Shown here: positions 1 to 64,000 of the stretch, in pieces
How the letters are laid out: each line of letters starts with the position of its first letter
Numbering within the stretch: the first letter of the stretch is position 1
Translations under genes and position numbers: made by a program
DNA from: a virus
Virus record (IMG/VR): IMGVR_UViG_3300044811_000050
Reading direction: 5' to 3' (one strand)
Length of the DNA stretch: 64,000 nt
The notes under the pieces: model-generated
Told to the model about the DNA's origin: nothing
Databases searched by the model: none
What the model saw: the letters and a program-made list of their open reading frames with translations, nothing else

Positions 1-1263
1 TTCACCGGCGGCCCGGAGGCCGGCCCGGCGACCGGGATGACCGACCAGTTCGCCCCGCACCCGACCGGTTCGGATCCGGTGGACCCGCTCAACCAGATGT
101 TCCCGATGCAGCCCACCCCCTGGACTGTCCCACCGGGTGGGGAGTGGAAGGAAAACCCGATGCAGTTCAACCCGCCCGGGGGCGGTTCAGACCAGCAGCA
201 CTCGGCGGCGCACCACGCCGCGCAGATCGGTGACACCGGCACCTGCACCGAGTGCGGGGGCAACATCAAGTACTCGGCGCACGAGCACGGTCGGGAGTGG
301 AACCACACCGGATCCAACTCCTGGCTGCTGGACGACGCGCACGTGCCGGCGCCCACCCGCAACAGCCGCTCGGCGGCCGAGCAGAACCCGAACTACTTCT
401 CCGGCGGCGGCGAGGGCGTGACCGGGGACCCGCAGTCGAGCTTCCCGGCCGATGAGGCCCAGGAAGATCCGGATGACCGGGTCAACGAGCTGTACGGGGA
501 GAGCCCGATCTCGGCCGGCAGCGTCGACAACGGCTACCGGGTGGCCCGGCGCGCGGCGGCCAGCCCCGACAATCCACCGCCGGATTCCGATCCGCTCCAG
601 GGCACCGAGTTCGACTCCCCCGAGGAGCGTGACCGGTGGGGAAAAGCTGAGCGCGGAGAGCAGCAGACCAGCCGCGACTCCTCCGCGTTGATCGGCATGC
701 GGCACGGCGCGCGACGGGGTTTCTACGACCCGAGCGACCCGGGACTGCGCTCGGTAGCCATTGGAGATCAGTTCGGCTCGGACAACCCATTCAGCATGGG
801 CCCGAACCCGACTCCGCCGGCCGGCGCGGGACAGCAGGATTCGAACGTCCCGACTCCGCCCACGGCGAACATCCCGCAGACCACCCCGCCCCGGCAGACC
901 CCGGGCGGTGGGCCGGGGAGCATGCCTGGCGAGGGCGGGCCCGGCACCGACGCCTCGGATAGCGCGGCGAAGAACAACCTGCCGCCGTCGATGGGTCGGC
1001 GGGTGGCCGCCGAGACCTACGAGCGGCCCGACGACGACGACCCGACCGGGGCCGGTGACGAGTACGTGCACAACACCTGGGGCGGGCCGATTACGACCCG
1101 GCCGCGCCAGACCTCCGAGGACCGCAGGATCAACACCCCGCAGCGTCCGCGCGCTCCAATCCCGACGATCAGCTCACCCGGTCCGGGGGCGGACAACGAA
1201 GACGACCGGCGCGAGGCCTCTCGGGTGGCGGACCGGCTGATCCGAGAGCTGGTGGGTGCCTGA
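1..1263 (+). CDS. Head-region low-complexity protein with Zn ribbon (5'-truncated; frame open from base 1)
   Basis: Frame of ORF 37..1263 is open to the window edge; CTECG motif; Pro/Gly/Asp-rich; stop overlaps next ATG (TGATG). Confidence 0.8.
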   Translation, partial: FTGGPEAGPATGMTDQFAPHPTGSDPVDPLNQMFPMQPTPWTVPPGGEWKENPMQFNPPGGGSDQQHSAAHHAAQIGDTGTCTECGGNIKYSAHEHGREWNHTGSNSWLLDDAHVPAPTRNSRSAAEQNPNYFSGGGEGVTGDPQSSFPADEAQEDPDDRVNELYGESPISAGSVDNGYRVARRAAASPDNPPPDSDPLQGTEFDSPEERDRWGKAERGEQQTSRDSSALIGMRHGARRGFYDPSDPGLRSVAIGDQFGSDNPFSMGPNPTPPAGAGQQDSNVPTPPTANIPQTTPPRQTPGGGPGSMPGEGGPGTDASDSAAKNNLPPSMGRRVAAETYERPDDDDPTGAGDEYVHNTWGGPITTRPRQTSEDRRINTPQRPRAPIPTISSPGPGADNEDDRREASRVADRLIRELVGA

Positions 1264-2213
1264 TGGCCTCCTACACGGTCAAGTGCTTCAGCTGCCAGAA
1301 CGTGGGCGTGATCAACAAGATCAGCGCGCAGCTGACCTGCACCTGCGGATCCCGGGACATCGACCTGATCGACCCGGCCGAGATCACCTTCCTGGAGTTC
1401 ATGGGGGTGACCGCCAGCTCCGGCGGCACCGGCTGGAACCACACGATGCCCGACCCGCTGGACGGCTGGGACGAGTACGCCGGCCCGCCGCCGGGGGCCA
1501 ACCCGTTCTCGGCCCCCGCCCCGAACAACCCCTTTGCCTGCCAGGAGTGCCAGGGCACCAAGGTCGACGTCCGGGACGGCGGCACCTGCCGGGCGTGCAA
1601 GGGCACCGGCACTCGGACCCCCACCACGGCGGAAGCACCCGAGCCCATGGTCAAGCGGCATGACTACCCGAGCACCCAGACCAAGATCCCGTTCATGGGA
1701 CGCCATCGCAGCGCCGCGCCGGAGCGCACCCTCCGTTCCCCGGAGGAGGTGATCAAGCACACGACACCTGGCTGGGCAGGCAACAGCAGCGATCCGGGCC
1801 TATGGAATGTCTCGCCCCACCTGAAGACCCGCGATGACAACGCGGCGGCCGAGCGGTACTCCGACGAGGGCCTGGCCTCGGCCCGGGAGAAGGGCTACCC
1901 GATGCACGAGGCGAGCTGCCCGGAATGCGGGCACGCCCCGACGCACCTGGTCAACTCGCCCACCGGTGCCTGGTGGCATTGCCCGAACTGCGGGCCGCTG
2001 GAGAACATCGACAAGCACCCGGAGGTCGACCCGTACAACCCGCCGACCGACTTCAAGCCCAACCCCCGCTCGTTCAAGGCCAGCGGCCGGCGCCGCAAGC
2101 CGACCGTCCGGGTGTTCGAGATGGTCACCGTGGTAGCCGGCAACAACCCCGGCCTGAGCAATCGAGAAGTGGTCACCCTGGTTCGGCGCACCGCACAGAA
2201 ATACCCGGAGTGA
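1263..2213 (+). CDS. Multi-Zn-ribbon hypothetical head protein
   Basis: CxxC pairs CFSC/CTC, CQEC/CRAC, CPEC/CPNC; GC3-rich codons; translationally coupled. Confidence 0.85.
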   Translation: MASYTVKCFSCQNVGVINKISAQLTCTCGSRDIDLIDPAEITFLEFMGVTASSGGTGWNHTMPDPLDGWDEYAGPPPGANPFSAPAPNNPFACQECQGTKVDVRDGGTCRACKGTGTRTPTTAEAPEPMVKRHDYPSTQTKIPFMGRHRSAAPERTLRSPEEVIKHTTPGWAGNSSDPGLWNVSPHLKTRDDNAAAERYSDEGLASAREKGYPMHEASCPECGHAPTHLVNSPTGAWWHCPNCGPLENIDKHPEVDPYNPPTDFKPNPRSFKASGRRRKPTVRVFEMVTVVAGNNPGLSNREVVTLVRRTAQKYPE

Positions 2214-2216
2214 TCG

Positions 2217-2720
2217 GTGACCAACTACCCGCGTGAAGGTGCTCGGATCAGCTACGTCGGCAATGGCAACGACGGGCGAGTCCTTGGCGAGCGCGGGCGG
2301 TTGCTGGCCAGGGATCACCGCAGCGGACACGTGAAGTGGGCCGACAATTCGATCACCATGGTGGACCTGGAGGACATCGCGGCGGTGGCCTCCACCTACG
2401 GCGCCGCCCGCGCGCAGCCACGTGACGAGTTGGATGACTCGCTGGCGGTCGGTCCCATCCAAGCGGTGGGGCTACGCCAGGTGCTCGACACCGAGGGTCA
2501 GGCCGGGGTGCTCAACGCGCTGGCCGCCGCCGGCCAGCTCGGTGGGTTGGTCGGCATCGCCGAGGAGTCGCTGAGCTTCACCGCGCAGCGCATCCGCCAG
2601 GAGCCGGCGTTCCGGGAGGCGGTCGCCCAGCTTGACGACGACGAGGTGGACGCCCTGATCCAACTCGCCGCCCAGGTGCTGCTGCGTGATGCGCTTCGGG
2701 AGGGCCCCGATGCCGATTAG
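2217..2720 (+). CDS. Hypothetical protein (SH3-like N-terminus, helical C-terminus)
   Basis: GTG start after GGAG; coding-like codon bias. Confidence 0.8.
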   Translation: MTNYPREGARISYVGNGNDGRVLGERGRLLARDHRSGHVKWADNSITMVDLEDIAAVASTYGAARAQPRDELDDSLAVGPIQAVGLRQVLDTEGQAGVLNALAAAGQLGGLVGIAEESLSFTAQRIRQEPAFREAVAQLDDDEVDALIQLAAQVLLRDALREGPDAD

Positions 2721-4569
2721 ATCATGTGAGAAATGCGGCGGCCGGATGTCGCCGCGCTGGCCCCGGGCCCGGCAGCCCGACGGTCAGATGTGGTGCCCGA
2801 GCTGCGTGCAGGGCCAGTCCCACGTGCAGACCACGGCGGCGGTCAGCGACCGGCACCCCGACATCAACTGGAAGGTGGCGCGCTTCGGCGTCGCCAACAC
2901 CTCGCTGGGTCGCGCCAGCTTCCAGCTGCCCTTCATCACCGGGGCCACCCAGGACGAGCAGGAGCAGCGGCTGGCCCGACCGGAAGGCTGGGATCACTCC
3001 GGGACCGGATTCCAGCCGGTGCGCTTCGCCATCGAAGGCGCCCGCAGCTACGCCCACAAGCTGCACCTGCCCGACCCGCACGAGCACGACTACAGCCAGA
3101 TCCACCAGAACGCCGACACGGTGCGCACCGTCGGGCGGCTCTACGACAAGCTGCCCGAGCACGACCCGCACGCGATCCCGCACTTCGAGGTCATGCGCGA
3201 CGAGGTGGGTCACCAGTTCCACCACCTGACCCACACCATGGGTGTGCACGTGGAGACCACCGACCACGACCCGTACGCCAACGTGCACGAGATGACCAAG
3301 GACGTGGCCGACAACAAGCGGCTGAAGGTGCTGGGCACTCACGTCACCGGCGCCCACCCGTTCTTCTCCAACCACGAGAACGACCAGTTCCGCGCGGTGC
3401 ACGACTTCTTCGGCCATGCCGCCACCGGGCGGGACTTCTCCCGCCACGGCGAGCAGGCCGCGTTCCTGGCGCACTCCCGGATGTTCTCCGACCGCGCCCG
3501 GCCGGCGATGGCCAGCGAGACCAAGGGGCAGAACACCAGCCTGATCCTCAATGGTCACTTCAGCCCGCAGAAGATCGCGCTGCTGCCCAAGCAGCATTGG
3601 GCGGTCCGCCGTAACGCCGCCGGCTGGTCCGGTGAGGACGTGATCCGGCACGAGCTGGGCCGGCAGAAGGTGCACCAGGTCTACATCGACGGGCACCACG
3701 CCGCCGAGCTGTGCCCCGAGCACCTGCGGATGAAACGGAAGATCAGCGACTTCGCCACCGGCTTGGCCCGGCAGGTGGGCTTGTCCACCCGTTACCCGAC
3801 TATCCAGGCCAGCCCGCCCACCGAGGGCCGCTGCACCGAATGCACCCGGGTATCCGGTACCCAGTCGTTGGAGCATCCGTGGAACCCCCGCGAGCAGCCG
3901 GGCGCGATCCCCACCCAGGAGGAGAAAGTGCCGAATGGGCGCAGCCTGCTGCACCGCCAGCACCGGCCGTACGTGGACGAGTACGCCGAGGTGAAGCCGC
4001 AGATCCAGAGCTACAACCGGCGGATCGCGCTGGCCCACAAGATGGGCAAGCTCGACCGGATGAACGGGCCCGGCCCGATCCGCATCCAGGCACACGACTC
4101 CGGCGACGGCGAGACGATCTTCCATTGCCCGTTCTGCGGCTCCGGTCAGGTCATCGCCCGCAGCGACGGCACGGTGGAGTGCGAGTTCTGCTCGACCGCG
4201 TTCACCGTGCAGGTGCAACCGCAGATGCCGGCGTTCCCGCAGACCATCGACGGGGTGCCCGTGGACGTGCCTGGGATGCCCGCAGGCGGGGCGAACGCCA
4301 ACGTGCCACCCGGAACCGCCCCCGGGGCCGATCCGGGCGCTGAGGGCGATCTGGAGGCTAACAGCGGGCCCCCTGGCGCCGATGATCAGGACGACGGCTC
4401 CGATGGCGGGGACGACGACAAACCGGCGTTCCTGAAGGGCTCCACGCTGCGCACCGCCCAGGGTCAGGAGCTGCCCCGCGAGCACTACATGCAGCACCTG
4501 GCGCTCGCTCACGCCCGCGACCGTGACGCGGTGCTCGCCCAGGTCCGCGTAGAGAACGGGAGAGGCTGA
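2710..4569 (+). CDS. Multidomain head polyprotein: Zn ribbon + HDxxGH putative metalloenzyme domain + C-terminal Zn ribbon
   Basis: ATG 2710 after GGGAGGG; FRAVHDFFGH...GEQAA...ETKGQN motif; C-terminal HCPFCGSG...CEFC. Confidence 0.8.
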   Translation: MPIRSCEKCGGRMSPRWPRARQPDGQMWCPSCVQGQSHVQTTAAVSDRHPDINWKVARFGVANTSLGRASFQLPFITGATQDEQEQRLARPEGWDHSGTGFQPVRFAIEGARSYAHKLHLPDPHEHDYSQIHQNADTVRTVGRLYDKLPEHDPHAIPHFEVMRDEVGHQFHHLTHTMGVHVETTDHDPYANVHEMTKDVADNKRLKVLGTHVTGAHPFFSNHENDQFRAVHDFFGHAATGRDFSRHGEQAAFLAHSRMFSDRARPAMASETKGQNTSLILNGHFSPQKIALLPKQHWAVRRNAAGWSGEDVIRHELGRQKVHQVYIDGHHAAELCPEHLRMKRKISDFATGLARQVGLSTRYPTIQASPPTEGRCTECTRVSGTQSLEHPWNPREQPGAIPTQEEKVPNGRSLLHRQHRPYVDEYAEVKPQIQSYNRRIALAHKMGKLDRMNGPGPIRIQAHDSGDGETIFHCPFCGSGQVIARSDGTVECEFCSTAFTVQVQPQMPAFPQTIDGVPVDVPGMPAGGANANVPPGTAPGADPGAEGDLEANSGPPGADDQDDGSDGGDDDKPAFLKGSTLRTAQGQELPREHYMQHLALAHARDRDAVLAQVRVENGRG

Positions 4570-4799
4570 TGACCACCACGGTGTACGCCCTGATCGAGTT
4601 CAAGCACACCGACGGGAACACCTACGAGCCAGGTGACCCGGCGGAGCTGCCCGACGAGACCGACGCGGACAAGGCCGAGCTGGCCAAGCTGCTCGACTAC
4701 GGCATGGTCACCAAGAGCGCTTCGCGGGGCCAGAAGGTCGCCGAGAAGGCCGCCGAGCCGGGCGACTCCCCGCAGCGCACCTCCCGGCGGAGGAGTTGA
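4569..4799 (+). CDS. Small hypothetical protein
   Basis: 76 aa, TGATG-coupled to upstream gene. Confidence 0.8.
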   Translation: MTTTVYALIEFKHTDGNTYEPGDPAELPDETDADKAELAKLLDYGMVTKSASRGQKVAEKAAEPGDSPQRTSRRRS

Positions 4800-5104
4800 C
4801 CGTGCCGTTCCCCCGCGCCATCGCCCTGGCGCTGCGGGACATCGACCCGAGTACGTTGCCCGGTCGGCCAGCCACCGACGAGCCGTGTGAGGGCGCGAAG
4901 TTCCACAGCCCCACCCCGCTGATCCTGCACGACGTCCACCTGTCCAACGGCCGGGTGGTGAGCCTGTGCGGCTGCTGCCGGGACAACGCCGACGTGCTCG
5001 CCGCCCTGCTGGCCCAGTTCGCCCAGGACCTGGAGTGGCCGGTTCGCCGAGAGTTCGGTAATAAGTTAAGGGCGCTTTTGATTCCTAGGGAAGAGGATGA
5101 ATGA
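4796..5104 (+). CDS. Cys/His hypothetical protein (3' end recoded, see findings; start may be GTG 4802)
   Basis: GGAGGAG RBS; C..H..H..CGCC motif. Confidence 0.8.
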   Translation: MTVPFPRAIALALRDIDPSTLPGRPATDEPCEGAKFHSPTPLILHDVHLSNGRVVSLCGCCRDNADVLAALLAQFAQDLEWPVRREFGNKLRALLIPREEDE

Positions 5105-5700
5105 CGCTGGCGTTGGCCGAGCCTGAAACGGAGTGCTCGGCGGAGAGATGCGGGAAGGTGCAACCCAACGGGATGTGCCGCTCGCACTATCAGCGCGCCT
5201 GGCGTAAGGCGAACGCGGAGCACCTCAAGGCCAAGAAGGCTGAGTGGTATCAGCAGAACCGCGAGACAGTCATTCAGCGCAGTCGGGTCAGGCAAGATGC
5301 TGACCCAGAACGTGCGGCGGCTTACCGCAGAAGGTGGGCGGTTGAGAACGCCGAGCACAAGGCCCAGCTGGACCGGGCGTGGGTAGTGGCGAACCGTGAC
5401 CGCTACCTGCTGCATATGAAGAGCGGTCGGGCTCGGCGGAAGGCACGTATGGCCGCAGCGCCAGTCTGTGACTTCACCTCGTCTGACTGGCTGGAGCTAC
5501 TAGAGGAGCACGAGCACCGCTGCTACTACTGCGGCTCAGATGAGGATCTTCAACAGGAACACAAGATCCCCATCGTCCGAGGTGGATCCCACACGAAGTC
5601 GAACATTGTTCCGGGTTGCAAACGGTGCAACCTGCGCAAGGGAAGACTCACGGACGGCGAATTCGGCAACAAGCTCCGCGCCCTGTTGATCCCGAGGGAG
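5051..5700 (+). repeat. Protein-level direct repeat EFGNKLRALLIPRE (5051-5092 and 5659-5700) flanking the HNH gene
   Basis: 14 identical residues; 12 of 42 nt differ, all synonymous. Confidence 0.95.
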
Positions 5701-5712
5701 ACCGATGGCTGA
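5101..5712 (+). CDS. Free-standing HNH homing endonuclease
   Basis: CYYCG...EHKIPIVRGGSHTKSNIVPGCKRCNLRK HNH motif; N-terminal C-x4-C...C-x2-H finger; lower GC3. Confidence 0.93.
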   Translation: MTLALAEPETECSAERCGKVQPNGMCRSHYQRAWRKANAEHLKAKKAEWYQQNRETVIQRSRVRQDADPERAAAYRRRWAVENAEHKAQLDRAWVVANRDRYLLHMKSGRARRKARMAAAPVCDFTSSDWLELLEEHEHRCYYCGSDEDLQQEHKIPIVRGGSHTKSNIVPGCKRCNLRKGRLTDGEFGNKLRALLIPRETDG

Positions 5713-7948
5713 GGACCAGCCGAAGATCACCGATCGGCGTGGGGCCCGGCGAGGCGGCCCGAGTGGGTTGATCGTGCCCACCTCGGCCCAGGTGACGGCC
5801 GCGACCCGGGGGCGACTGCCCGCCGAGGGTGTCACCATGCCGGCGCCGGGCTATGCCCCGCGCCGTGACGGGCTCGGTCCCGACGGCGTGATCGAGGAGA
5901 TGCGCCGCAACCGGGCGGTCAACCGGCGCACCGGGATCCGGCGGACCGGCACGATGGTCGGCGGCGGTGGCGCGGCCGGATTCGGCGGCGGGGCGGACGT
6001 CACCTTCGCCACCGGGCGCCCGCGCGACCCGATGTTTTACTGGCGACAGAACAACATTCCTTACGACGTCACCAAGGACGACGAACTCAAGAAGATCCGG
6101 GCATTCTGTCGGCTGCTCTATTTGACCCACCCCATTGTTTCCGCCTGCATCGACATCTTCTCCAAGTTCCCCTTGCAGGGCATGACGTTCGAATGCAAGG
6201 ACGACCAGCTCACCGATTTCTACGGCGAGTTGTTCTTCGATGAGCTGAATTACGAGGAATACCTGCTCGACATCGGCCGGGAATATTGGTTGACCGGCGA
6301 GGCGTGGCCGCTGGGGTCTTGGAACGCCCAGCTCGGCGTGTGGGACGGCGACGAGCTGCTCCAGCCCGACGACGTGGAGGTGGAGCGCTCCCCGTTCCTG
6401 AAGGACCCCCGGTTCCTGATCCGGCTGCCGGCGACCCTGCGCAAGGTGCTCCAGGAGCGGAGCCCGCGCTGGGAGTACGACGCGCTGATGAAGGCCTACC
6501 CGGAGCTGGCCGCCTACGCGGGCGAGAACGCGCTGATGCCGGTCAGCAACATTTTGCTCAAGCAGATGAAGTTCAAGGGCGACACCTTCCACAAGCGCGG
6601 CCTGCCGATCCTGATGCGCGGCTTCCGGGCCATCGTGCAGGAGGAGATGCTCAACGCCGCGATGGATGCCGTGGCCGACCGGCTCTACACCCCGCTGGTG
6701 CTGGCCAAGCTCGGCGCGTCCGCCTCCGATCTGGGCACCGAGGCGCCGTGGATCCCCACCAAGGGGGACCTGGAGGACTTCGAGGAGGCCCTGGACGCCG
6801 CGCTGGCCGGCGACTTCCGGGTACTGACCCACCACTTCGCCATCGACATGGAGCCGGTGTTCGGCCGGGAGAACATGCCCGACATGAGCCCGGACTTCGA
6901 GCGCATCGAGGACCGGATCCTCCAGGTGTTCGGGCTGAGCCGGACCATCCTGCAAGGCGCCGACCGGGGCGAGACCTACGCCGCCGACGCGCTCAACCGC
7001 GACGTGGTCACCCAGCTGCTGACCCACTACCAGCGGGTGCTGGTCTCCTTCTATAAGGACCGGGCCATGATCGTGGCCGAGGCCCAGGAGCACTTCGACT
7101 ACGACGTCCGCAACGGCCAGCGCTACGTCAAGATGGAAGAGATCCTGGAGGTCGACGAGGAGACCGGGGAAGAGCGCATCGTCGAGCAGCCCAAGCTGCT
7201 CATCCCGGACCTGAAGTTCGACACCATGACCCTCCAGGACGAGTCCACCGAGCGGCAGTTCATCGAAGCGCTGCGCGAGTCCGGCATGCCGCTGTCCAAC
7301 AAGCGCCGGCTGCTGGGCACCGGGATCGACTTCGACGAAGAGGTGGAGGCGCTCTCCCAGGAGCAGGTGCAGCTGGCCGTCGCCGAGCAGGAGAACCGCC
7401 GGGAGACCTTCAAGGGGTTGCGCGATCAGGGCCTGCCGATCCCCGACGATCTGGCCGCCGACTTCCAGCCCAAGGCCGTCCAAGCCACCCAGACCCTCGG
7501 GGCCGGCGGTCAGGACGAGGTCATTCCCGCGCTCGGCCAGCAACCGCAGGACCTGCCCGCGTTGGCCCCCACCCAAGAGGATCTGGCGGCCGGCGAGGAG
7601 GACGGCTCGGCCGACCCGGGCGCGGCCATGGGCCAGCTGGTGCCGATGCCCATGGCGATGGCGCCGCCGAGTCGCCCGCCGGAGTCCGACGAACAGAGGA
7701 GCGGCATGCCCAAGCCGGCCAAGCTCGCCAAGCACGCAGTCAAGTTGGGGATCCGGGAGGCCACCCGCAAGCACTACGAGGCCCCGGACAACTCGATCGA
7801 GGACACCCAGAACGACGACGGCAGCGTGACGCGGCGGCCGGAGAACTACCGGCCCACCGGCCGTTTCGGCCCGCCGCAACACGTCGGGATGCGCCGACAT
7901 GTGGAGATCGACGAGCGCGCCAAGGCGCCCCGAGAGGAATCAGCCTGA
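5705..7948 (+). CDS. Portal protein
   Basis: 747 aa; HPIVSACIDIFSKFPL and GLPILMRGF motifs, acidic C-terminal tail; synteny with Bxz1-like head genes. Confidence 0.85.
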   Translation: MAEDQPKITDRRGARRGGPSGLIVPTSAQVTAATRGRLPAEGVTMPAPGYAPRRDGLGPDGVIEEMRRNRAVNRRTGIRRTGTMVGGGGAAGFGGGADVTFATGRPRDPMFYWRQNNIPYDVTKDDELKKIRAFCRLLYLTHPIVSACIDIFSKFPLQGMTFECKDDQLTDFYGELFFDELNYEEYLLDIGREYWLTGEAWPLGSWNAQLGVWDGDELLQPDDVEVERSPFLKDPRFLIRLPATLRKVLQERSPRWEYDALMKAYPELAAYAGENALMPVSNILLKQMKFKGDTFHKRGLPILMRGFRAIVQEEMLNAAMDAVADRLYTPLVLAKLGASASDLGTEAPWIPTKGDLEDFEEALDAALAGDFRVLTHHFAIDMEPVFGRENMPDMSPDFERIEDRILQVFGLSRTILQGADRGETYAADALNRDVVTQLLTHYQRVLVSFYKDRAMIVAEAQEHFDYDVRNGQRYVKMEEILEVDEETGEERIVEQPKLLIPDLKFDTMTLQDESTERQFIEALRESGMPLSNKRRLLGTGIDFDEEVEALSQEQVQLAVAEQENRRETFKGLRDQGLPIPDDLAADFQPKAVQATQTLGAGGQDEVIPALGQQPQDLPALAPTQEDLAAGEEDGSADPGAAMGQLVPMPMAMAPPSRPPESDEQRSGMPKPAKLAKHAVKLGIREATRKHYEAPDNSIEDTQNDDGSVTRRPENYRPTGRFGPPQHVGMRRHVEIDERAKAPREESA

Positions 7949-7990
7949 TCCTGTCCTGACATTCCGGGGCACCAGGTAAAAGGTGAGGAG
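7949..7990 (+). promoter_or_regulatory. Bipartite motif copy 1 (TCCTGTC-N22-AAAAGGTGAGGAG)
   Basis: Intergenic; spacing shared with 7 other copies. Confidence 0.7.
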
Positions 7991-7997
7991 GTGCACC

Positions 7998-8333
7998 ATG
8001 GGATTGGGTAACAGGAATGCTCGGCACCACGACACCGAGGCCGTGCGTCGGCACGCCGTGAATAGCGAGGATTACGCCGATTTCCGGGCCGATCAGCGGG
8101 TCATGACGGCGGACGGCATCCTCGGCACGGTGACCGCCGTGGAGGACGGCCCCTACCCCGGCACCGAGGGGTATCTGGTCACCCTGGACCACGGCTTGGG
8201 TGGCGGGCTGTACCGCACTTCCGACCTGCGTGACGCCAGCACCACCACGGCCAGCACCGAGCACCAGGCTTCGGAGGATTACCCCGAACTCGGCGACATC
8301 CTGACCCGTCGGCCCGACATCGCTCAGGGGTAG
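7998..8333 (+). CDS. Hypothetical protein (SH3-like)
   Basis: ATG 7998 after GAGGAGG. Confidence 0.8.
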   Translation: MGLGNRNARHHDTEAVRRHAVNSEDYADFRADQRVMTADGILGTVTAVEDGPYPGTEGYLVTLDHGLGGGLYRTSDLRDASTTTASTEHQASEDYPELGDILTRRPDIAQG

Positions 8334-8338
8334 GCGCC

Positions 8339-8641
8339 ATGCACACCACCTGGAAAGACGGCGTCTGGGTCGACATCGGGTGCGGCGTGGGGATCACCGA
8401 GTACTTCGAGGACGGTTCCGATCACGCCGCCGGCCTACTGGAGCGCCATGAGTGTGTCGATGGGACCTACATCAGCTCGATCCCCTTCCGGCGGAAGGGT
8501 CAGGCCGCGCACGGCCCGCGCTGGCTGGTCAAGCAGCGGGACCCGTGGACGCTGTACCCCTCGATCCTGTGCCCGCGCTGCGGGCTGATCGGCTACATCC
8601 AAGAGGGCAAATGGATGTCTGCCGATGGCTCTGATGTCTGA
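8339..8641 (+). CDS. Small Zn-binding protein (DUF6527-like)
   Basis: HEC...WTLYPSILCPRCGLIGYIQEGKW motif; family recalled from memory, not searched. Confidence 0.6.
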   Translation: MHTTWKDGVWVDIGCGVGITEYFEDGSDHAAGLLERHECVDGTYISSIPFRRKGQAAHGPRWLVKQRDPWTLYPSILCPRCGLIGYIQEGKWMSADGSDV

Positions 8642-9056
8642 TCAGCTGAACACGAACCAGGCGCCATTCCCCGAGGAGCTGGCCAGCCTGGTCGACAGGT
8701 GTGCCTACCGGCCTGGCTGGACGGTCGTGTTGAGCGACTTCGACCGAGGCCAGGGCAGCTCCGGGCTCACCCTGGTGATCACCACGAGCACGGTTAACAC
8801 CTACCGCCCGGACGAGCCGATCAGGGTCAACCACCTGTTCCCGGTCCCACCGGCCGCCTACGACGAGCGCTCCTGGCGGCGGTGGCTGTTCGAGCAGTTC
8901 CGCCTGGTCGAGTCGCACGAGTGCGCGGAGTTCTTCCAGATCGACGGCGAGCGTCCTTTCGCTCCGAGCCACGGGCCGGGGAATGATCCCTATCTGATCC
9001 GTGAGCTGGGGACCGATCTCGATCGCAGGACCACTTTCCGGGGCGAGGTGCGATGA
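8625..9056 (+). CDS. Hypothetical protein with HExxE motif
   Basis: ESHECAEFF..DGERPFAP; ATGA-coupled to next gene. Confidence 0.8.
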   Translation: MALMSDQLNTNQAPFPEELASLVDRCAYRPGWTVVLSDFDRGQGSSGLTLVITTSTVNTYRPDEPIRVNHLFPVPPAAYDERSWRRWLFEQFRLVESHECAEFFQIDGERPFAPSHGPGNDPYLIRELGTDLDRRTTFRGEVR

Positions 9057-12000
9057 CCTTCGATGCCTGGGCCGCGCTGGACGACGAGGCCCCCGAGCAG
9101 GGATCCACGTCACCCACGGCCCCCTCCGCGTGCTCGTACTGCGGCGGGGCCGAGTTCGACGCGCCCACCGACAACGGCAAGGTGTCCCGGGCCACCTGCA
9201 CGGCGTGCCAGGGCACCATGGTCAGCCACGACGGGGTCTACTGGCAGCCGGACCTGATCGGCCAGCCGGACAACCACCCGAGCACCCAGGCCGACCCGCG
9301 CTCCGGCGGGGTGGGCGGCATCGGGGACGTCCCGGTGGTGCGCCGCGAGGAGGACCTCAACAGCCGCACCGCCGGCTTCGAGAACCGCATCACCTTCCGC
9401 CAGTACCTGCCCGGGGAAGACGAGCACGCCGACCTGGACAGCCACGACCCCGGCTGGGCGCATGGCCTGCTGGAGGCCCACGGCAACGCGGCCGAGCCGA
9501 TCGGGCGGATGGAGTTCTCCGCCGGCCCGGACACCGTCAAGATCCACGAGACCCGGGTGCACCAGGACCACCGCCGCCAAGGCGTCGCCACCGCGTTGAA
9601 TGACCGGCTGACCCAGCTGTTCCCGCACCACGAGATCGACCGGGGCGCCGCCACCGAGGACGGCGAGAAGTTCCGTCAGAGCCTGGCCGGGGTGGACTGG
9701 TGCCGGCACCGACGCGGCGAGCATTGCTGGCTGCCCCGCAACGACTCGCAGAGCGGCGGCTTCGCGCTCTACACCCCGCAGGACCGAGGAGTCTGCCCAT
9801 GGACCACGGCCAGCATGCAGCAGATCAACTGCCCGATGTCTGAGCCCGGACCGATGGCCGGCATGGAGCGCGCGGGCGTCCTGACCGACCCGGAGATGCG
9901 TTTCCACGTGCTCGCGGCGTGGCGCGACGTGCGGGCCAAGGCCAAGCGGATCCGCGCCGAGGGCGGCGTGTCCATCGTCTCGGTGCTCGCCGACGGGATC
10001 ACCGGGCACGTCAACGGGGACACCGGCGTCTACGAGAGCCAGATCAACTACGTGCCCGGCTCGTTCAAGATCGGGCATTGGCAATGCGGCTGCGCCTGGG
10101 CCAGCTACGCCTGGGGCCGCAGCCCCGCCTTCAAGAGGTTCGAGGGCCGGATGTGCTCGCACGCGCTGGCACTCCAGTACGAGGCGCAGAGCCGGGGCAT
10201 GTTCGGCAAGGAGGTCGCCGAGGACACCACCCGGCCCGGCTGGATGCGGGACAAGGTCCGGGTCCGCCACGACCGGGTGACCCGTGATCACGACGTGCGC
10301 GCGGCCAGCCTCCAATCCGGGTTGGACCCGGACGGGGTGTATCCAACGGGCCACGGCCTGGACTTGGAGGGTGCGCCGATCCACGCGTTCGCCAGCGAGG
10401 CCTTCGCCGCGCGCCGCGACCCGGCCGACGCCATGCGGGTGTTCCTGGCCGCCGGCATCGAACACACCGACGCGCGCCGCATGCTGGACGCCATCGCGGT
10501 CGGCGATCAGAGCCTCCACATGGAGGTTCAGCGCACCTTCGACAAGGTGCACGACGACTACCGGGAGCGGCACCAGGACGACCACGAGCTGGCCGAGACC
10601 TACGAGCCGCTGAAGAAGTCGGACCTGCCCGAGGAGCACCACGCCGGCTGGCGGTTCAACTCCAACGCCGACGCGGCGCCGAAGAATCAGTTCCACGAGC
10701 TGTTCTCCACCATGCCGGGCGGCTGGGACGGGCCGACCCACGACACCGACGCCCACCACGCGCCGGTCGCGCTGACCAAGTACCGGCACCCGTCCGGCAT
10801 CGAGCCGCTGCACCTGGACGAGCACGGCCAGGCCTGGGCCCGGCACTTCACCTCCCGGCCGCGCCAGGACGGCGCGCACAGCCCGGTCTTCGATCATTGG
10901 TCCGGGCCACACTCGGCGATGGATGTGATCCACAGCCACCCGACGTTCAGCCAGCGCGACGGGAAGGTCAACTGGCGTTCCCACGCCGAGCGGATGCAGC
11001 TGTCCAGCACGCTGCCCGAGGAGTCCTACCAGGACGTCCACCAGCGGAAGATGCGCAAGCTGCGCGACGCCGGCTGGGGTGTGGTCGGAGCCAAGGGGGA
11101 CGACGAGGCACCCAGCGAGCCGACCCACGCGGGCGTGGTGCTCAAGGCCGCCGACACCGGCCGGATCCTGATGATCCAACGCAGCCATCAGGACGAGACC
11201 GACCCGGCCGCCGGCACCTGGGAGTTCCCGGGAGGCGGGCGGGAGGACGGTGACCATACCTCGCTGCACTCCGGGATCCGGGAATTTGAGGAGGAAGTCG
11301 GCCAGGAATTCCCGACCGGCGGGCACGTCAGCCACGTCTGGCAGTCCCCGAACGGGGTGTACCAAGGCCACGTGGTGGTGGTGCCCAGCGAGAGCGCGAT
11401 CGACTTCAGCAACGGCCGCCGCACCACCAACCCGGACGACCCGGACGGCGACGACCACGAGCAGTCCGCCTGGTGGGATCCCGACCACGCCCGGAAGAAC
11501 CCGGCCTTGCGCCCGGAGTGCAAGGCGAGCCCCTGGGACAAGATCAAGACAGCCAGCCTGGGTACCGAGGCGGGCATCTTCACCCGCAAGCCGGTCGGGC
11601 CGGACACCCGGCCGCCGGTGGACCCCGCCGACGAGAAGCCGATGCGGGCCTGCGACGGGTGCAAGGGCTGCGCGGTATGTGGCGACAAGTCGGTGGCTGT
11701 GGACACCCTGTGGGACCACGGGTTCTGCCCCCAGCACCTGCACGAGCGCCAGAGCGGGCAGGACCCGATCCGTGACGGCGGTCGGCTGAAGCCCGTATTG
11801 GCCGGCGCCCACCACGTCGGGCGGAGGCACGTCACCGGCGAGTATGCCTCCGGTGACTACCTGGAAGACATCGGGGTGGACCCGCGCCCGAATCCCCCGC
11901 CGAAGCGCCCTGAGCCCGACCAGGCCGCCAATCCCGGCTCCACGGGCTGGGCGAGCGGCCAGGACCCGCCGGAGTGGGACGGGGCCGCTCAGAACCCCGG

Positions 12001-12475
12001 AACCATGTCCCTGACGTCCTGGTCGACCCTCCATGACGAGCCAGAGCCCGCGCTGCCGTCCACCGACGGGGCGGAGGAGACCGAGGGTGAGCGCTACCGG
12101 GCCCAGATGCGCCCGGAGATCGACCCCACCGAAGACTCAGCGCCCAGCGACGGGCGGACCGCCAGCGTCACCGACATCGTCGAACGCTTCCAGGCCACCG
12201 CCGGAGCGCGAGCACTCCAGCAGCAGAGAGGATCAGAGGCCATGGACATCGCCAGCGCCGCGCGAGCGCACCTGGAGGACGGCGGCATCCGCCGGACCGC
12301 GCTGAAGGAGTTCAGCTCGGCCGAGCAGGCCGCGCTCATCACCGAGGGTGCCGGGGGCACGCCCGCCCGCAACTTCGACGATCTTAAGATCGAGGGCACC
12401 CACTACGCCGACCTGGCGGCGGCTCTGGCCAGCGAGCAGAGCCTGACCGAGGCCGCCGACGAGCTGTTCAGCTAA
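9053..12475 (+). CDS. 1140-aa head polyprotein: Zn ribbon, GNAT-like, Cys-rich, SWIM finger, Nudix hydrolase, Zn finger
   Basis: HRRQGVATAL (GNAT motif A); CGC...CSH (SWIM); GGGREDGD...REFEEEVG (Nudix box). Confidence 0.85.
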   Translation: MTFDAWAALDDEAPEQGSTSPTAPSACSYCGGAEFDAPTDNGKVSRATCTACQGTMVSHDGVYWQPDLIGQPDNHPSTQADPRSGGVGGIGDVPVVRREEDLNSRTAGFENRITFRQYLPGEDEHADLDSHDPGWAHGLLEAHGNAAEPIGRMEFSAGPDTVKIHETRVHQDHRRQGVATALNDRLTQLFPHHEIDRGAATEDGEKFRQSLAGVDWCRHRRGEHCWLPRNDSQSGGFALYTPQDRGVCPWTTASMQQINCPMSEPGPMAGMERAGVLTDPEMRFHVLAAWRDVRAKAKRIRAEGGVSIVSVLADGITGHVNGDTGVYESQINYVPGSFKIGHWQCGCAWASYAWGRSPAFKRFEGRMCSHALALQYEAQSRGMFGKEVAEDTTRPGWMRDKVRVRHDRVTRDHDVRAASLQSGLDPDGVYPTGHGLDLEGAPIHAFASEAFAARRDPADAMRVFLAAGIEHTDARRMLDAIAVGDQSLHMEVQRTFDKVHDDYRERHQDDHELAETYEPLKKSDLPEEHHAGWRFNSNADAAPKNQFHELFSTMPGGWDGPTHDTDAHHAPVALTKYRHPSGIEPLHLDEHGQAWARHFTSRPRQDGAHSPVFDHWSGPHSAMDVIHSHPTFSQRDGKVNWRSHAERMQLSSTLPEESYQDVHQRKMRKLRDAGWGVVGAKGDDEAPSEPTHAGVVLKAADTGRILMIQRSHQDETDPAAGTWEFPGGGREDGDHTSLHSGIREFEEEVGQEFPTGGHVSHVWQSPNGVYQGHVVVVPSESAIDFSNGRRTTNPDDPDGDDHEQSAWWDPDHARKNPALRPECKASPWDKIKTASLGTEAGIFTRKPVGPDTRPPVDPADEKPMRACDGCKGCAVCGDKSVAVDTLWDHGFCPQHLHERQSGQDPIRDGGRLKPVLAGAHHVGRRHVTGEYASGDYLEDIGVDPRPNPPPKRPEPDQAANPGSTGWASGQDPPEWDGAAQNPGTMSLTSWSTLHDEPEPALPSTDGAEETEGERYRAQMRPEIDPTEDSAPSDGRTASVTDIVERFQATAGARALQQQRGSEAMDIASAARAHLEDGGIRRTALKEFSSAEQAALITEGAGGTPARNFDDLKIEGTHYADLAAALASEQSLTEAADELFS

Positions 12476-12484
12476 AGGAGCGCG

Positions 12485-12961
12485 ATGACCACCCCGACCT
12501 CCGACGAGCCGTTCCCGCCGCAGGCTCCCTTCATCCAGGACGCGCCGCCACCGTTCGAGGACCAGGCCAGCTTCTCGCTGACCAAGGTGGTCAACCTCGG
12601 CCAGCTCGGCGACGAGATCAGCGCGGCGTTGCACCGGCAGGTCAGCTTCGCCCAGCTCGGTCCCGAGGACCCGGCCGCGCCGATCTCGGAGACCAATCAG
12701 GCGACCCTGGCGATCAGCCCCGGTTCGGTGGATCAGGCCGCCGTGCAGGAGGTCATCGACGCGCACGTCCCCGAGGCCGGCTACGGCGTGCCGACCTACA
12801 TCAAGGAGTTCGACGACCTGATCTACCAGGTGTCCAACAACCCGGACGCGGCGTTGAGCGCGGACGACGTGGAGATCGGGGTACGGGGTCTATTGCTGCG
12901 GGAATCCGGCCGGCGTTCCACCGAACAGCCGACTGGCCCGCCGGTGATTGGTCCTGTGTAG
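12485..12961 (+). CDS. Hypothetical protein
   Basis: AAAGGAG RBS; acidic 158 aa. Confidence 0.8.
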   Translation: MTTPTSDEPFPPQAPFIQDAPPPFEDQASFSLTKVVNLGQLGDEISAALHRQVSFAQLGPEDPAAPISETNQATLAISPGSVDQAAVQEVIDAHVPEAGYGVPTYIKEFDDLIYQVSNNPDAALSADDVEIGVRGLLLRESGRRSTEQPTGPPVIGPV

Positions 12962-12994
12962 ACCCTCAGTTCCACTCATTCAAGAGATGAAGAG
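12952..12994 (+). promoter_or_regulatory. Bipartite motif copy 2 (TCCTGTG-N23-AAGAGATGAAGAG)
   Basis: Immediately upstream of the membrane-protein cassette. Confidence 0.65.
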
Positions 12995-13026
12995 GCTGTT
13001 CCGTCTCTCTTGAAGGAGTGGGTTCT

Positions 13027-13194
13027 ATGATCGCCGGCTCGGGTCTCTTGATCATCATCATGCTCATCCTCGCGCTGCTGCTGGCGGTGCTGGATGTCGC
13101 GCTGGGCTTTGGCACCCGCCGGGTGGCGTTCCTGCTGCCCGCCGCCGTGATCCTGACGATCATCGCGGTGTTGCTGGTCGTGATCGGGCACTAG
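13027..13194 (+). CDS. Unlisted 55-aa two-TM membrane protein (holin/antiholin candidate)
   Basis: MIAGSGLLIIIMLILALLLAVLDVALGFGTRRVAFLLPAAVILTIIAVLLVVIGH*; AAGGAG RBS 8 nt upstream; too short for the ORF track. Confidence 0.8.
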   Translation: MIAGSGLLIIIMLILALLLAVLDVALGFGTRRVAFLLPAAVILTIIAVLLVVIGH

Positions 13195-13258
13195 TCCCTG
13201 GGGACCGCAACCTGATCTTTCTCCTGTCGTTGGTCTGAATGCCGGGAGGGGGTGGGCG

Positions 13259-13702
13259 ATGCCTTCACAGGCCGCGACGCGGGACGCGCCGCCCTTTATT
13301 AGGTGGACGCTGATCACATTCGCCATCGCCTTGGGGTGCGTGTACGCCTTCGGGCCGGACGTCTGGTCCAGCTCTCGCTCGCTCACGGTGCTGAAGAGCA
13401 TCTCCTGGTTCCCCATCCGGGCCTGGGGATTCGTGTTCATCTTCATCGGCATGCTGATGATGGTCACCAAGTTGTGGGGCCACGCCCTGGCGATGATCGC
13501 CTGGGGTACCTGGTGGATGGGCCTGGTGGCCACCGCGTTCACCGGCGACCTGACCGGCGGGGGCGGTCTGGTCTGGCCGTTGCTCTTCCTGGCGATCAAC
13601 GGCTACGAGGTCTACCGCTGGGGGCAGAAACGGATGCTCAAGGTTCGCAAGAACCACACGACCAGCTTCCGCTGGCATCAGCGTGGACGAGTCGGTGGAT
13701 AA
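13259..13702 (+). CDS. Four-TM membrane protein (holin-like)
   Basis: Four hydrophobic segments and a basic C-terminal tail. Confidence 0.7.
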   Translation: MPSQAATRDAPPFIRWTLITFAIALGCVYAFGPDVWSSSRSLTVLKSISWFPIRAWGFVFIFIGMLMMVTKLWGHALAMIAWGTWWMGLVATAFTGDLTGGGGLVWPLLFLAINGYEVYRWGQKRMLKVRKNHTTSFRWHQRGRVGG

Positions 13703-14204
13703 CCGTCTGGTCGACGCGTACTTCCTGGCGACCGCGCTGACGGCGGATGACACCGCACCCGCCGCTTCGTCTTCGCAGGGCCCGATCATTGTTGTCATCC
13801 TGGCGGTGATCGCGTTGGTGGGTACCGGGCTGACCGCGATCGGTCCCTCCTTGGTGGAGATAGCCAAGAACCGGGGCTCCCGGCAGAAGGTGATCCCCGT
13901 CAACGGGGCTCCGGAGCCCCCGCCCGCCGCGCCGGAACCCACTCCGGCGTCCACCCAGATGGTCCAGTCCGCGCAGAGCGGTTTGGCGATGATCGAATCA
14001 GCCGTGATGGACGCCCGCACTCAACGCGACGCCGTCATGCGCCACGCTGGGCAACTCCGCCGCGAGCTGGAGGAGGAGCGCGACGTCATCCGCCGGCAGG
14101 CCGTCTACATTGCCCAGCTCGAAGGCCGCTTCAATAACCAGGGCTACGGGGCGCACACCGCGCCGCAGGCTCCTCATCCGCCTCAAGGCTGGGAACGCCG
14201 ATGA
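13683..14204 (+). CDS. Single-TM coiled-coil membrane protein (lysis-cassette type)
   Basis: IIVVILAVIALVGTGL TM segment followed by heptads. Confidence 0.75.
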   Translation: MDESVDNRLVDAYFLATALTADDTAPAASSSQGPIIVVILAVIALVGTGLTAIGPSLVEIAKNRGSRQKVIPVNGAPEPPPAAPEPTPASTQMVQSAQSGLAMIESAVMDARTQRDAVMRHAGQLRRELEEERDVIRRQAVYIAQLEGRFNNQGYGAHTAPQAPHPPQGWERR

Positions 14205-15139
14205 CCGCACCCACGCACGATCGTCTCGAAGACGGGATGGGTCAGCTCCGCGACGCGCTGGACCAGGCTCCGCAGGCGGCCCGCGAGGAGGTCAAGCAGA
14301 GTCTCGCGGATACCGTGACGGCCCTCGGGCGGCAGCAGAAGATCTACATGCGGGTCACCCTGGCCCTGGTCACCGTGTTGCTGCTGATCTTCGCCGGGGG
14401 CATGATCATCGTGTTCAACCGGATCAACACCCAGGACCGGGCGCTGACCCGGACCGAGGGCACTATCCAGGCCTTCCAGGCCCAGCTGGACGCGGCTAAC
14501 AAGAAGCTGATCGCCTCGGGCCTACCGCCGGTACAGGCCGCTCGGGATCCCGTCCCGGGCAGCGTTGATGACGCCAGGCTGAGCACGGCCGCCGCGACCG
14601 CCACCACCCTGGCCGCGCTGCCCAAAGAGGTGCTGATCAAACCCACCGCCACCGAGCTGGCCCAGGCGGTGGCCAGCTACATGCTGGCCAACCCGGTCAC
14701 CGTGTCCTCAGATCAGATCATCTCCTCGTTGGCCACTTACCTGGCGGCCCATCCGATTCCGCCGGGGCTGGCCGGCCCCATGGGTCCACCGGGGCGCACC
14801 CCGACCGCCGAGGAGATCAGCGCGGCGTTCCGCCAGGAGGTCGCCGCCAACCCGCAGATCCTCTGCCCGCTCGGTGGCACCTACGGCAACCGGGACGTGC
14901 TGCTGGTCGGCGGCGGTAGCACCCAGCAGTTTGGCTGCTTCGGCACCGACCAGCCCGCTCCCCCGCCGGACACCGGCGGGACGACGACCACCCCGCCGGA
15001 CACCTCCGTGACCCCGACCCCCACGCCGAGCCCCCAGGCGCCACCGAGCGGCTCCGGGGGCACCACCCCCTCGCCCAGCTCGACCGGCTCCCCGTCGTCC
15101 ACCAGCGGCCCGCTGGGCGGCCTTCTCGGGGGCCCGTGA
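14201..15139 (+). CDS. Single-TM protein with coiled coil, short collagen-like motif and Pro/Thr/Ser tail
   Basis: VTLALVTVLLLIFAGGMIIVF; GPMGPPG; ATGA coupling. Confidence 0.8.
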   Translation: MTAPTHDRLEDGMGQLRDALDQAPQAAREEVKQSLADTVTALGRQQKIYMRVTLALVTVLLLIFAGGMIIVFNRINTQDRALTRTEGTIQAFQAQLDAANKKLIASGLPPVQAARDPVPGSVDDARLSTAAATATTLAALPKEVLIKPTATELAQAVASYMLANPVTVSSDQIISSLATYLAAHPIPPGLAGPMGPPGRTPTAEEISAAFRQEVAANPQILCPLGGTYGNRDVLLVGGGSTQQFGCFGTDQPAPPPDTGGTTTTPPDTSVTPTPTPSPQAPPSGSGGTTPSPSSTGSPSSTSGPLGGLLGGP

Positions 15140-15363
15140 TGGGCTGGCGGGGACGCGGCGGACGCACCGTCTGGACGATCCAGGTCAACCAGGACGGCAC
15201 CGCCGAGGTACTGCGCAACGGGCGGCGGGTCCAGGGCGACCGGTCGCGGGAGGAGGCGCTGCGCTACATCCGGCGCCGCTGGAGCGCTGAGCACCAGGTA
15301 ATCCAAGAAGATCCCGACGGCGCCCGCCGCGACATCACACGGCGGGTACGCGCGACTGTCTAA
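15136..15363 (+). CDS. Small basic hypothetical protein
   Basis: 75 aa, overlaps the upstream stop. Confidence 0.7.
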   Translation: MMGWRGRGGRTVWTIQVNQDGTAEVLRNGRRVQGDRSREEALRYIRRRWSAEHQVIQEDPDGARRDITRRVRATV

Positions 15364-15395
15364 CCCCCGGTGACCCCTTCCCAAGAAGTGAAGGG
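15354..15395 (+). promoter_or_regulatory. Bipartite motif copy 3 (GACTGTC-N22-AAGAAGTGAAGGG)
   Basis: Upstream of the prohead protease gene. Confidence 0.75.
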
Positions 15396-15409
15396 TAGGA
15401 GGTCACACG

Positions 15410-17224
15410 GTGCTTCAGAAGTTCGCTGTCACGCAGATTCTCGGGGCGCGGCTCGCTGACGGCCATTCCCCGGCCCTAATGCGGACCGCTCATCGCGCTC
15501 AGTTCAACTACACGCCCCGCCCGGGGTATCTCTATGTGCGTTCCCGAATGATTTCGTCGCGGTGCAACGACAACTACGACGAATTCCCGGCCGAGGAAAT
15601 CGAGCGAGGTTACCGCTCTTTCATCGGCAAGCCGGTATTCGTCAACCACCACAATGAAGATCACCGGCGGGCGCGCGGGGTGATCATCGACGCGGTGTTG
15701 CACAAGGACGCCAACCCGGACGGCTCCCCGGACAGCTGGGTCGAAGGCTTGCAGGAGATCGACGCGCTGACCTACCCACGGTTGGCCAAGGCGATCATCG
15801 CCGGGGACATCGACCGGACCTCGATGGGCGTGGACGTGGCCTACTCGATCTGCTCGGTGTGCGCCAACAAGGCCACCACCCCGCTGGAGTACTGCCGACA
15901 CATCCCGGCCATGAAGGGGATGAAGGTGCTGCGCCGGACCGCCGACGGGAGCAGCCGCTCCGAGCTGGTCCGGGAGCGCTGTCACGGGCTGAGCTTCTTC
16001 GAGAACTCCCTATTGGTAGAGGAGCCGGCCGATCCGACGGCGTACTTCCTCGGCCAGGTGGAACGCGGCCCCGGGCTGGAGCACCTGGGCCAGCGCAGCG
16101 CCACCCACACCACCGCCGCGCCTGCGCGGGTGTACATGCACCGGGGCGGGCCGGCGTACACCCAGAACACCACCGCCGCCGGTGTCCAGCGGCTTTCCGT
16201 GACCCACGGCGGCATCTGCCGGTCCTGCCATGGTGAGGACACGCTGCGGTTCCAGGGCTCCACCGAGTGCCTGGACTGCGGTGTGGTCACCGGGCCGATC
16301 ACCCACGACGCCTCGCTGACCGCGCCGTCCATGGCGCGCGAAGGCAAGTATTCCTTCGACATGCGCAAGAACCCGGAATGGAAATCCGACCCGGGCAGCC
16401 ATCCGATCTGGCACGACCTCGGGGCCAGCGTCAATCACATCGTTCACCATTGGGACCAGGCCAGACCGCCGGAAAAGGCCGACGGCAAACGCTGGTACCC
16501 CGACGCGCACCTGGTCGCCCATCACTTCGCCCAGTCCACCGGGCATTCCACCCATCAGGCCGCTGGGGTGCTCTCCGCTTATTCGCCGAAGATGGAGTGG
16601 GGACAGAACCTTCACCACGCCATCCGCTCTCTGCACGAGGGCCGCGCGATCACCTCGGCCGAGGGCGCCAACGTCATGGCGCTGCACACCAACGCCGCCC
16701 AGCGGATCATGGATGGTGAAGACCACCAGCAGGTGTTGAAGGGGCCGAAGACCAACGCCTTCGCCCACACCATCGAGCACGGGGGCCGGGATCCCCAGAC
16801 CGGCGGGCCCTCCCATCGGGTGGTGGTGGACACTCACGCCGTCTCGGTCATGTGTGGTCGCCGGTTGAGCAAGGAAGAGAAAGCGGACGCCGCCAGCGCC
16901 ATTGGCCATCCGCATTTCTATCAGCACGCGCAATCTCTCTACCAGCAGGCCGCCGCGCACCTTTCCGCGAGGGAAGGTCGAGAAATCGCCCCGCACGAAG
17001 TGCAGGCCACCACTTGGGGTGTGCGCAAGCGGATCAACGACGAGGACGAAGACTTCAAGAACAAGGGCAATCAGACCCTTGAACGCAAGAACCGCGAGAA
17101 GTGGCAGGACTACCACAAAGAGCACACGGACAGCGGATTCGCCAGCGAATCCGCCGAGCCGGGCATGCGGAATATGCACGCCCGGCGGAACGCGTCCTCC
17201 CGGGGCCGCCGGGGGCGACGCTGA
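15410..17224 (+). CDS. Capsid maturation (prohead) protease fused to a Zn ribbon and an HhH-GPD-like domain
   Basis: PVFVNHH, TSMG and FFENS motifs of HK97/assemblin-type Ser proteases; lies ahead of scaffold-like and capsid genes. Confidence 0.75.
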   Translation: MLQKFAVTQILGARLADGHSPALMRTAHRAQFNYTPRPGYLYVRSRMISSRCNDNYDEFPAEEIERGYRSFIGKPVFVNHHNEDHRRARGVIIDAVLHKDANPDGSPDSWVEGLQEIDALTYPRLAKAIIAGDIDRTSMGVDVAYSICSVCANKATTPLEYCRHIPAMKGMKVLRRTADGSSRSELVRERCHGLSFFENSLLVEEPADPTAYFLGQVERGPGLEHLGQRSATHTTAAPARVYMHRGGPAYTQNTTAAGVQRLSVTHGGICRSCHGEDTLRFQGSTECLDCGVVTGPITHDASLTAPSMAREGKYSFDMRKNPEWKSDPGSHPIWHDLGASVNHIVHHWDQARPPEKADGKRWYPDAHLVAHHFAQSTGHSTHQAAGVLSAYSPKMEWGQNLHHAIRSLHEGRAITSAEGANVMALHTNAAQRIMDGEDHQQVLKGPKTNAFAHTIEHGGRDPQTGGPSHRVVVDTHAVSVMCGRRLSKEEKADAASAIGHPHFYQHAQSLYQQAAAHLSAREGREIAPHEVQATTWGVRKRINDEDEDFKNKGNQTLERKNREKWQDYHKEHTDSGFASESAEPGMRNMHARRNASSRGRRGRR

Positions 17225-17957
17225 CGCCGTAGGCCCCCGGCTGGCTTACGGCGAGACCAAGGCGCCCGCCGAGGTGGACACTTTGCGGGACGAGAGCTGC
17301 CCGGTGTGCGGGGAGGACTCCGCCTGGGACGGCGATGAGTGCAAGGTCTGTGGCTTCGTCGCGCCGCCGGACAAGTTCGGTGACCCCGACGTCGACATGC
17401 ACAAGAAGCTCGACCTGCGCAACAACGACGACCTGGACGGTGGCGACGTCGCCGACCTCAACGCCGATACCAACGACCGGGACGGCGACGGGTTCGACGA
17501 CAACACCGGCGAGCCGATCACCGACGAGGACCAGGCCGGCGCCGACGACGTACAGCCGATGCTGTCCTGCCCGAGCTGCGGCTACGAGGTGGAGGCCGGC
17601 GAGCCGGTCAGCACCAACACCGCCGACCCGACGATGGGCGACGCCGGAGCCGGCCCGGCCGCCGGGGACCTGTGCCCGAACTGCGGCAAGGCCCCGCTGG
17701 AATCCCCCGGCGAGCTGACCGAGGAGGGCATGCCGGCACCGGAGGACGCCGAGCAAGACCCGGCTGAGCTGGATGCCGAGTTGGATGCCGAGGAAAACCC
17801 GGAGCAAGACCCGAACGCCATTCCCGACAATGACGACGAAGCGCCGGGAGAAAAGCCCTTCGCCGACGATGGGGATGAAGAAGAGGACGACGAGGAAGAC
17901 GGCCAGGACGACGAAGAGCCGCCTGCCAAGAAGCCCTTCCCACCACGGAAGAAATGA
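17214..17957 (+). CDS. Acidic double-Zn-ribbon segment, probably the protease C-terminus in the +1 frame
   Basis: RLAYGETKAPAEVDTLRDESCPVCG...; coding-like from about 17214 but no convincing RBS/start. Confidence 0.65.
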   Translation, partial: GDADAVGPRLAYGETKAPAEVDTLRDESCPVCGEDSAWDGDECKVCGFVAPPDKFGDPDVDMHKKLDLRNNDDLDGGDVADLNADTNDRDGDGFDDNTGEPITDEDQAGADDVQPMLSCPSCGYEVEAGEPVSTNTADPTMGDAGAGPAAGDLCPNCGKAPLESPGELTEEGMPAPEDAEQDPAELDAELDAEENPEQDPNAIPDNDDEAPGEKPFADDGDEEEDDEEDGQDDEEPPAKKPFPPRKK

Positions 17958-17994
17958 AACACCCCGTCCCGCATGACGAAGGAGCAGATTAGTC

Positions 17995-18930
17995 ATGTCC
18001 CGTCCCGCGCTCGCCGCCCTCGCGGAGCAGCAGCAACTGATCAATGCCCAGGCCCAGAGGATCACCGCCCAGGACCGCCAGCTCGCGGCCCAGAGCCAGA
18101 TCATCGGGCAGTTCAAGCGAGCCTTCGCCAGCCAGCGCAACGAGATCGTCGCGCTCGGTCGGGGGCTGCGGGCCATCGCCCAGGCGGCCGGCATCGAGGG
18201 CCATGTGCGCACCGCGATGCTGCGTACCGCCGACGAGCAGAACCCGGCCGAGCCGGTGCCCGAGCCGCCGGCCGTGCCGCCGACCCAGACCACCCAGGAC
18301 GCCAAGACCCCGGAGGCCTTCGGCGACGTGCAGGCGCCGGGGTTGGTGCCGGGCTCGACTAACGACGTGGCGGCGGACGCGACCAGCACCGTCTACACCC
18401 CGGGGGACGACATCCCGGGCCCGGCGGTGAAGAACCTCCAGGACGTCACCGCCCCGGTGGACGGCACCCAGAACCCCCGGCCGCTGAACGAGGTGCGCAC
18501 CCTGACCGACGTGCGGGTGGGTGACCCGATGAACCCGCAGACGGCGTTCCCGCTGCGTGGTGACTTCGCCAACGCCCAGCGGCTGGGGGCCAAGGAGGCC
18601 GCCGGCAACCGCACCATGGCCGCGCTGCGACTGGCTCGGCTGCGGATGCAGGCCGGGGTGGCCCAGGGTGACTCCGACTTCGAGGTGGCCGCCGGCATCG
18701 AGCGGGACGCCGCGATGACCACCGAGACGATCGAGGCCGAGATCAGGACCCTGGACGGGGTCAGCAAGGCCGCCGCCGCCAAGCAACAGCGCCCGGCTGG
18801 TCTGGTGCCCCGCGCGGCTTCGGCCAACGGCGGGCGCAGCGTGCCGTCCATGCAGCAGGTGACCGCCGGCAACGGCGGCGCGGCGGCCACCGACGACGAC
18901 GTGGCCGACGCGGACCTGTTCCTGAGCTGA
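17995..18930 (+). CDS. Scaffold-like head protein
   Basis: N-terminal coiled coil, acidic C-terminus DADLFLS; AAGGAG RBS; directly upstream of capsid genes. Confidence 0.7.
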   Translation: MSRPALAALAEQQQLINAQAQRITAQDRQLAAQSQIIGQFKRAFASQRNEIVALGRGLRAIAQAAGIEGHVRTAMLRTADEQNPAEPVPEPPAVPPTQTTQDAKTPEAFGDVQAPGLVPGSTNDVAADATSTVYTPGDDIPGPAVKNLQDVTAPVDGTQNPRPLNEVRTLTDVRVGDPMNPQTAFPLRGDFANAQRLGAKEAAGNRTMAALRLARLRMQAGVAQGDSDFEVAAGIERDAAMTTETIEAEIRTLDGVSKAAAAKQQRPAGLVPRAASANGGRSVPSMQQVTAGNGGAAATDDDVADADLFLS

Positions 18931-18972
18931 GCTTGCCCCCTCCCCTCCCGGACCCGGGGGAGGGAGCGACGG

Positions 18973-19010
18973 GGACCCCGGTCGTATCGCCCGACGGCCG
19001 GGGTCCTTTC
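18973..19010 (+). terminator. Intrinsic terminator-like hairpin between convergent genes
   Basis: GGACCCCGGTCGT/ACGGCCGGGGTCC stem followed by TTTC. Confidence 0.7.
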
Positions 19011-19015
19011 CATCT

Positions 19016-19519
19016 CTAGGCAACAGCCTGGGCGCGGGCCGCTTCGATGTAGTCGGCCAGCGCGCGCAGCACGTCCACGTTGTCTGCCAAAAGCCCGATG
19101 GCGCGGTTGCAGTTCGGGCAGAGAATGCCTCGGTTCACGTTGGTCTCATGGCAATGATCAACGGGGAACCGTTTTCCTTCAGCGCGCGAGCGAGGGATCG
19201 CTCTACCGCACTTGCACTTCCACTCCTGGGCAGCCGCCATCTCGTCGTACTCCTCGGGCGTGATGCCGTAGGCCTTCAGCAAGGCCTTCCGCTGGGCATA
19301 CCCCTCGGTACGAGCGTGGTAGTCCTTCTGCCAGGCCGTATATCGCTCCCTGTGACCTGGCTGTTGACGACGAGCCAGCTCTCTGCGCACCGCCGCCGTT
19401 CCGCAACGGAACGACCCCGACCGGCCGTCACTTTTCACCTTGACCGGGCCACAGCTCGCGCAGACCGCTGTCCGCGCTTCCCGGTTCAGCTCCGAGAGCC
19501 GATGGACGTGTTTTCCCAT
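19016..19519 (-). CDS. Endonuclease VII-family free-standing homing endonuclease
   Basis: YGITPEEY...CKCG...VDHCH...RGILCPNCNRAIG motif. Confidence 0.92.
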   Translation of the reverse strand: MGKHVHRLSELNREARTAVCASCGPVKVKSDGRSGSFRCGTAAVRRELARRQQPGHRERYTAWQKDYHARTEGYAQRKALLKAYGITPEEYDEMAAAQEWKCKCGRAIPRSRAEGKRFPVDHCHETNVNRGILCPNCNRAIGLLADNVDVLRALADYIEAARAQAVA

Positions 19520-19566
19520 GAGGCCGAATATAACGGCCGAATGTCACGGCTTGATCACAAGGGCGG

Positions 19567-19609
19567 TCCTGTCATTTTTGTCCCGAGACCCCGGCTAAGA
19601 GGTGAAGGG
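19567..19609 (+). promoter_or_regulatory. Bipartite motif copy 4 (TCCTGTC-N23-AAGAGGTGAAGGG)
   Basis: Upstream of the capsid genes. Confidence 0.8.
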
Positions 19610-19662
19610 ACAGGGCACTCCAGAAGGGGCCCTCCGCATTCTCGGAGAATGGAGGAAGAAAA

Positions 19663-20178
19663 GTGCTCCGAGTGCCACTTAACAAGTCCTACATTAAGCG
19701 GACTATCCGTCCATTGTATGGATGGACCCAGGCGACCCCGAAGAGTCAGTTCATCGACCCGGCGTGGAACAGCGCGGTAGATATCTACCCGGGCATGGTG
19801 ATGATGAAGACCGTCGGGGAGTCGGTGTCGCTGATCGACGCGGTCGGCAAGCCGATGGGCCTCGCCGCGTTCTACATGGCGCCGGTCTACGGCATCGACG
19901 AGATCACCGAGCAGGGCGTCAACGCCGCTGCGGTGTGGGTGCTGGACCCAGACGCGGAGTTCGAGGTGCTGGACCCGGCCTTCGACAGCACGTTGTCCTG
20001 GGTGGAGCCCACCGACGGCACCACGCTGCTGATCGGTGCCTACACCTCCGGCGCGAAGCGCGGCCGACTGTGCCCGATGGGTACCGCCGGCGCGACCGCC
20101 AAGGCCGTCGCCAAGCTGATCAAGGTCAGCTCGGCGACCAAGATCACTATCGGTGGTCTTTCGCCGAGCGATCTCTAA
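19663..20178 (+). CDS. Capsid-associated (decoration/minor capsid) protein
   Basis: 171 aa immediately upstream of the major capsid gene; GGAGG RBS, GTG start. Confidence 0.7.
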   Translation: MLRVPLNKSYIKRTIRPLYGWTQATPKSQFIDPAWNSAVDIYPGMVMMKTVGESVSLIDAVGKPMGLAAFYMAPVYGIDEITEQGVNAAAVWVLDPDAEFEVLDPAFDSTLSWVEPTDGTTLLIGAYTSGAKRGRLCPMGTAGATAKAVAKLIKVSSATKITIGGLSPSDL

Positions 20179-20206
20179 CCCACAACCAGCGAAGAGGAGG
20201 AAGTAC

Positions 20207-21193
20207 ATGAGCGCACCTGTCCTCGCTGGTGGGGGTTTGAGGCCCCGGCAGGCGAAGAAGAGCGACGACTACGTCAGCAAGATCCTTGCGCGGCAGCAGA
20301 ACGGCCAGGGCCTCACCCACGAGGGCAAGGTCGACAAGATGGCCCTGATCCTCTCCGACGAGGTCAGCGGCATCAAGCGGCTCGGCGTGGGCATGATCGG
20401 CCCGATCCAGCTGAAGCTGCGTTACCAGGGCATCACCCGCAACGTGCTGATCGAGGACCCGGTCACCCCCGGTACCCCGGTCGAGTACGACGTGTGGGAC
20501 GACCTGGGCCAGGCCTACATCATGTCGGGCCACGAGGGTGAAGTTCGGATCACGCCCTTCGAGGGCAAGCGCGTCCCGGTGCGGTTCTTCCGCATCGCCT
20601 CGCGCCCGGCGATCCGCAAGGAGGACCTGCTCTACCTGCGCATCAACGCGGTCGAGCAGGCCCAGGACGAGACCAAGCAGGCGATCCTCAAGCAGGAGGA
20701 CGCCCGGCTGATGGTGCTGCTCCAGGCGGCGGTGAACGACTACGCCACCCGGGCCGACCACATCGTCACGCCCAACCACAACGTCACGGAGACCTCGGGC
20801 TACTACACCCCGGCGTCGCTCTACACCGCCGTGGCGCAGACGGACATGCACGAGCTTCAGTCCGCCCGGCTGATGGTCAACCCGTATGACTACCGGGACT
20901 TCTTCCGGTGGGACATCAACACCACCGGCTGGGCCTTCAAGGACCGCGTGGTGGCCGGCGAGACCATCACCACGTTCGGCGAATTCCAGATCCAGCGCTC
21001 GATCATGGTCCCGCAGAAGACGATGTTCCTGACGCCGGAGCCGAACTTCCTGGGTGTCTTCCCGGTTCTCTACTCCCTGGACGTGGAGGAGAACCACAAC
21101 GTGGAGGCGTTCTGGAAGGGCTGGGTCTTCGACGAGATGGTGTCGATGGCGATCCTCAATCCGAGAGGAATTGCCACCATCACGAAGCCCTGA
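20207..21193 (+). CDS. Major capsid protein
   Basis: ATG 20207 after GAGGAGG; 328 aa; HK97-type C-terminus GWVFDEMVSMAILNPRGI; very strong codon bias. Confidence 0.92.
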   Translation: MSAPVLAGGGLRPRQAKKSDDYVSKILARQQNGQGLTHEGKVDKMALILSDEVSGIKRLGVGMIGPIQLKLRYQGITRNVLIEDPVTPGTPVEYDVWDDLGQAYIMSGHEGEVRITPFEGKRVPVRFFRIASRPAIRKEDLLYLRINAVEQAQDETKQAILKQEDARLMVLLQAAVNDYATRADHIVTPNHNVTETSGYYTPASLYTAVAQTDMHELQSARLMVNPYDYRDFFRWDINTTGWAFKDRVVAGETITTFGEFQIQRSIMVPQKTMFLTPEPNFLGVFPVLYSLDVEENHNVEAFWKGWVFDEMVSMAILNPRGIATITKP

Positions 21194-21700
21194 TCAACTC
21201 AGGTGACCCCACCGCTTCCTGGTGACGATCCGAGACACCTGGGACTGCGCGATCCCGTAGACGGCGGCGAGGGCCTTCTGGCTCTCGCCGCCGTTCGCGT
21301 ACCGATGGATCAGCTCTCGGACCAGGGTCTCAGTCATTACAGCGGCGGGGTTCTTGGCGCCATTCATGACAGTTCCATGGGCAATCTTGTCGAACTGATT
21401 GTCTGAGGGCGTTCCCCAGCGGAGATTGGAGCGAGCGTTGTGAGAGGGATCCCCGTCACGGTGCCGGGCCTCCTCGCCCCTTCGCCGAGGTCTGTCAAAG
21501 GCATCCAGTACGAGCTTGTGCACCGTCACCGTGCGCCGGACACCTCGACCAGACAGCACGACGATCCGGTATCCCTTCGGCATCACGCCGGGGGTGAGTC
21601 TTCGCTTGGTCGACGTGCGGCGCACCAGTCCGAGATCGCACACCTCGTACAAGTCTTCGAAGTCGCGTTCCACAACCGGGCGCCAAGTTTCTTTAATCAT
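21194..21700 (-). CDS. NUMOD4-HNH homing endonuclease with C-terminal HTH
   Basis: ETWRPV..Y.V.D.G.VR (NUMOD4); VHKLV..AF...RHRDGDPSHN..SNLRW; probable start ATG 21700. Confidence 0.93.
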   Translation of the reverse strand: MIKETWRPVVERDFEDLYEVCDLGLVRRTSTKRRLTPGVMPKGYRIVVLSGRGVRRTVTVHKLVLDAFDRPRRRGEEARHRDGDPSHNARSNLRWGTPSDNQFDKIAHGTVMNGAKNPAAVMTETLVRELIHRYANGGESQKALAAVYGIAQSQVSRIVTRKRWGHLS

Positions 21701-21738
21701 GCGGGGAATAGTACCGCACATCATTCACGGAGGACGGA

Positions 21739-22110
21739 ATGGCCCACAGCGTTCGTACCAACCTGCCACTCACCCAGCTCCCGCTCGGTAGCGGGTCCGC
21801 CACCCAACGCGTTGAAGCGGTTGACACCGTAGTGCTGCTGACCGACGACGAGTTCGCTCGGCTGCCCAGCAACGTCTTCTCCAACGGCACGCTTGATGAT
21901 CTCGGCGCGCTGCCCTCTAGCGGCGACGCGGTGACCGTCCAGTCGGCGGTGGTAGCCGCCCCGGCCGCGCTCACCTCCTCCGTCGCCGTCGCGGCGCCCA
22001 CCAAGGCCGAGTACGACGCGCTGCGCGCCGACGTCTCCGCGTTGCGCACCACCGTGGCGAACCTGCTGGTGGCGCTCAAGGGCACCGGCCTGCCGATGTC
22101 GCCGACCTGA
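21739..22110 (+). CDS. Head fibre/decoration protein
   Basis: C-terminal trimeric coil PTKAEYDALRADVSALRTTVANLLVALK. Confidence 0.7.
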   Translation: MAHSVRTNLPLTQLPLGSGSATQRVEAVDTVVLLTDDEFARLPSNVFSNGTLDDLGALPSSGDAVTVQSAVVAAPAALTSSVAVAAPTKAEYDALRADVSALRTTVANLLVALKGTGLPMSPT

Positions 22111-22156
22111 TCGGAGCCGTGAGATCGCGGGGTTGTCATAGCGGAGGGCCGGTGGA

Positions 22157-24019
22157 ATGACCAAGCACGACACCCCCGTTGTCCTGCTGCCCGGCGCGGC
22201 GCCCACCGGCCCTACCCACGCCACACCCAAGTCCTACGTGGACACCCGGGCCGCGCCGGCCGGCGGCACCCTCGGGCAGGCCCTCACCAAGAACAGCTCC
22301 ACCGACTACGACTACAGCTGGGTCGCCATCGGTGGCGGGTCGCCGAGCGGGGCGGCCGGCGGCAGCCTGGCCGGCACCTACCCCAACCCCACCATCGCGG
22401 CCGGGGTGATCGACGGCGCCGCCATCGCCTCGGCCATCAAGGACGCCGCCGCCGCCACCGCGTCGCTGCGCACCCTGGGCACCGGCCCGACCCAGGCGGC
22501 GGCCGGCAACGACGGCCGGCTCACCGATGCCCGGACCCCGCTCGCGCACGCGTCCAGCCATGCTTCCGGCGGCTCGGACGCGATCACTCCGGCGGCCATC
22601 GGGGCCGCCCCGCGACTCACCGTCACCGCCGTCAAGACGGCCGACTACACCGCCGTGGCCGGGGACTACGTGCTCGTGGACGCCTCGGGGGCATCCCGCA
22701 CGGTGACCCTGCCGGCCGCCGCCGTCGGGCTGGCCATCGGAGTCCGGAAGACCGACACCAGCGCCAACACGGTCACCGTCGCGCCGAACGGTTCCGACAC
22801 CTTCCAGGGCGGCGCGTCGGCCAACCCGGTGATCCGGATCCAGGACGGGTCCCGCACCCTCATCGGGGTCTCCGGTGGCTGGGTGACCATGGAGCAGTAC
22901 CGGGCCGCCACCACCACCACGGACGGCGCGATCGTCCTGGCCGGTGACCTGGGCGGCACGGCTGTCTCGCCCACCGTGCCGGGCCTGGCCGGCAAGCAGG
23001 CGTCGAGCGCCCACCTGTCCGCCATCTCGGGACTCACCCCGGTAGCCAACGACACCCTCCAGTACAAGGCCGGTGCCTGGGCCAACCGGACCATGGCGCA
23101 GCTGAAGTCCGACCTGGCCCTGGTGGCCGGGGACATCACCTCCGGCACGTTCGCCATCGGCCAGATCCCCACCGGCACCACGTCGACCACGGTGCCGCTG
23201 GGCAACGACGCGCGGCTCTCCGACGCCCGGACCCCCACCGCGCACGCCAGCTCGCACGCGGTCGGCGGCGGCGACGTGCTCACCCCCTCCGCCATCGGCG
23301 CGTTCCCCAAGCTGACCCCGACCGCTAACAAGACCTCGGCCTACACGGCGGTGGACGGCGACCTGGTGATGTGCGACGACACCGGTGGCTCGTTCACCGT
23401 CACGTTGCCGGCGGCCACCCTCGGCAGGGTGGTCGGGATCAAGAAGTTGGCCAGCTCCAGCAACACGGTCACCATCTCCCGCGCCGGCACCGACACCATC
23501 GGCGCGGCGGCGGCCACCTCGGTCTCCGTCAAGCTGACCGACGAGACGACCACGCTGCAATGCAGCGCGACGGGGGTCTGGACACCGGTCTGGAACTGGA
23601 TCTCCCTGCCGGGGATGGACGCCCGGTATGGCCGCCTGAGTGGCGCCACCACATGGACCGCCGTTCAGACGTTCTCCACGGCGATCATCAACACCCCGGT
23701 GGTGCTCACCGACGCGGCCACCGTGGCGATCAACGCCGCGCTGGGCAACCACTTCCGGCTGACCGCGACCTCGGGCATCGGTGCCACCCGGGCCCTCGGC
23801 GCGCCGACCAACGCCGCGGATGGCCAGAAGATCTTGATTGAGTATGTCCAGGATGGCACCGGCTCGCGGGCATTGACCTTTAACGCGATCTACAACTTCG
23901 GCACCGATGTGGCTTCCCCGACATTGAGCACCGCCGCGAGCAAGCGGGACTACATGGGGTTTGTCTACAACGGCACATCCTCCAAGTGGGACCTCATCGC
24001 CGTGGCCCGGGGGTACTGA
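22157..24019 (+). CDS. Virion fibre protein with internal duplication
   Basis: Ala/Gly/Thr-rich; two GND.RL.DARTP.AHASSH...TVTLPAA modules. Confidence 0.8.
   Translation: MTKHDTPVVLLPGAAPTGPTHATPKSYVDTRAAPAGGTLGQALTKNSSTDYDYSWVAIGGGSPSGAAGGSLAGTYPNPTIAAGVIDGAAIASAIKDAAAATASLRTLGTGPTQAAAGNDGRLTDARTPLAHASSHASGGSDAITPAAIGAAPRLTVTAVKTADYTAVAGDYVLVDASGASRTVTLPAAAVGLAIGVRKTDTSANTVTVAPNGSDTFQGGASANPVIRIQDGSRTLIGVSGGWVTMEQYRAATTTTDGAIVLAGDLGGTAVSPTVPGLAGKQASSAHLSAISGLTPVANDTLQYKAGAWANRTMAQLKSDLALVAGDITSGTFAIGQIPTGTTSTTVPLGNDARLSDARTPTAHASSHAVGGGDVLTPSAIGAFPKLTPTANKTSAYTAVDGDLVMCDDTGGSFTVTLPAATLGRVVGIKKLASSSNTVTISRAGTDTIGAAAATSVSVKLTDETTTLQCSATGVWTPVWNWISLPGMDARYGRLSGATTWTAVQTFSTAIINTPVVLTDAATVAINAALGNHFRLTATSGIGATRALGAPTNAADGQKILIEYVQDGTGSRALTFNAIYNFGTDVASPTLSTAASKRDYMGFVYNGTSSKWDLIAVARGY
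22505..23600 (+). repeat. Duplicated fibre module of about 130 aa (starts at 22505 and 23201)
   Basis: GNDGRLTDARTPLAHASSHASGG versus GNDARLSDARTPTAHASSHAVGG. Confidence 0.85.
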
Positions 24020-24022
24020 CCG

Positions 24023-24721
24023 GTGGCCGTCGCGTTCGGCTCCGTGGGCAGCTATCCCGCCAGCCCGTTCACCGCCGCGCCTGCCACCAGCATGGCGGTG
24101 CCCTATCCCAGCGGGATCGTGGCTAACGAGCCGTTGCTGCTGGTCGCGCTGAACAACAACCCATCGGGCACCACGACCTTCACCACGCCCGGCACCTGGT
24201 TGCTGAAGGAATCCGGCACAGCGATCAATAATGACCTTTCGGCCTACGTGTGGGTCAAGCAAGCGGTGGGGACGGAATCGGGCACGTTGACCGTGACCGC
24301 ATCGCAAAGCTCGATCTTGGCTGGCGCCATCGTGCGCTATACCGGCGCGGCGGCGGCCTCGTTCGGAGACACCGCGAGCGCGGTTAGCGCTAGCGCTGGC
24401 ACGGGTTCGCCACCCGCCGGCACGCTCAGCCCGGCACCTGGCGCGAGCGACATGGTGGTCCGCTTCTACTGCTGGTCCGAGGACAGCGCGTCTACCGGCG
24501 CGACGATGACTAACCCGGGCGGTACCTGGACTACCCGACTGAACCTGGTCACCAATAACTCCAGCAACTTCAACGGCGGACTAGTAATCGCCGACAAGAT
24601 CGCCGGCACAGACAACCAGACGGTGAGCACCAACTCCAAGAGTGGCGGCTGGCTGGTGGTGGACGTAGCGATCAAGCCCGCCGCCACCGCCACCGACAAG
24701 TTCATGCCGTTTTTCGTGTGA
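24023..24721 (+). CDS. Beta-rich structural protein
   Basis: Ser/Thr/Gly-rich, fibre-associated position. Confidence 0.7.
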   Translation: MAVAFGSVGSYPASPFTAAPATSMAVPYPSGIVANEPLLLVALNNNPSGTTTFTTPGTWLLKESGTAINNDLSAYVWVKQAVGTESGTLTVTASQSSILAGAIVRYTGAAAASFGDTASAVSASAGTGSPPAGTLSPAPGASDMVVRFYCWSEDSASTGATMTNPGGTWTTRLNLVTNNSSNFNGGLVIADKIAGTDNQTVSTNSKSGGWLVVDVAIKPAATATDKFMPFFV

Positions 24722-24735
24722 GGAGACAATCGACC

Positions 24736-25251
24736 ATGGGCAATCCATTCACGTTTAATACTGAGGATTTTTCTAACAACATAGCTGAATGGGGACCGGG
24801 ACGCGCCATTTATCTTGTACCGCCAGCGACAGGTCCTGGCGTCTCCTTAAAACAACTTACGATCGACTGCCCGATTGATCCCACTCGTCTGGCTTGGAAT
24901 CCCGTACTGAGCGCAGGTGTAAAACTTGGTACAAGCGTTCCAGATCTTTCAGGGTTTTTGGGGCCATTCAGCCCATTTCCGATGCACAGCGGCGCAATGA
25001 CGCCTGCCACCCAGGTGTATTTTGGTCCATTAATCAGTCATTTTAATCCATACATTCTTACTCTACAGGCAACCCCCGATATGAATGCTAGCCGTATCTT
25101 GCTCGACTTTACCAGGGTCGGTAACTTTCGAGCGGAGCCCGGCCATTATATGGCTATCCAATTTATGCCTGGGATATCTGGCGAGGGAGACGGTCAGAAC
25201 AACCTCTGGTTGTTCGACGGCTTCCGGGGACAGTTCTATCTGGACGAGTAG
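24736..25251 (+). CDS. Low-GC hypothetical protein
   Basis: ATG 24736 after GAGGAG; about 50% GC in sampled lines; contains TTA codons. Confidence 0.7.
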   Translation: MGNPFTFNTEDFSNNIAEWGPGRAIYLVPPATGPGVSLKQLTIDCPIDPTRLAWNPVLSAGVKLGTSVPDLSGFLGPFSPFPMHSGAMTPATQVYFGPLISHFNPYILTLQATPDMNASRILLDFTRVGNFRAEPGHYMAIQFMPGISGEGDGQNNLWLFDGFRGQFYLDE

Positions 25252-25267
25252 GGGCTTCTTGGGTTCA

Positions 25268-25309
25268 TCCTGTCTTGCTTTCTCCGATCCCCGGAGAAGA
25301 GGTGAAGGG
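25268..25309 (+). promoter_or_regulatory. Bipartite motif copy 5 (TCCTGTC-N22-AAGAGGTGAAGGG)
   Basis: Intergenic, perfect consensus. Confidence 0.8.
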
Positions 25310-25328
25310 TCCGAACTGAGGAGAACAA

Positions 25329-25859
25329 ATGGCGACACCCACGATGGTGCGAAACACCGCAGCGGGACCAACCGTGTTCAGCGACCGGGGCGAAGCGGTG
25401 GAATGGGCCGGTGCGAACGATCCCATGGGCGGGGATCTTCAGCCGGTCCCAGATTCATTCCTGGACAGCGTGCAGTTCCACCGGATGACGGCCCGGGGCA
25501 TCCTCGTGGTCGAGCAGGCCGAGGAGGCCGTGGCCGCAGCGTTGGCCGCGCACCGGGCCGACTGGGAGCAGCGGCTGGCCAACCAGCGCAACGCCAGCGC
25601 GGCGGCGATCGACGAGGCGCCCCGCAACGACTCGTTGGTCAAGACGTGCATCGGCCCTTCCGGGAAGGGTATGGACCAGCTCTGCGGGGTAGACGTTCCT
25701 ATCAAGGCCGCGAAGCTGGCCGAGCAGCCCCCGCTCTGTTCCGCGCACAGCGGCATGGCGGGTCAGTTCATCGCCCAAGAGAGCGATCGAATTGTCGATG
25801 GGAAACCAGAGGTTGTCTGGCTCAAGGCCGGTATGGCGGCCCCCGCTAGGCAGGACTAA
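25329..25859 (+). CDS. Hypothetical protein with C-terminal C-C-C-H finger
   Basis: GAGGAG RBS; coding-like bias. Confidence 0.8.
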   Translation: MATPTMVRNTAAGPTVFSDRGEAVEWAGANDPMGGDLQPVPDSFLDSVQFHRMTARGILVVEQAEEAVAAALAAHRADWEQRLANQRNASAAAIDEAPRNDSLVKTCIGPSGKGMDQLCGVDVPIKAAKLAEQPPLCSAHSGMAGQFIAQESDRIVDGKPEVVWLKAGMAAPARQD

Positions 25860-25878
25860 GGACAAGGAGACCGAGATC

Positions 25879-26388
25879 ATGGCCGAGAAGACTTCCACCC
25901 CCGAGCTGAGCGACCTGGTCAAGCCAGCGCCGGATCGCTACGTCGAGGACGAGAGCTACCTGCCCAACCCGTACTTCCAGTACGGCACGGTGGACACCTC
26001 CGACACCGCCGGGGGCGCGCACCAGTCCGTCGCCGAGGTGTCCCCGGTGTTCGCGCTGGCTCGCGCGGCAAACCTGGTCACGGCCGCGCGGGCGCTGGAC
26101 CCTGAGGACGATGGCGTGGGCGCTGAGCTGGTCACCCTGCCGGAGAGCACCACCACCGTGGTCGGCCCGGCCAAGACCGCCGACGAGGCCCGCGAGGAGG
26201 TCGCCACCGCGCTGAGCACGCTGGCGGCGGATCCGGTGTTGCTGGGTGGCCCGACCGAGCAGCAGAAGCTGGCCGCCGAAGAGCGCGACGACGAGGAGGA
26301 CTCGGGGGTCACCACGACCACCGCGCCCAACCGCGCCACCACTTCGACGACCGCCAGCACCACCCGGCCGTCGCGCGCCAGCAAGTAG
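25879..26388 (+). CDS. Acidic hypothetical protein
   Basis: ATG 25879 after AAGGAG. Confidence 0.8.
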   Translation: MAEKTSTPELSDLVKPAPDRYVEDESYLPNPYFQYGTVDTSDTAGGAHQSVAEVSPVFALARAANLVTAARALDPEDDGVGAELVTLPESTTTVVGPAKTADEAREEVATALSTLAADPVLLGGPTEQQKLAAEERDDEEDSGVTTTTAPNRATTSTTASTTRPSRASK

Positions 26389-26417
26389 CCCCACCACCTC
26401 AATCGGCTACCGCCGAT

Positions 26418-26462
26418 CAACGAACCGCACGGGTCCAGCCGCGTCCCGTGCGGTTCGTTGTG
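26418..26462 (+). terminator. 16-bp perfect hairpin terminator
   Basis: CAACGAACCGCACGGG/CCCGTGCGGTTCGTTG. Confidence 0.8.
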
Positions 26463-26504
26463 TCCTGTCCCCATTCCGGCCAGGCCGCTGGAAGAAGTGA
26501 AGGG
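26463..26504 (+). promoter_or_regulatory. Bipartite motif copy 6 (TCCTGTC-N22-AAGAAGTGAAGGG)
   Basis: Begins 2 nt after the terminator stem, as expected for a promoter restarting transcription. Confidence 0.8.
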
Positions 26505-26521
26505 CTGATGGAAGGACCGGG

Positions 26522-27175
26522 ATGACCGCTAGCAAGACTTCTCGCTTGGCTTTGATGAGTCCGGTCGGTTCGGACGCTTTTGCGACGGCGGATTTCGCCA
26601 CCACATTCGGCATTCTTGACACAAACCCCGGGATTCTTCCGGTACCGAATGCGGCGAGCCGGCCCGTCAACTACACCGCCGCGCAGCACGGGTCGCTGGT
26701 CTACCAGACCGATCTGAACATCGTCTGGAGCTGGAACCAGCCCACCTCGGGCTCGGCCGGGTCCTGGCGGCGGGTCGGCTGCGCCGGGTTGCTCGGTCAG
26801 TCCGCCGCGTCCGGCCTGGTGACCACCACCACGACGAACTACTCGACCGGCGCCCAGGTGGCCGCGTTGACCGTGACCGTGCCCGGCGGCCGGCCGATCG
26901 CGGTCAACATCGACTGGGACGTGCTGGGCAACTACTACGTCAAGGCGGTGGCCTCCTACTGGGAGAACAACGTCCTGATCTCCTCCCGGACGTTCCTCGG
27001 CTACCAGCCGCCCAACGCCTCCGGTGGTCAATGGACCTTCGCTCGGGATGTCGCGCCTAACTCGGCGCTCACCCTGAACGCCAAGGTCACCGTGGCGGCC
27101 TTCAACGCCGCCCCCTCCAATGGTGGCGGCCAGACCAGCGCCCAGGGTGTGAGCCTCACTATCTGGGAGATCTGA
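26522..27175 (+). CDS. Structural protein (fibre/collar-like)
   Basis: Beta-rich composition; TGATG-coupled to next gene. Confidence 0.7.
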   Translation: MTASKTSRLALMSPVGSDAFATADFATTFGILDTNPGILPVPNAASRPVNYTAAQHGSLVYQTDLNIVWSWNQPTSGSAGSWRRVGCAGLLGQSAASGLVTTTTTNYSTGAQVAALTVTVPGGRPIAVNIDWDVLGNYYVKAVASYWENNVLISSRTFLGYQPPNASGGQWTFARDVAPNSALTLNAKVTVAAFNAAPSNGGGQTSAQGVSLTIWEI

Positions 27176-28038
27176 TGCTGACCGGGGAGCGGCAGTACGT
27201 CAGCCAGTACGCGGCCGACGTGCTCGGATTGATCATTATGGTCGGTGGCGTCCCCGCCGACCCGGACGACAACGCCGTGACCACCTCGCTGATCAATATC
27301 GACACCCAGGCGGTGGTCTTCACCCGGGCCGCCACCCGGGCCGCCGAGGGCGACTACCGGGTCACCCTGGACGCCGCCGAGTCCGCCCAGCCGGGCGACT
27401 ACCAGGTGCGCTGGGACTACCTGTTGGACGGGGTGTCCAACGCGCATGACACCTTCGTGCAGATCGGCGTGGCCAGCCAGGCCTACGACACGCTGGCCCC
27501 GGGCATGAAGGAAGTGGTCGACCAGGTCTGGATGCGCTTCGCCGACCTGTTCGACTCGCCGATGGGCGGCCCGCACCTCCAGAGCTACTTCCAGTCCGCG
27601 TTCGGCCGGGGCCGGGTGGCCCAGCTGCTGCGGGTGGCGGTGGGCCGGCTGAACACGATCGCCCAGCCGTTTCAGACCTACACCGTGGACGGCGACGGCG
27701 GCGCGAGCTTCCCGATCACCAGCTGGGGCCCGCTGCTGGAGCAGGCCCTGTACGTCGAAGTGATCAAACACCTGCGCCGGTCCTACGTCGAGCAGCCTGA
27801 GTTCCAGGGCTCGGCGGTGGCCCGGCTGGACCGACGCGACTACCTGGAGCGCTGGGGTGAGATCCTGGAGCAGGAAGAGGAGGACCTGAAGAGCCGGCTG
27901 AGCGTGTTCAAGCTGGCGAACATGGGCCTCGGCCGGCCCTCGGTGCTGGTTTCCGGCGGCGTGTACGGCCGGTACGCGCCCACCCGCTACGCAGGAAGCG
28001 CCGCAGCACGCGGACGTTTCTGGTCCCGGATGTACTAA
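27175..28038 (+). CDS. Head-to-tail adaptor
   Basis: Ig-like N-terminus and helical C-terminal domain (LDRRDYLERW); synteny. Confidence 0.65.
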   Translation: MLTGERQYVSQYAADVLGLIIMVGGVPADPDDNAVTTSLINIDTQAVVFTRAATRAAEGDYRVTLDAAESAQPGDYQVRWDYLLDGVSNAHDTFVQIGVASQAYDTLAPGMKEVVDQVWMRFADLFDSPMGGPHLQSYFQSAFGRGRVAQLLRVAVGRLNTIAQPFQTYTVDGDGGASFPITSWGPLLEQALYVEVIKHLRRSYVEQPEFQGSAVARLDRRDYLERWGEILEQEEEDLKSRLSVFKLANMGLGRPSVLVSGGVYGRYAPTRYAGSAAARGRFWSRMY

Positions 28039-28751
28039 TGCCGCCGCCGAGCCAAGCCCTCACCACCACCCGGCTGCTTTTTCCGGAAGACCGCATGACG
28101 TTCGTCTTCGGCGAGCCGGGCAGCCCGATTCTCACCCCTCCTCGGTCCGGGTTGAAGATCTTCACCGATGAGGCGGGAACCACCCCGGCCAACATTCATG
28201 ACCTCAACGGGGTCACCGTCCCGTATTCCACGCTCTACACCGACGCGGACAGCCTGATTCCGGAGTTTTACGGGCCCGCCGGTTTCGTCACCACCCTTTA
28301 CGCCCGGGTGGTCGGCAACATGTCCCGCAGCTACAAGCTGGTCGCGCAATACATTGACCAGCTGGTGAATATGCCCACGCTGGCTTTCGGGAACGGTCCG
28401 CCCTCGTCAAGTACTGGCGGCATCGGCAGCTTTTATCTCGACCGGGGCCTTTCGAATGACCCGAATGTGCCCGACACTCCGGTCATTTACGGTCCGCGCA
28501 CCCTGTCTGGCTGGCCTTCTACCGGTATTCCTTTGCGGGGCCCACAGGGCATTCCGGGGTCCAACTTCATCTGGACCCAGGACGCCCCGTCGGACACCTG
28601 GACGATGGATCATCCGCTGACTTACCACCCGTCGGTGACATTGATTGATTCAAACAATGAGGAGTTCCACGGGGACCTGTCCTATCCGTATGTGGGTCGG
28701 GTGATCGCGCGGCTGGGCGCGCCCGAGACCGGACGAGGAGTCATGACGTGA
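28038..28751 (+). CDS. Fibre-associated structural protein
   Basis: IYGPRT..GWP, GPQG and W...H.L...PSVT motifs. Confidence 0.7.
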   Translation: MPPPSQALTTTRLLFPEDRMTFVFGEPGSPILTPPRSGLKIFTDEAGTTPANIHDLNGVTVPYSTLYTDADSLIPEFYGPAGFVTTLYARVVGNMSRSYKLVAQYIDQLVNMPTLAFGNGPPSSSTGGIGSFYLDRGLSNDPNVPDTPVIYGPRTLSGWPSTGIPLRGPQGIPGSNFIWTQDAPSDTWTMDHPLTYHPSVTLIDSNNEEFHGDLSYPYVGRVIARLGAPETGRGVMT

Positions 28752-28761
28752 GGACCCCGCG

Positions 28762-30270
28762 ATGCTGATCAAGAACAACGTCCGGTTCCAGGGCTACCAG
28801 GCCCAGCAGATGAAGCTGCACGTGCTGGGCGGGGACCCGAGCCTGACCGGCACCGACGGTGGCCGGGTCTGGTGGGACTCCTCCACCGGCCGGTTCCGGG
28901 GCTGGGACGGCTCGGCGATGACCACGCTGACCAACCTGGTCGAGTCGGTCAGCGGTGACGGCACGATCGGCGCCTCGCTCGCCAATAAGATCGTTTCGTT
29001 GTCCATCCCGGCGGCCACCGGTTCCGCCCGAGGCACCATGTCCTCGGCGGACAAGACCAAGCTGGACGCGGCCACCAACGCGTCGACCCCCAACACGCTG
29101 GCGTTGCGGGACGGCAACGGGGACTTCGCCGCCGCCAACATCACCGCGCACCTGGTGGGCACCGCCGACAACGCCACCGCGCTGGGCGGGCAGACCCTGG
29201 CCCAGGTCCGCGATTTCGCCCAGACCACCGGGCAACGCGGCTCGCGCTCGGCGCTCAACGACATCGACACGGTCATCCAGGGCACCCGCCTGGACCAGAT
29301 GACCCCGCCGACCGCCAACGTCTCGTTCAACAGCCAGCGGCTGGTCAGCCTGGCCGACCCGGTCAACCCGACGGACGGCGCGAACAAGCAGTACGTCGAC
29401 TCGGTGGCCTCCGGCCTGGACGTCAAGGCCTCGGTCCGGTTCGCCACCACCGGCGGGCTGACCGCCACCTACGCCAACGGCACCGCCGGGGTCGGCGCGA
29501 CCCTCACCGCGACCTCCAACGGCGCCTGGCCGGTCACCGATGGCGTCACCGCCGTGCTCAACGACCGGGTGCTACTCAAGAACCAGAGCACCCAGAACCG
29601 CAACGGCATCTACCGGATCAGCGACCTCGGATCCGGTTCGACCCCCTGGATCCTCACCCGGGCCATCGACGCCGATCAGGCCGCCGAGGTCACCCCTGGC
29701 ATGTTCGTCTTCGTCGAGGAAGGCACCACCCTCGGCAGGACCGGCTGGGTGCTCAGCTCGACCGGTGCTACCACCATCGGTACCACCTCGCTGCCCTTCA
29801 CCCAGTTCTCCGGCGCGGGCACTTACCTCAACGGCAACGGCCTGAGCCTGACCGGCACCACGTTCGCGGTGGTCGGCACCACCAACCGGATCGCGGTCGG
29901 GGCCGGCGGGGTGGACATCGACGCCGCCTACGTGGGCCAGACCTCGATCACCACGCTGGGCACCATCGGCGCCGGCACCTGGCAGGGCACGGCGGTCGCG
30001 GTGCTCTACGGCGGCACAGGGGCGACCACCCCGGCCGCCGCGCGGACCAACCTGGGCGCCACTACCAAGCAGTCCGCCGACATCCCGGCCGGCACCAGCT
30101 ACACCTTCAACCACGGTCTGGGCACCCGGGACGTGATCGCGGCGGTGCAGGACACCGCCACCCACGAGTACGTCTACGTCGATGTGGTGGCCACCGACGC
30201 CAACAACGTCACCGTGACCTTCGGCGAGACGGTGGCCTCGGCCGCCTATCGCGTGATCGTCATCGGCTGA
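28762..30270 (+). CDS. Virion fibre protein
   Basis: DGANKQYVD..ASGLDVKASVR, RVLLKNQS...NGIY, GGTGATT.AAARTNLGA fibre motifs. Confidence 0.82.
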   Translation: MLIKNNVRFQGYQAQQMKLHVLGGDPSLTGTDGGRVWWDSSTGRFRGWDGSAMTTLTNLVESVSGDGTIGASLANKIVSLSIPAATGSARGTMSSADKTKLDAATNASTPNTLALRDGNGDFAAANITAHLVGTADNATALGGQTLAQVRDFAQTTGQRGSRSALNDIDTVIQGTRLDQMTPPTANVSFNSQRLVSLADPVNPTDGANKQYVDSVASGLDVKASVRFATTGGLTATYANGTAGVGATLTATSNGAWPVTDGVTAVLNDRVLLKNQSTQNRNGIYRISDLGSGSTPWILTRAIDADQAAEVTPGMFVFVEEGTTLGRTGWVLSSTGATTIGTTSLPFTQFSGAGTYLNGNGLSLTGTTFAVVGTTNRIAVGAGGVDIDAAYVGQTSITTLGTIGAGTWQGTAVAVLYGGTGATTPAAARTNLGATTKQSADIPAGTSYTFNHGLGTRDVIAAVQDTATHEYVYVDVVATDANNVTVTFGETVASAAYRVIVIG

Positions 30271-30287
30271 CCTACCAGGGAGAACGA

Positions 30288-30638
30288 ATGAGCCAGCCGC
30301 AGATCCCGGCACAGCCGGAGCCGCACTTCGCCGTCGCCGCGCTGCAAGAGGAGAACCACCGGCAGCGGCAGCTGGCGGCGGACGCCGACGACCGGGCCGT
30401 CTACCTGCGCGCGATGCTGCTTCAGACCGAGGCACAGGCCGCACACACCCAGAGCCTGCACCTGGGCGAGATCGAGACCCTGAAGGCCGAGGTCGAACAG
30501 CTGCGCCGCAAGCTGTTCCAGGACGGCGATACCGAGGCCCAGGACAACGCTGAGGACCCGGAGCTGCTGACCCTGAACATGGACACCCCCGAATCCCTGG
30601 CGCCCGCTCAGGGCCGGAATGGCACCAGGGAGGACTGA
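30288..30638 (+). CDS. Coiled-coil protein (possible fibre chaperone)
   Basis: Heptad-rich, 116 aa. Confidence 0.7.
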   Translation: MSQPQIPAQPEPHFAVAALQEENHRQRQLAADADDRAVYLRAMLLQTEAQAAHTQSLHLGEIETLKAEVEQLRRKLFQDGDTEAQDNAEDPELLTLNMDTPESLAPAQGRNGTRED

Positions 30639-30641
30639 CCC

Positions 30642-31367
30642 ATGCCGATCCCCATCCCGGCTGGTTCCGGTGGGGCGGGGATCCAGCCTCGTGTCCCGCA
30701 CTACTACCTGCGCCACCGGCAGGACTGGGCCATCGAGCAGGAGCGGCTGCGGCACAACGAGGCGCTCTACCACCTCGGTGAATGGATCTTCCTGATCCTG
30801 ATGTGGACCCAGCTGGACCACGACCGAGGGCTGGTCGCGCGGTGCACCCGGTGCTGGGGCACCGGCGGGCACAAGGCCCGGGTCGCCGAGGCCTACAAGC
30901 AGCCCACCCAGAACGAGTGCCCGACCTGCTTCGGCACCACCTTCGAGGGTGGCTTCCGGGCCCGGATCATCCGGCCGGCGATGATCACCGACGTGGAGGA
31001 GACCGAGCGGCAGGACCGGCGTGGCTCGGCGCACCCGGCCGGCGTGACGGTGCAGACCACGGTGGACTTCCGCACCCGGCCCGGCGACTTCATGATCCGG
31101 GCGGACGGCTCGCGCTGGCGGCTGACCGACGCCCAACGGCTTCAGGTGCACCAGGGCTACGAGCACACCAACCAGGTCGAGCTGGGCACCTCCTACACGC
31201 TGCGCGCGGGGGTGGAGGAGATCGGCTCGGTGGCCTACTTGCTGCCGCCGGCCACCGCGACGGCGAAGACGTTGCTGTCGCGTCCCATGCAGCTGCCCAG
31301 CGACTTCAGCTTCACCCCCTACGAGCAGATCGTCGGGCCGCTTGTGCCAGAGAGCCTGATCGACTGA
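30642..31367 (+). CDS. Neck/head-closure protein
   Basis: CTRC...CPTCFGT.F.GG motif; synteny. Confidence 0.65.
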   Translation: MPIPIPAGSGGAGIQPRVPHYYLRHRQDWAIEQERLRHNEALYHLGEWIFLILMWTQLDHDRGLVARCTRCWGTGGHKARVAEAYKQPTQNECPTCFGTTFEGGFRARIIRPAMITDVEETERQDRRGSAHPAGVTVQTTVDFRTRPGDFMIRADGSRWRLTDAQRLQVHQGYEHTNQVELGTSYTLRAGVEEIGSVAYLLPPATATAKTLLSRPMQLPSDFSFTPYEQIVGPLVPESLID

Positions 31368-32065
31368 TGCTGACCGCGCCCGAAGTCAAGATCGCGGCCG
31401 GCACCCCGGACCGCATGATCATGCTGTTCCGTGACCTGTCCGAGGAGGACGCGGTCCACCTGTCCGAGGACGCCATGTGGCGGGCCCGCCAGCGGATGCC
31501 CCGGGTGACCGGGCTGACCGCCAGCCGGGTGCTGCCGATCTCCGGGCGGCGTTGGTTCGGGCTGTACTTCGACGCGACGGCGTGGCGACTGGAGCGCGGC
31601 ACCGGGCCGCACACCATGCGTTCCCTGGCCGGCAAGACCGTCCCCATGTGGATAACCGATGTGGACGGCTCGGAGCGCCGCAACAACCCGAAGGCCAAGG
31701 TGCGCCGCACCGAGGACGGCCGGGTCCAAGTGCTGATCTTCCGGAAGGCCGCCAAGATGGGGGCCCGGCGCACCGTGAAAAGCCGCTGGGGGACGACGTA
31801 TCAGGCCCCGGCGTCCTACCCGGGCGCGCCGGGCCGGATCAACCGGCGCACCCCCGGCATGCCGTGGACCCCGATCGGGCTCAAGGGCGGGGCCATCGCG
31901 GCCGGCAACGTCGGGGTGCGCTGGCGGCACCCGGGCATCCGGGGCATGCAGTTCCTCAACTCCGCGCTGGCCGAGGCCGCGTTCGACGCCGGGCTAATCA
32001 TCGAACCGGTCTACACGGTCGACGAGGACAGCTGGCGGATGGTGCTGAGCCGGAAGGTGGCCTGA
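31367..32065 (+). CDS. Basic neck/tail-completion protein
   Basis: ATG overlaps upstream TGA; LERGTGPH...WRHPG motifs. Confidence 0.65.
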   Translation: MLTAPEVKIAAGTPDRMIMLFRDLSEEDAVHLSEDAMWRARQRMPRVTGLTASRVLPISGRRWFGLYFDATAWRLERGTGPHTMRSLAGKTVPMWITDVDGSERRNNPKAKVRRTEDGRVQVLIFRKAAKMGARRTVKSRWGTTYQAPASYPGAPGRINRRTPGMPWTPIGLKGGAIAAGNVGVRWRHPGIRGMQFLNSALAEAAFDAGLIIEPVYTVDEDSWRMVLSRKVA

Positions 32066-32068
32066 GCC

Positions 32069-32755
32069 ATGTACCTAGAGGTCCTGATGACCGCCGCCCT
32101 GGAGGCGATGCAGGCCACCTTCGACGAGGACTACCCGGAGCCCGACTTCCGAGGCATCAAGATCAGCCTGGAGTACCCCGTCGACCGGACCGACTACCCG
32201 GGCATCTGGATCAACTTCGACGACACCGACGAGCTGACCATCGCCGGCATCGGGCACACCGAGTTCGTCACGGTCGACGGAAGCCCCTCCCCGGTCACCC
32301 GATGGCGCTTCGCCGGCACCCTGACCTTCACCGTGGCCACGCTGTCCTCGCTGGAGCGGGCCCGGCTCTACGACGAGCTGGTCAAGGTGATCGCCTTCGC
32401 CCGGGTGAAGGAGTCGGTCTCGGAGTTCCGCAACAAGATCGAGAACAACGACCTGCTGGCGATGAACGCCAACTTCGACCTGATGCGCCCCTCCGGCGAC
32501 AACGCCGCGCCGGGCACCCCGTGGGGCACCGACGAGTTCATCTACGAGAAGTCGATCTCTATCGACCTGATCGGGGAGTTCGTCTCCGACCCGGAGATGA
32601 CCCTGGTCTCGCTGGGGGAGATCATCGTGAAGGGCTACCCCGAGAGCACCCCGGAGCCCCCGTTCACCAGCCCGCCCGCCGAAGAGTTGGACCCGGGGCT
32701 ACCCGATTCGGTCCCCTCCGGCTTCGAGGCGCACACGCCTCGGGACTGGCATTAG
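32069..32755 (+). CDS. Tail terminator/sheath stabiliser
   Basis: Acidic, EYP...YPGI motif; immediately upstream of sheath. Confidence 0.65.
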   Translation: MYLEVLMTAALEAMQATFDEDYPEPDFRGIKISLEYPVDRTDYPGIWINFDDTDELTIAGIGHTEFVTVDGSPSPVTRWRFAGTLTFTVATLSSLERARLYDELVKVIAFARVKESVSEFRNKIENNDLLAMNANFDLMRPSGDNAAPGTPWGTDEFIYEKSISIDLIGEFVSDPEMTLVSLGEIIVKGYPESTPEPPFTSPPAEELDPGLPDSVPSGFEAHTPRDWH

Positions 32756-32758
32756 GGG

Positions 32759-32800
32759 TCCTGTCCCTCATCCGGCCAGACCGGAACAAGAGGTGAAGGG
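32759..32800 (+). promoter_or_regulatory. Bipartite motif copy 7 (TCCTGTC-N22-AAGAGGTGAAGGG)
   Basis: Upstream of the tail sheath gene. Confidence 0.8.
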
Positions 32801-32831
32801 GTCAGGTGGACGCATGAAGGTGGGTTGGTAA

Positions 32832-34367
32832 ATGCCGGACTTCACTCGTTATGTGCCGCCTGGCGTTTACGTCGATTCAGGTTCTGTTCCGACGATCGCC
32901 CCTGTCGGCGTTGATCCGACCATTGTGGCCCTTATCGGTGCGGGCGTTGGTTATCACACCTACACCGAGACCGTCTCTTTCGCCACGGCATCTTCGACGG
33001 TTCTGACCCAGAAAGGCATCAACCCTTCTTCCATCGTGGTTTCCGGGGTCATCACCGACCCGGCGGCGCCCGGTCAGACGGTGCCCTACACGTTCGCCCC
33101 GGACGTGCCCGGCACCCCGGCCGACTACTCGACCACGGTGGACAGCTCGACCGGGTTGGACAGCTCGGCGGTCACCCTGATCCGCACCACCACCGGGAAG
33201 ATCGAGATTGCGCACCCGGAAGTCACGGTCACCTACCAGTACACCGACGCGGACTACCACGCGCTGCACGCCTTCGACGACTATGACGCGCTCACCGATG
33301 TCTACGGCCAGGCCCTGAACCCCACCACCGGGGTGATCCAGAGCCCGCTCGCGTTGGGCGCCCAGATCGCCATGCAGAACGGCGCCAACCAGATCTACAC
33401 GGTGGCGCTGTCCGGGGTCGGCTCGCTGAGCCAGCAGTTCCTGGACGCCTACGGGCTGCTGGCCAACAACTACCAGGCCAACGTGGTGGTGCCGCTGATG
33501 GGCGGGCTGAGCACCGCCGCCGCCTACGCCGGCATGCTCCAGAGCTTCAAGGGGCTGCTGGAGGCCGACGCGCGCAGCGGGTTCCTGCGGATGGCCATCA
33601 TCGGCTCGGACAAGGCCTACGACCCGACCACCTCGGAGCTGGCCCAGGTCGCCGCGCAGACCAGCTCCAGCCGCATCGTCATCCCCTGGCCGAACCGGCT
33701 GAACGTCTACAACGGCGTGATCAACCAGACCATCGAGGTCGACGGCTACTACCTGGCGGCGGCCTACGCCGGCATGCTCGCGGCCCGGACCCACCAGATG
33801 CCGCTGACCCGCAAGTACCCGAACAGCTTCATCGGGCTGCCCGCCACGGTGCAGCAGAGCCTGACCAAGCTGGCCAAGAACCAGCTGTCCAGCTCCGGGG
33901 TGTGCGTCACCGAGCAGGACCGCAACGGCCGGCTGGTCATCCGACACGGGCTGACCACCGACTACTCCGGCGGCATCCTCAACCGGGAGATCAGCCTGGT
34001 GCGGGCGCAGGACGCGCTCTACTACCTGATCCAGGAGACGCTCGACTCGGCCGGCCTGATCGGCATCCCGATCCAGGCCGACACCGGCCTGCGGGTGAAG
34101 TCGGTCGTGTCCGGCGGCCTGGAGCAGGCCATCACCGCCGGCCTGATCGTCGGCTACAACAACCTGAAGGTGCGCCAGCAGAGCCCGCCGTCGGGTGACC
34201 CGACGGTGATCGAGGTCAAGTTCGCCTACAAGCCGAGCTGGCCGCTCAACTACATCCTGGTCAGCTTCACCGTCGACACCTCCACCGGTGAGTCGACGCT
34301 GACCACGCAGAGCCCCAACGCGATCTCGGACTCGTCGACCAACGCCAGCGCGGCTTCCGGCGGCTGA
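32832..34367 (+). CDS. Tail sheath protein
   Basis: Y.PPGVYV N-terminus; IRHGLTT, REISLVR and P.WPLNYI.V.F motifs. Confidence 0.92.
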   Translation: MPDFTRYVPPGVYVDSGSVPTIAPVGVDPTIVALIGAGVGYHTYTETVSFATASSTVLTQKGINPSSIVVSGVITDPAAPGQTVPYTFAPDVPGTPADYSTTVDSSTGLDSSAVTLIRTTTGKIEIAHPEVTVTYQYTDADYHALHAFDDYDALTDVYGQALNPTTGVIQSPLALGAQIAMQNGANQIYTVALSGVGSLSQQFLDAYGLLANNYQANVVVPLMGGLSTAAAYAGMLQSFKGLLEADARSGFLRMAIIGSDKAYDPTTSELAQVAAQTSSSRIVIPWPNRLNVYNGVINQTIEVDGYYLAAAYAGMLAARTHQMPLTRKYPNSFIGLPATVQQSLTKLAKNQLSSSGVCVTEQDRNGRLVIRHGLTTDYSGGILNREISLVRAQDALYYLIQETLDSAGLIGIPIQADTGLRVKSVVSGGLEQAITAGLIVGYNNLKVRQQSPPSGDPTVIEVKFAYKPSWPLNYILVSFTVDTSTGESTLTTQSPNAISDSSTNASAASGG

Positions 34368-34382
34368 TAGGAGCTATGAACG

Positions 34383-34871
34383 ATGCCTAACACCCAGGTG
34401 AGGGTCGTCGGCTCCGGCTTTACGACCTTCAGCTACCAGGGTCACCCGATCGCGTTCCTGGAGGGCGTGGAGGACTCCGGTCAGCGCGCGTTCTCCGACG
34501 CCGGCCAGGGTTACCAGTTCATCCACCCGCTGGGCTACACCCACCCCATCGAGATCGCCACCAGCCGCGTACTGGCCGGCGGCACGCTGAACCTGACCAT
34601 CCGCGAGCTGTGGAACACCTGGGTGTGGGAGCAGCTCCAGGGTCTGGCCGGAACCTCCAACATCGTGGATGTGTTCCGGGTACTGGCCGCTAACCCGGCT
34701 TACGTGACCTGCCAAACGATCATCCAGCCGCCGGGGTCCTCCCGGCCGCGCGGGAAGACCTACCACAACTGCGTCGTCGTGGACATCGCGGACAACGACA
34801 CGATCACCGTGGGCGCGCTCGCGGTGACCAAGGGCATCGTCGTCGCATACACCCACAGCTCGGCCCTGTGA
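34383..34871 (+). CDS. Tail tube protein
   Basis: 162 aa directly after sheath; YHNC motif. Confidence 0.8.
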   Translation: MPNTQVRVVGSGFTTFSYQGHPIAFLEGVEDSGQRAFSDAGQGYQFIHPLGYTHPIEIATSRVLAGGTLNLTIRELWNTWVWEQLQGLAGTSNIVDVFRVLAANPAYVTCQTIIQPPGSSRPRGKTYHNCVVVDIADNDTITVGALAVTKGIVVAYTHSSAL

Positions 34872-34908
34872 GTTGATCACCTGTTGTGGGTGTTGAGAGG
34901 AGCCGCCG

Positions 34909-35481
34909 TTGACCAACCCCGATGAAGCGCTGATCGAGCCATCACTCCAAGCTGCTTCAGCCGCCGCCGCCACTACCGGCCCTCCCCCGTCGAGCGAGAC
35001 TCCGGGGCACCTCCAGGAGCCACCAGAGCGGACCGGATCTGAACAAGAGCAGCCCGACAAAGAAGACCCGTTGCCGCCGACTGAGTTCGACGAACGGTGC
35101 AAGGAACCCTTCACGGGACTGATCTACCTGGGCGCGCTGGACGACGAGTTCAGCATCTGGGGCCACCGATTCCGAATCGCCACTCCCAGCCAGGCCGAGA
35201 AGATCCAGATGGGCCTCCTGCACGCGCCGTACGCCGGCACCATGGCCTCCGAGGTCGCGTACCAAACACTCATGGTGGCCGCGTTCCTGGTCTCCGTCGA
35301 TGATCACGAGCTACCCAAGCCCGTGCTCAACGACGCGAAGGAGAACCGGGTCCGAGACCGTTACGAGTGGGTCGCCGAGAACTTGCGCCAGCCCGTCATC
35401 GACGAGGTGTTCTCCCGGTGCATGGTCTTGGAAGGGCAGGTGCGCGACGTATTGCAGGCCATGGGGGAAGCACGGGGCTAG
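34909..35481 (+). CDS. Tail assembly chaperone (G-equivalent)
   Basis: Between tube and tape measure; ends just after a slippery site. Confidence 0.8.
   Translation: MTNPDEALIEPSLQAASAAAATTGPPPSSETPGHLQEPPERTGSEQEQPDKEDPLPPTEFDERCKEPFTGLIYLGALDDEFSIWGHRFRIATPSQAEKIQMGLLHAPYAGTMASEVAYQTLMVAAFLVSVDDHELPKPVLNDAKENRVRDRYEWVAENLRQPVIDEVFSRCMVLEGQVRDVLQAMGEARG
35463..35469 (+). other. -1 programmed ribosomal frameshift site G GGG GAA
   Basis: In-frame heptamer; -1 frame open to 35918. Confidence 0.85.
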
Positions 35482-35918
35482 TCGCGGTAGATACCTACCT
35501 GCGGACTCATCTGCGACTAGCCGAGCGCCAAGGTCTTCTGCAAGGAAAGCACATCTCGCCGGTGCAATCTGCGGCTTTAATCCTGCTCAATCATCTCGAT
35601 GAGCTGGAAAAGGCAAAAGATCGCAGCGTCGCATTCCGGCGGGCATTGCTGTCTCGGGTCGAGACGGACATTCAGAAACTCTTCCCCGAGTACTTCCCGG
35701 AACCCGAACCGAAGGAGGAACCAACAGAGACCGGAGGCGTCGTCCCAGACGACTACAAGGACGTCGAATGGATGTCGCCGAAGGACGCCAACGCGGAATG
35801 GGAGCGCATGTCGAAGCTCCTCGCGGCCGGCGGACGTGGCGTTTTGAACGGCGAAGAAGTGGTCGGTACCGCGCAGGAACGGCCGCTGGACGACATCGAG
35901 TGGACCGAGTGGAGGTGA
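35463..35918 (+). CDS. Tail assembly chaperone frameshift extension (GT-equivalent)
   Basis: -1 frame ORF without its own start. Confidence 0.8.
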   Translation, partial: GGSTGLVAVDTYLRTHLRLAERQGLLQGKHISPVQSAALILLNHLDELEKAKDRSVAFRRALLSRVETDIQKLFPEYFPEPEPKEEPTETGGVVPDDYKDVEWMSPKDANAEWERMSKLLAAGGRGVLNGEEVVGTAQERPLDDIEWTEWR

Positions 35919-35922
35919 CCAG

Positions 35923-38547
35923 GTGGCCGGACGACATCGTGAGCCCAGCCGGATGGAGAACATCCAGGCAGCCGCGCGCCGGAAGATCGGCGGCGATCCA
36001 CGCCTCGGTGCTGGTGGCACGGCGGATCGCCCCTGGCACGTGGTCATCGACGACGCGGCGGACAAGTTCTTCGACTCCTTCCGGGCGCCCAGCTCCGACC
36101 AGGGCCCGCAGCGACCGGGGGAGCAGGGTGGGCGCACCGGGGAGGCCATGTTCCGCACCGTGCTGGCCGATCAGCAGGTGGCCGCGCAGGTAGCCCGGGA
36201 GACCGCCACCCAGCTCAAGACGGCGGCCAGCATGGCGGCGCAGTTCTCCGGTGAGCTGGGCCGGTTCACCACCGCGCTGAAGGCCCAGCAGGACGTGGAG
36301 CGCCAGCGGATCTCCGACGTGCTGGACCGTATCGAGCGCACCTTCGGCGGTGGCGGTAGCGGGGGCGGAACGGGCCCCTCAGCTGCCCCCAGAACGACCG
36401 GCGGCGGGGCCGGGTCTCCACGCTCGACCGGGGGCGGTTCCACGCGTCCCGCTGGCCCTGGGCGGCCAGCGCCGCCTGATATGAGCCACGCGAAGCTCAG
36501 CACCCATCAGGCGGCGGCCCACCGGATGAGTCACGGCGGGCTGCGCCGGCAGATCCTGCAACAGACCGGCGAGAGCTACCACCAGGCGTACGGCCAGGGC
36601 ACCGACCAGTCGCCGACCGTGGTCGCCATGCGCGACGCCAATGGCCAGGTCACCCACTACGAGGAGCGCGACGGCGCCGGGCAGCTGCTCAGCACGACGA
36701 GCGTGGACGATCCGCTGGCGCCCAGCATGGCCCGGCGCGCGATGCACGCGTTGACCGTCTCCCGGATGGCCGGCGCGCTCGCCTCCGGCAAGGGAGCCGG
36801 CGGCATCCTGCGGGCCGGCGCCGGGGGCATCGTCTCCGGGGTCTCCGGCTCCGGCGCGGTAGCCGGCGGGGTCGGCATGGCGGCCAAGATCGGCACCCGG
36901 GCCATCCCGTTCATCGGCACCGCGATGATGGTCGGCGACGCGGCCACCAGCGTGCTGCGCTTCGAGCAGGAGCAGCGCGCGAAGAACGCCTACTACCAGT
37001 CCATCCAGGGCGGCAGCAACGCCGCCGGCTTCGGTCAGCGGTTCCAGGAGGAAGGCTTCACCTGGGCCGAGATGTTCCGGGGCGGACTCCAGGACGACGC
37101 GGCCCGGCAGCTGTTCAAGGGCACCAGCGAGCTGGGGTTCAAGGACTCCGAGCGGTCCCGGATGCTCCAGTTCGGCTCGCAGAACTACCGCCAGATGGGG
37201 ATGGGCGTCGACCAGTCGCTGAAGGCCATCCAGATCGCCTCCTCGGGCGCCAACTCCAGCCTGGCCGGGGTGAGCAAGGCGCTGACCGACGTGACCAAGA
37301 CGGCGCGCCTGACCGGCCAGTCGGCCGACGTGATGCGGGACAAGTTCCTCGGCGTCATGGCCGTCGCCACGTCCGCCGGCTACGGCGCGGCGGCCCCCGA
37401 GGTGGCCAGCATCCTCACCCAGGCCGGGCCGGGCCGAGGCCGGGACATGGCCGGGGTGGACTACTCGGGGATGTTCTCCGAGACCCAGCAGCGGCTGCAA
37501 GCCGGTCAGATGGGGCTCAGCTACGGCCAGCTGGTCGCGCAGAACGCGAGCGGCAACGTCGCCCCGGGGCTGGAGGCGAAGGACAAGCAGCTCAAGTCGG
37601 CGGTGCAGAACACGCTCAGCCCCGCCGCGAAACGGATGATGGACGAAAAGATCAAAGCGGCTGGTGGCATCGAGGCGGTGCAGAACAATCCGGGACTGCG
37701 CCGGCAGATCGCCATCGACGTGATGAACGACCCGCGCTCGGGCATGGACCCCGGCATCATCAAGGCGATGGCCGGGGTCTATGGCGTCGACCTGGGTGAA
37801 GACCCGATGGCGGCCGGTGAGTGGGCGGTTGACCAGTACTCCGGCGGCGGCGCGATGGGCCCCAAGGCCAAGGCGGACGAGGCCGCCAAGCAGCAGCGGG
37901 ACATGGTCGACACCGATCGCCCCTGGGACGGCAGCTGGGGCCAGAGCAAGTTCGTCGGGGACAACAAGGCCAGCCAACTGTCCAAGGTCGACGTGTTCGG
38001 CTGGTTCACCGGCGAGGAGAAGAACAAGGACAAGGCCGTCCAGGCCTACGCGGACCGCCAGGGCAGCACCGGCAAGGTGGACCCCGCCATCGAGGCGATG
38101 ATCACCCAGTTGGGCGGCATGTCCGAGGTCGGCATCGAGGTGCAGACCAAAGACGGCCCGAAGGTGGTCAGCCAGTCCGACGCGATCAAGTACTACTCCG
38201 ATCAGGTCGCCAGCGGCCAGGCCACCATCGTGGGCGGCCCGGCCGACATCTCCGGCCGCAAGCTCGGCGAGGTCACCCAGACCACCGAGGGCAACTACCA
38301 GGGCGAATCCTCGGTCGGCAAGTCGGCCCAGGGCGACGCCTTCAGCGAGAAGGATTGGCGCAAAGATCATCCCTCCGGGACCGCCGCCGACGACACCGGC
38401 GGCAGCGGCAAGGTCACCATCGAGTTGTCCGACGAAGCCAAGCGGCTGTTCAAGATCGGCACCGTGTCCGGCAACGTCACCAACGGCCAGGTGGAAGCCG
38501 GCGCCGGGGCCGGCGTACCGCCCGCGCTTAGCCCGGGGCTGCGCTGA
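35923..38547 (+). CDS. Tape measure protein
   Basis: 874 aa, Ala/Gly/Gln-rich helical; follows the chaperone. Confidence 0.82.
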   Translation: MAGRHREPSRMENIQAAARRKIGGDPRLGAGGTADRPWHVVIDDAADKFFDSFRAPSSDQGPQRPGEQGGRTGEAMFRTVLADQQVAAQVARETATQLKTAASMAAQFSGELGRFTTALKAQQDVERQRISDVLDRIERTFGGGGSGGGTGPSAAPRTTGGGAGSPRSTGGGSTRPAGPGRPAPPDMSHAKLSTHQAAAHRMSHGGLRRQILQQTGESYHQAYGQGTDQSPTVVAMRDANGQVTHYEERDGAGQLLSTTSVDDPLAPSMARRAMHALTVSRMAGALASGKGAGGILRAGAGGIVSGVSGSGAVAGGVGMAAKIGTRAIPFIGTAMMVGDAATSVLRFEQEQRAKNAYYQSIQGGSNAAGFGQRFQEEGFTWAEMFRGGLQDDAARQLFKGTSELGFKDSERSRMLQFGSQNYRQMGMGVDQSLKAIQIASSGANSSLAGVSKALTDVTKTARLTGQSADVMRDKFLGVMAVATSAGYGAAAPEVASILTQAGPGRGRDMAGVDYSGMFSETQQRLQAGQMGLSYGQLVAQNASGNVAPGLEAKDKQLKSAVQNTLSPAAKRMMDEKIKAAGGIEAVQNNPGLRRQIAIDVMNDPRSGMDPGIIKAMAGVYGVDLGEDPMAAGEWAVDQYSGGGAMGPKAKADEAAKQQRDMVDTDRPWDGSWGQSKFVGDNKASQLSKVDVFGWFTGEEKNKDKAVQAYADRQGSTGKVDPAIEAMITQLGGMSEVGIEVQTKDGPKVVSQSDAIKYYSDQVASGQATIVGGPADISGRKLGEVTQTTEGNYQGESSVGKSAQGDAFSEKDWRKDHPSGTAADDTGGSGKVTIELSDEAKRLFKIGTVSGNVTNGQVEAGAGAGVPPALSPGLR

Positions 38548-39401
38548 TGGGTTACTGCTCGCTGGGTAACTACCAGTTCCGGATCGCCCCCTCCAACGTG
38601 GTGTTCCCGTTCGAGGTCGACTCCGTGGTTATCCCCACGGTGGGCGGCCGGGTGGTGCAGGTCTACGGCGTGACCATCGGCGACATGATCGTCCAAGGTC
38701 TGTTCGGCCAGGAACGTGGCACCGGCGGCAGCCGCGACTCCTGGGAGTTGGCCGAAGAGTTCCAGGCCGCCATGGCCAACATCGTCAAGGCGCAGAGCGC
38801 GGCGCCCAGCACCGGGCAGCTGACCGGCTACGACCCGAAGACCATGCACCCGCCGGTCCGGTTCCTGTTCAACGACGACTCAGCGGATCGGCGCGCCGCC
38901 GGGCTCCCCATTCACAACTGGGACTTCCAGGTCTACGTCAAGAGGCTTCAGGACTCGACCAACCAGGGATTTGTGGTCGAGCATTCCACCGGCAAGTTCT
39001 CCTACGGATACACGCTGACTCTCTTCATTGTCGAAGATAACTCTCGCATTCTGCGCCAGGTGGCGGTCGACAAGTTCATTGAAAGATTGGCCACCGGCGT
39101 CGGCTGGAAGCGCACCGAATACAACGGGCCGATGACCATGGAGGACCTGGACAAGTACGTCAAGGAGAATTCTCCGGACGGCTCGATCCATGGCCTGGTT
39201 CTGAAGCGATACCAGGAAGCGTCCTCCGGAAGCACGGCTGGATTCGGACTCACGGCGGGGGGAGATGCCACAGCTGCGGCGGCGCAAGCGGTCGCGCCGA
39301 AACTCGGTCCAGACGGCAAGCCATTGCCTGCCACGCCCGGGACGCCGGGGGCAACCACCCCGCCCGCATCCGGTGGCACAACACCCAACAGTCCTCGGTA
39401 A
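38547..39401 (+). CDS. Baseplate/tube-initiator protein
   Basis: PTVGGRVVQVYG motif; synteny. Confidence 0.65.
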   Translation: MGYCSLGNYQFRIAPSNVVFPFEVDSVVIPTVGGRVVQVYGVTIGDMIVQGLFGQERGTGGSRDSWELAEEFQAAMANIVKAQSAAPSTGQLTGYDPKTMHPPVRFLFNDDSADRRAAGLPIHNWDFQVYVKRLQDSTNQGFVVEHSTGKFSYGYTLTLFIVEDNSRILRQVAVDKFIERLATGVGWKRTEYNGPMTMEDLDKYVKENSPDGSIHGLVLKRYQEASSGSTAGFGLTAGGDATAAAAQAVAPKLGPDGKPLPATPGTPGATTPPASGGTTPNSPR

Positions 39402-39412
39402 TCAAGGAGAAA

Positions 39413-39631
39413 ATGATGGCAGGGGCAGACTTTGTCGGGATTTCTTGGGGGGCCGACACGGATATCTCCATGCCCGAACCGTTGACCCGCGCAGGGCTGG
39501 TCGACATGGGTGGCTTCACGTTCACCATCCGAGGTATCGCGCATGACTTCACCGAGGCTGACCGCGAGGTCTACCTGATCCCGACGTTCGCCCCGGACCC
39601 CTGGGGCATGGCCGGCGAGGTGGTGCCCTGA
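39413..39631 (+). CDS. Small hypothetical protein
   Basis: AAGGAG RBS; coupled to next gene. Confidence 0.65.
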   Translation: MMAGADFVGISWGADTDISMPEPLTRAGLVDMGGFTFTIRGIAHDFTEADREVYLIPTFAPDPWGMAGEVVP

Positions 39632-40332
39632 TGCCCGTCCTGGAGGCTCTGGAGACCAAGGGCGTCACCGGCGGCACCAACTGCAATATGTCCTTCCAGT
39701 CCAGCAACGGGTCGTTCGCCATCGCCGTGCGGGTCCGGAAGCTGGCCCACAAGTGGGAGGTCATCGCCACCGAGAGCCACGCCCGCATCAACCGCGCGAT
39801 GTACCCCCACCAGCGCGCGGTCGGGCAGTTCGCGCTCACCCTGGATATGAAGGGCTACGCGGAGTTCTCCCTCTTCATGGATTTCATGATGAGTTATGTG
39901 CGAGTGGAGAACAAGCCGCCCATGCTGGTTGTGATGTCAGTCCGGAATTTCTCCCGAAAGGGTATTCCTATCAAGGGAATGTCGATGGGGGATCACGTCG
40001 GGTCCAACCTGATTCAGCCGACCATCCTCTTCGAGTCGGCGCATGATCCGCTCGATACCACCATTGTTGCGCCGTCAGACGCGTCATCCAGCGCCCAGGG
40101 CGGCAAGGCCGAGAAGGACGCGCGGAACTTCTTCTACCCGTTCTCCCCCGGCTCGGAAGACCCCAACGTTAAAGCCGAGACGATCTACGACTTCAGCGGC
40201 TACAACCAGACGGTGATGCCTCCGGGGCCCGTTCCTCCGACCAGCTTGCCCATCGGAGACGCCAACCGATCCACGCCGAATACCGACACCAACGCCATCC
40301 CCTTCCTGGGCAACGTCAGCCCCGTCGGATAA
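39631..40332 (+). CDS. Baseplate/tail protein
   Basis: Synteny; coding-like bias. Confidence 0.65.
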   Translation: MPVLEALETKGVTGGTNCNMSFQSSNGSFAIAVRVRKLAHKWEVIATESHARINRAMYPHQRAVGQFALTLDMKGYAEFSLFMDFMMSYVRVENKPPMLVVMSVRNFSRKGIPIKGMSMGDHVGSNLIQPTILFESAHDPLDTTIVAPSDASSSAQGGKAEKDARNFFYPFSPGSEDPNVKAETIYDFSGYNQTVMPPGPVPPTSLPIGDANRSTPNTDTNAIPFLGNVSPVG

Positions 40333-40345
40333 CGGAGGTGTAGCT

Positions 40346-43051
40346 ATGCCGACCTTGCTTTACACGCCGCAGATCCGGGTGCGCATCGCCACGCACGGGA
40401 CCGGCAAGCCGCGCAACGCCGAGACCCTGGACATCTCTGATGATCTGGTGCAGGGCTCGCTGACCATCCGCACCAACGCGATCCACACCTTCTCGTTCCA
40501 GTTGCAGAACGCGCTGCGCAAGTACGACGGCGTCCTCCAGCCCATGGATCGGGTGGTCGTGGAGATGAAGCGGATCGTCTGGGTGCGGGTGTTCTCTGGC
40601 TACCTGAACAACGGCCCGGTCTTCTCGGTCTGGCCCCGGGTGCTCACGCTCACCGCGAGCTGCACCCTCAAGCGACTCCAGTTCTGGTACTGGGACTCCA
40701 CCGCGCCGGCCTCGGTCACCTTGATGGCCGGCACGATGAAGAGCCAGGGCGCCGACACCAACCAGACCACGCCCACCTCGGCCAGTCAGACCGGCCAGAC
40801 CAGCACCACGGCCACCCCCAAGACCCCGGACACCCAGGGCATCACCGGCAACGACCAGGCGGTCCGGGAGACCGCCGTGCGGGTGTTGGAGGAGGTGGTC
40901 GGCTGGAAGCAAGACAAGATCCATATCGCCGAGGTGCCCGCCGACTGGTACAAGATGGCCCAAGATCTCTACCAGATCGTCGTGAAGAAAACCAAGATCT
41001 CCGACGAGCTGTTCGGGGACTTCTCCTCCGGTGGCACGGTGGGCGGCTCGGCCATCGGCGGGGCCGCCGGTGGAGCGTTGGGCCAGGGCACCCTCTCGGC
41101 CGGCAACTACGGCGGCACCGCCTACTCAGCGGAGCAGGCCGCCAACGCCGCGACGATCTACAACGTGGCGGCCGGGCGGGGACTACCGGGGCAGGCGGCG
41201 GTCATCGGCATCGCCACCGCCTGGGCCGAGTCCAGCATGCGCAACCTCAATGCCGGTGACCGGGACTCCAAGGGGCTGTTCCAGCAGCGGCCGTCCCAGG
41301 GCTGGGGGACCGCCGCGCAGGTCACCGATCCGGTCTACGCGGCAGGCAAGTTTTACGACGCCCTGGTGAAGGTGCCCGGCTGGCAGACCATGTCCGTCGC
41401 CGCCGCCGCTCAAGCCGTGCAGCGCTCGGCGTTCCCCGGCGCCTACACGAAGTGGGAGGCCACCGCGCGAGCGGTCGTGGCGGCGATATCAGGCGGTGCC
41501 GCCGGCAAACCCGGGGCCGCCGGGGCCGTGGCGGGCGCCAAGGCAGGAGCGGCGGCCGGAGCCGCGATTGGCGCGGCCTCCGGGTCGGCCAAGATCGGAT
41601 CTGGTCGCAACGTGGCGCTGGTGGCGCACAACGTGATCGCCTCGAAGCCGCCCGGGTCCATCCGGTACTCGCTGGGTGGGGATGACGCCTACAGCGTCGC
41701 CGATCCCAAGGTGCTCGACTGCTCGTCCTTCGTGGACTGGGTGTACTACCACGCCGTCGGTCGCCCGTGGATCTCGCCGCGCAGCACCGCCGCCGCCGAG
41801 CAGGGCGCGGCCAAGAAGATCGACGTGGCCACCGCGAAGGCAACCAAGGGGGCGTTGCTGTTCGTCGGATCCCCCGCCGGCCACGTGGAAGTCTCCCTGG
41901 GCAACGGCATGACCGCCGCCGCGCACACCGACGGCATCCCGCTGGCAAACCAGGTCACCATCAGCGCGGCCGGGGGCAACTTCACCAGCGCCGGCCTGAT
42001 GCCGGGGGTGGACTACTCCGACGCGGCCACCAACCAGGCCGCCGCCGCCGCGTTGTCCAAGGTGCTGGGCATCCCCACCTCGGTGTCGGACCCGAACGAG
42101 GCCGGCGCCGGCACCATGGCCGGTGGTGCCGGGGGCGCGGCAGGAGCGGCGGCCGGGCCGGATGGCAATGCCGCGTTCAACGCCTTCGTCAACGTCTATG
42201 TCTGGGGCTTTCAGCCCGGCGACATATCCGGGGAGTCGTTCGTGGGCCCGGTTGCGCTGATGAACGACGAGCCGATCTTGCCGTGGATCGCCAACCTGAT
42301 GTCCACGATCATGCGGTCGTGGTGCTCGGCGCCCAACGGGGACTTCATGGCCTGGTTCCCGGACTACTTCGGGCTGTGGGACTCGGCGGCCAAGATGAAC
42401 ATCAAGTCGATCGAACTACAGGACTTCACCGTCGACTGGTACGACCAAGAGATCGTCACCCACCAGTACGTGGTGGGCGCCCCGGCGGCCATGTTCGACA
42501 CTCGGACCGCCACCGTGCAGTCGATGGCGGGCAGCGGCTCGTCGCTGGGCTTCCAGCTGGCCACCGACGGCATCGCCACGGTGGACTTCCCGGAGATCTT
42601 CAAAGCGATCTTCGGGATCGCCGCCAGCGACCAGTTCATCAAGGATTATCTGGACCGGTTCGGCGGTCGCCCGAATGTCATCAATGTTCCCTCGATCAGA
42701 ACGAGAAGCGGCGCCGAGTTCTTCTACGCGTTGTATCTGTTCATGCAGCGATGGGCCAACCAATTCCGAGCCGACGTTCCCATGACATTCATGCCGGAGC
42801 TGTGGCCAGGAATGCTGCTGGTGCTGCCTGAATACCAGTTCCAGGCCTACATTATGGAAGTCAATCACACCTTCCAGTTCGGTCCCGGCGGTGGCTTTCA
42901 GACGAAAGCGAAGATCTGTGCTCCGGCACGTACCACCCAGAAGACCGACATTTTCGGATTGTTGCCGTTGGCCGGCAGCGCCCGACCTCCCGCCGCGCCG
43001 ACCGGTACCAACGCGATCACGAATACGGCGAAAGCGAAGAACGCCAAATGA
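40346..43051 (+). CDS. Baseplate hub with lysozyme-like and NlpC/P60 peptidoglycan hydrolase domains
   Basis: AESSMRNL..GDRDSKGLFQQRPSQGWG; LDCSSFV...GHVEV. Confidence 0.87.
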   Translation: MPTLLYTPQIRVRIATHGTGKPRNAETLDISDDLVQGSLTIRTNAIHTFSFQLQNALRKYDGVLQPMDRVVVEMKRIVWVRVFSGYLNNGPVFSVWPRVLTLTASCTLKRLQFWYWDSTAPASVTLMAGTMKSQGADTNQTTPTSASQTGQTSTTATPKTPDTQGITGNDQAVRETAVRVLEEVVGWKQDKIHIAEVPADWYKMAQDLYQIVVKKTKISDELFGDFSSGGTVGGSAIGGAAGGALGQGTLSAGNYGGTAYSAEQAANAATIYNVAAGRGLPGQAAVIGIATAWAESSMRNLNAGDRDSKGLFQQRPSQGWGTAAQVTDPVYAAGKFYDALVKVPGWQTMSVAAAAQAVQRSAFPGAYTKWEATARAVVAAISGGAAGKPGAAGAVAGAKAGAAAGAAIGAASGSAKIGSGRNVALVAHNVIASKPPGSIRYSLGGDDAYSVADPKVLDCSSFVDWVYYHAVGRPWISPRSTAAAEQGAAKKIDVATAKATKGALLFVGSPAGHVEVSLGNGMTAAAHTDGIPLANQVTISAAGGNFTSAGLMPGVDYSDAATNQAAAAALSKVLGIPTSVSDPNEAGAGTMAGGAGGAAGAAAGPDGNAAFNAFVNVYVWGFQPGDISGESFVGPVALMNDEPILPWIANLMSTIMRSWCSAPNGDFMAWFPDYFGLWDSAAKMNIKSIELQDFTVDWYDQEIVTHQYVVGAPAAMFDTRTATVQSMAGSGSSLGFQLATDGIATVDFPEIFKAIFGIAASDQFIKDYLDRFGGRPNVINVPSIRTRSGAEFFYALYLFMQRWANQFRADVPMTFMPELWPGMLLVLPEYQFQAYIMEVNHTFQFGPGGGFQTKAKICAPARTTQKTDIFGLLPLAGSARPPAAPTGTNAITNTAKAKNAK

Positions 43052-44250
43052 GCTACCCGGTCAGCCAGCCCACCTACCCCGGTGGCACGGGGCATGGCAT
43101 CGCCTACAAGCCGGTCACGGTGGTCAGCGTCAACACCGAGACCCGGATCGCGGTCACCCGCGACTCGTTCGGTAAGTACGACAACGTCCGCTGCGACATC
43201 ATGCGCGCGAAGGGCAACCTGCCGGCGCCCCGCGAGCAATGGCTGATCGACCGGCAGTACGGCGACTGGGTGTTCGGGGCGATCATCACCGGTGGCACCG
43301 AGGGAGTGATCATCCCGCAGGACAACGTCACCGGCTTGAACGAGGCTCAGGCGTCCACCGACGAGCGCATCGTCGGCATCCAGAACGGCACCCTAGGCCA
43401 GATCCAGGGCAAGGGCGACATCCTGGTGGGCACCCAGTCCGGCATCGCCACCGCCCAACCAGCTGGCGGTAGCGGGCAGTATCTGTGCGCCGACCCCACC
43501 AAGGCGGCCGGGCTGGATTACCGAGAGGGCCTCGCGCTCAGCGCCCCGCTGGACGGGGCCCGCGCGGCCGGTCGCTACGTCGGCAACACCGTCTCCGGGC
43601 AGCCGTCCTTCGGGACGTTCCTCGCGGGCGACTGGGTGCGTGATGCCGCCGGCTACGACTGGATCTGTACGTCCGGCGGGACGCCCGGCACCTGGGAGAG
43701 CAAGGACTACACCGCCGAGCAGCCGGGCAAGCACATCTGGCGATACACCGGCGGCTCCGTGGCGGCCAACGTCCCCGTGATGGCCACCGGATTCAACAAC
43801 CTCACCCACGCCGGCATCGCATTGCGATCCGGGGGGACCTTCTCCTGGCGGAAGACCGGGCGGTGGGCCATCCACGCCATGGTGGAATCCGATTGTCCCG
43901 ACGCCGGGGTATTCCATTCATTCTTCCAGTTCGGCTCGCCCAACCCGATAGGGATCGAAAACACCATCTTGCGGGACCGACGCTACCGGCCAGGTAACGG
44001 CGCCTTCACCATCACCACGCAGGTGTGGAACGGGCTCACACCGGGGGCCAACGTACCCACCCCCGTCACCGGAACCACCGGCTTCCCAGGCGCGGGCGCC
44101 ATGACCCAATCCTTGAGCTGGGCTGGCTGGATTTATCCACAGGAAGCCCTGGGGGCATTCTCCCTGAATTTCTACTGGGCCTGCCCCAGCCCCACCGCGC
44201 CGGTAACGTGTGATTACAGGGTCGGCATGGAATACCTAGGACCGTACTGA
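43048..44250 (+). CDS. Baseplate spike/tail-tip protein
   Basis: OB-like N-terminus; W.C...GTPGTW motif. Confidence 0.6.
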   Translation: MSYPVSQPTYPGGTGHGIAYKPVTVVSVNTETRIAVTRDSFGKYDNVRCDIMRAKGNLPAPREQWLIDRQYGDWVFGAIITGGTEGVIIPQDNVTGLNEAQASTDERIVGIQNGTLGQIQGKGDILVGTQSGIATAQPAGGSGQYLCADPTKAAGLDYREGLALSAPLDGARAAGRYVGNTVSGQPSFGTFLAGDWVRDAAGYDWICTSGGTPGTWESKDYTAEQPGKHIWRYTGGSVAANVPVMATGFNNLTHAGIALRSGGTFSWRKTGRWAIHAMVESDCPDAGVFHSFFQFGSPNPIGIENTILRDRRYRPGNGAFTITTQVWNGLTPGANVPTPVTGTTGFPGAGAMTQSLSWAGWIYPQEALGAFSLNFYWACPSPTAPVTCDYRVGMEYLGPY

Positions 44251-44252
44251 TG

Positions 44253-44294
44253 GCCTGTTCATTCTTGACATTCAGCGGTTTAAGAGGTGAAGGG
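44253..44294 (+). promoter_or_regulatory. Bipartite motif copy 8 (GCCTGTT-N22-AAGAGGTGAAGGG)
   Basis: Upstream of baseplate wedge genes. Confidence 0.75.
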
Positions 44295-44301
44295 AGGAAC
44301 T

Positions 44302-44727
44302 GTGAAGACGATCGCGCTGCGAGACGGTGACTTGGTGCTCGGTCAGGGTGGTTATCTGCTACATACCGGGACCGATCGGATCCGTCAGGATCTGACTCTG
44401 GCTTTGATGGAGGAGTACGGCGGCGACCGGTTTCATCCCCGCTACGGCTCGGTGGTCAAGCGGTACATCGGCAACGTGATCACCCCGCACCTCCAGGAGC
44501 TGGTTAAGGCCGAAATCAACCGGGTGGTGCAGAACTACATCGTGATCCAGCAGGCCGAGGTGCTGCGCGATTCCCAGGTGGATGTGATCGGCCGGTTCAG
44601 GACCTCGGACGTGGTGCGCTCGCTGCTGTCGATCAACGTCGCCACGCAGATGGACCGCATCGACATTCAGCTCGCCCTGGAGACATTGGCCCGGACGACA
44701 GTCAAGATCAGCAAGCAGGTGGCCTGA
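44302..44727 (+). CDS. Baseplate wedge subunit (gp25/GPW-like)
   Basis: GDL...QDL......G.DRFHPRYGS motif; GTG 44302. Confidence 0.8.
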   Translation: MKTIALRDGDLVLGQGGYLLHTGTDRIRQDLTLALMEEYGGDRFHPRYGSVVKRYIGNVITPHLQELVKAEINRVVQNYIVIQQAEVLRDSQVDVIGRFRTSDVVRSLLSINVATQMDRIDIQLALETLARTTVKISKQVA

Positions 44728-46556
44728 TGCCCACTTCAGGGGAGATCGCCAGCCGGATGATGTCCGCGCTCCGGGCTTCGGAGCCCGATCTGGACACCTC
44801 GATCGGCACCCCGCTGCGCAAGATCTTGGACGCGGTCTCCGAGGCCATCTCCGAGGCCTACGTCGATGAGCACCTGATCACCTACGCCTACGACATCGAC
44901 TCCAAGGTGGAGGGTGATCTGGACGACTTCGTGGCGCTGTTCGGCTTCGCCCGGATCCCGGCCCAGCGCGCCCAGGGTGTGATCACCTTCAACCGGCCGG
45001 CGGACGACGCGTCCAACCAGACCACCGTGGTCATCCCGCCCGGCACCCAGGTAGCCGCGCTGACCAACCCGCTGGTGTACGCCCAGACCATCGTCTCGGC
45101 GTTGATGAACCCGGGCCAGTACTCGGTGGAGGTCCCGGTACAGGCGCTGGTCGCCGGCCCAGACGGCAACGTGGCGGCCGGACTGCTGACCCAGATGGTG
45201 CGCCAGGTCGGGTTGGCCAGCTCCATCGTCAACTCCGAGCCGATGTCTGGCGGCACCCCGCAGGAGTCCGACGACGAGCTGCGCCAGCGGTTCAAGGCCA
45301 CCGTGTTCCGGTCCCTGGCTGGCACTCAGGCGATGTATGAGGGGATCTGTCGGGAGGTTCCCCAGGATCCGGCGCTGCCGGACACCAAGGCGATCCACAA
45401 GGTCAACGTGCTGGGCTCCTCGAAGCGGTGGCGCGAGCAGGTGCAGATCACCGGCGGCACCGCCGGCTCGATCATCACCGGGGCCGCCTACATCTTCCCC
45501 GACAACTGCTTCGTGGGCCCGGACATCGACGGCGGCAGCCTGCTCACCCCCGGGGTGCACTACACCTTCACTCCGAGCAACCCGACCAACCAGGGCGACG
45601 CCAGCGCCGTGCTGGCCTCGTTGTCCACCGCCGCCATGCCCGACGGGCTCTACGACTTGGACTTCGAGTACGTCCCGCAGTCCAGCCGCAACGACCCGGG
45701 CAACACCCGGTTCGGCCAGGGCGGGATCAACAACCGCATCGACGTCTGGTTCGACGGGAAGATCCCGGACATCGCCACCCAGAGCGTGGTGTTCTCCGAC
45801 GTCAAAAAGTTCAGCGGCACCCTGAACAATATCTACTACAACATGAACTTCCGGCAGGATTCGGACACCACCCCCAACCCGCCGGTGAACAACATCTTCA
45901 TTCCCCTGGCATTCGGCCCTCTTCTGGGGGTGCCCGATCAGATGACCATCGGTGGCGTGGTCTACCTGGAGGGGACCGACTACAACATCGTGCACCAATC
46001 CAACTGTTTCGGGTACACCGCGACGAGCCTGTACGGGCTGGCTTGGAGCACCACTAAACGACCGGCGAACAATACCGTTTTCTCGATCACCTACAGCTAC
46101 AACAAGCTCGCCGGGATTGTGCAAGACGCCATCGCACAATGGCGACTCGTCGGCACCGACGCCAAGGCGCATTGCGGCAAGGTCTCTCGATTGAAGTTCA
46201 ATCTCGCGGTCATGTATGACCGCCGGTACGACTCGGTCGCCGTGAGCACCGAGATCAACCAGGCCTTGTCGCAATTCCTGAGTAATCTGGGGTTTGAGGC
46301 CGCGCTTCAGGTATCCGATGTTCTCCAAACCGTGCACAATGTTCCAGGCGTGGACAATGTTCGCTTTCTGACTAGCGCGGATGATCCGGTCAACTATGCC
46401 ATTCAGCGGATCTCAAACACCGGTACCGAAGCGGTGGTCGCCACCTTCTCGTACCTGGGGCGGGCAGCGGACGTCCAGTTCCCCGACGATCGCTACCCGG
46501 TTTTCCATTCCACGAACATCATGCAAAAAGCGGCGAACACGTTCGGCCAAGGCTGA
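44727..46556 (+). CDS. Baseplate J-like protein
   Basis: GPDGNVAAG, GG...ESDDELRQR and VPGVDNV motifs. Confidence 0.92.
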   Translation: MPTSGEIASRMMSALRASEPDLDTSIGTPLRKILDAVSEAISEAYVDEHLITYAYDIDSKVEGDLDDFVALFGFARIPAQRAQGVITFNRPADDASNQTTVVIPPGTQVAALTNPLVYAQTIVSALMNPGQYSVEVPVQALVAGPDGNVAAGLLTQMVRQVGLASSIVNSEPMSGGTPQESDDELRQRFKATVFRSLAGTQAMYEGICREVPQDPALPDTKAIHKVNVLGSSKRWREQVQITGGTAGSIITGAAYIFPDNCFVGPDIDGGSLLTPGVHYTFTPSNPTNQGDASAVLASLSTAAMPDGLYDLDFEYVPQSSRNDPGNTRFGQGGINNRIDVWFDGKIPDIATQSVVFSDVKKFSGTLNNIYYNMNFRQDSDTTPNPPVNNIFIPLAFGPLLGVPDQMTIGGVVYLEGTDYNIVHQSNCFGYTATSLYGLAWSTTKRPANNTVFSITYSYNKLAGIVQDAIAQWRLVGTDAKAHCGKVSRLKFNLAVMYDRRYDSVAVSTEINQALSQFLSNLGFEAALQVSDVLQTVHNVPGVDNVRFLTSADDPVNYAIQRISNTGTEAVVATFSYLGRAADVQFPDDRYPVFHSTNIMQKAANTFGQG

Positions 46557-46565
46557 GGCGGGCGG

Positions 46566-47930
46566 ATGACAACACCGATCTTTACCAACAGCGGCGACTT
46601 CGCCAGCCGGGTGAACGCGGGCGCGGTCAGCGACCTGAACAACCTGATGGAGCTTCAGTCCGCGACCAACCAGCCCGAGTCGAACGCCACCCAGATCATC
46701 TCCGACCCGATGCTGCCGGACCGCAACGTGATCGACCGGCTCGGGCACATGGACCCCGAGCTGTACGACCTGTCCGACAACAGCCACCTGATGAAGCTGC
46801 TCTCGGTGCTGCTCGGCGGGGCCGGCGCGGGCGGGCTGCGCAAACAGATCGCGGTGGCTCGGCTCCAGAACAGCTTCCGGGGCATGCACTTCTTGGACTT
46901 GGACCGGTTCTACGGCGCGTTGTTCGGCATCAAGCGCACCAAGGCCGAGGTGATGCCCGACTTCGGCACCAAGCTGCGGCCGGCGGTGTTCGACCCCTAC
47001 ACCGACGCGGCCGGCAATGACGTCTGGGACGACGTGCACTCCCGGGACGCCAGCTACCGGGACCGGCTGATCAAGTTCGCCCGCGCGCTGCCGCTGGGTG
47101 GCACCTACCCGGGGCTGCGCGCCGCCGCCGAGGCGCTGCTGAGCGTCGAGTGCGAGGTCTACGAGAGCTGGATCTGGGTGGACGAGCAGTACGCGGCGGC
47201 CACTCAGCCTCCGGTGCTGGTCTACACCTACACCTCGTTGATCAACACCTCTCCGACCTGGGGCCAGATGACGAGCGGGCAGAGCTGGGGGCAGATGTCC
47301 GGCTCGACCAGCGCGGGCTCCTACTTCCTGGGCCGGACCGGGCAGAAGAACCGGGCCGAGGTGCTGATCCAACCCAAGCGGCAGATCCGCAAGGACGAGC
47401 AGTTCCAGAGCATGCGGGTGATGGACCGGCTCAAGCCGGCCGGCAGCCAGATCACCGTGGACCCCGACGGACTGGCCATCCACCAGCCGGTGCCGTTGCG
47501 CGCGGTGGCCGCCGACTCGGAGCATTGGGAGATCATCTATAAGACCACCGCCAACCCGACGTTGATCGCTCCCGATCCAACGAAGCCGGTCTACCCGGAG
47601 CCGGACCCGAAGGTCTGCCAACCCCGGCCGGCGTTGTCGGGCTACCAGGGGGAGAAGTGGTGCTACAACAACGACATCGTGCGGTGCGCCAGCTACAAGA
47701 TGATCCAGCGGGCGATCGTGACCGCGACCAACTTCGACGTGGCGGTCTTCAAGGACGGCCAGTCGAGGAGCTACATGACCAGCTTCGCGGTGATGAGCGG
47801 GTCGCAGGTGGATAGCGCCCGAGCGGTCGCCGATGGGGTGATGACCAGCTTCGCCTTCGCGCCACGGCAGGGCTTCGGTGCGGCCAAGAACGTCACGATG
47901 ACCTCCATGAGATTGCCGAACAGCCGATGA
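46566..47930 (+). CDS. Baseplate wedge protein (P2 gpI-like)
   Basis: LDRFYG..FG..R, D.SYRDR, GGT..GL and LKPA motifs. Confidence 0.75.
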   Translation: MTTPIFTNSGDFASRVNAGAVSDLNNLMELQSATNQPESNATQIISDPMLPDRNVIDRLGHMDPELYDLSDNSHLMKLLSVLLGGAGAGGLRKQIAVARLQNSFRGMHFLDLDRFYGALFGIKRTKAEVMPDFGTKLRPAVFDPYTDAAGNDVWDDVHSRDASYRDRLIKFARALPLGGTYPGLRAAAEALLSVECEVYESWIWVDEQYAAATQPPVLVYTYTSLINTSPTWGQMTSGQSWGQMSGSTSAGSYFLGRTGQKNRAEVLIQPKRQIRKDEQFQSMRVMDRLKPAGSQITVDPDGLAIHQPVPLRAVAADSEHWEIIYKTTANPTLIAPDPTKPVYPEPDPKVCQPRPALSGYQGEKWCYNNDIVRCASYKMIQRAIVTATNFDVAVFKDGQSRSYMTSFAVMSGSQVDSARAVADGVMTSFAFAPRQGFGAAKNVTMTSMRLPNSR

Positions 47931-50900
47931 CCAGCGCGCTGACCCCGGCCTGGTCGGACAACATGCCGTTGGACCAGCTCAACGCCACGGCTAAGATCAA
48001 CTCGACGAGCATCAGCTCGAACGAGGGCACCGACCCGCAGCGGTTCTGGGCCACCCCGTCCCGGGACGGCGACGACGAGTCCCAGGAGTGCATGGAGATC
48101 ACCCTCTCCAACGAGCGGCTGGTCAACCACATCACCTTCGACCTGGCCAAGTTCCCGCACGACTGCTGGCTGGAGTGCTTCGACACCACGGTTGGCGACT
48201 GGGTGCCGCTGCGTCGGGCCGACGTGGAACGGGACGAGGATTGCTACCACACGGTGTTGGATTGCAACCCGCCGATCCTGCCGCAGGCCAGCGCCATCGA
48301 GGGGCACAACCACCCGCAGCACTCCTTCTCCGGACATTGGGAGAGCTGCGAGTTCATCACCCGGCCGGTCCGTTTCCAGCGGATCCGGGTGATCCTCAAG
48401 CGGCACACCCGCAGCCGGCTGCCGTGCAACTCCCGGGGCCTCAAGATGGCCTTCTCGTTGGCCGTGCGCGGGCTCTACTGCGGCTACAAGGTCTACTCCC
48501 GAGACTGCGTGCCGACGCCGCAGCCGAAGCTGGTCAGCTACACCGAGCACCAGGAGTTCGCCACCAGCACCGACGTGCTGGGCTCCCAGGTCAGCTACTC
48601 CTACCGGGTCAACAAGGCCGAGAACATCCTGTTCAACAGCCCGAACCCGACCCCGGACACCCAGACCCTGGTCTGGCGCTGCGAGCCGATGCCGTTCCCG
48701 CAGGCGGTGGTCAACTACTTCATGGACGTCCGGGACGATGCCGGCGACCCGCAGGTGCTCGACCGGTTCTACGTCGACCCGCTCTACGACGGCCCGAACG
48801 TCAACCTCTACTACTCCAACGACGAACCGGACGCCGACTTCGAGGCTCCCGACGACCCGATCCCGCCGCAGCTCGCGGTGGTCAACGGACCGACCGACGG
48901 GCTCGACCCGCTGGGTTCAGCTACCTCGCCCTACGGCCGGGTCACCTGGGTGGACGTGGACGCCAAGCCGCTGGGCTTCCGGCCCGGCCGGCGCTGGTGG
49001 TTCGGCGCCCGGCTGAACTGGCGCTTCCTGCGCGGGCTCGACACCCACGACCACCCGATCATCGACTGCGGGGAATTCCACCTGGCCTGGACCCCCCTCG
49101 GCATGCGCTTTGCCACCGCGCGAGGTGACTATTTCCACGTGGACGTGGACAATTTCCACCCGGCCACCGACTTCACCTTCATGAGTTGGTACGAGGACGG
49201 CCACGCCCACGTGAAGATCAAGGTCAACAACCAGGTCTTCCACGATTCCCGCAAGCTGTCCGTCCAGCTCTCCGAGAACACCATCGGCAAGCTGCGCCTC
49301 GGTGGATTCTTCACCAACAATGTCTCGGCGGATTTCCGACTGCGGCACATGTGCCTGAAGGTCGACCAGACCGTCACCGACGACCTGTCCGACGACTTCC
49401 TGGACGACCCCGAGCCGTACTGCCGGAAGCCGGAGTTCCGGGCGGACGACACATTCAAGACGAACAATGCCATCCTCCGGTACAACCCGGGCTATTCCAC
49501 CGACGATTTCCCGACCGGGCTGAAGGGCGGCACCCCGACCAAGTATTCCAACATGGAATGGTCGCCCATCGCCCGGGACTACATTCTCCGGAAGGGCTTC
49601 CTCCAGTTCCCGCCCACCAAGGCGAAGTACTGGAAGTTCGAGTTCTGCGGGTTGGTGGCCGAGCCCTACGAGGTCTACGTCCCGATCAAGAAGACGGTGA
49701 AGACCTTCCGCACCGAGATGTGGATGGTGCCGGTCAAGCCACCGATGGTGGCCACCCGTATCTCGATCATGGTGCCAGGCCTCTCGATTTCGGTGGGCCT
49801 CTCGGCCACCTTCGGCTACCGATCCTCGACCAGCGTCTCGGTCAGCTCACCCGAGTCCAACTTCTCGGTACGTGGCTACAGCGCCACCAGCGTGCGGGTG
49901 GCCGCCTCGGTGAACGTGCACGTGGCGATGATGTCGGTGAGCTGGGTCTGGGGCTTCCTGCCCTGTCACCCGCCCACCTTCGTGCCGCGCTTCGAGACCA
50001 AGTGCGTGCACGTCTACGAGAGCATCGAGATCGCCCAGCAAACCAAGATCGCCTACTTCGTCGGGCTGAAGGCCATCCAGCCCTACAAGGTCAGCTACCT
50101 GGCCACCGACGACACCAGCCAGTACGACGAGCAGTTCCACGACTCGGACAACCTGGACACCGAATCCGGCTGGACCCTGACCAACGACCACGAGCTGACC
50201 TCCGGGGACAGCCGGTACGCCCAGGCCCAGTCCCAGGTGTTCAAATCGAACAGAACCGTCCGCGCGGTGCAGTTCGCCACCACCCAGTCCGCGCCCACCC
50301 AGCTGCTACCCGACGACGACTTCGACGCCGCCGAGCCGGGCACCAACTGGCGGGAGGCCGGGGACGGCACGATGGCGCCGTTCACCACCCAGGACGAACG
50401 GGTGGGCTCGACCCTGCGCGTCGACCGGGGCTCCCGGCAGCCCAGCTGGGACAAGATGGATGGCTCCGACGGGCTCTACCCGTTCTGGTCCTCGATCGAG
50501 ACCCAGGCACCCAGCTGGGATGCGGTGGAACGCTCCGGCAACCCGGCGCAGAACCTCGGTGGCATCGAAGCGCGCAGCGCGGTGGACACCCCGCCCGGCG
50601 GCCGGATCTACGCCGCCGCCCGAGTGATCGCGCCGGCCGACCTGTCCAGCCCGCTGTACGTGCAGATCATCGACGATGTCACCGGCCAGGTGCTCTCGGA
50701 GACCGGCGCCGAGGTCAAGGCCAACCAGATCACCGAATGGTGGACCAGCTACACCCTCGGGGAGAGCGCGGAGCTGGCCTGGCGCTGGCGGGACTTCTCG
50801 GTCCAGACGCTCTACCCGACCTACGTGGACTCCTTCGTCCGGGCCAACTCGTCCAGTCTGGGCAACCTGTCCGCCACCAACCAGGCCTGGCTGAACGTCG

Positions 50901-52648
50901 GCACCGGGCACACCATCGTCAGCGGGGAGGCCACCACGGCCACCGCCGGGGCCTACGACTACGTGGACTCGATCATCCCCTGGGGCATCTACGAGATGGT
51001 GGTCGGCACCCTGGGCACCGGCACCGCCGCGCCGCTGCTCGGCCTGCTGCCGCTGCGCATCGACGACCAAGGGGTGCTGACCTACGCGGGCGGGCGGTCC
51101 AACTTCGGCACCACCTCGGTGATCAACCGCGCGGTGCAGGTCGGTGACGACATCCGGGTGGACGTGCTCCCGATGGCCATGGTGCCGACCAACCGCCGGC
51201 CGGTCGACTGGGTGGACAACGTCAGCCAGCCCTACGCATTGGTGATCTATCTCAACACCACCTGGATCAAGACCATCGGGCACCGGCTGGGAGCCAAGAC
51301 CAGGCGCGGGTTCTTCGGCCGGGTCGGGCAACACTTCCGGTCGTTCTCCTGGCTGCCCTACAACTACGGCCAGCTGCCGGGGCCGACCATCTGGGAGCTG
51401 CCGGTCACCGGCTTCGGCAGCTTCGACTCCTCCGGGCTGACCTGGACCGACACCGAGGGCTTCGTCTGGGCGCTGACCGGCACGGTCAACAACACCACTA
51501 CCGCCGGGGTGCTCACCTTCACCTCCGCCGCGAGCCAGATGCTGGTGGACACCAAGTACTGGTACGGCACGCTGACCGCCGGGGTCCGGCACGTGGCCGA
51601 CGGGACGATGGGCAAGCACGGCAACGTGCTGGTGCTCGACGCCGCCGCGAACGCCTATCTCAACGCCGCCGGCAACGTCATGCTGAACGGGGTCAGCATG
51701 GGCAACCTGGTGCCCGGCGGGGTGGCCAACAACTGCTTCCTTCAGGTGCAGTTCCTGCCCACCGCCTCGGTGGCTTCCTCGATCCGGGGCTCGATCAACC
51801 CGAGCACTTTCCCTCGGATGCTGGTGGCCCGAGTGGACGGCGCCGTGGTGGGCACCGCCGCGTTCACCGAGATGCAGACCTGGCAGGGCACCCGTCGGGG
51901 CCTGGCCGGCGACGTCTACGACGGCACCCCGGGCGCTACCATCGCCGACTACCACACATCGTTTGATTCCTTCGGCTGGGCGCCGGACTCCTCCAACGTG
52001 GCGCTCAACCCGAAGACCCCAACCTGGGACGAGGTCAGCCAGAAGGCCACCGGCACCTACGACAGCCTCGCCCAGTACCGGACCCTGGCCACCGGCCGGC
52101 TGCGCGCCCGGGTGATCCAACGGGGCGCCTCGATCGACGTCTGGGACATGGACACCCTGTCGTTGTTCGCCGACCCGATCGTGTGGAGCTTCTCCAACGA
52201 CGGCGGGCTGAACTTCTACAACGCCTATGACATCAAGAACGACCCGCGTGGCGTGTTGGTCTTCCCCGAGGGGGTGGTGGTCTCGGCGGGCACCGGGGCC
52301 GCCGGCACCACCCCGGGCCAGGCCCTGATCTGGCGGGCGATCAGCTACTCGCCCGGCCAGAAGATCAGTTCGCTGACCATCCGGCCGTGGTACGGCGGAC
52401 TGCTGTCCGGGATCACCCACCGGGTCGGGTTGGCCACCGGCGGACCCAACCAGATGCCGTACGACCACTACCCGCCGATCGAGCAGGACGCCCGGTTTCA
52501 GACCTGGCACAAGCCCATCCCGGCCGATTGGTTCTACCAACGGCGGATCTTGAGGCGCTCCGTCGACCAGGTGGTGCCGGCGCCGAAGGTGCTGCTGCTG
52601 CCGGAGGCCATGACCAGCTACTACCGCACCGAGATCCAGGGGTCCTGA
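47927..52648 (+). CDS. Large (1573 aa) baseplate/minor tail protein
   Basis: Beta-rich; discoidin- and LamG-like segments; TWxxV repeats. Confidence 0.75.
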   Translation: MTSALTPAWSDNMPLDQLNATAKINSTSISSNEGTDPQRFWATPSRDGDDESQECMEITLSNERLVNHITFDLAKFPHDCWLECFDTTVGDWVPLRRADVERDEDCYHTVLDCNPPILPQASAIEGHNHPQHSFSGHWESCEFITRPVRFQRIRVILKRHTRSRLPCNSRGLKMAFSLAVRGLYCGYKVYSRDCVPTPQPKLVSYTEHQEFATSTDVLGSQVSYSYRVNKAENILFNSPNPTPDTQTLVWRCEPMPFPQAVVNYFMDVRDDAGDPQVLDRFYVDPLYDGPNVNLYYSNDEPDADFEAPDDPIPPQLAVVNGPTDGLDPLGSATSPYGRVTWVDVDAKPLGFRPGRRWWFGARLNWRFLRGLDTHDHPIIDCGEFHLAWTPLGMRFATARGDYFHVDVDNFHPATDFTFMSWYEDGHAHVKIKVNNQVFHDSRKLSVQLSENTIGKLRLGGFFTNNVSADFRLRHMCLKVDQTVTDDLSDDFLDDPEPYCRKPEFRADDTFKTNNAILRYNPGYSTDDFPTGLKGGTPTKYSNMEWSPIARDYILRKGFLQFPPTKAKYWKFEFCGLVAEPYEVYVPIKKTVKTFRTEMWMVPVKPPMVATRISIMVPGLSISVGLSATFGYRSSTSVSVSSPESNFSVRGYSATSVRVAASVNVHVAMMSVSWVWGFLPCHPPTFVPRFETKCVHVYESIEIAQQTKIAYFVGLKAIQPYKVSYLATDDTSQYDEQFHDSDNLDTESGWTLTNDHELTSGDSRYAQAQSQVFKSNRTVRAVQFATTQSAPTQLLPDDDFDAAEPGTNWREAGDGTMAPFTTQDERVGSTLRVDRGSRQPSWDKMDGSDGLYPFWSSIETQAPSWDAVERSGNPAQNLGGIEARSAVDTPPGGRIYAAARVIAPADLSSPLYVQIIDDVTGQVLSETGAEVKANQITEWWTSYTLGESAELAWRWRDFSVQTLYPTYVDSFVRANSSSLGNLSATNQAWLNVGTGHTIVSGEATTATAGAYDYVDSIIPWGIYEMVVGTLGTGTAAPLLGLLPLRIDDQGVLTYAGGRSNFGTTSVINRAVQVGDDIRVDVLPMAMVPTNRRPVDWVDNVSQPYALVIYLNTTWIKTIGHRLGAKTRRGFFGRVGQHFRSFSWLPYNYGQLPGPTIWELPVTGFGSFDSSGLTWTDTEGFVWALTGTVNNTTTAGVLTFTSAASQMLVDTKYWYGTLTAGVRHVADGTMGKHGNVLVLDAAANAYLNAAGNVMLNGVSMGNLVPGGVANNCFLQVQFLPTASVASSIRGSINPSTFPRMLVARVDGAVVGTAAFTEMQTWQGTRRGLAGDVYDGTPGATIADYHTSFDSFGWAPDSSNVALNPKTPTWDEVSQKATGTYDSLAQYRTLATGRLRARVIQRGASIDVWDMDTLSLFADPIVWSFSNDGGLNFYNAYDIKNDPRGVLVFPEGVVVSAGTGAAGTTPGQALIWRAISYSPGQKISSLTIRPWYGGLLSGITHRVGLATGGPNQMPYDHYPPIEQDARFQTWHKPIPADWFYQRRILRRSVDQVVPAPKVLLLPEAMTSYYRTEIQGS

Positions 52649-54255
52649 TGAGTAGAGCCCACCTGCACCGCCCGATCACGGACAGCGAAGGCAACGTGGT
52701 GCCCGGTACGAAGGTGACCGTCTACGAGGCGGGCACCAGCGGATTGATCGGGCAAGCGCTCTACACCCAGCCGACCGGCTCGCCGGTGTGGGACAACCCG
52801 CACGTCACCTCGGACGGCTTCGTCGACTTCTACCTGGACCGCCCACAGTCGGTGCGCATCGGGCTGGTGGTGCAGGGCAGCTCCGAGACCTACGTGGACG
52901 ACATCCCGGTGCTGCCGGCACCGGACAACCTGGTGCAGGCCGATGAGGCCTTCCAGGTGACCAATCCGGCCACCGCCGGCTGGTTCCTTCAGGCCGGCCA
53001 GCCGGGGCAGGCCTCTTGGGTGGACGCCGGGGACCTGGTCAATTCCCATCCCAGCCAGCTCAACCAGCTCTACGACTACGACTTCTCCGGCGGCACCATC
53101 CAGGATCTGGTGCTCACCGACGCCACCGGGGCCACCGTCACCCCGACCTACCCGGACGTCACCGCCGATGCGAAGCCGCTCGGGTGGGAGTTCTTCACCG
53201 CCGCCGTGCGGGTGCCGACCACCAGCAAGGTGACGATCAAGGTACCGACCATGACCTGGCCGGAGCGCGGCACGGTGATCTTCCTCTACAAGGTGGTCAC
53301 CGCCAACGCCGGAGTCGGCGCGGCGATGCTGCACGTCGGCATCGACAACGACCTGCTCTTCGTGGAGACCCCCACCTCGGCTGATCTGTGCAATACCTGG
53401 ATGGTCGGCTACCTGGACGAGATCCCCGCCGGCAGCCATGCGGTCACCCTCGAACATCGGCCGGGTACCGACACCGACTCCTACGTGCTGCTCGGCCCGG
53501 TCTGGCTCCAGTACGGCGACAACATCCCGGCCCATGATCACCCTGGCACGGCGGATCAGACCGTGCGACTGGGTACCGGGGCCACGGCGGGCTATGCCGG
53601 GGCCACGGCGGTCGGCGCGGCGGCTTTGGCCCAGGGGCTCAACGCCACCGCCTACGGCTACGACGCGCAGTCCGGCGCCGGCTCGGTGGCGGCCGGCGCG
53701 ATCACCCGGGCCGGCACCGACGCGGTCTCGGTCGGCTACCGGGCCAGCACCGCCGGCAAGACCGGCGGGGTGGCGCTCGGTCGGGACGCGATGACCAACG
53801 ACGACTACGCGGTGGCCGTGGGGCTCTCTGCGCGCGCTCAGGGCCCGAGCGGGGTCGCGGTGGGTTCCGGGGCCCTCACCGGGACTCTGGCCGGCTCCGT
53901 GGCCCTGGGAGCCAGCGCGCAGGCGCTTGCCGTGGGTGCCGTGGCGTTGGGGCAGAACGCCGTGGTGGCCGCCGGGCACGACTACTCGATCGCCATCGGC
54001 CAAGGGGTGGTCACCACCGCCGATCACCAGGCCCGGATCGGGGACTCGGCCACCACCGTGGTGATCCCGGGCAACTTCCGGCAGGTCGGCGGCAACGCCC
54101 TGTTCGGCGCGGCGGACAAGAAGCTCGGCTTCTACGGCTCAGCCGGGATCAACAAACCGACCGTGACCGGTTCCCGGGGCGGCAACGCCACCCTGGCCAG
54201 CCTGCTGACCCTGCTGGCCAACATGGGGCTGATCGTGGATGGGAGCACCAGCTGA
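52648..54255 (+). CDS. Tail fibre with YadA-like head repeats
   Basis: About 14-residue repeats (A/S)VA(L/V)G..A.A; ATG overlaps upstream TGA. Confidence 0.8.
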   Translation: MSRAHLHRPITDSEGNVVPGTKVTVYEAGTSGLIGQALYTQPTGSPVWDNPHVTSDGFVDFYLDRPQSVRIGLVVQGSSETYVDDIPVLPAPDNLVQADEAFQVTNPATAGWFLQAGQPGQASWVDAGDLVNSHPSQLNQLYDYDFSGGTIQDLVLTDATGATVTPTYPDVTADAKPLGWEFFTAAVRVPTTSKVTIKVPTMTWPERGTVIFLYKVVTANAGVGAAMLHVGIDNDLLFVETPTSADLCNTWMVGYLDEIPAGSHAVTLEHRPGTDTDSYVLLGPVWLQYGDNIPAHDHPGTADQTVRLGTGATAGYAGATAVGAAALAQGLNATAYGYDAQSGAGSVAAGAITRAGTDAVSVGYRASTAGKTGGVALGRDAMTNDDYAVAVGLSARAQGPSGVAVGSGALTGTLAGSVALGASAQALAVGAVALGQNAVVAAGHDYSIAIGQGVVTTADHQARIGDSATTVVIPGNFRQVGGNALFGAADKKLGFYGSAGINKPTVTGSRGGNATLASLLTLLANMGLIVDGSTS

Positions 54256-57200
54256 TGGCTCTCTCGAATCGGGCGCAGCTGTATCACCCGGTGGTTGACG
54301 AGGCGGGGGATCTGTTCCGGTACGCGCGGATTCGGGTGTACCTGGAGGACGGGGTCACCCCGTTCGACGGGCAGATCTACCGCGACGGCACCAGCACCAA
54401 GACCTACGGGAATCCGTTCGTCGCGGCGCCCGCGTTGGTCACCGTCTACTTCGAGCGGCCGACCCGGGTCCGGCTGGGCATGCAGGTCGACCTGAGCAAG
54501 CCCGAGGTCATCGGCGACGTGATCGACGTGACCCTCGACGCGGACCATGCGGTGGACACCCTCAGCCCGCTCTACATCCAGGGCGACTGGGTGCCGCAGG
54601 GGCTGCTGTGCGGGCGGGACTCGGCCACCGCGTTCTGGAAGCCGCTGCGCATCGACCACGAGCACGCGGCGGTGGCGTCGGGCACCACCCTGGCCGGGTC
54701 CAGCTCGCTGCCGCTGCGCCAGGCCGGCACCTTCGACGGCGCCACGGTGCTCGGCGCCGGCTCCGGCGGGTGGGGCGCGCACAGTTCGTTGCGCAGCTCT
54801 TCGATGCTCGGCTCGTTGGCCGACGGCTACGGCCGGGGCACCACCGCGATCGGGCACAACGCGCTGGCCGAGGAGGCGGACGCCACGCCCTGGCGCGACG
54901 GCGCGACCGCCCTAGGCCGGGCCGCCAGCGCGATTGATGGGGCGGTCGCGGTCGGGGCGCAAACCGTTGCCGATGACGGCTCGGTCTCCCTCGGCGCCGG
55001 CACCTGGGCCGGCTTGGACAGCGCGGTGGCGTTGGGCACCGGCGCGCGACCGGCCGGCGGCGGGTTGGCCATCGGCGCCAACGCCGGCTCGTCCGCCAAT
55101 GGCATGCCCGGCTCCATCGGGTTGGGCACCGGCGCCCAGTACGGGCTGCCCAGCTCCACCGACGCCGGGGACACCTCGGTCTTGCTCGGTGGCTACGACC
55201 CGAGCCGGGCCCGGATCTTCCCGTGGGCCAACCCGGGCGCCAGCCAATCAGAGAGCCCGTTCAACGAGTTCACCCCGACGATGGCGTTCACCGGGCGCAC
55301 CGTGCAGCTTCAGCGGCACCTGGAGTGGCTGGCCGACATCGTCGGGCTCCAGGTGTCCGGGGACGTCACCCTGGGCGGTCCAGACGGCCTGCTGGGCTTC
55401 TATGGCACCGCCCCGAAGGTCAAGGCCTCCCTCGGTGACGACGAGCCCTCTAGCGGCATCACCGCGCTGGACAACCTGATCTACGCGCTGCGCGACCTCG
55501 GGCTGCTGCGCTACCGCACCGAGGCTTCGATGCTCTACCGGGGCGATGACCTGACCCGCCATTACCGCGACGGCGACCAGGTGGCGGCCTGGCCGGAGCA
55601 CTTCGGTGGGGACACCGCGCGGGCGGTACCTGGCCGGCCGCCCACCTACCGACTCGCCGATGCCGGGTTTAACCGCCAGCCCACCGTGGGCTTCAACAAC
55701 TCGATCTACCTGCGGTCCACCCAGCCGATCGGCGAGCTGCGCGGGGCCAACCTGCTGCCGCAGGAGAAGCACTACATCGCGGTGGCCAGCCACACCCGCC
55801 ACTCGTTCGGGCTCAACGAGGGTTTGCTCAACCTGTCCTACCTCGATCGCACGGTCACCGACGACACCAACGTGCTGGCCGGGGATGGCTACGACACCGG
55901 CCGCTGGCAGGCCCGCAACATCAGCGCGTACACCGCCGACGGGCTCGACCAGACCCGCAACATGGACGCCCGACTGCCTGGCCCGCACGCCTACGCGGTC
56001 AGCCACCCGGCCACCTGGCCGCATGCCCGACCGGTGATCGGCGGGCCGCGCGACAACGCAACCTCGGACTGGAACCGATGGTCGGGCAACATCGCCGAGC
56101 TGGTCGGCATGGACGCCACCTGGGAACCCCGGCACGTGGCCTCGATGGCCACCGGGCTCCAGTTCAAGTACGACATCAACCAGCCCGACTCCGCGCTGAA
56201 GGACCCGGCCAAGAACTTCGTGCTCACCCAGCACGACCCGATGAACGGCACCCTGATCTTCTGGGACAAGGACTACTCGGACGGCTACCTGGGTAAGGTG
56301 CGCGGGCACGTCATCCGAGTGCCCAAGTCGGTCATCTTCGTCCCCTTCATCTCCATTTACATCGCATTCAGCTACTACTTCTTCCGGGGGTCCCTGGTCG
56401 GTAACTGGGGGAACATTTCCGGAAGTTCGGAATACGAGGTCGACATCTCCATCAAGATCGGCGATCTTGACGAGGATGGGGATATCGACGTCGATGTCGA
56501 GTTCGACGTGGAGACCGAGTCGCACGTCGGGACCTTCTCGCTGAACAACAACCTGACCTGGTCCATGGGCCAGCTCAACTGTGACTACGGCTACAAAATC
56601 TGTCGGATCCGGCACCGGATCACCCGAGAGATCGTCTGCATCTCCGGCGAGCCGCCGTTCCGGTACGCCGACACCGACGTGTTGATCTACTCGACCAAGT
56701 CCGACGGCTCGCTGCTGCTGGAGGCCACCACCCCGTTGTGGGGAGACGGTTCGTTCAAGGCCTGGGTGCGCCATCCCGGCAAGAAGATTGCCCGGGTGGT
56801 GGAGCGGTCTACCGGCAATGTATTGGGCACCACCGAGTACCAGGAGAAGGCGCTGCCGCGTACCCAGCTTTATGCCGACGACGATCCCGAGGTGAGCTTC
56901 GCCAACCGGGACAAGGCCAACCCCTACGAGTCGGCCCTGACAACGTTCTCAATCCTTGAGATGTCTCCCCTGTACTGGTACCGGGCTCGGCATATCCTGG
57001 CAACGCTGCGGTTGGTGTGTAACGACGACGGGTCGCTGAACGAGAGTTATTCGGCGGTCCTCCCCGTGAAGGCCACCCGACCCGCAGGAGAATCGCCTGA
57101 GCGCTGGGGAGCGGCTTGGGCGATCCTGGCCGTCCTCCGCTACCAGGCGGTCACGGGGGACGGCCAGTTCCTGGCTTTCGCCACCCAGCTCGCGGACTTC

Positions 57201-58229
57201 CTGGCCGGCTCGACCATGGCCACCAGCACCCGAACTCGGGCGGCGACCTACTTCGCCTATCGGGACCTGGCGGCGGTCACCGGCACCACGAGCTACGCCA
57301 CGGCCGCCCAGAACGTCCGTACGGCCCTGCTGGCCGATTGCTGGGTGGCAAGCCCCGGCCGGTGGAAAGAGGCTAGCGACGCGGACGCGGAGAGCCTGCA
57401 CGCCACCGTGATGGGCGGGCTGTTCGCGTTGGCCATCGGTGACCAGGCCAAAGCGCGCGCCAGCATCCGGCACCTGAAGCGGTTCCGAGTGAAGAACGCC
57501 GGGGTCAGCGCGCCGCACTACGCCGGTCCGACCGGGCTGCTCGGTTACAAGACCTACGCCGACGCCGGCAGCGCGCCGCACACCAGCCCGCCGGCCGTCA
57601 TCGACCAGGAAGGCACCTGGCTGGGTGTGCTGTTCAAGATGCGCTACGGCGAGCCGATCGGTGACGACGTGGTCTCGTTGTACCGCTGGGGACAGAACTC
57701 CATCTCCGCCGACCCCACCCATGACCTCTACTCCCCGCAGTTCCTGCGGTATTCCGGCAACGCCACCACCGCGCCCTACAACCTGCGGGCCCGGCCGCAC
57801 CTGGCGGTGGGCTCCTGGGGCCACATCCTGGCCAACGGCGGCCGAGCCCTGCTCGTCCCGGACCCCCTGCCGGCGCCGGTGCCGACTGAGATGGGGCTCA
57901 GCGTGGCATTCGACTCCGCCTCTGGCCGTTACCAATTCCGGTACACCTGGAAGGCCGATCCGTCGGTACCCGCCGTGGCCTACGAGGCGGTGGCCGAACA
58001 GAGCACCGACTCGGAAGTTACCTGGTCAGCGGCTTCGTCGGGCAGCGTCCAAGGTCAGCTCGGCGGCGCCGCCGATCTGAGCGTTGGCACGAATGGGTTC
58101 AGCGCCACCTGGTCGACCCCGCCGCCGGACAATGCCGGAACGCGGTACCGGGTCCGGGTTCGGCTTCGGAACGCTGCATTCGGTTCCTGGGTGGCTACTC
58201 CGAGCACCGGTTTGCCGACAGCTTCCTGA
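54255..58229 (+). CDS. Tail fibre/spike: YadA-like repeats, lectin-like domain, helical-barrel glycosidase-like domain, Fn3-like end
   Basis: AWAILAVLRYQAVTGDGQFL...LADFL helical-hairpin pattern; YRVRVR....FGSW Fn3 motif. Confidence 0.7.
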   Translation: MALSNRAQLYHPVVDEAGDLFRYARIRVYLEDGVTPFDGQIYRDGTSTKTYGNPFVAAPALVTVYFERPTRVRLGMQVDLSKPEVIGDVIDVTLDADHAVDTLSPLYIQGDWVPQGLLCGRDSATAFWKPLRIDHEHAAVASGTTLAGSSSLPLRQAGTFDGATVLGAGSGGWGAHSSLRSSSMLGSLADGYGRGTTAIGHNALAEEADATPWRDGATALGRAASAIDGAVAVGAQTVADDGSVSLGAGTWAGLDSAVALGTGARPAGGGLAIGANAGSSANGMPGSIGLGTGAQYGLPSSTDAGDTSVLLGGYDPSRARIFPWANPGASQSESPFNEFTPTMAFTGRTVQLQRHLEWLADIVGLQVSGDVTLGGPDGLLGFYGTAPKVKASLGDDEPSSGITALDNLIYALRDLGLLRYRTEASMLYRGDDLTRHYRDGDQVAAWPEHFGGDTARAVPGRPPTYRLADAGFNRQPTVGFNNSIYLRSTQPIGELRGANLLPQEKHYIAVASHTRHSFGLNEGLLNLSYLDRTVTDDTNVLAGDGYDTGRWQARNISAYTADGLDQTRNMDARLPGPHAYAVSHPATWPHARPVIGGPRDNATSDWNRWSGNIAELVGMDATWEPRHVASMATGLQFKYDINQPDSALKDPAKNFVLTQHDPMNGTLIFWDKDYSDGYLGKVRGHVIRVPKSVIFVPFISIYIAFSYYFFRGSLVGNWGNISGSSEYEVDISIKIGDLDEDGDIDVDVEFDVETESHVGTFSLNNNLTWSMGQLNCDYGYKICRIRHRITREIVCISGEPPFRYADTDVLIYSTKSDGSLLLEATTPLWGDGSFKAWVRHPGKKIARVVERSTGNVLGTTEYQEKALPRTQLYADDDPEVSFANRDKANPYESALTTFSILEMSPLYWYRARHILATLRLVCNDDGSLNESYSAVLPVKATRPAGESPERWGAAWAILAVLRYQAVTGDGQFLAFATQLADFLAGSTMATSTRTRAATYFAYRDLAAVTGTTSYATAAQNVRTALLADCWVASPGRWKEASDADAESLHATVMGGLFALAIGDQAKARASIRHLKRFRVKNAGVSAPHYAGPTGLLGYKTYADAGSAPHTSPPAVIDQEGTWLGVLFKMRYGEPIGDDVVSLYRWGQNSISADPTHDLYSPQFLRYSGNATTAPYNLRARPHLAVGSWGHILANGGRALLVPDPLPAPVPTEMGLSVAFDSASGRYQFRYTWKADPSVPAVAYEAVAEQSTDSEVTWSAASSGSVQGQLGGAADLSVGTNGFSATWSTPPPDNAGTRYRVRVRLRNAAFGSWVATPSTGLPTAS

Positions 58230-58322
58230 CCTCGCGTAGTAAGTTTCTTGGACACGTTCTGGGGGAACGTGTCATGATGCGCGTGTCGGCCATGCCGGTC
58301 GGAGCATTCGGAAGGTGCAGCG

Positions 58323-58622
58323 ATGACTCTGGAACTCGCGGTATCTCGCGCGGTGACCCAGAGCCGACTCCTGGAGCGCGCCCTGCACTCCAGGAGATCC
58401 TGGTTCATCAACATCGGCGGGACTTACTCGGAAGCCGAGCGGCTTCAGCGCGACCACGGCGTGGATTTCACGGCGTGCTTCACCGACGTGTCTCCAGACG
58501 TGAATGTTGTGGCCCTTTATGAGGGCGGAACTCTTCTCTCGGTTAAGCCGTTCAGATACCCTGGTTCTGGCAGGTTTTGTCTGACCTGGAACCTTTCCCT
58601 GGAGGAGCGAGTTTCGGCATGA
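58323..58622 (+). CDS. Hypothetical protein
   Basis: 99 aa; ATGA-coupled to the helicase. Confidence 0.65.
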   Translation: MTLELAVSRAVTQSRLLERALHSRRSWFINIGGTYSEAERLQRDHGVDFTACFTDVSPDVNVVALYEGGTLLSVKPFRYPGSGRFCLTWNLSLEERVSA

Positions 58623-60280
58623 GCATCAATGACGCGCCGGTCTACGTGCCGGCGCGCAAGATGCCCAACGGAAAGCTCTTCTACTCCCCGCTCGGTGTGT
58701 TCCCCTTCCAGGCTGACGGCGTGGCGGAGTGCTATATCCGCACCGAGCCGGACCAGGCCGGTGGGGTACTTCCGATCTGGGACTGGGGCATCGGCAAGAC
58801 GGTGCTCTCGCTGCTGCTGGCGACCTACCTGATCGAGGACGGCCAGATCGACCAGGTCATGGTCATCTGCGAGGAGAACAAGGTCCGGGAGTGGCCGGCG
58901 GACATCGCCAAGTTCACCGGGATGTCCGCCGTGCGCTATCACGGCCCGGGTCGCCAGCAGCGCCTCGCCAAGTGCGGCGTACCGCAGGCGCTGGTCACCA
59001 CCTACGAGACCGGCCGCTCCGAGCTGATGGCCCGGGTGCGCAAGAACAACACCCGGGGCAAGGGCTCGGCCACCGACGGGCCGCTGGTCGAGCACCTCGG
59101 CTTGCGCGACAAGCGGATCCTGTGGATCTTCGACGAGCCGATCAAGCTGCGCAACCGCAGCTCCACCACCTACCAGGCCTACTGGTACATCCTCAACCAG
59201 CTGCGGCGCGGCCCGCACCACCAGCGCTGCATCGGGCTGACCGCGACCAGCTTCGAGACCGAGATCGGCCAGGCGTTCAACATCGCCCGGATGATGGCCC
59301 CGAACAGCCAGCCCCAGGTGGGCCAGTTCGAGCAGGAGTTCACCTCCGGGCGCGACGACTTCGGCCGCTACCGGTACAAAAACAAGCAGGTCTACGCGCA
59401 CGTCTACTTCCAGCCGATCATGATCCGGAAGAAGAAGACCGACGCCGATGTCATTGATCAGTTCCCCGCGCTGATCGAGGAATCCGACCCGGTAGCCATG
59501 CACAAAGATCATCGGGACTTCTACCACGCGGTGATGACCATGCTCGACCCGCCGGACGGCGCGGAGGACCCGCGCGACGATGATCAGATCGTCGCCGACG
59601 AGCAACGGATCCGCCGACTGCTGCGGATGACCGCCGGGCACCCGGCCAGCCACCTGCACGTGCCCAACGAGTTGTCCAAGCAGATCGTGGAGAGGGTCGG
59701 CGCCGACGGGCTGCGGGCCATCCACAGCTCCAAGTCGCAGCGGCTGATCGAGCGGCTCACCCCATTGATCAAAGGCCAAGGCGCCCAGGTGATCATCTAT
59801 GAGTTCTTCACCTCGGTGCTCCGCGAGGTGGCCAGGGAGCTGCGGGAGGCCGGGTTCACCGTCGCCGAGTACCACGGCGGGCTGTCCGGCCCCGAGCGCG
59901 AGCGGCAGAAGCAGGCCTGGAAGCGCGGCGAGTTCGAGATCCTGTTCATGTCCGACGCCGGGCAGCGCGGGATGAACCTGCCCGAGGCCACCTACGTGTT
60001 CGAGTACTCCAGCGCGACCACCTACGCCGGCCGGATGCAGCGGATCAACCGCAACAACCGGATCGACCACAAGCGGCCCAGCACCACCGCGATCACCATG
60101 GTGCTGGAGCACACCCTGGAAGAGGACATCTTCGCCGGCATGAGCGCGCGCAACGAGGACATGGACACCCTCTACGGTGATCGCGCGGATGGCTCCCAGT
60201 TTGTCTCGGCCGCTCAGCGCCGGCAGATCCTGGGCGCCTACCGCCGCCGTATCAGCCCAGGAGAGGACGCAGCAGCGTGA
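58619..60280 (+). CDS. SNF2-family (SF2) helicase-like ATPase
   Basis: GIGKT, DEPI, LTAT, SDAGQRGMNL and QRINRNNR motifs; ATG 58619 after GGAGGAG. Confidence 0.85.
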   Translation: MSINDAPVYVPARKMPNGKLFYSPLGVFPFQADGVAECYIRTEPDQAGGVLPIWDWGIGKTVLSLLLATYLIEDGQIDQVMVICEENKVREWPADIAKFTGMSAVRYHGPGRQQRLAKCGVPQALVTTYETGRSELMARVRKNNTRGKGSATDGPLVEHLGLRDKRILWIFDEPIKLRNRSSTTYQAYWYILNQLRRGPHHQRCIGLTATSFETEIGQAFNIARMMAPNSQPQVGQFEQEFTSGRDDFGRYRYKNKQVYAHVYFQPIMIRKKKTDADVIDQFPALIEESDPVAMHKDHRDFYHAVMTMLDPPDGAEDPRDDDQIVADEQRIRRLLRMTAGHPASHLHVPNELSKQIVERVGADGLRAIHSSKSQRLIERLTPLIKGQGAQVIIYEFFTSVLREVARELREAGFTVAEYHGGLSGPERERQKQAWKRGEFEILFMSDAGQRGMNLPEATYVFEYSSATTYAGRMQRINRNNRIDHKRPSTTAITMVLEHTLEEDIFAGMSARNEDMDTLYGDRADGSQFVSAAQRRQILGAYRRRISPGEDAAA

Positions 60281-60789
60281 CCGAGCAACACATCCACCAG
60301 CTTGACCAGACCGACGTGGCCGGGCCCCAGCAGACCACCGGGGTGGTCAACGTCCTGGCCGATTTGAACGAGCGCTACCAGCGGGCCTTCGAACGCCTCG
60401 GCGGGGGAGAGCGGGTGCGCTTCGGCCTGGGCCTGGTGCCGATGCCCACCGAGCAGATGGACGCCTCCGGACAACGGCAGCTGATCTCGATGCTGGCGCT
60501 CTACGTGGAGGTGCCCGGCGCGTTGCTGGGCACCGCGATCTCCGGCACCCAGATCACCCAGATCGCCGGCACCAAGGACGAGGAGATCGAGCTGCGGGTC
60601 CGGGAGATCCTGGACGGCCTGTTGGAGGCCCGCAGCCAGCAGCTGGAACAGCAGCGCATCGACACGGAGGCGGCCCAGGCGAACGGTCAGCCGCCCCCGA
60701 CTAGCGGCATCATCGCGCCGGGCCAGGGAGCGAACCCCTCCTGGGACGACGCAGAGCGAGCGTTGGGTGACTACAGAGCCGGTCGGTAA
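60277..60789 (+). CDS. Hypothetical protein
   Basis: GTGA-coupled; coding-like bias. Confidence 0.8.
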   Translation: MTEQHIHQLDQTDVAGPQQTTGVVNVLADLNERYQRAFERLGGGERVRFGLGLVPMPTEQMDASGQRQLISMLALYVEVPGALLGTAISGTQITQIAGTKDEEIELRVREILDGLLEARSQQLEQQRIDTEAAQANGQPPPTSGIIAPGQGANPSWDDAERALGDYRAGR

Positions 60790-60859
60790 CACGATCGGGT
60801 GATCCGTAGAGGTCATTTACCGACGCTCGGTTGCCGCCCATCCCACCAGAGGCGCCGCA

Positions 60860-61209
60860 GGGGTGTTACTGATCTTTTAGCTCGACGACCGTCAGGTGGG
60901 TAAGTCCGCTCCCCAGCGCGCCCACCGGGCGGAGTGAACCTCAGCCCGGTGGGCATTCCCCCCGCTCCCCAGCGAGCGGAGTCATTTCTGGGCAACAGTA
61001 GCGCCGGGGGCGATGACCGCAGAGGCCCGGATCCCTGGCATCCGGCCATCGCTGCGCCCGACCCCAGCGACGGCCTTGGTTTTTCGACCGAGACGCTACT
61101 GCCGCCGGGCTCGCTCCTGATCAAGGAGTGAGTAGACCAGCGTAGCGCGCCCGTCCAGCGCACCTGACGTGCTCGGTTGGCCCACGCGAGGTGGTGGTTG
61201 AAATACCCC
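60860..61209 (+). ncRNA. Candidate ~350-nt multibranched structured RNA
   Basis: Nested helices 60860-67/61202-09, 60890-98/61161-69, 60996-61003/61094-101 plus at least 6 hairpins; G-U pairs favour the + strand. Confidence 0.55.
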
Positions 61210-61244
61210 GACGAGAACCCTTGGTGACGCCCGGGTAGGGTGCT

Positions 61245-61430
61245 ACGCGCGCACGCGCCCCCGCTCATGTACCTACGCGTGTGTGCGCGTCTGTCTTTAT
61301 CTTTAATACATAAAGAAGAATTAGAGAGTGGTCTCAGAGGGTATTGTGTTTGTTTAATGTCAGACGCTGTCTCATTCAAAGCGAAGCTATGGGGGGCAAA
61401 CCTCCTCGCGCTTAGCAACGCTAATGACCG
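61245..61430. other. Putative replication-origin-like element
   Basis: Alternating purine-pyrimidine inverted repeat, then an AT-rich tract bracketed by GCGTCTG/CAGACGC. Confidence 0.4.
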
Positions 61431-61481
61431 CCGCTAACGACCTGGCCCGGGATCCCCGACGAACTGGGCTGACGAAAGAGC

Positions 61482-61510
61482 TTGGCGGTGTCAGCTTGTC
61501 AGGGTAGGGT
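61482..61510 (+). promoter_or_regulatory. SigA/HrdB-type promoter TTGGCG-N17-TAGGGT
   Basis: Canonical spacing; 41 nt upstream of the DinG start. Confidence 0.55.
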
Positions 61511-61551
61511 GAGACCTTGAAGCACCGACCCCGAACCTGAGGGAGCACCCC

Positions 61552-63513
<1,962 letters not shown>

Positions 63514-63528
63514 AGCTAGGGTGTTGTT

Positions 63529-63553
63529 TGCCCTCCGGCAACGGAGGGTATTC
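63529..63553 (+). terminator. GNRA-capped hairpin after DinG
   Basis: TGCCCTCCG-GCAA-CGGAGGGTA. Confidence 0.6.
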
Positions 63554-63654
63554 AACAGCCATTCAGCCATGTCCAACGGTTCTCGACACCAATTGGACAA
63601 TCTGGCACTCTACGATCAGTTTCTTACTGGACCCGCCTGAGGGAACCATTTCAA

Positions 63655-64000
63655 ATGATGGCGCTATTCGATGGGCTGGTTCGCTTTATGACCAGAGACA
63701 CCACGCCTCGATGGGCGCACCCGCTCATCGAGGCGGTCCGCCGTATCGAGAGAAAGGTCAACACGATCATGGCACTCGACTTGGACGTCCTCCACCGGAT
63801 TCTGGTGGGGGCGCAGTTCCTCGCTGACCGGGAGAAGGCTAATCAGCAGAAGATCGCCGATCTGACCACGCAGCTCACCGCCGCTCAGGATCAGCTCGGC
63901 CAGGCGACGGCCGCCGAGGCGGCCGAGGACGAGGCGGAGCAGGCGGCCAACACGGCCGCGACCACCGTGGCCGACACGATCGACTCGCTGGTCAAGGGCC
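63655..64000 (+). CDS. Coiled-coil protein, 3'-truncated (alternative start ATG 63769)
   Basis: Frame open to the window end; GAAAGG RBS before 63769 and GAGGGA before 63655. Confidence 0.7.
   Translation, partial: MMALFDGLVRFMTRDTTPRWAHPLIEAVRRIERKVNTIMALDLDVLHRILVGAQFLADREKANQQKIADLTTQLTAAQDQLGQATAAEAAEDEAEQAANTAATTVADTIDSLVKG

Follow-up and report, generated by a model that had tools for sequence, protein, structure and literature searches.

Candidate capsid-protease cut sites at the joints of multi-module head proteins in an uncultured actinophage

The head genes studied here code for long chains of unrelated domains, which raises the question of whether the short peptides ending in alanine that lie between these domains are cut by the capsid protease, and of what would then become of the modules. 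The window (the whole stretch of 64,000 nucleotides that was analysed) is the head and tail gene block from an uncultured, high-GC, myovirus-like actinophage, whose relatives include the Cluster C mycobacteriophages (Bxz1, Myrna) and Rhodococcus phage Finch. It was compared with related loci, among them L003, L005, L006, L007, L009 and L010, as well as with the annotated, distant relatives ScoobyDoobyDoo and Finch. The reading we favour, and hold with fair confidence, is that head modules are strung between cut-site peptides, co-assembled and freed by the protease, some of them leaving with the DNA. The features concerned are collected in Table 1.

Table 1. Head-region features and candidate cut sites; sites are given as the codon of the residue before the cut (P1).
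Feature	Position	Strand	Remarks
316-aa Cys-rich, low-complexity protein	1263..2213	+	
R-R-T-A|Q	2193-2195		five residues off C-terminus
627-aa protein	2686..4569	+	N-terminal Zn ribbon, phrog_3170 domain, second Zn ribbon, acidic tract
phrog_3170 domain	residues 46-306		viral-only
T-T-A|A	2836-2838		candidate site
R-R-N-A|A	3616-3618		candidate site, end of phrog_3170 domain
L-R-T-A|Q	4456-4458		candidate site
Portal protein	5705..7948	+	phrog_2833, E 1.4e-149
N-module gene, 116 aa	7983..8333	+	
G-L-G-x-R-x-A|	8019-8021		N-terminus of N-module
1140-aa multi-module protein	9053..12475	+	Pfam, AlphaFold, comparison with L003, L007, L010 and 1523 representative homologues
Zn ribbon	residues 21-70		
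GNAT cassette	residues 108-212, nt 9374-9688		Pfam GNAT 28.4 bits
SWIM-finger domain	residues 281-420		CxCx20CxH at nt 10085-10162
Helical unit	residues 441-509		
Low-confidence stretch	residues 510-685		AlphaFold
Nudix	residues 690-835, nt 11120-11557		Pfam NUDIX 39.8 bits
C-terminal module	residues 1038-1140		conserved, acidic E-L-F tail at end
Best candidate cut sites	9371-9373, 9686-9688, 10304-10306, 11552-11554, 12161-12163, 12299-12301		1140-aa protein
Prohead protease, linker and DUF7178	15410..17224	+	phrog_18299, phrog_2774, PF23802
Protease domain	residues 33-211		V-N-H histidine, T-S-M-G serine
DUF7178	residues 340-538		HhH-GPD glycosylase-like fold, Z 11.4
M-R-T-A|H	15488-15490		candidate site, ahead of protease domain
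R-S-A|T and T-T-A|A	16100-16117		candidate sites, past protease domain
R-R-N-A|S	17192-17194		candidate site
Junction	17213..17273	+	protease ORF stop 17222-17224
Zn-ribbon protein, very acidic tail	17274..17957	+	minimal ORF, from first GTG
Scaffold-like protein, 311 aa	17995..18930	+	N-terminal coiled coil, acidic D-L-F C-terminal tail; 8 orthologues aligned
[R/K]-x-A|D	18229-18231		conserved, after coiled coil
[R/K]-x-A|S	18817-18819		about 36 residues ahead of C-terminus
V-T-A|G	18865-18867		20 residues ahead of C-terminus
Minor capsid protein	19663..20178	+	homologue of gene directly upstream of capsid gene in ScoobyDoobyDoo and Finch
Major capsid protein	20207..21193	+	probable start ATG 20207; phrog_2522, E 8.9e-101
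G-L-x-x-R-x-A|K-K-S-D-D-Y-V	20252-20254		capsid N-terminus, kept in 10 relatives

A sequence-only reading of the window had listed 26 instances of a motif written as R, K, T or V, any residue and Ala, followed by a small residue. All 26 exist, although P-R-L-A|Y lies outside the protease reading frame, in the +1 frame just past its stop. The motif holds as a core [R/K]-[T/Q]-A, mostly with A, S or G next to it, while the written form is too loose: P3 takes R or K in place of T or V, and P2 favours T, Q or L. Among the 432 family sites, 54% have A, S or G after the Ala, and the best-conserved sites have K, H, D or Y there. Under the loose definition [RKTV]-x-A-[AGS] there is a weak excess over composition in the head-region proteins (57 vs 39.4 expected, z 3.0) and a z of 1.9 in the remainder of the window (122 vs 104.8), which speaks for a by-product of Ala/Arg-rich, high-GC proteome composition and of examples picked by eye, as does the resemblance of several listed instances to background (probably the gene 1 sites, T-E-A|G, V-V-G-A|K and R-I-Q-A|H). 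Across the window's seven large head proteins, 9 copies of RTA stand against an expectation of 1.9, which places it second of 8000 tripeptides; the p of 1.5e-4 is not significant after correction for 8000 tests, and a first-order Markov null gives 9 vs 3.5 (p 0.009). The window's tail and other genes showed no excess of [R/K]-T-A, and the T4-type and phiKZ-type cleavage motifs, when tested, were not enriched. As [R/K]-x-A arises by chance about once per 90 residues, single sites are not callable with confidence, and one R-R-T-A falls within the protease domain, which counts against the cut-site reading.

The relatives give a much clearer picture. In an unbiased tripeptide scan of the large head proteins of ScoobyDoobyDoo and Finch, KTA ranks first of 8000 (22 vs 2.1 expected, p ~1e-15), RTA third (15 vs 2.1, p ~1e-8) and RQA fourth (11 vs 1.5), with no comparable tripeptide excess in the other proteins of these loci or in the tail genes of the window. 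When the whole Finch genome is scanned, the four ORFs of 156 with the strongest enrichment are gp12, gp13, gp17 and gp16, the large head-module proteins surrounding the portal and protease (together 28 sites vs 3.3 expected; remaining ORFs pooled, 39 vs 32.3). Among 149 metagenomic homologues of the 1140-aa protein (a set at ≤50% identity), KTA is found 220 times vs 38 and RTA 223 times vs 67.5 expected, an excess that persists under a first-order Markov null (2e-41 and 3e-19, respectively). The motif codons differ at synonymous positions, so that the signal lies at the level of the protein and not of the DNA, and in one sub-lineage the P2 preference changes from T to L across several proteins. 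The enrichment is modest in the window alone and very strong in its relatives. For the core motif, the by-product explanation is excluded by the unbiased scans, by the genome-wide test in independent relatives and by the exact insertion of the GNAT cassette described below, and overall we regard it as highly improbable. The motif is real, confined to head-module proteins and placed at their joints.

The modules themselves can be identified. GNAT, Nudix and HhH-GPD-like domains, as had been proposed, were found by domain matches and fold, the last being DUF7178, which is joined to the protease. Their signature residues are kept: R-E-x-x-E-E in the Nudix box, R-x-x-G-x-A in the GNAT, and in DUF7178 the invariant Lys and Asp. 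The domain first described by its H-D-x-x-G-H residues corresponds to phrog_3170. The 1140-aa protein also has a Cys-rich insert between the Nudix and the C-terminal module, and the linker between protease domain and DUF7178 includes a Zn ribbon. While Zn ribbons had been suggested as anchors, the conserved C-terminal module with its acidic D-L-F-type tail is at least an equal candidate.

That a short Ala-ending motif marks the joints, and that modules are exchanged exactly there, is borne out in three ways. The GNAT cassette is inserted exactly between S-R-T-A|G and Q-S-L-A|G and is missing from the close relative L003. Genes standing alone here are joined across a motif site in L007, L010 and L005; in the first two, the large cargo protein begins with the N-module, which is followed by R-R-Q-A|A or S-K-T-A|G. 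Lastly, homology break-points gather at [RK]TA: the ends of homologous stretches have a 3.5-fold density there, vs 1.05 ± 0.16 for random placement (0 of 1000 permutations reach 3.5), although part of this signal is due to linker composition, since the reversed control A-T-[RK] shows some association as well. In the AlphaFold model of the 1140-aa protein, nine of the ten listed sites are at domain borders or in low-confidence linkers, a result that is weak on its own because 44% of the model is of low confidence; the tenth, H-V-L-A|A, is inside a confident helix. The C-terminal R-T-A site of the 627-aa protein is kept in its L007 homologue. The portal has no [RK]TA site, and no homologue of the 316-aa protein was found in the related loci; its position suggests that it may belong to the system.

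Beyond the module joints, candidate sites fall in the N-terminal propeptides of capsid and protease, and at two positions near the scaffold C-terminus. The protease has the T-S-M-G serine and a conserved histidine (PHROG match; H54 and S112 are invariant), and the candidate sites of its polyprotein are conserved in 8 relatives. The peptide at its 3' junction, P-R-L-A|Y-G-E-T..., is conserved and read in the +1 frame, where none of ATG, GTG or TTG precedes it, and GGG CGA, also present in L003, is a candidate +1 shift site. The Zn-ribbon/acidic tail part lies within the protease polyprotein in L005, L006, L009, L010, ScoobyDoobyDoo gp90 and Finch gp17, and in L005 the scaffold-like protein is joined to the protease ORF. 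The predicted capsid propeptide is 16 residues long. An [R/K]-x-A with variable P2 is conserved at the capsid and protease N-termini, behind the coiled coil of the scaffold and ahead of the Zn-ribbon module.

The joint peptide, basic-Thr/Gln-Ala, is probably the cut site of the capsid protease. A real motif left uncut by this enzyme could instead be a linker signature moving together with modules, a docking or targeting peptide, or a site for a host protease or another modification, and we consider this rather unlikely. The compositional bias of linkers and the control at break-points are in its favour, as is the lack of any Pfam or PDB sequence match from which the specificity of the protease could be argued; the searchable literature on the phage and its relatives yielded no experimental datum for cleavage, virion content or ejection. 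Against it, [R/K]-x-A is found where such proteases act, namely at the capsid N-terminus, on both flanks of the protease domain and some 20 residues short of the scaffold's C-terminal end (cf. the herpesvirus sites, PMC4498786), and a motif fixed at P3 and P1 but free at P2 has the form of a protease subsite code such as A-X-E of SPN3US (PMC10052503). A DNA-level recombination signal is excluded by the synonymous codon variation.

Known systems show both likenesses and differences. As with T4 gp21, phiKZ gp175 and SPN3US gp245 (A-X-E), the code has three residues with a free middle position (PMC10052503, PMC5694885) and many sites in several head proteins (here candidates from sequence alone), with self-processing of the protease and capsid propeptides (here predicted) and packaging of processed proteins with the DNA (here presumed); P1 is Ala here and Glu there, and the sites here part whole enzyme modules in long chains, beyond the removal of propeptides. 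The parallel drawn with herpesvirus assemblins holds for Ala at P1 and for R-site-like and M-site-like positions, and is one of arrangement and site position. As in UL26/UL26.5, whose pseudorabies virus sites are Y-L-Q-A|T and V-Q-A|S (PMC4498786), an N-terminal serine protease and a scaffold share one polypeptide (L005, ScoobyDoobyDoo gp90, Finch gp17), P1 is Ala, P2 Gln or Thr and P1' small, and one site lies just past the protease domain and another about 20 residues ahead of the capsid-binding C-terminal tail. P3 is basic here and hydrophobic there, passenger enzyme modules stand between protease and scaffold, and in the window the unit is divided over three reading frames. Relatives also share a T=16 shell in which an additional protein lies between the hexamers, the Myrna gene 98 product, equivalent to the minor capsid protein (PMC7150772).

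The fate of the freed pieces is a separate matter. They could be parts of the assembly (core, scaffold, propeptides), degraded or expelled like scaffold fragments, or enzymes acting in the producing cell only, so that nothing is delivered, which we judge quite unlikely. Cleaved propeptides and scaffolds do generally exit the head (PMC10052503), large parts of these proteins are acidic, Pro/Gly-rich or of low confidence, and the protease, the Zn-ribbon acidic protein and the scaffold-like protein are one assembly polyprotein in relatives. On the other side, folded enzyme modules with intact signatures are maintained and shuffled among head proteins: the Nudix occurs in the L010 protease polyprotein and, in other phages, within proteins whose annotation is portal, portal-MuF fusion (Arthrobacter phages Sonali and Mufasa8) or capsid maturation protease (Pseudanabaena phage Pam4). 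This is a likeness to the MuF-type and portal-fused head proteins that carry an enzyme or toxin domain at the C-terminus, although the window proteins gave no match to a MuF domain. Enzyme packaging is also well known for T4 (Alt) and P1, and polyvalent proteins are predicted to be packaged in the capsid as well (PMC5512222). The latter (Iyer, Burroughs, Anand, de Souza and Aravind 2017) likewise string unrelated effector-type domains, GNAT among them, into long chains whose genes lie next to portal and late genes, and solo GNATs among late genes were already noted there for Cluster C mycobacteriophage Alice (gp113). Their processing was ascribed to peptidase domains within the same protein; no internal peptidase domain was found in the chains here, whose joints share their motif with the capsid protein and head protease, one chain being fused to that protease.

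For cargo delivery, we infer cleavage, the protease as its agent, packaging and ejection as follows. The long proteins would join prohead assembly, probably via their conserved terminal modules and scaffold-like, acidic hydrophobic C-terminal tail. The head protease would then cut after Ala, setting the scaffold loose, as at the herpesvirus M site, and freeing the GNAT acetyltransferase, SWIM domain, Nudix hydrolase and DUF7178 as separate polypeptides within the capsid, at least some of which would exit with the DNA at infection.

The genes of the head module lie on the + strand in DNA of 65-70% GC, and their order is common to the window, Mycobacterium phage ScoobyDoobyDoo (genus Myrnavirus, Cluster C) and Rhodococcus phage Finch. 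In a search of a phage collection, DNA-level matches to known phages were short and restricted to the capsid gene of these two. The minor capsid gene occupies the same place, directly before the capsid gene, as the Myrna gene for a minor capsid protein that lies between hexamers in a T=16 shell (PMC7150772). Three homing-endonuclease-like genes break up the module in the window; where it has the endonuclease VII family gene, the relatives have only about 150 nt. The 5'-truncated gene 1 and the proteins of 316 and 312 aa (1-2213, 14201-15139) are Pro/Gly/Ser-rich, partly Cys-rich and of low complexity; they match no family and have no homologue in the fetched loci. An Rfam search of nt 1-22500 gave no match.

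Features of the head module, in gene order
Feature	Coordinates	Strand	Remarks
Large unknown proteins			First in the head gene order, followed by the HNH gene
HNH endonuclease gene	5101-5712	+	E 1.5e-11; before the portal gene
Portal	5705-7948	+	Followed by small genes
1140-aa protein	9053-12475	+	Followed by small genes
604-aa protein	15410-17224	+	N-terminus matches a head-maturation protease family
Acidic Zn-ribbon protein			Between the protease and scaffold-like genes
311-aa scaffold-like protein	17995-18930	+
Endonuclease VII family gene	19016-19519	-	E 1.5e-19; between the scaffold-like and minor capsid genes
Minor capsid protein	19663-20178	+	Directly upstream of the major capsid gene
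Major capsid protein	20207-21193	+	Closes the shared gene order; start probably at ATG 20207
HNH_3/NUMOD4/HTH gene	21194-21724	-	Directly after the capsid gene

The sequence-only reading had proposed that head proteins are chains of modules joined at an (R/K/T/V)-x-A motif followed by a small residue. Each instance that it listed is present in the window, and the head-region proteins contain 57 such motifs against 39.4 expected from residue shuffles (z 3.0); the remaining genes reach z 1.9. As written, the motif is too loose, and [R/K]-T-A is its distinctive part. In the seven large head proteins of the window, RTA occurs 9 times against 1.9 expected and ranks second of 8000 tripeptides, an excess which loses significance once 8000 tests are corrected for, and which stands at 9 against 3.5 under a Markov null. 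No [R/K]-T-A excess was found in the tail genes of the window. The sites proposed for gene 1 gained support neither from motif counts nor from homologues. Motifs with Glu at P1, of the T4 and phiKZ types, are not enriched in the head proteins ([AGS].E, 106 against 105.5 expected; [LIV].E, 70 against 66.3). The codons of the motif differ at synonymous positions between the sites of the window; the signal is therefore in the protein, and a motif at the DNA level is ruled out.

For the relatives, all 8000 tripeptides were ranked in a test set made of ScoobyDoobyDoo gp81, gp89 and gp90 and Finch gp12, gp13, gp16 and gp17 (6555 residues), from phages with only about 40% identity to the window in conserved parts. 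KTA ranks first (22 against 2.1 expected, p 1e-15), RTA third (15 against 2.1) and RQA fourth (11 against 1.5), and no comparable tripeptide excess was found in the other proteins of the two loci. When P2 (the middle residue) is left free in this ranking, R.A and K.A are the top patterns, with C.C alone ahead of them. Finch gp12 has eight [K/R]-K-T-A sites at a spacing of 45-130 residues. Across 114 kb of Finch genome (156 ORFs), the four most enriched proteins are gp12, gp13, gp17 and gp16, which together hold 28 sites against 3.3 expected, compared with 39 against 32.3 for all remaining proteins. The terminase large subunit of Finch (nt 1-2109 of its locus) has three [RK]TA against 0.35 expected, which may be chance.

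For the 1140-aa protein, a library of 1.84 billion proteins yielded 1523 representative homologues, and the 150 best matches among them range in length from 332 to 3088 residues. In 149 homologues, KTA is found 220 times against 38 expected and RTA 223 times against 67.5, or about three sites per protein, with p values of 2e-41 and 3e-19, respectively, under a first-order Markov null. The residue following the motif Ala is A, S or G at 54% of 432 sites. Head proteins alone show the excess of this short motif, and the capsid protein and the protease itself carry the motif too.

The position of the motif was compared in eight closer relatives from viral metagenomes (L003-L010), whose protease domain is 63-80% identical to that of the window. 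In the window, S-R-T-A↓G (the arrow marks the candidate cut point) is followed by a 105-residue GNAT cassette and then by Q-S-L-A↓G-V-D-W-C, whereas L003 reads S-R-T-A↓G-V-D-W-C and the cassette is absent. Since the flanks are the same, the GNAT cassette lies exactly between two sites. The small gene at 7983-8333 is fused to the N-terminal end of the large protein in L007 and L010, with R-R-Q-A↓A or S-K-T-A↓G near the point where the gene ends in the window. The protease ORF of the relatives is 750-1419 residues long; that of L005 continues through the Zn-ribbon/acidic part and the scaffold-like protein, and ScoobyDoobyDoo gp90 and Finch gp17 likewise end with the scaffold tail. All of these protease chains have [R/K]-x-A before the protease domain and before the Zn-ribbon module, and most have a further one after the protease domain and another before DUF7178 (PF23802), the domain fused to the protease in the window.

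In an all-against-all comparison of the 149 homologues, the 14 residues leading to [RK]TA are enriched 3.5-fold in ends of homologous stretches, with random positions giving 1.05 +/- 0.16 and the observed value reached in none of 1000 permutations. The reversed control A-T-[RK] also shows a raised density of about 2.1 times, so linker composition accounts for part of the break-point signal. As modelled by AlphaFold (mean pLDDT 62), the 1140-aa protein has confident domains at residues 21-70, 111-200, 281-420, 441-509 and 690-835 and a weaker one at 1039-1130, and its four [RK]TA sites, at residues 107, 834, 1037 and 1083, each fall in a border or linker. The same holds for nine of the ten sites that the sequence-only reading had named in this protein; the tenth lies inside a helix of the model.

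The best explanation of this pattern is a head-protease cleavage code which would separate the modules of capsid-loaded polyproteins; it is from the sequences that we infer cleavage, packaging and ejection. Literature searches covering the virion proteomes and N-terminal sequences of Cluster C, Myrna, Finch and E3 phages turned up neither cleavage data nor virion proteomics for the clade, and the cryo-EM paper on Myrna concerns capsid geometry only. The proposed processing at a short motif would work as in T4, phiKZ and SPN3US, the last of which is processed at an A-X-E motif at 14 sites in nine proteins (PMC10052503). P1 is however Glu in that group and Ala here, as in the herpes assemblins, so the specificity class would not be shared with T4, phiKZ and SPN3US.

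The candidate protease matches phrog_18299, annotated as head maturation protease, over residues 58-207 (E 8.3e-22). Its H54 (in V-N-H) and S112 (in T-S-M-G) are invariant in 11 sequences with identities down to 39%. An hhalign comparison with HK97 gp4 gave only a local match, aligning the Ser motif with G-M-S-V-G-F with a probability of 1.4%; the domain had no hit in Pfam, and PDB sequence searches with the single sequence or a profile returned nothing usable. In eight close relatives, the N-terminus of the protease has [R/K]-x-A↓H-R directly before the catalytic domain. Most genomes prefer Thr at P2 and L006-L008 prefer Leu, a shift that extends across several of their proteins (for example 5 Leu-P2 motifs in their head proteins against 0.7 expected) and is the pattern expected from co-evolution with a protease pocket. 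The protease chains of L007 and L008 are without [RK]TA, which suggests that protease specificity has changed in this lineage.

The capsid protein, the protease and the scaffold-like protein carry the motif at places of known head-protease action. The capsid protein has the N-terminal sequence G-L-x-(x)-[R/K]-x-A followed by [K/I/R]-x-S-D-[D/E]-Y-V in 10 of 10 relatives, P2 being Q, T, I, V or F. The longest capsid ORF begins at GTG 20153; as all relatives begin at a Met corresponding to ATG 20207, the latter is probably the start, which gives a predicted propeptide of 16 residues. In the scaffold-like protein, [R/K]-x-A↓D follows the coiled coil in six of eight orthologues (P3 is His or Val in the other two), and all eight have [R/K]-x-A, mostly followed by Ser, some 36 residues from the C-terminus. 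Most orthologues also carry x-T-A or x-Q-A, then G, S or A, some 20 residues ahead of an acidic tail of the D-L-F type, and this site is R-T-A in ScoobyDoobyDoo gp90 and Finch gp17. The scaffold-like protein, or the polyprotein containing it, ends with acidic residues and [L/V/I]-F in nine of ten genomes (window 18895-18930) and with S-F in L007. The 1140-aa protein has an acidic E-L-F end (12440-12475), resembling the D-L-F of the scaffold, as does its counterpart in L003, and the tail may be a capsid-docking tag which both proteins share.

In pseudorabies virus UL26, the R and M sites are Y-L-Q-A↓T and V-Q-A↓S (PMC4498786), and the head protease and scaffold described here resemble it in having candidate Ala-P1 sites at R-like and M-like positions. 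L005, ScoobyDoobyDoo gp90 and Finch gp17 have protease and scaffold in a single ORF, in which one candidate Ala-P1 site follows the protease domain and another lies close to the C-terminal end of the scaffold. The putative protease-scaffold unit of the window is divided over three ORFs.

At the junction 17213-17273, the protease-DUF7178 ORF stops at 17222-17224; shortly after the stop, in the +1 frame, comes the conserved joint peptide P-R-L-A↓Y-G-E-T-K-A-P, which no ATG, GTG or TTG precedes. The differences from L003 (about 7150-7200) are mostly synonymous in the +1 frame, and CGC CGG GGG CGA C directly precedes the stop in both. The junction is a candidate for a programmed +1 frameshift, by which some of the protease chains would gain the Zn-ribbon and acidic tail. 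Rarity of the CGA codon at the shift site proved a weak argument, since 8% of the Arg codons are CGA. In L007 and L008 a GTG start lies 4-5 codons ahead of the A↓Y site instead, and the protease and Zn-ribbon parts are fused in frame in four relatives.

The modules between the sites include enzymes. The GNAT cassette alone scores 28.4 bits with Pfam PF00583 (cut-off 20.7) and corresponds to the confident domain at residues 111-200 of the model. The Nudix module scores 39.8 bits with PF00293 (cut-off 21.1), and R743, E744, E747, E748 and G750 of its R-E-x-x-E-E-x-G box are invariant in 45 homologues; it lies inside the protease polyprotein in L010, and in other phages within proteins whose annotation is portal, portal-MuF fusion or capsid maturation protease. 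In the conserved core of the 1140-aa protein, a confident alpha/beta domain contains C-x-C-x20-C-x-H (10085-10162), a pattern which we take to be a SWIM zinc finger. This core is labelled as a 'LysM-like' protein or endolysin in several GenBank records (ScoobyDoobyDoo gp89, Rhodococcus phage E3 gp76, and the Phabba and Tonenili matches), a label which looks wrong because of the SWIM-type motif within such a domain.

The DUF7178 domain was modelled with a pLDDT of 91.5. Its top 22 VIA-align matches all have the HhH-GPD fold (20 DNA glycosylases and two DUF2419 queuine-salvage entries), led by the Tm1821 OGG (Z 11.4, rmsd 3.4, 175 residues aligned; next unrelated match Z 4.5), with the caveat that helical proteins can match generically at Z values below about 13. 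Foldseek alone gave nothing at E 0.001 or better, AGOG being found with probability 0.94 and E 0.15. It is the uninterrupted series of a single fold among the top matches that supports assigning the modelled domain to the HhH-GPD fold. K122 and D149 are invariant; the model puts K122 at the beginning of helix 121-131 and D149 directly ahead of helix 150-157, and the two may be the counterparts of the catalytic K120 and D138 of endonuclease III.

Unrelated domains are joined in single chains encoded among the portal and late genes: the 1140-aa protein just downstream of the portal, with the effector-type GNAT, SWIM and Nudix domains, and the protease with its HhH-GPD-like domain. Pfam detected no peptidase domain in the module proteins. 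The phrog_3170 domain of the 627-aa protein (2686-4569) matched viral hypothetical clusters only in a structure atlas search, apart from a weak resemblance to M78 peptidases (TM about 0.3 only), and Pfam at E up to 1 gave only Zn-ribbon-type noise for the remaining modules of the 1140-aa and 627-aa proteins as well as for the scaffold-like protein. The proposed passengers (an acetyltransferase, a Nudix hydrolase and, joined to the protease, a domain resembling DNA glycosylases) suggest early-acting functions, which to our knowledge have not previously been looked for in these phages. The module chains resemble the polyvalent proteins of Iyer et al., who noted late-gene GNATs in a Cluster C phage (PMC5512222).

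A rule for the whole clade, including more than 200 cultured Cluster C mycobacteriophages, can be put forward tentatively, and we hold it to be somewhat less probable than even: any enzyme cassette between two [R/K]-[T/Q/L]-Ala↓small joints of a head polyprotein would be loaded into the capsid, cut by the assemblin-like protease and delivered with the DNA, and the same Ala-P1 code would run a protease-scaffold unit with R- and M-like sites in a T=16 shell. Provided that the code is real, simply scanning sequences could predict capsid-borne enzymes in Bxz1, Myrna, Finch and hundreds of metagenomic relatives, a large and much-used phage group, and the code would show how foreign proteins could be loaded into such capsids. 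It would also define a second specificity class, Ala-P1, beside the Glu-P1 class of T4 and the giant phages. Ala-P1 is the class of the herpesviruses, and as the relatives share the protease-scaffold layout and a T=16 shell, this bears on a shared ancestry of tailed phages and herpesviruses. Should the plug-and-play rule be true, capsid maturation in this lineage would be the bacterial counterpart of that in herpesviruses, converted into a device that delivers effectors.

Follow-up and report, generated by a model that had tools for sequence, protein, structure and literature searches.

A probable mobile HNH endonuclease cassette that replaces the end of its host gene in a phage genome

Homing elements are usually said to spare the gene that they invade, either by being spliced out, as introns and inteins are, or through an intergenic position. 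A further arrangement is found in the mORF gene hybrids of fungal mitochondria, which have been described for atp6 of Allomyces macrogynus, for atp6, atp9, cox2 and nad3 of Glomus sp., for atp9 of Rhizopus and for cox2 of Mortierella (PMC3630166); the same layout is reported in a further source (PMC6279837). In these hybrids the inserted C-terminus has 64-81% nucleotide identity and ~100% protein identity, and it is the native copy that matches endonuclease-free relatives (PMC3630166). The WHO elements of the yeasts Torulaspora and Lachancea consist of an endonuclease gene together with an alternative 3′ part of FBA1, and the old gene end is left behind; allele-specific cleavage and target selection for resistance have both been shown by experiment for these elements (PMC7282813; bioRxiv 10.64898/2026.08.13.744650). 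In phages, the described systems are free-standing HEGs, e.g., seg/mob of T4 and the HEGs of ICP1 (PMC10448857), and fractured genes that are split by a HEG (PMC2677866). A description of the duplicated-end layout in a phage was not found in the literature searched, most subscription journals lying outside it.

The locus considered here is part of a 64,000-nt stretch of viral DNA (IMG/VR record IMGVR_UViG_3300044811_000050), the whole of which is called the window. Three genes follow one another on the + strand: host gene X (4796..5104), which encodes a small Cys/His protein of 102 aa; an HNH endonuclease ORF of 203 aa (5101..5712); and the portal protein gene (5705..7948). The arrangement in the window is that of one contig from a single assembly. 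We consider it probable that the locus carries a mobile, free-standing HNH_5 endonuclease cassette of a terminus-replacing kind. By alignment with relatives, a cassette of 608 nt, comprising a recoded tail and the HNH_5 gene, lies inside X, and the original tail of X has been displaced and joined in frame to the HNH. That the enzyme cleaves, confers immunity and homes is what we infer from the sequence.

The parallels with the mORF hybrids are several. In both, the host gene is interrupted in its 3′ part by an endonuclease ORF, with an in-phase alternative end before it and a displaced native end after it; in both, the displaced copy matches element-free relatives, and the inserted copy is diverged in nucleotides and conserved in protein. 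The sequence-only reading of this locus had already drawn the fungal comparison, and it holds with regard to the inserted in-phase C-terminus and the displaced native one (PMC3630166). There are also differences. The mORF enzymes are of the LAGLIDADG or GIY-YIG type, whereas the phage enzyme is an HNH nuclease in a dsDNA phage genome. Unlike the mORF hybrids, the phage cassette replaces 14-17 codons only, its displaced tail is translated as part of the endonuclease, forming its C-terminus, and retains the stop/start overlap leading into the portal gene, and the duplicated piece includes the translation start of the next gene, which is used by the endonuclease.

Like the WHO elements, the phage cassette replaces a host 3′ end with no splicing involved. 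The WHO elements are nuclear and eukaryotic, with an HO-related LAGLIDADG/zinc-finger enzyme, whereas the phage enzyme belongs to HNH_5; furthermore, WHO elements replace half of the gene, their relics cluster and the old end is unfused, whereas the old end in the phage is fused to the endonuclease. The phage cassette works like the mORF and WHO elements and is a member of neither by descent, its enzyme being HNH_5. With the free-standing phage HEGs it shares sporadic occurrence among close relatives, the HNH class and a location within conserved essential genes or next to them; however, those HEGs sit between genes or split a gene, either into two pieces that are translated separately or into split inteins, whereas in the window the gene is kept whole by a duplicated, respelled end. 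From the fungal and yeast systems it differs in the HNH enzyme, the phage genome, the tiny size of what is replaced and the capture, in translated form, of an old end that bears the start of the next gene.

The sequence-only reading rested on a peptide, EFGNKLRALLIPRE, that is encoded twice, and this is confirmed: one copy lies at 5051-5092 in the frame of ORF 4796-5104, and the other at 5659-5700 in the frame of ORF 5101-5712. Over these 14 codons the copies are identical in all amino acids (100%) and in 71% of nucleotides; the 12 mismatches among 42 nt are all synonymous and touch 10 of the 14 codons. Single-base changes in this stretch are silent in 24% of cases, and when 12 changes were drawn at random 200,000 times, no set was silent throughout. 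We count the silence of all 12 differences as a probable sign of selection on the upstream copy. The extent originally given for the repeat (42 nt, 14 codons) is sound as far as it goes, but the repeat runs farther, to the stop codons, pairing 5051-5104 with 5659-5712 over 54 nt, of which 37 are identical. The final three sense codons are unlike between the copies, so that the product of ORF 4796-5104 ends ...WPVRR-EFGNKLRALLIPRE-EDE and that of ORF 5101-5712 ends ...GRLTDG-EFGNKLRALLIPRE-TDG. Identity is never uninterrupted for more than 5 nt. A DNA repeat finder run on the window did not pick up the 5051/5659 repeat, because the identity is 71% and the runs do not exceed 5 nt. When neighbouring ORF pairs were scanned across the whole window for common C-terminal peptides, the pair of X and the HNH was the only one found.

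Which of the two copies is the original can be judged from relatives that lack the HNH. In ~27 related loci (L001-L018, L021-L029) X abuts the portal gene with no HNH between, and the filled state is seen in the window and in one other locus, L019. The closest relative, L001, has an X that is 92% identical in protein and 93% in nucleotides; its portal gene comes directly after X, with the overlap ATGGCTGA. The 8-nt stop/start junction of the window is also present in L001-L011, L016 and L027, and the overlap is widely conserved in the other HNH-less loci. Aligned with L001, the window differs by one gap-free insertion of 608 nt. Of the 54 nt of the empty site in L001, the downstream copy (5659..5712, +) matches 45; the upstream copy (5051..5104, +), which is AT-rich, synonymously recoded and ends in EDE, matches 35; moreover, positions 5677-5732 are nearly identical to L001. 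Per 42 nt, the downstream and upstream copies match L002 at 29 and 22 positions, L003 at 34 and 27, L008 at 35 and 27, and L009 at 26 and 21, the downstream copy being the nearer one to every HNH-less relative compared (these four and L001).

The end that is consensus for the family, ...ETDG, is the tail of the HNH, and the present X ends ...EEDE. It had been predicted that phages without the HNH would carry the GC-rich version directly adjoining the portal gene; this is what is found in L001-L018 and L021-L029, none of which has the AT-rich version. Because the AT-rich version is absent from HNH-less relatives and the family end is found in the HNH, the downstream copy is the displaced original end, as had been proposed. 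In 60-nt blocks, identity to L001 is 0.80-0.98 on either side of the cassette, and there is no clear co-conversion tract. X in the window is now a hybrid, native to ~5061 and continuing as replacement tail to its stop, and the HNH ORF is native to ~5667 and continues as captured X tail.

The endonuclease itself is readily classified. Within residues 141-192, Pfam finds PF14279 HNH_5 (1.5e-11, 44.5 bits against a cut-off of 27.5) and PF01844 (1.3e-9, 38.5 bits against a cut-off of 21.4), and the PHROG matches are to HNH and endonuclease VII families. The core residues are in place, namely the zinc residues C141, C144, C173 and C176 together with H154, N168 and N177, and they are invariant in the alignment of relatives save for C173, which is nearly invariant. 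The HNH motif is intact, with the catalytic His and Asn residues of a beta-beta-alpha-metal core and two CxxC zinc pairs. The family is large (34,915 hits), and the nearest relatives of the window HNH are <50% identical to it. No second HNH paralogue was found within the window.

The family also helps to place the right junction of the cassette. Nearly all of 150 HNH relatives stop a few residues past the conserved ...CxxCNxxK...TxxEF, and alignments of relatives to the window HNH mostly end at residues 180-192. A word-based search with the HNH tail region returned the query itself only. Glutamate at the EF position is encoded by GAG in every listed relative with Glu and by GAA in the downstream copy, while GAG TTC GGT is common to the upstream copy and L001. 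The downstream copy thus probably begins with two or three codons of HNH-native sequence, GAA TTC GGC for EF(G). From the family end ...TxxEF and the use of GAA versus GAG, the right junction can be placed within a GAR-TTC-GG microhomology.

The translational layout of the locus is conserved in spite of the insertion. The ancestral X/portal junction is represented at 5694..5712 (+) and comprises an SD-like GAGGGAG, the portal ATG at 5705 and the stop TGA at 5710-5712 in the overlap ATGGCTGA. The upstream copy holds a vestigial portal ATG at 5097-5099, the repeat offset of 608 nt pairing 5097 with 5705. The ATG of the HNH (5101-5103) lies 4 nt beyond the vestigial one and overlaps the stop of X (5102-5104). 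The start region of the HNH (5087..5103, +) is thus within the duplicated junction and has an SD-like purine-rich tract, which is created by the altered last codons of X. Since the HNH frame lacks a stop of its own, it continues along the displaced tail as far as the ancestral stop that overlaps the portal ATG, and the serial overlap of X, the HNH and the portal gene is maintained.

The locus had been read as an insertion into a gene without splicing, and we agree: X ends at 5104 and no intron model matches 4400-6400. An intein or a group I/II intron is rejected on the grounds that X stops at 5104, that the HNH is in another frame and that an Rfam search of 4400-6400 gave no family at E up to 1. 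A target-site duplication of the transposon type is rejected as well, since its copies would begin identical and 54 nt far exceeds the overhangs of HNH cuts. In a scan of 4500-6000 for promoters and terminators there was no promoter-like site, and the single terminator-like site was no better than shuffled controls.

The two copies differ in composition as well. Third-position GC (GC3) is 0.44 in the upstream copy, 0.74 in the HNH body and ~0.92 in the surrounding genes, in agreement with the earlier description of the upstream copy as AT-rich; by this measure, the cassette is foreign-looking. Among 3562 fourteen-codon windows tested, none is more atypical in its codons than the upstream copy, which contains TTA, a codon absent from seven large ORFs of the window. 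The description of the downstream copy as genome-typical is correct in part only, as its codons are not uniformly so: GAA, TTG and AGG are rare in this genome. In a genome with a GC3 of 0.92, respelling forces many A/T-ending codons; the AT bias of the upstream copy exceeds that. An RNA-structure reason for the AT-rich respelling is unsupported by folding, the z-scores being near 0 at the two junctions of the window and -1.8 at the L001 junction.

The leading alternative has the same architecture, but with a tail that came in with the HNH by horizontal transfer, the donor being a distant and AT-richer phage, as has been proposed for atp6 of Allomyces. The extreme codon usage of the upstream copy suggests import, as do the low GC3 of both cassette parts against the genome value and the TTA codon that is unused elsewhere. 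In addition, the two tails of L019 differ in protein and resemble different relatives, and the fungal precedent has been read as horizontal transfer (PMC3630166). Nevertheless, we regard import as unlikely. The copies agree at 14 of 14 amino acids, among them K91 and R99, which are rare residues present in both, whereas in distant relatives the tail of X departs from this sequence at several positions. Both copies also have the codons AAG, TTG and AGG, which L001 lacks; since these codons are lineage-specific, the replacement tail has the look of a paralogue that belongs to this lineage, and not of a tail from a distant donor. Furthermore, an AT-rich donor was not found among the X homologues and related contigs searched. 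As the probable origin of the tail we therefore favour a duplication, either in this lineage or in a close relative, with directional silent divergence afterwards, because of the full amino acid identity, including the rare R99, and the shared AAG, TTG and AGG.

Related HNH genes show that the layout is not confined to the window. P0036, which is among the three closest of 1.84 billion representatives to the window HNH, is encoded in L019 between the X homologue and the portal start, with the overlap ATGCCTGA. L019 is a distant relative, with an X only ~47% identical and a contig of roughly 50% GC. From VQR.FGNQIR onward, the C-terminus of P0036 repeats the X tail, in this case with divergence in protein too, and each of the two tails in L019 resembles different relatives. 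P0046 occurs in L032 and L033 (the latter from a second sample and another run), between homologues of the genes for a 627-aa and a 76-aa protein. The phage in question is a related one whose X/portal site is empty, the HNH being located two genes upstream. There the tail is again duplicated: the end of the upstream gene, ...VRAERQ, returns as ...VRAERQN at the end of the HNH, with four of six codons respelled, and the HNH-borne copy is nearer to the homologous sequence of the window and bears the ancestral TGATG junction. The corresponding position in the window, the junction of the 627-aa and 76-aa genes at 4565..4573 (+), is an empty insertion point that is filled in L032 (584-1186) and L033. 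This junction appears to be a second homing site in the phage group.

Each of the three HNHs is in frame with a displaced tail and terminates at the ancestral stop/start overlap. The layout was thus seen in 3 of ~7 contexts examined, and in frame in 3 of 3. Close HNH relatives in L030, L034 and L035 are ordinary intergenic or overlapping genes with no tail duplication, and terminus replacement is therefore not fixed in the clade. As a separate observation, the close HNH relative in L034 (1501-3067) lies beside a tail-terminator gene and a gene with a NUMOD4 domain (endonuclease-type), which suggests that mobile nuclease genes are clustered in a tail module there.

These cases bear on a second alternative, namely that the HNH was inserted by a single illegitimate event at an untargeted site, with the duplication as a by-product, silent drift under purifying selection and no homing. 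It is consistent with the lack of a visible co-conversion tract relative to L001, and microhomology at the junction fits illegitimate recombination; in addition, no second copy of the exact cassette was found in the 5.8 billion protein clusters searched. Yet a related HNH occupies the same site in L019, in spite of the low identity of X. The silent divergence (10 of 14 codons) is far above that of the flanks (93% nucleotide identity to L001) and runs against the codon bias of the genome, and the recurrent in-frame fusion (3/3) is a further argument against chance. A one-off insertion is to our minds quite improbable.

A third possibility is that the HNH is a functional accessory of packaging, inherited vertically and comparable to HK97 gp74, the tail being common to X and the HNH for a single binding partner. 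The HNH does lie immediately upstream of the portal gene, and the protein sequence of the tail is fully conserved between the two ORFs. However, it is absent from ~27 relatives of the same gene order, including the 92%-identical L001, its relatives are found at unrelated loci, the captured tail in L019 has drifted in protein and the HNH family natively ends just past EF. A packaging-associated HNH would be expected to be conserved beside packaging genes, which fails in those ~27 relatives, and this explanation is rejected as very improbable. The least credible explanation, an assembly chimera or artefact, might be raised because the arrangement of the window is known from one contig, but both junctions are precise and in frame with overlapping stop/start codons, and the same design recurs in assemblies independent of this one (L019, and also L032 and L033, which come from two runs).

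For the terminus-replacing cassette that we prefer, the following mechanism is proposed. In the ancestral state X ended ...RREFGNKLRALLIPRETDG, with its stop overlapping the portal start; in the present state the 608-nt cassette lies within the last 14-17 codons of X. At its left end the cassette repeats the X tail together with the X/portal junction, with 10 of the 14 codons spelled differently, so that X is still full-length, and the HNH starts from the copied ribosome-binding region. The enzyme is predicted to cut HNH-less alleles in or near the conserved stretch coding for RREFGN, after which repair from an HNH-bearing genome during co-infection would copy the cassette. The respelling may have two roles: (i) self-immunity of the resident allele, at the junction that retains the native left half-site; and (ii) a block to deletion between the direct repeats, given that runs of identity are ≤5 nt. 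The in-frame capture would preserve termination-reinitiation coupling for the portal gene. Finally, the right junction could have arisen at the GAR-TTC-GG microhomology, where the ...TxxEF end of the HNH meets ...REFGN of X.

A broader proposal, to which we give somewhat less than an even chance, is that large actinophages host an HNH_5 lineage that invades operons of overlapping genes by a 'terminus swap'. Such a swap would supply a respelled gene end and a copied start for the next gene and would maintain coupling through the endonuclease, the respelling being selected for self-immunity and against repeat deletion; phages would then be the home of a third, splicing-free category of homing. 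If the terminus swap is true, that category would stand beside introns and inteins, and so far it has been demonstrated only in yeast. The locus and its matching empty sites represent a third solution in phage, in which a gene end is replaced by a respelled copy. They also show how such an element can be accommodated among the tightly overlapping genes of a late operon while translational coupling to an essential structural gene is preserved. There are practical implications as well. Short duplicated gene ends around HNH genes could be used to find homing sites and predict targets, chimeric endonuclease C-termini are to be expected in annotation, and the pair formed by empty L001 and the filled window constitutes a directly testable prediction of an enzyme and its target.

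With regard to gene X, 34 homologues were found in metagenomic phage contigs, with C31, H37, C58, C61, F87, G88, N89, R92 and L94 invariant and a native C-terminus of the form ...RREFGNxLRALLIPKETDG. X matched no family in Pfam or PHROG, and no match to it turned up when 50,697 deposited phage genomes were searched with DNA and protein; the exact product (P0001) was absent from the contig index searched. An AlphaFold2 model of X (pLDDT 90.6) has helical tail residues 89-95 and a disordered stretch over the last few residues, where the two substitutions in X (T to E and G to E) fall. A fold search with this confident model gave no significant match to solved structures. The invariance of F87, G88, N89, R92 and L94, together with the confidently modelled tail helix, is counted in favour of the tail being important to the protein. 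In roughly 40 contigs X is always the gene just before the portal gene, with its stop usually overlapping the portal start. The motif ...LCGxCRxN in X bears a faint likeness to the second half of the HNH motif.

The portal gene is assigned by its match to phrog_2833 (E 1.4e-149) and by blastn to annotated actinophage portal genes. In the 50,697 deposited phage genomes, blastn of this gene finds ~70% identical stretches in Mycobacterium, Gordonia and Rhodococcus phages; a close relative of the window was sought in the same set with DNA and protein and none was found. In L004, a 117-kb relative, the portal frame is broken into several short ORFs at 3293-5470, which may be an assembly problem or a decayed gene. 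Several relatives (L032, at 2158-2904, and L010, L011, L013, L022 and L026) carry an in-frame insertion of ~750 nt in the portal gene just before Cys135 (6107-6109 in the window). The L032 insertion has Cys as its first residue, ...SSN at its end ahead of the Cys and a LAGLIDADG-like ...GGIYDGEG motif; these features are hallmarks of an intein with a homing endonuclease, although Pfam gives no hit, and the window would be the intein-free allele. The site of this insertion is a highly conserved and locally low-GC stretch (6000-6250, GC 0.52-0.58).
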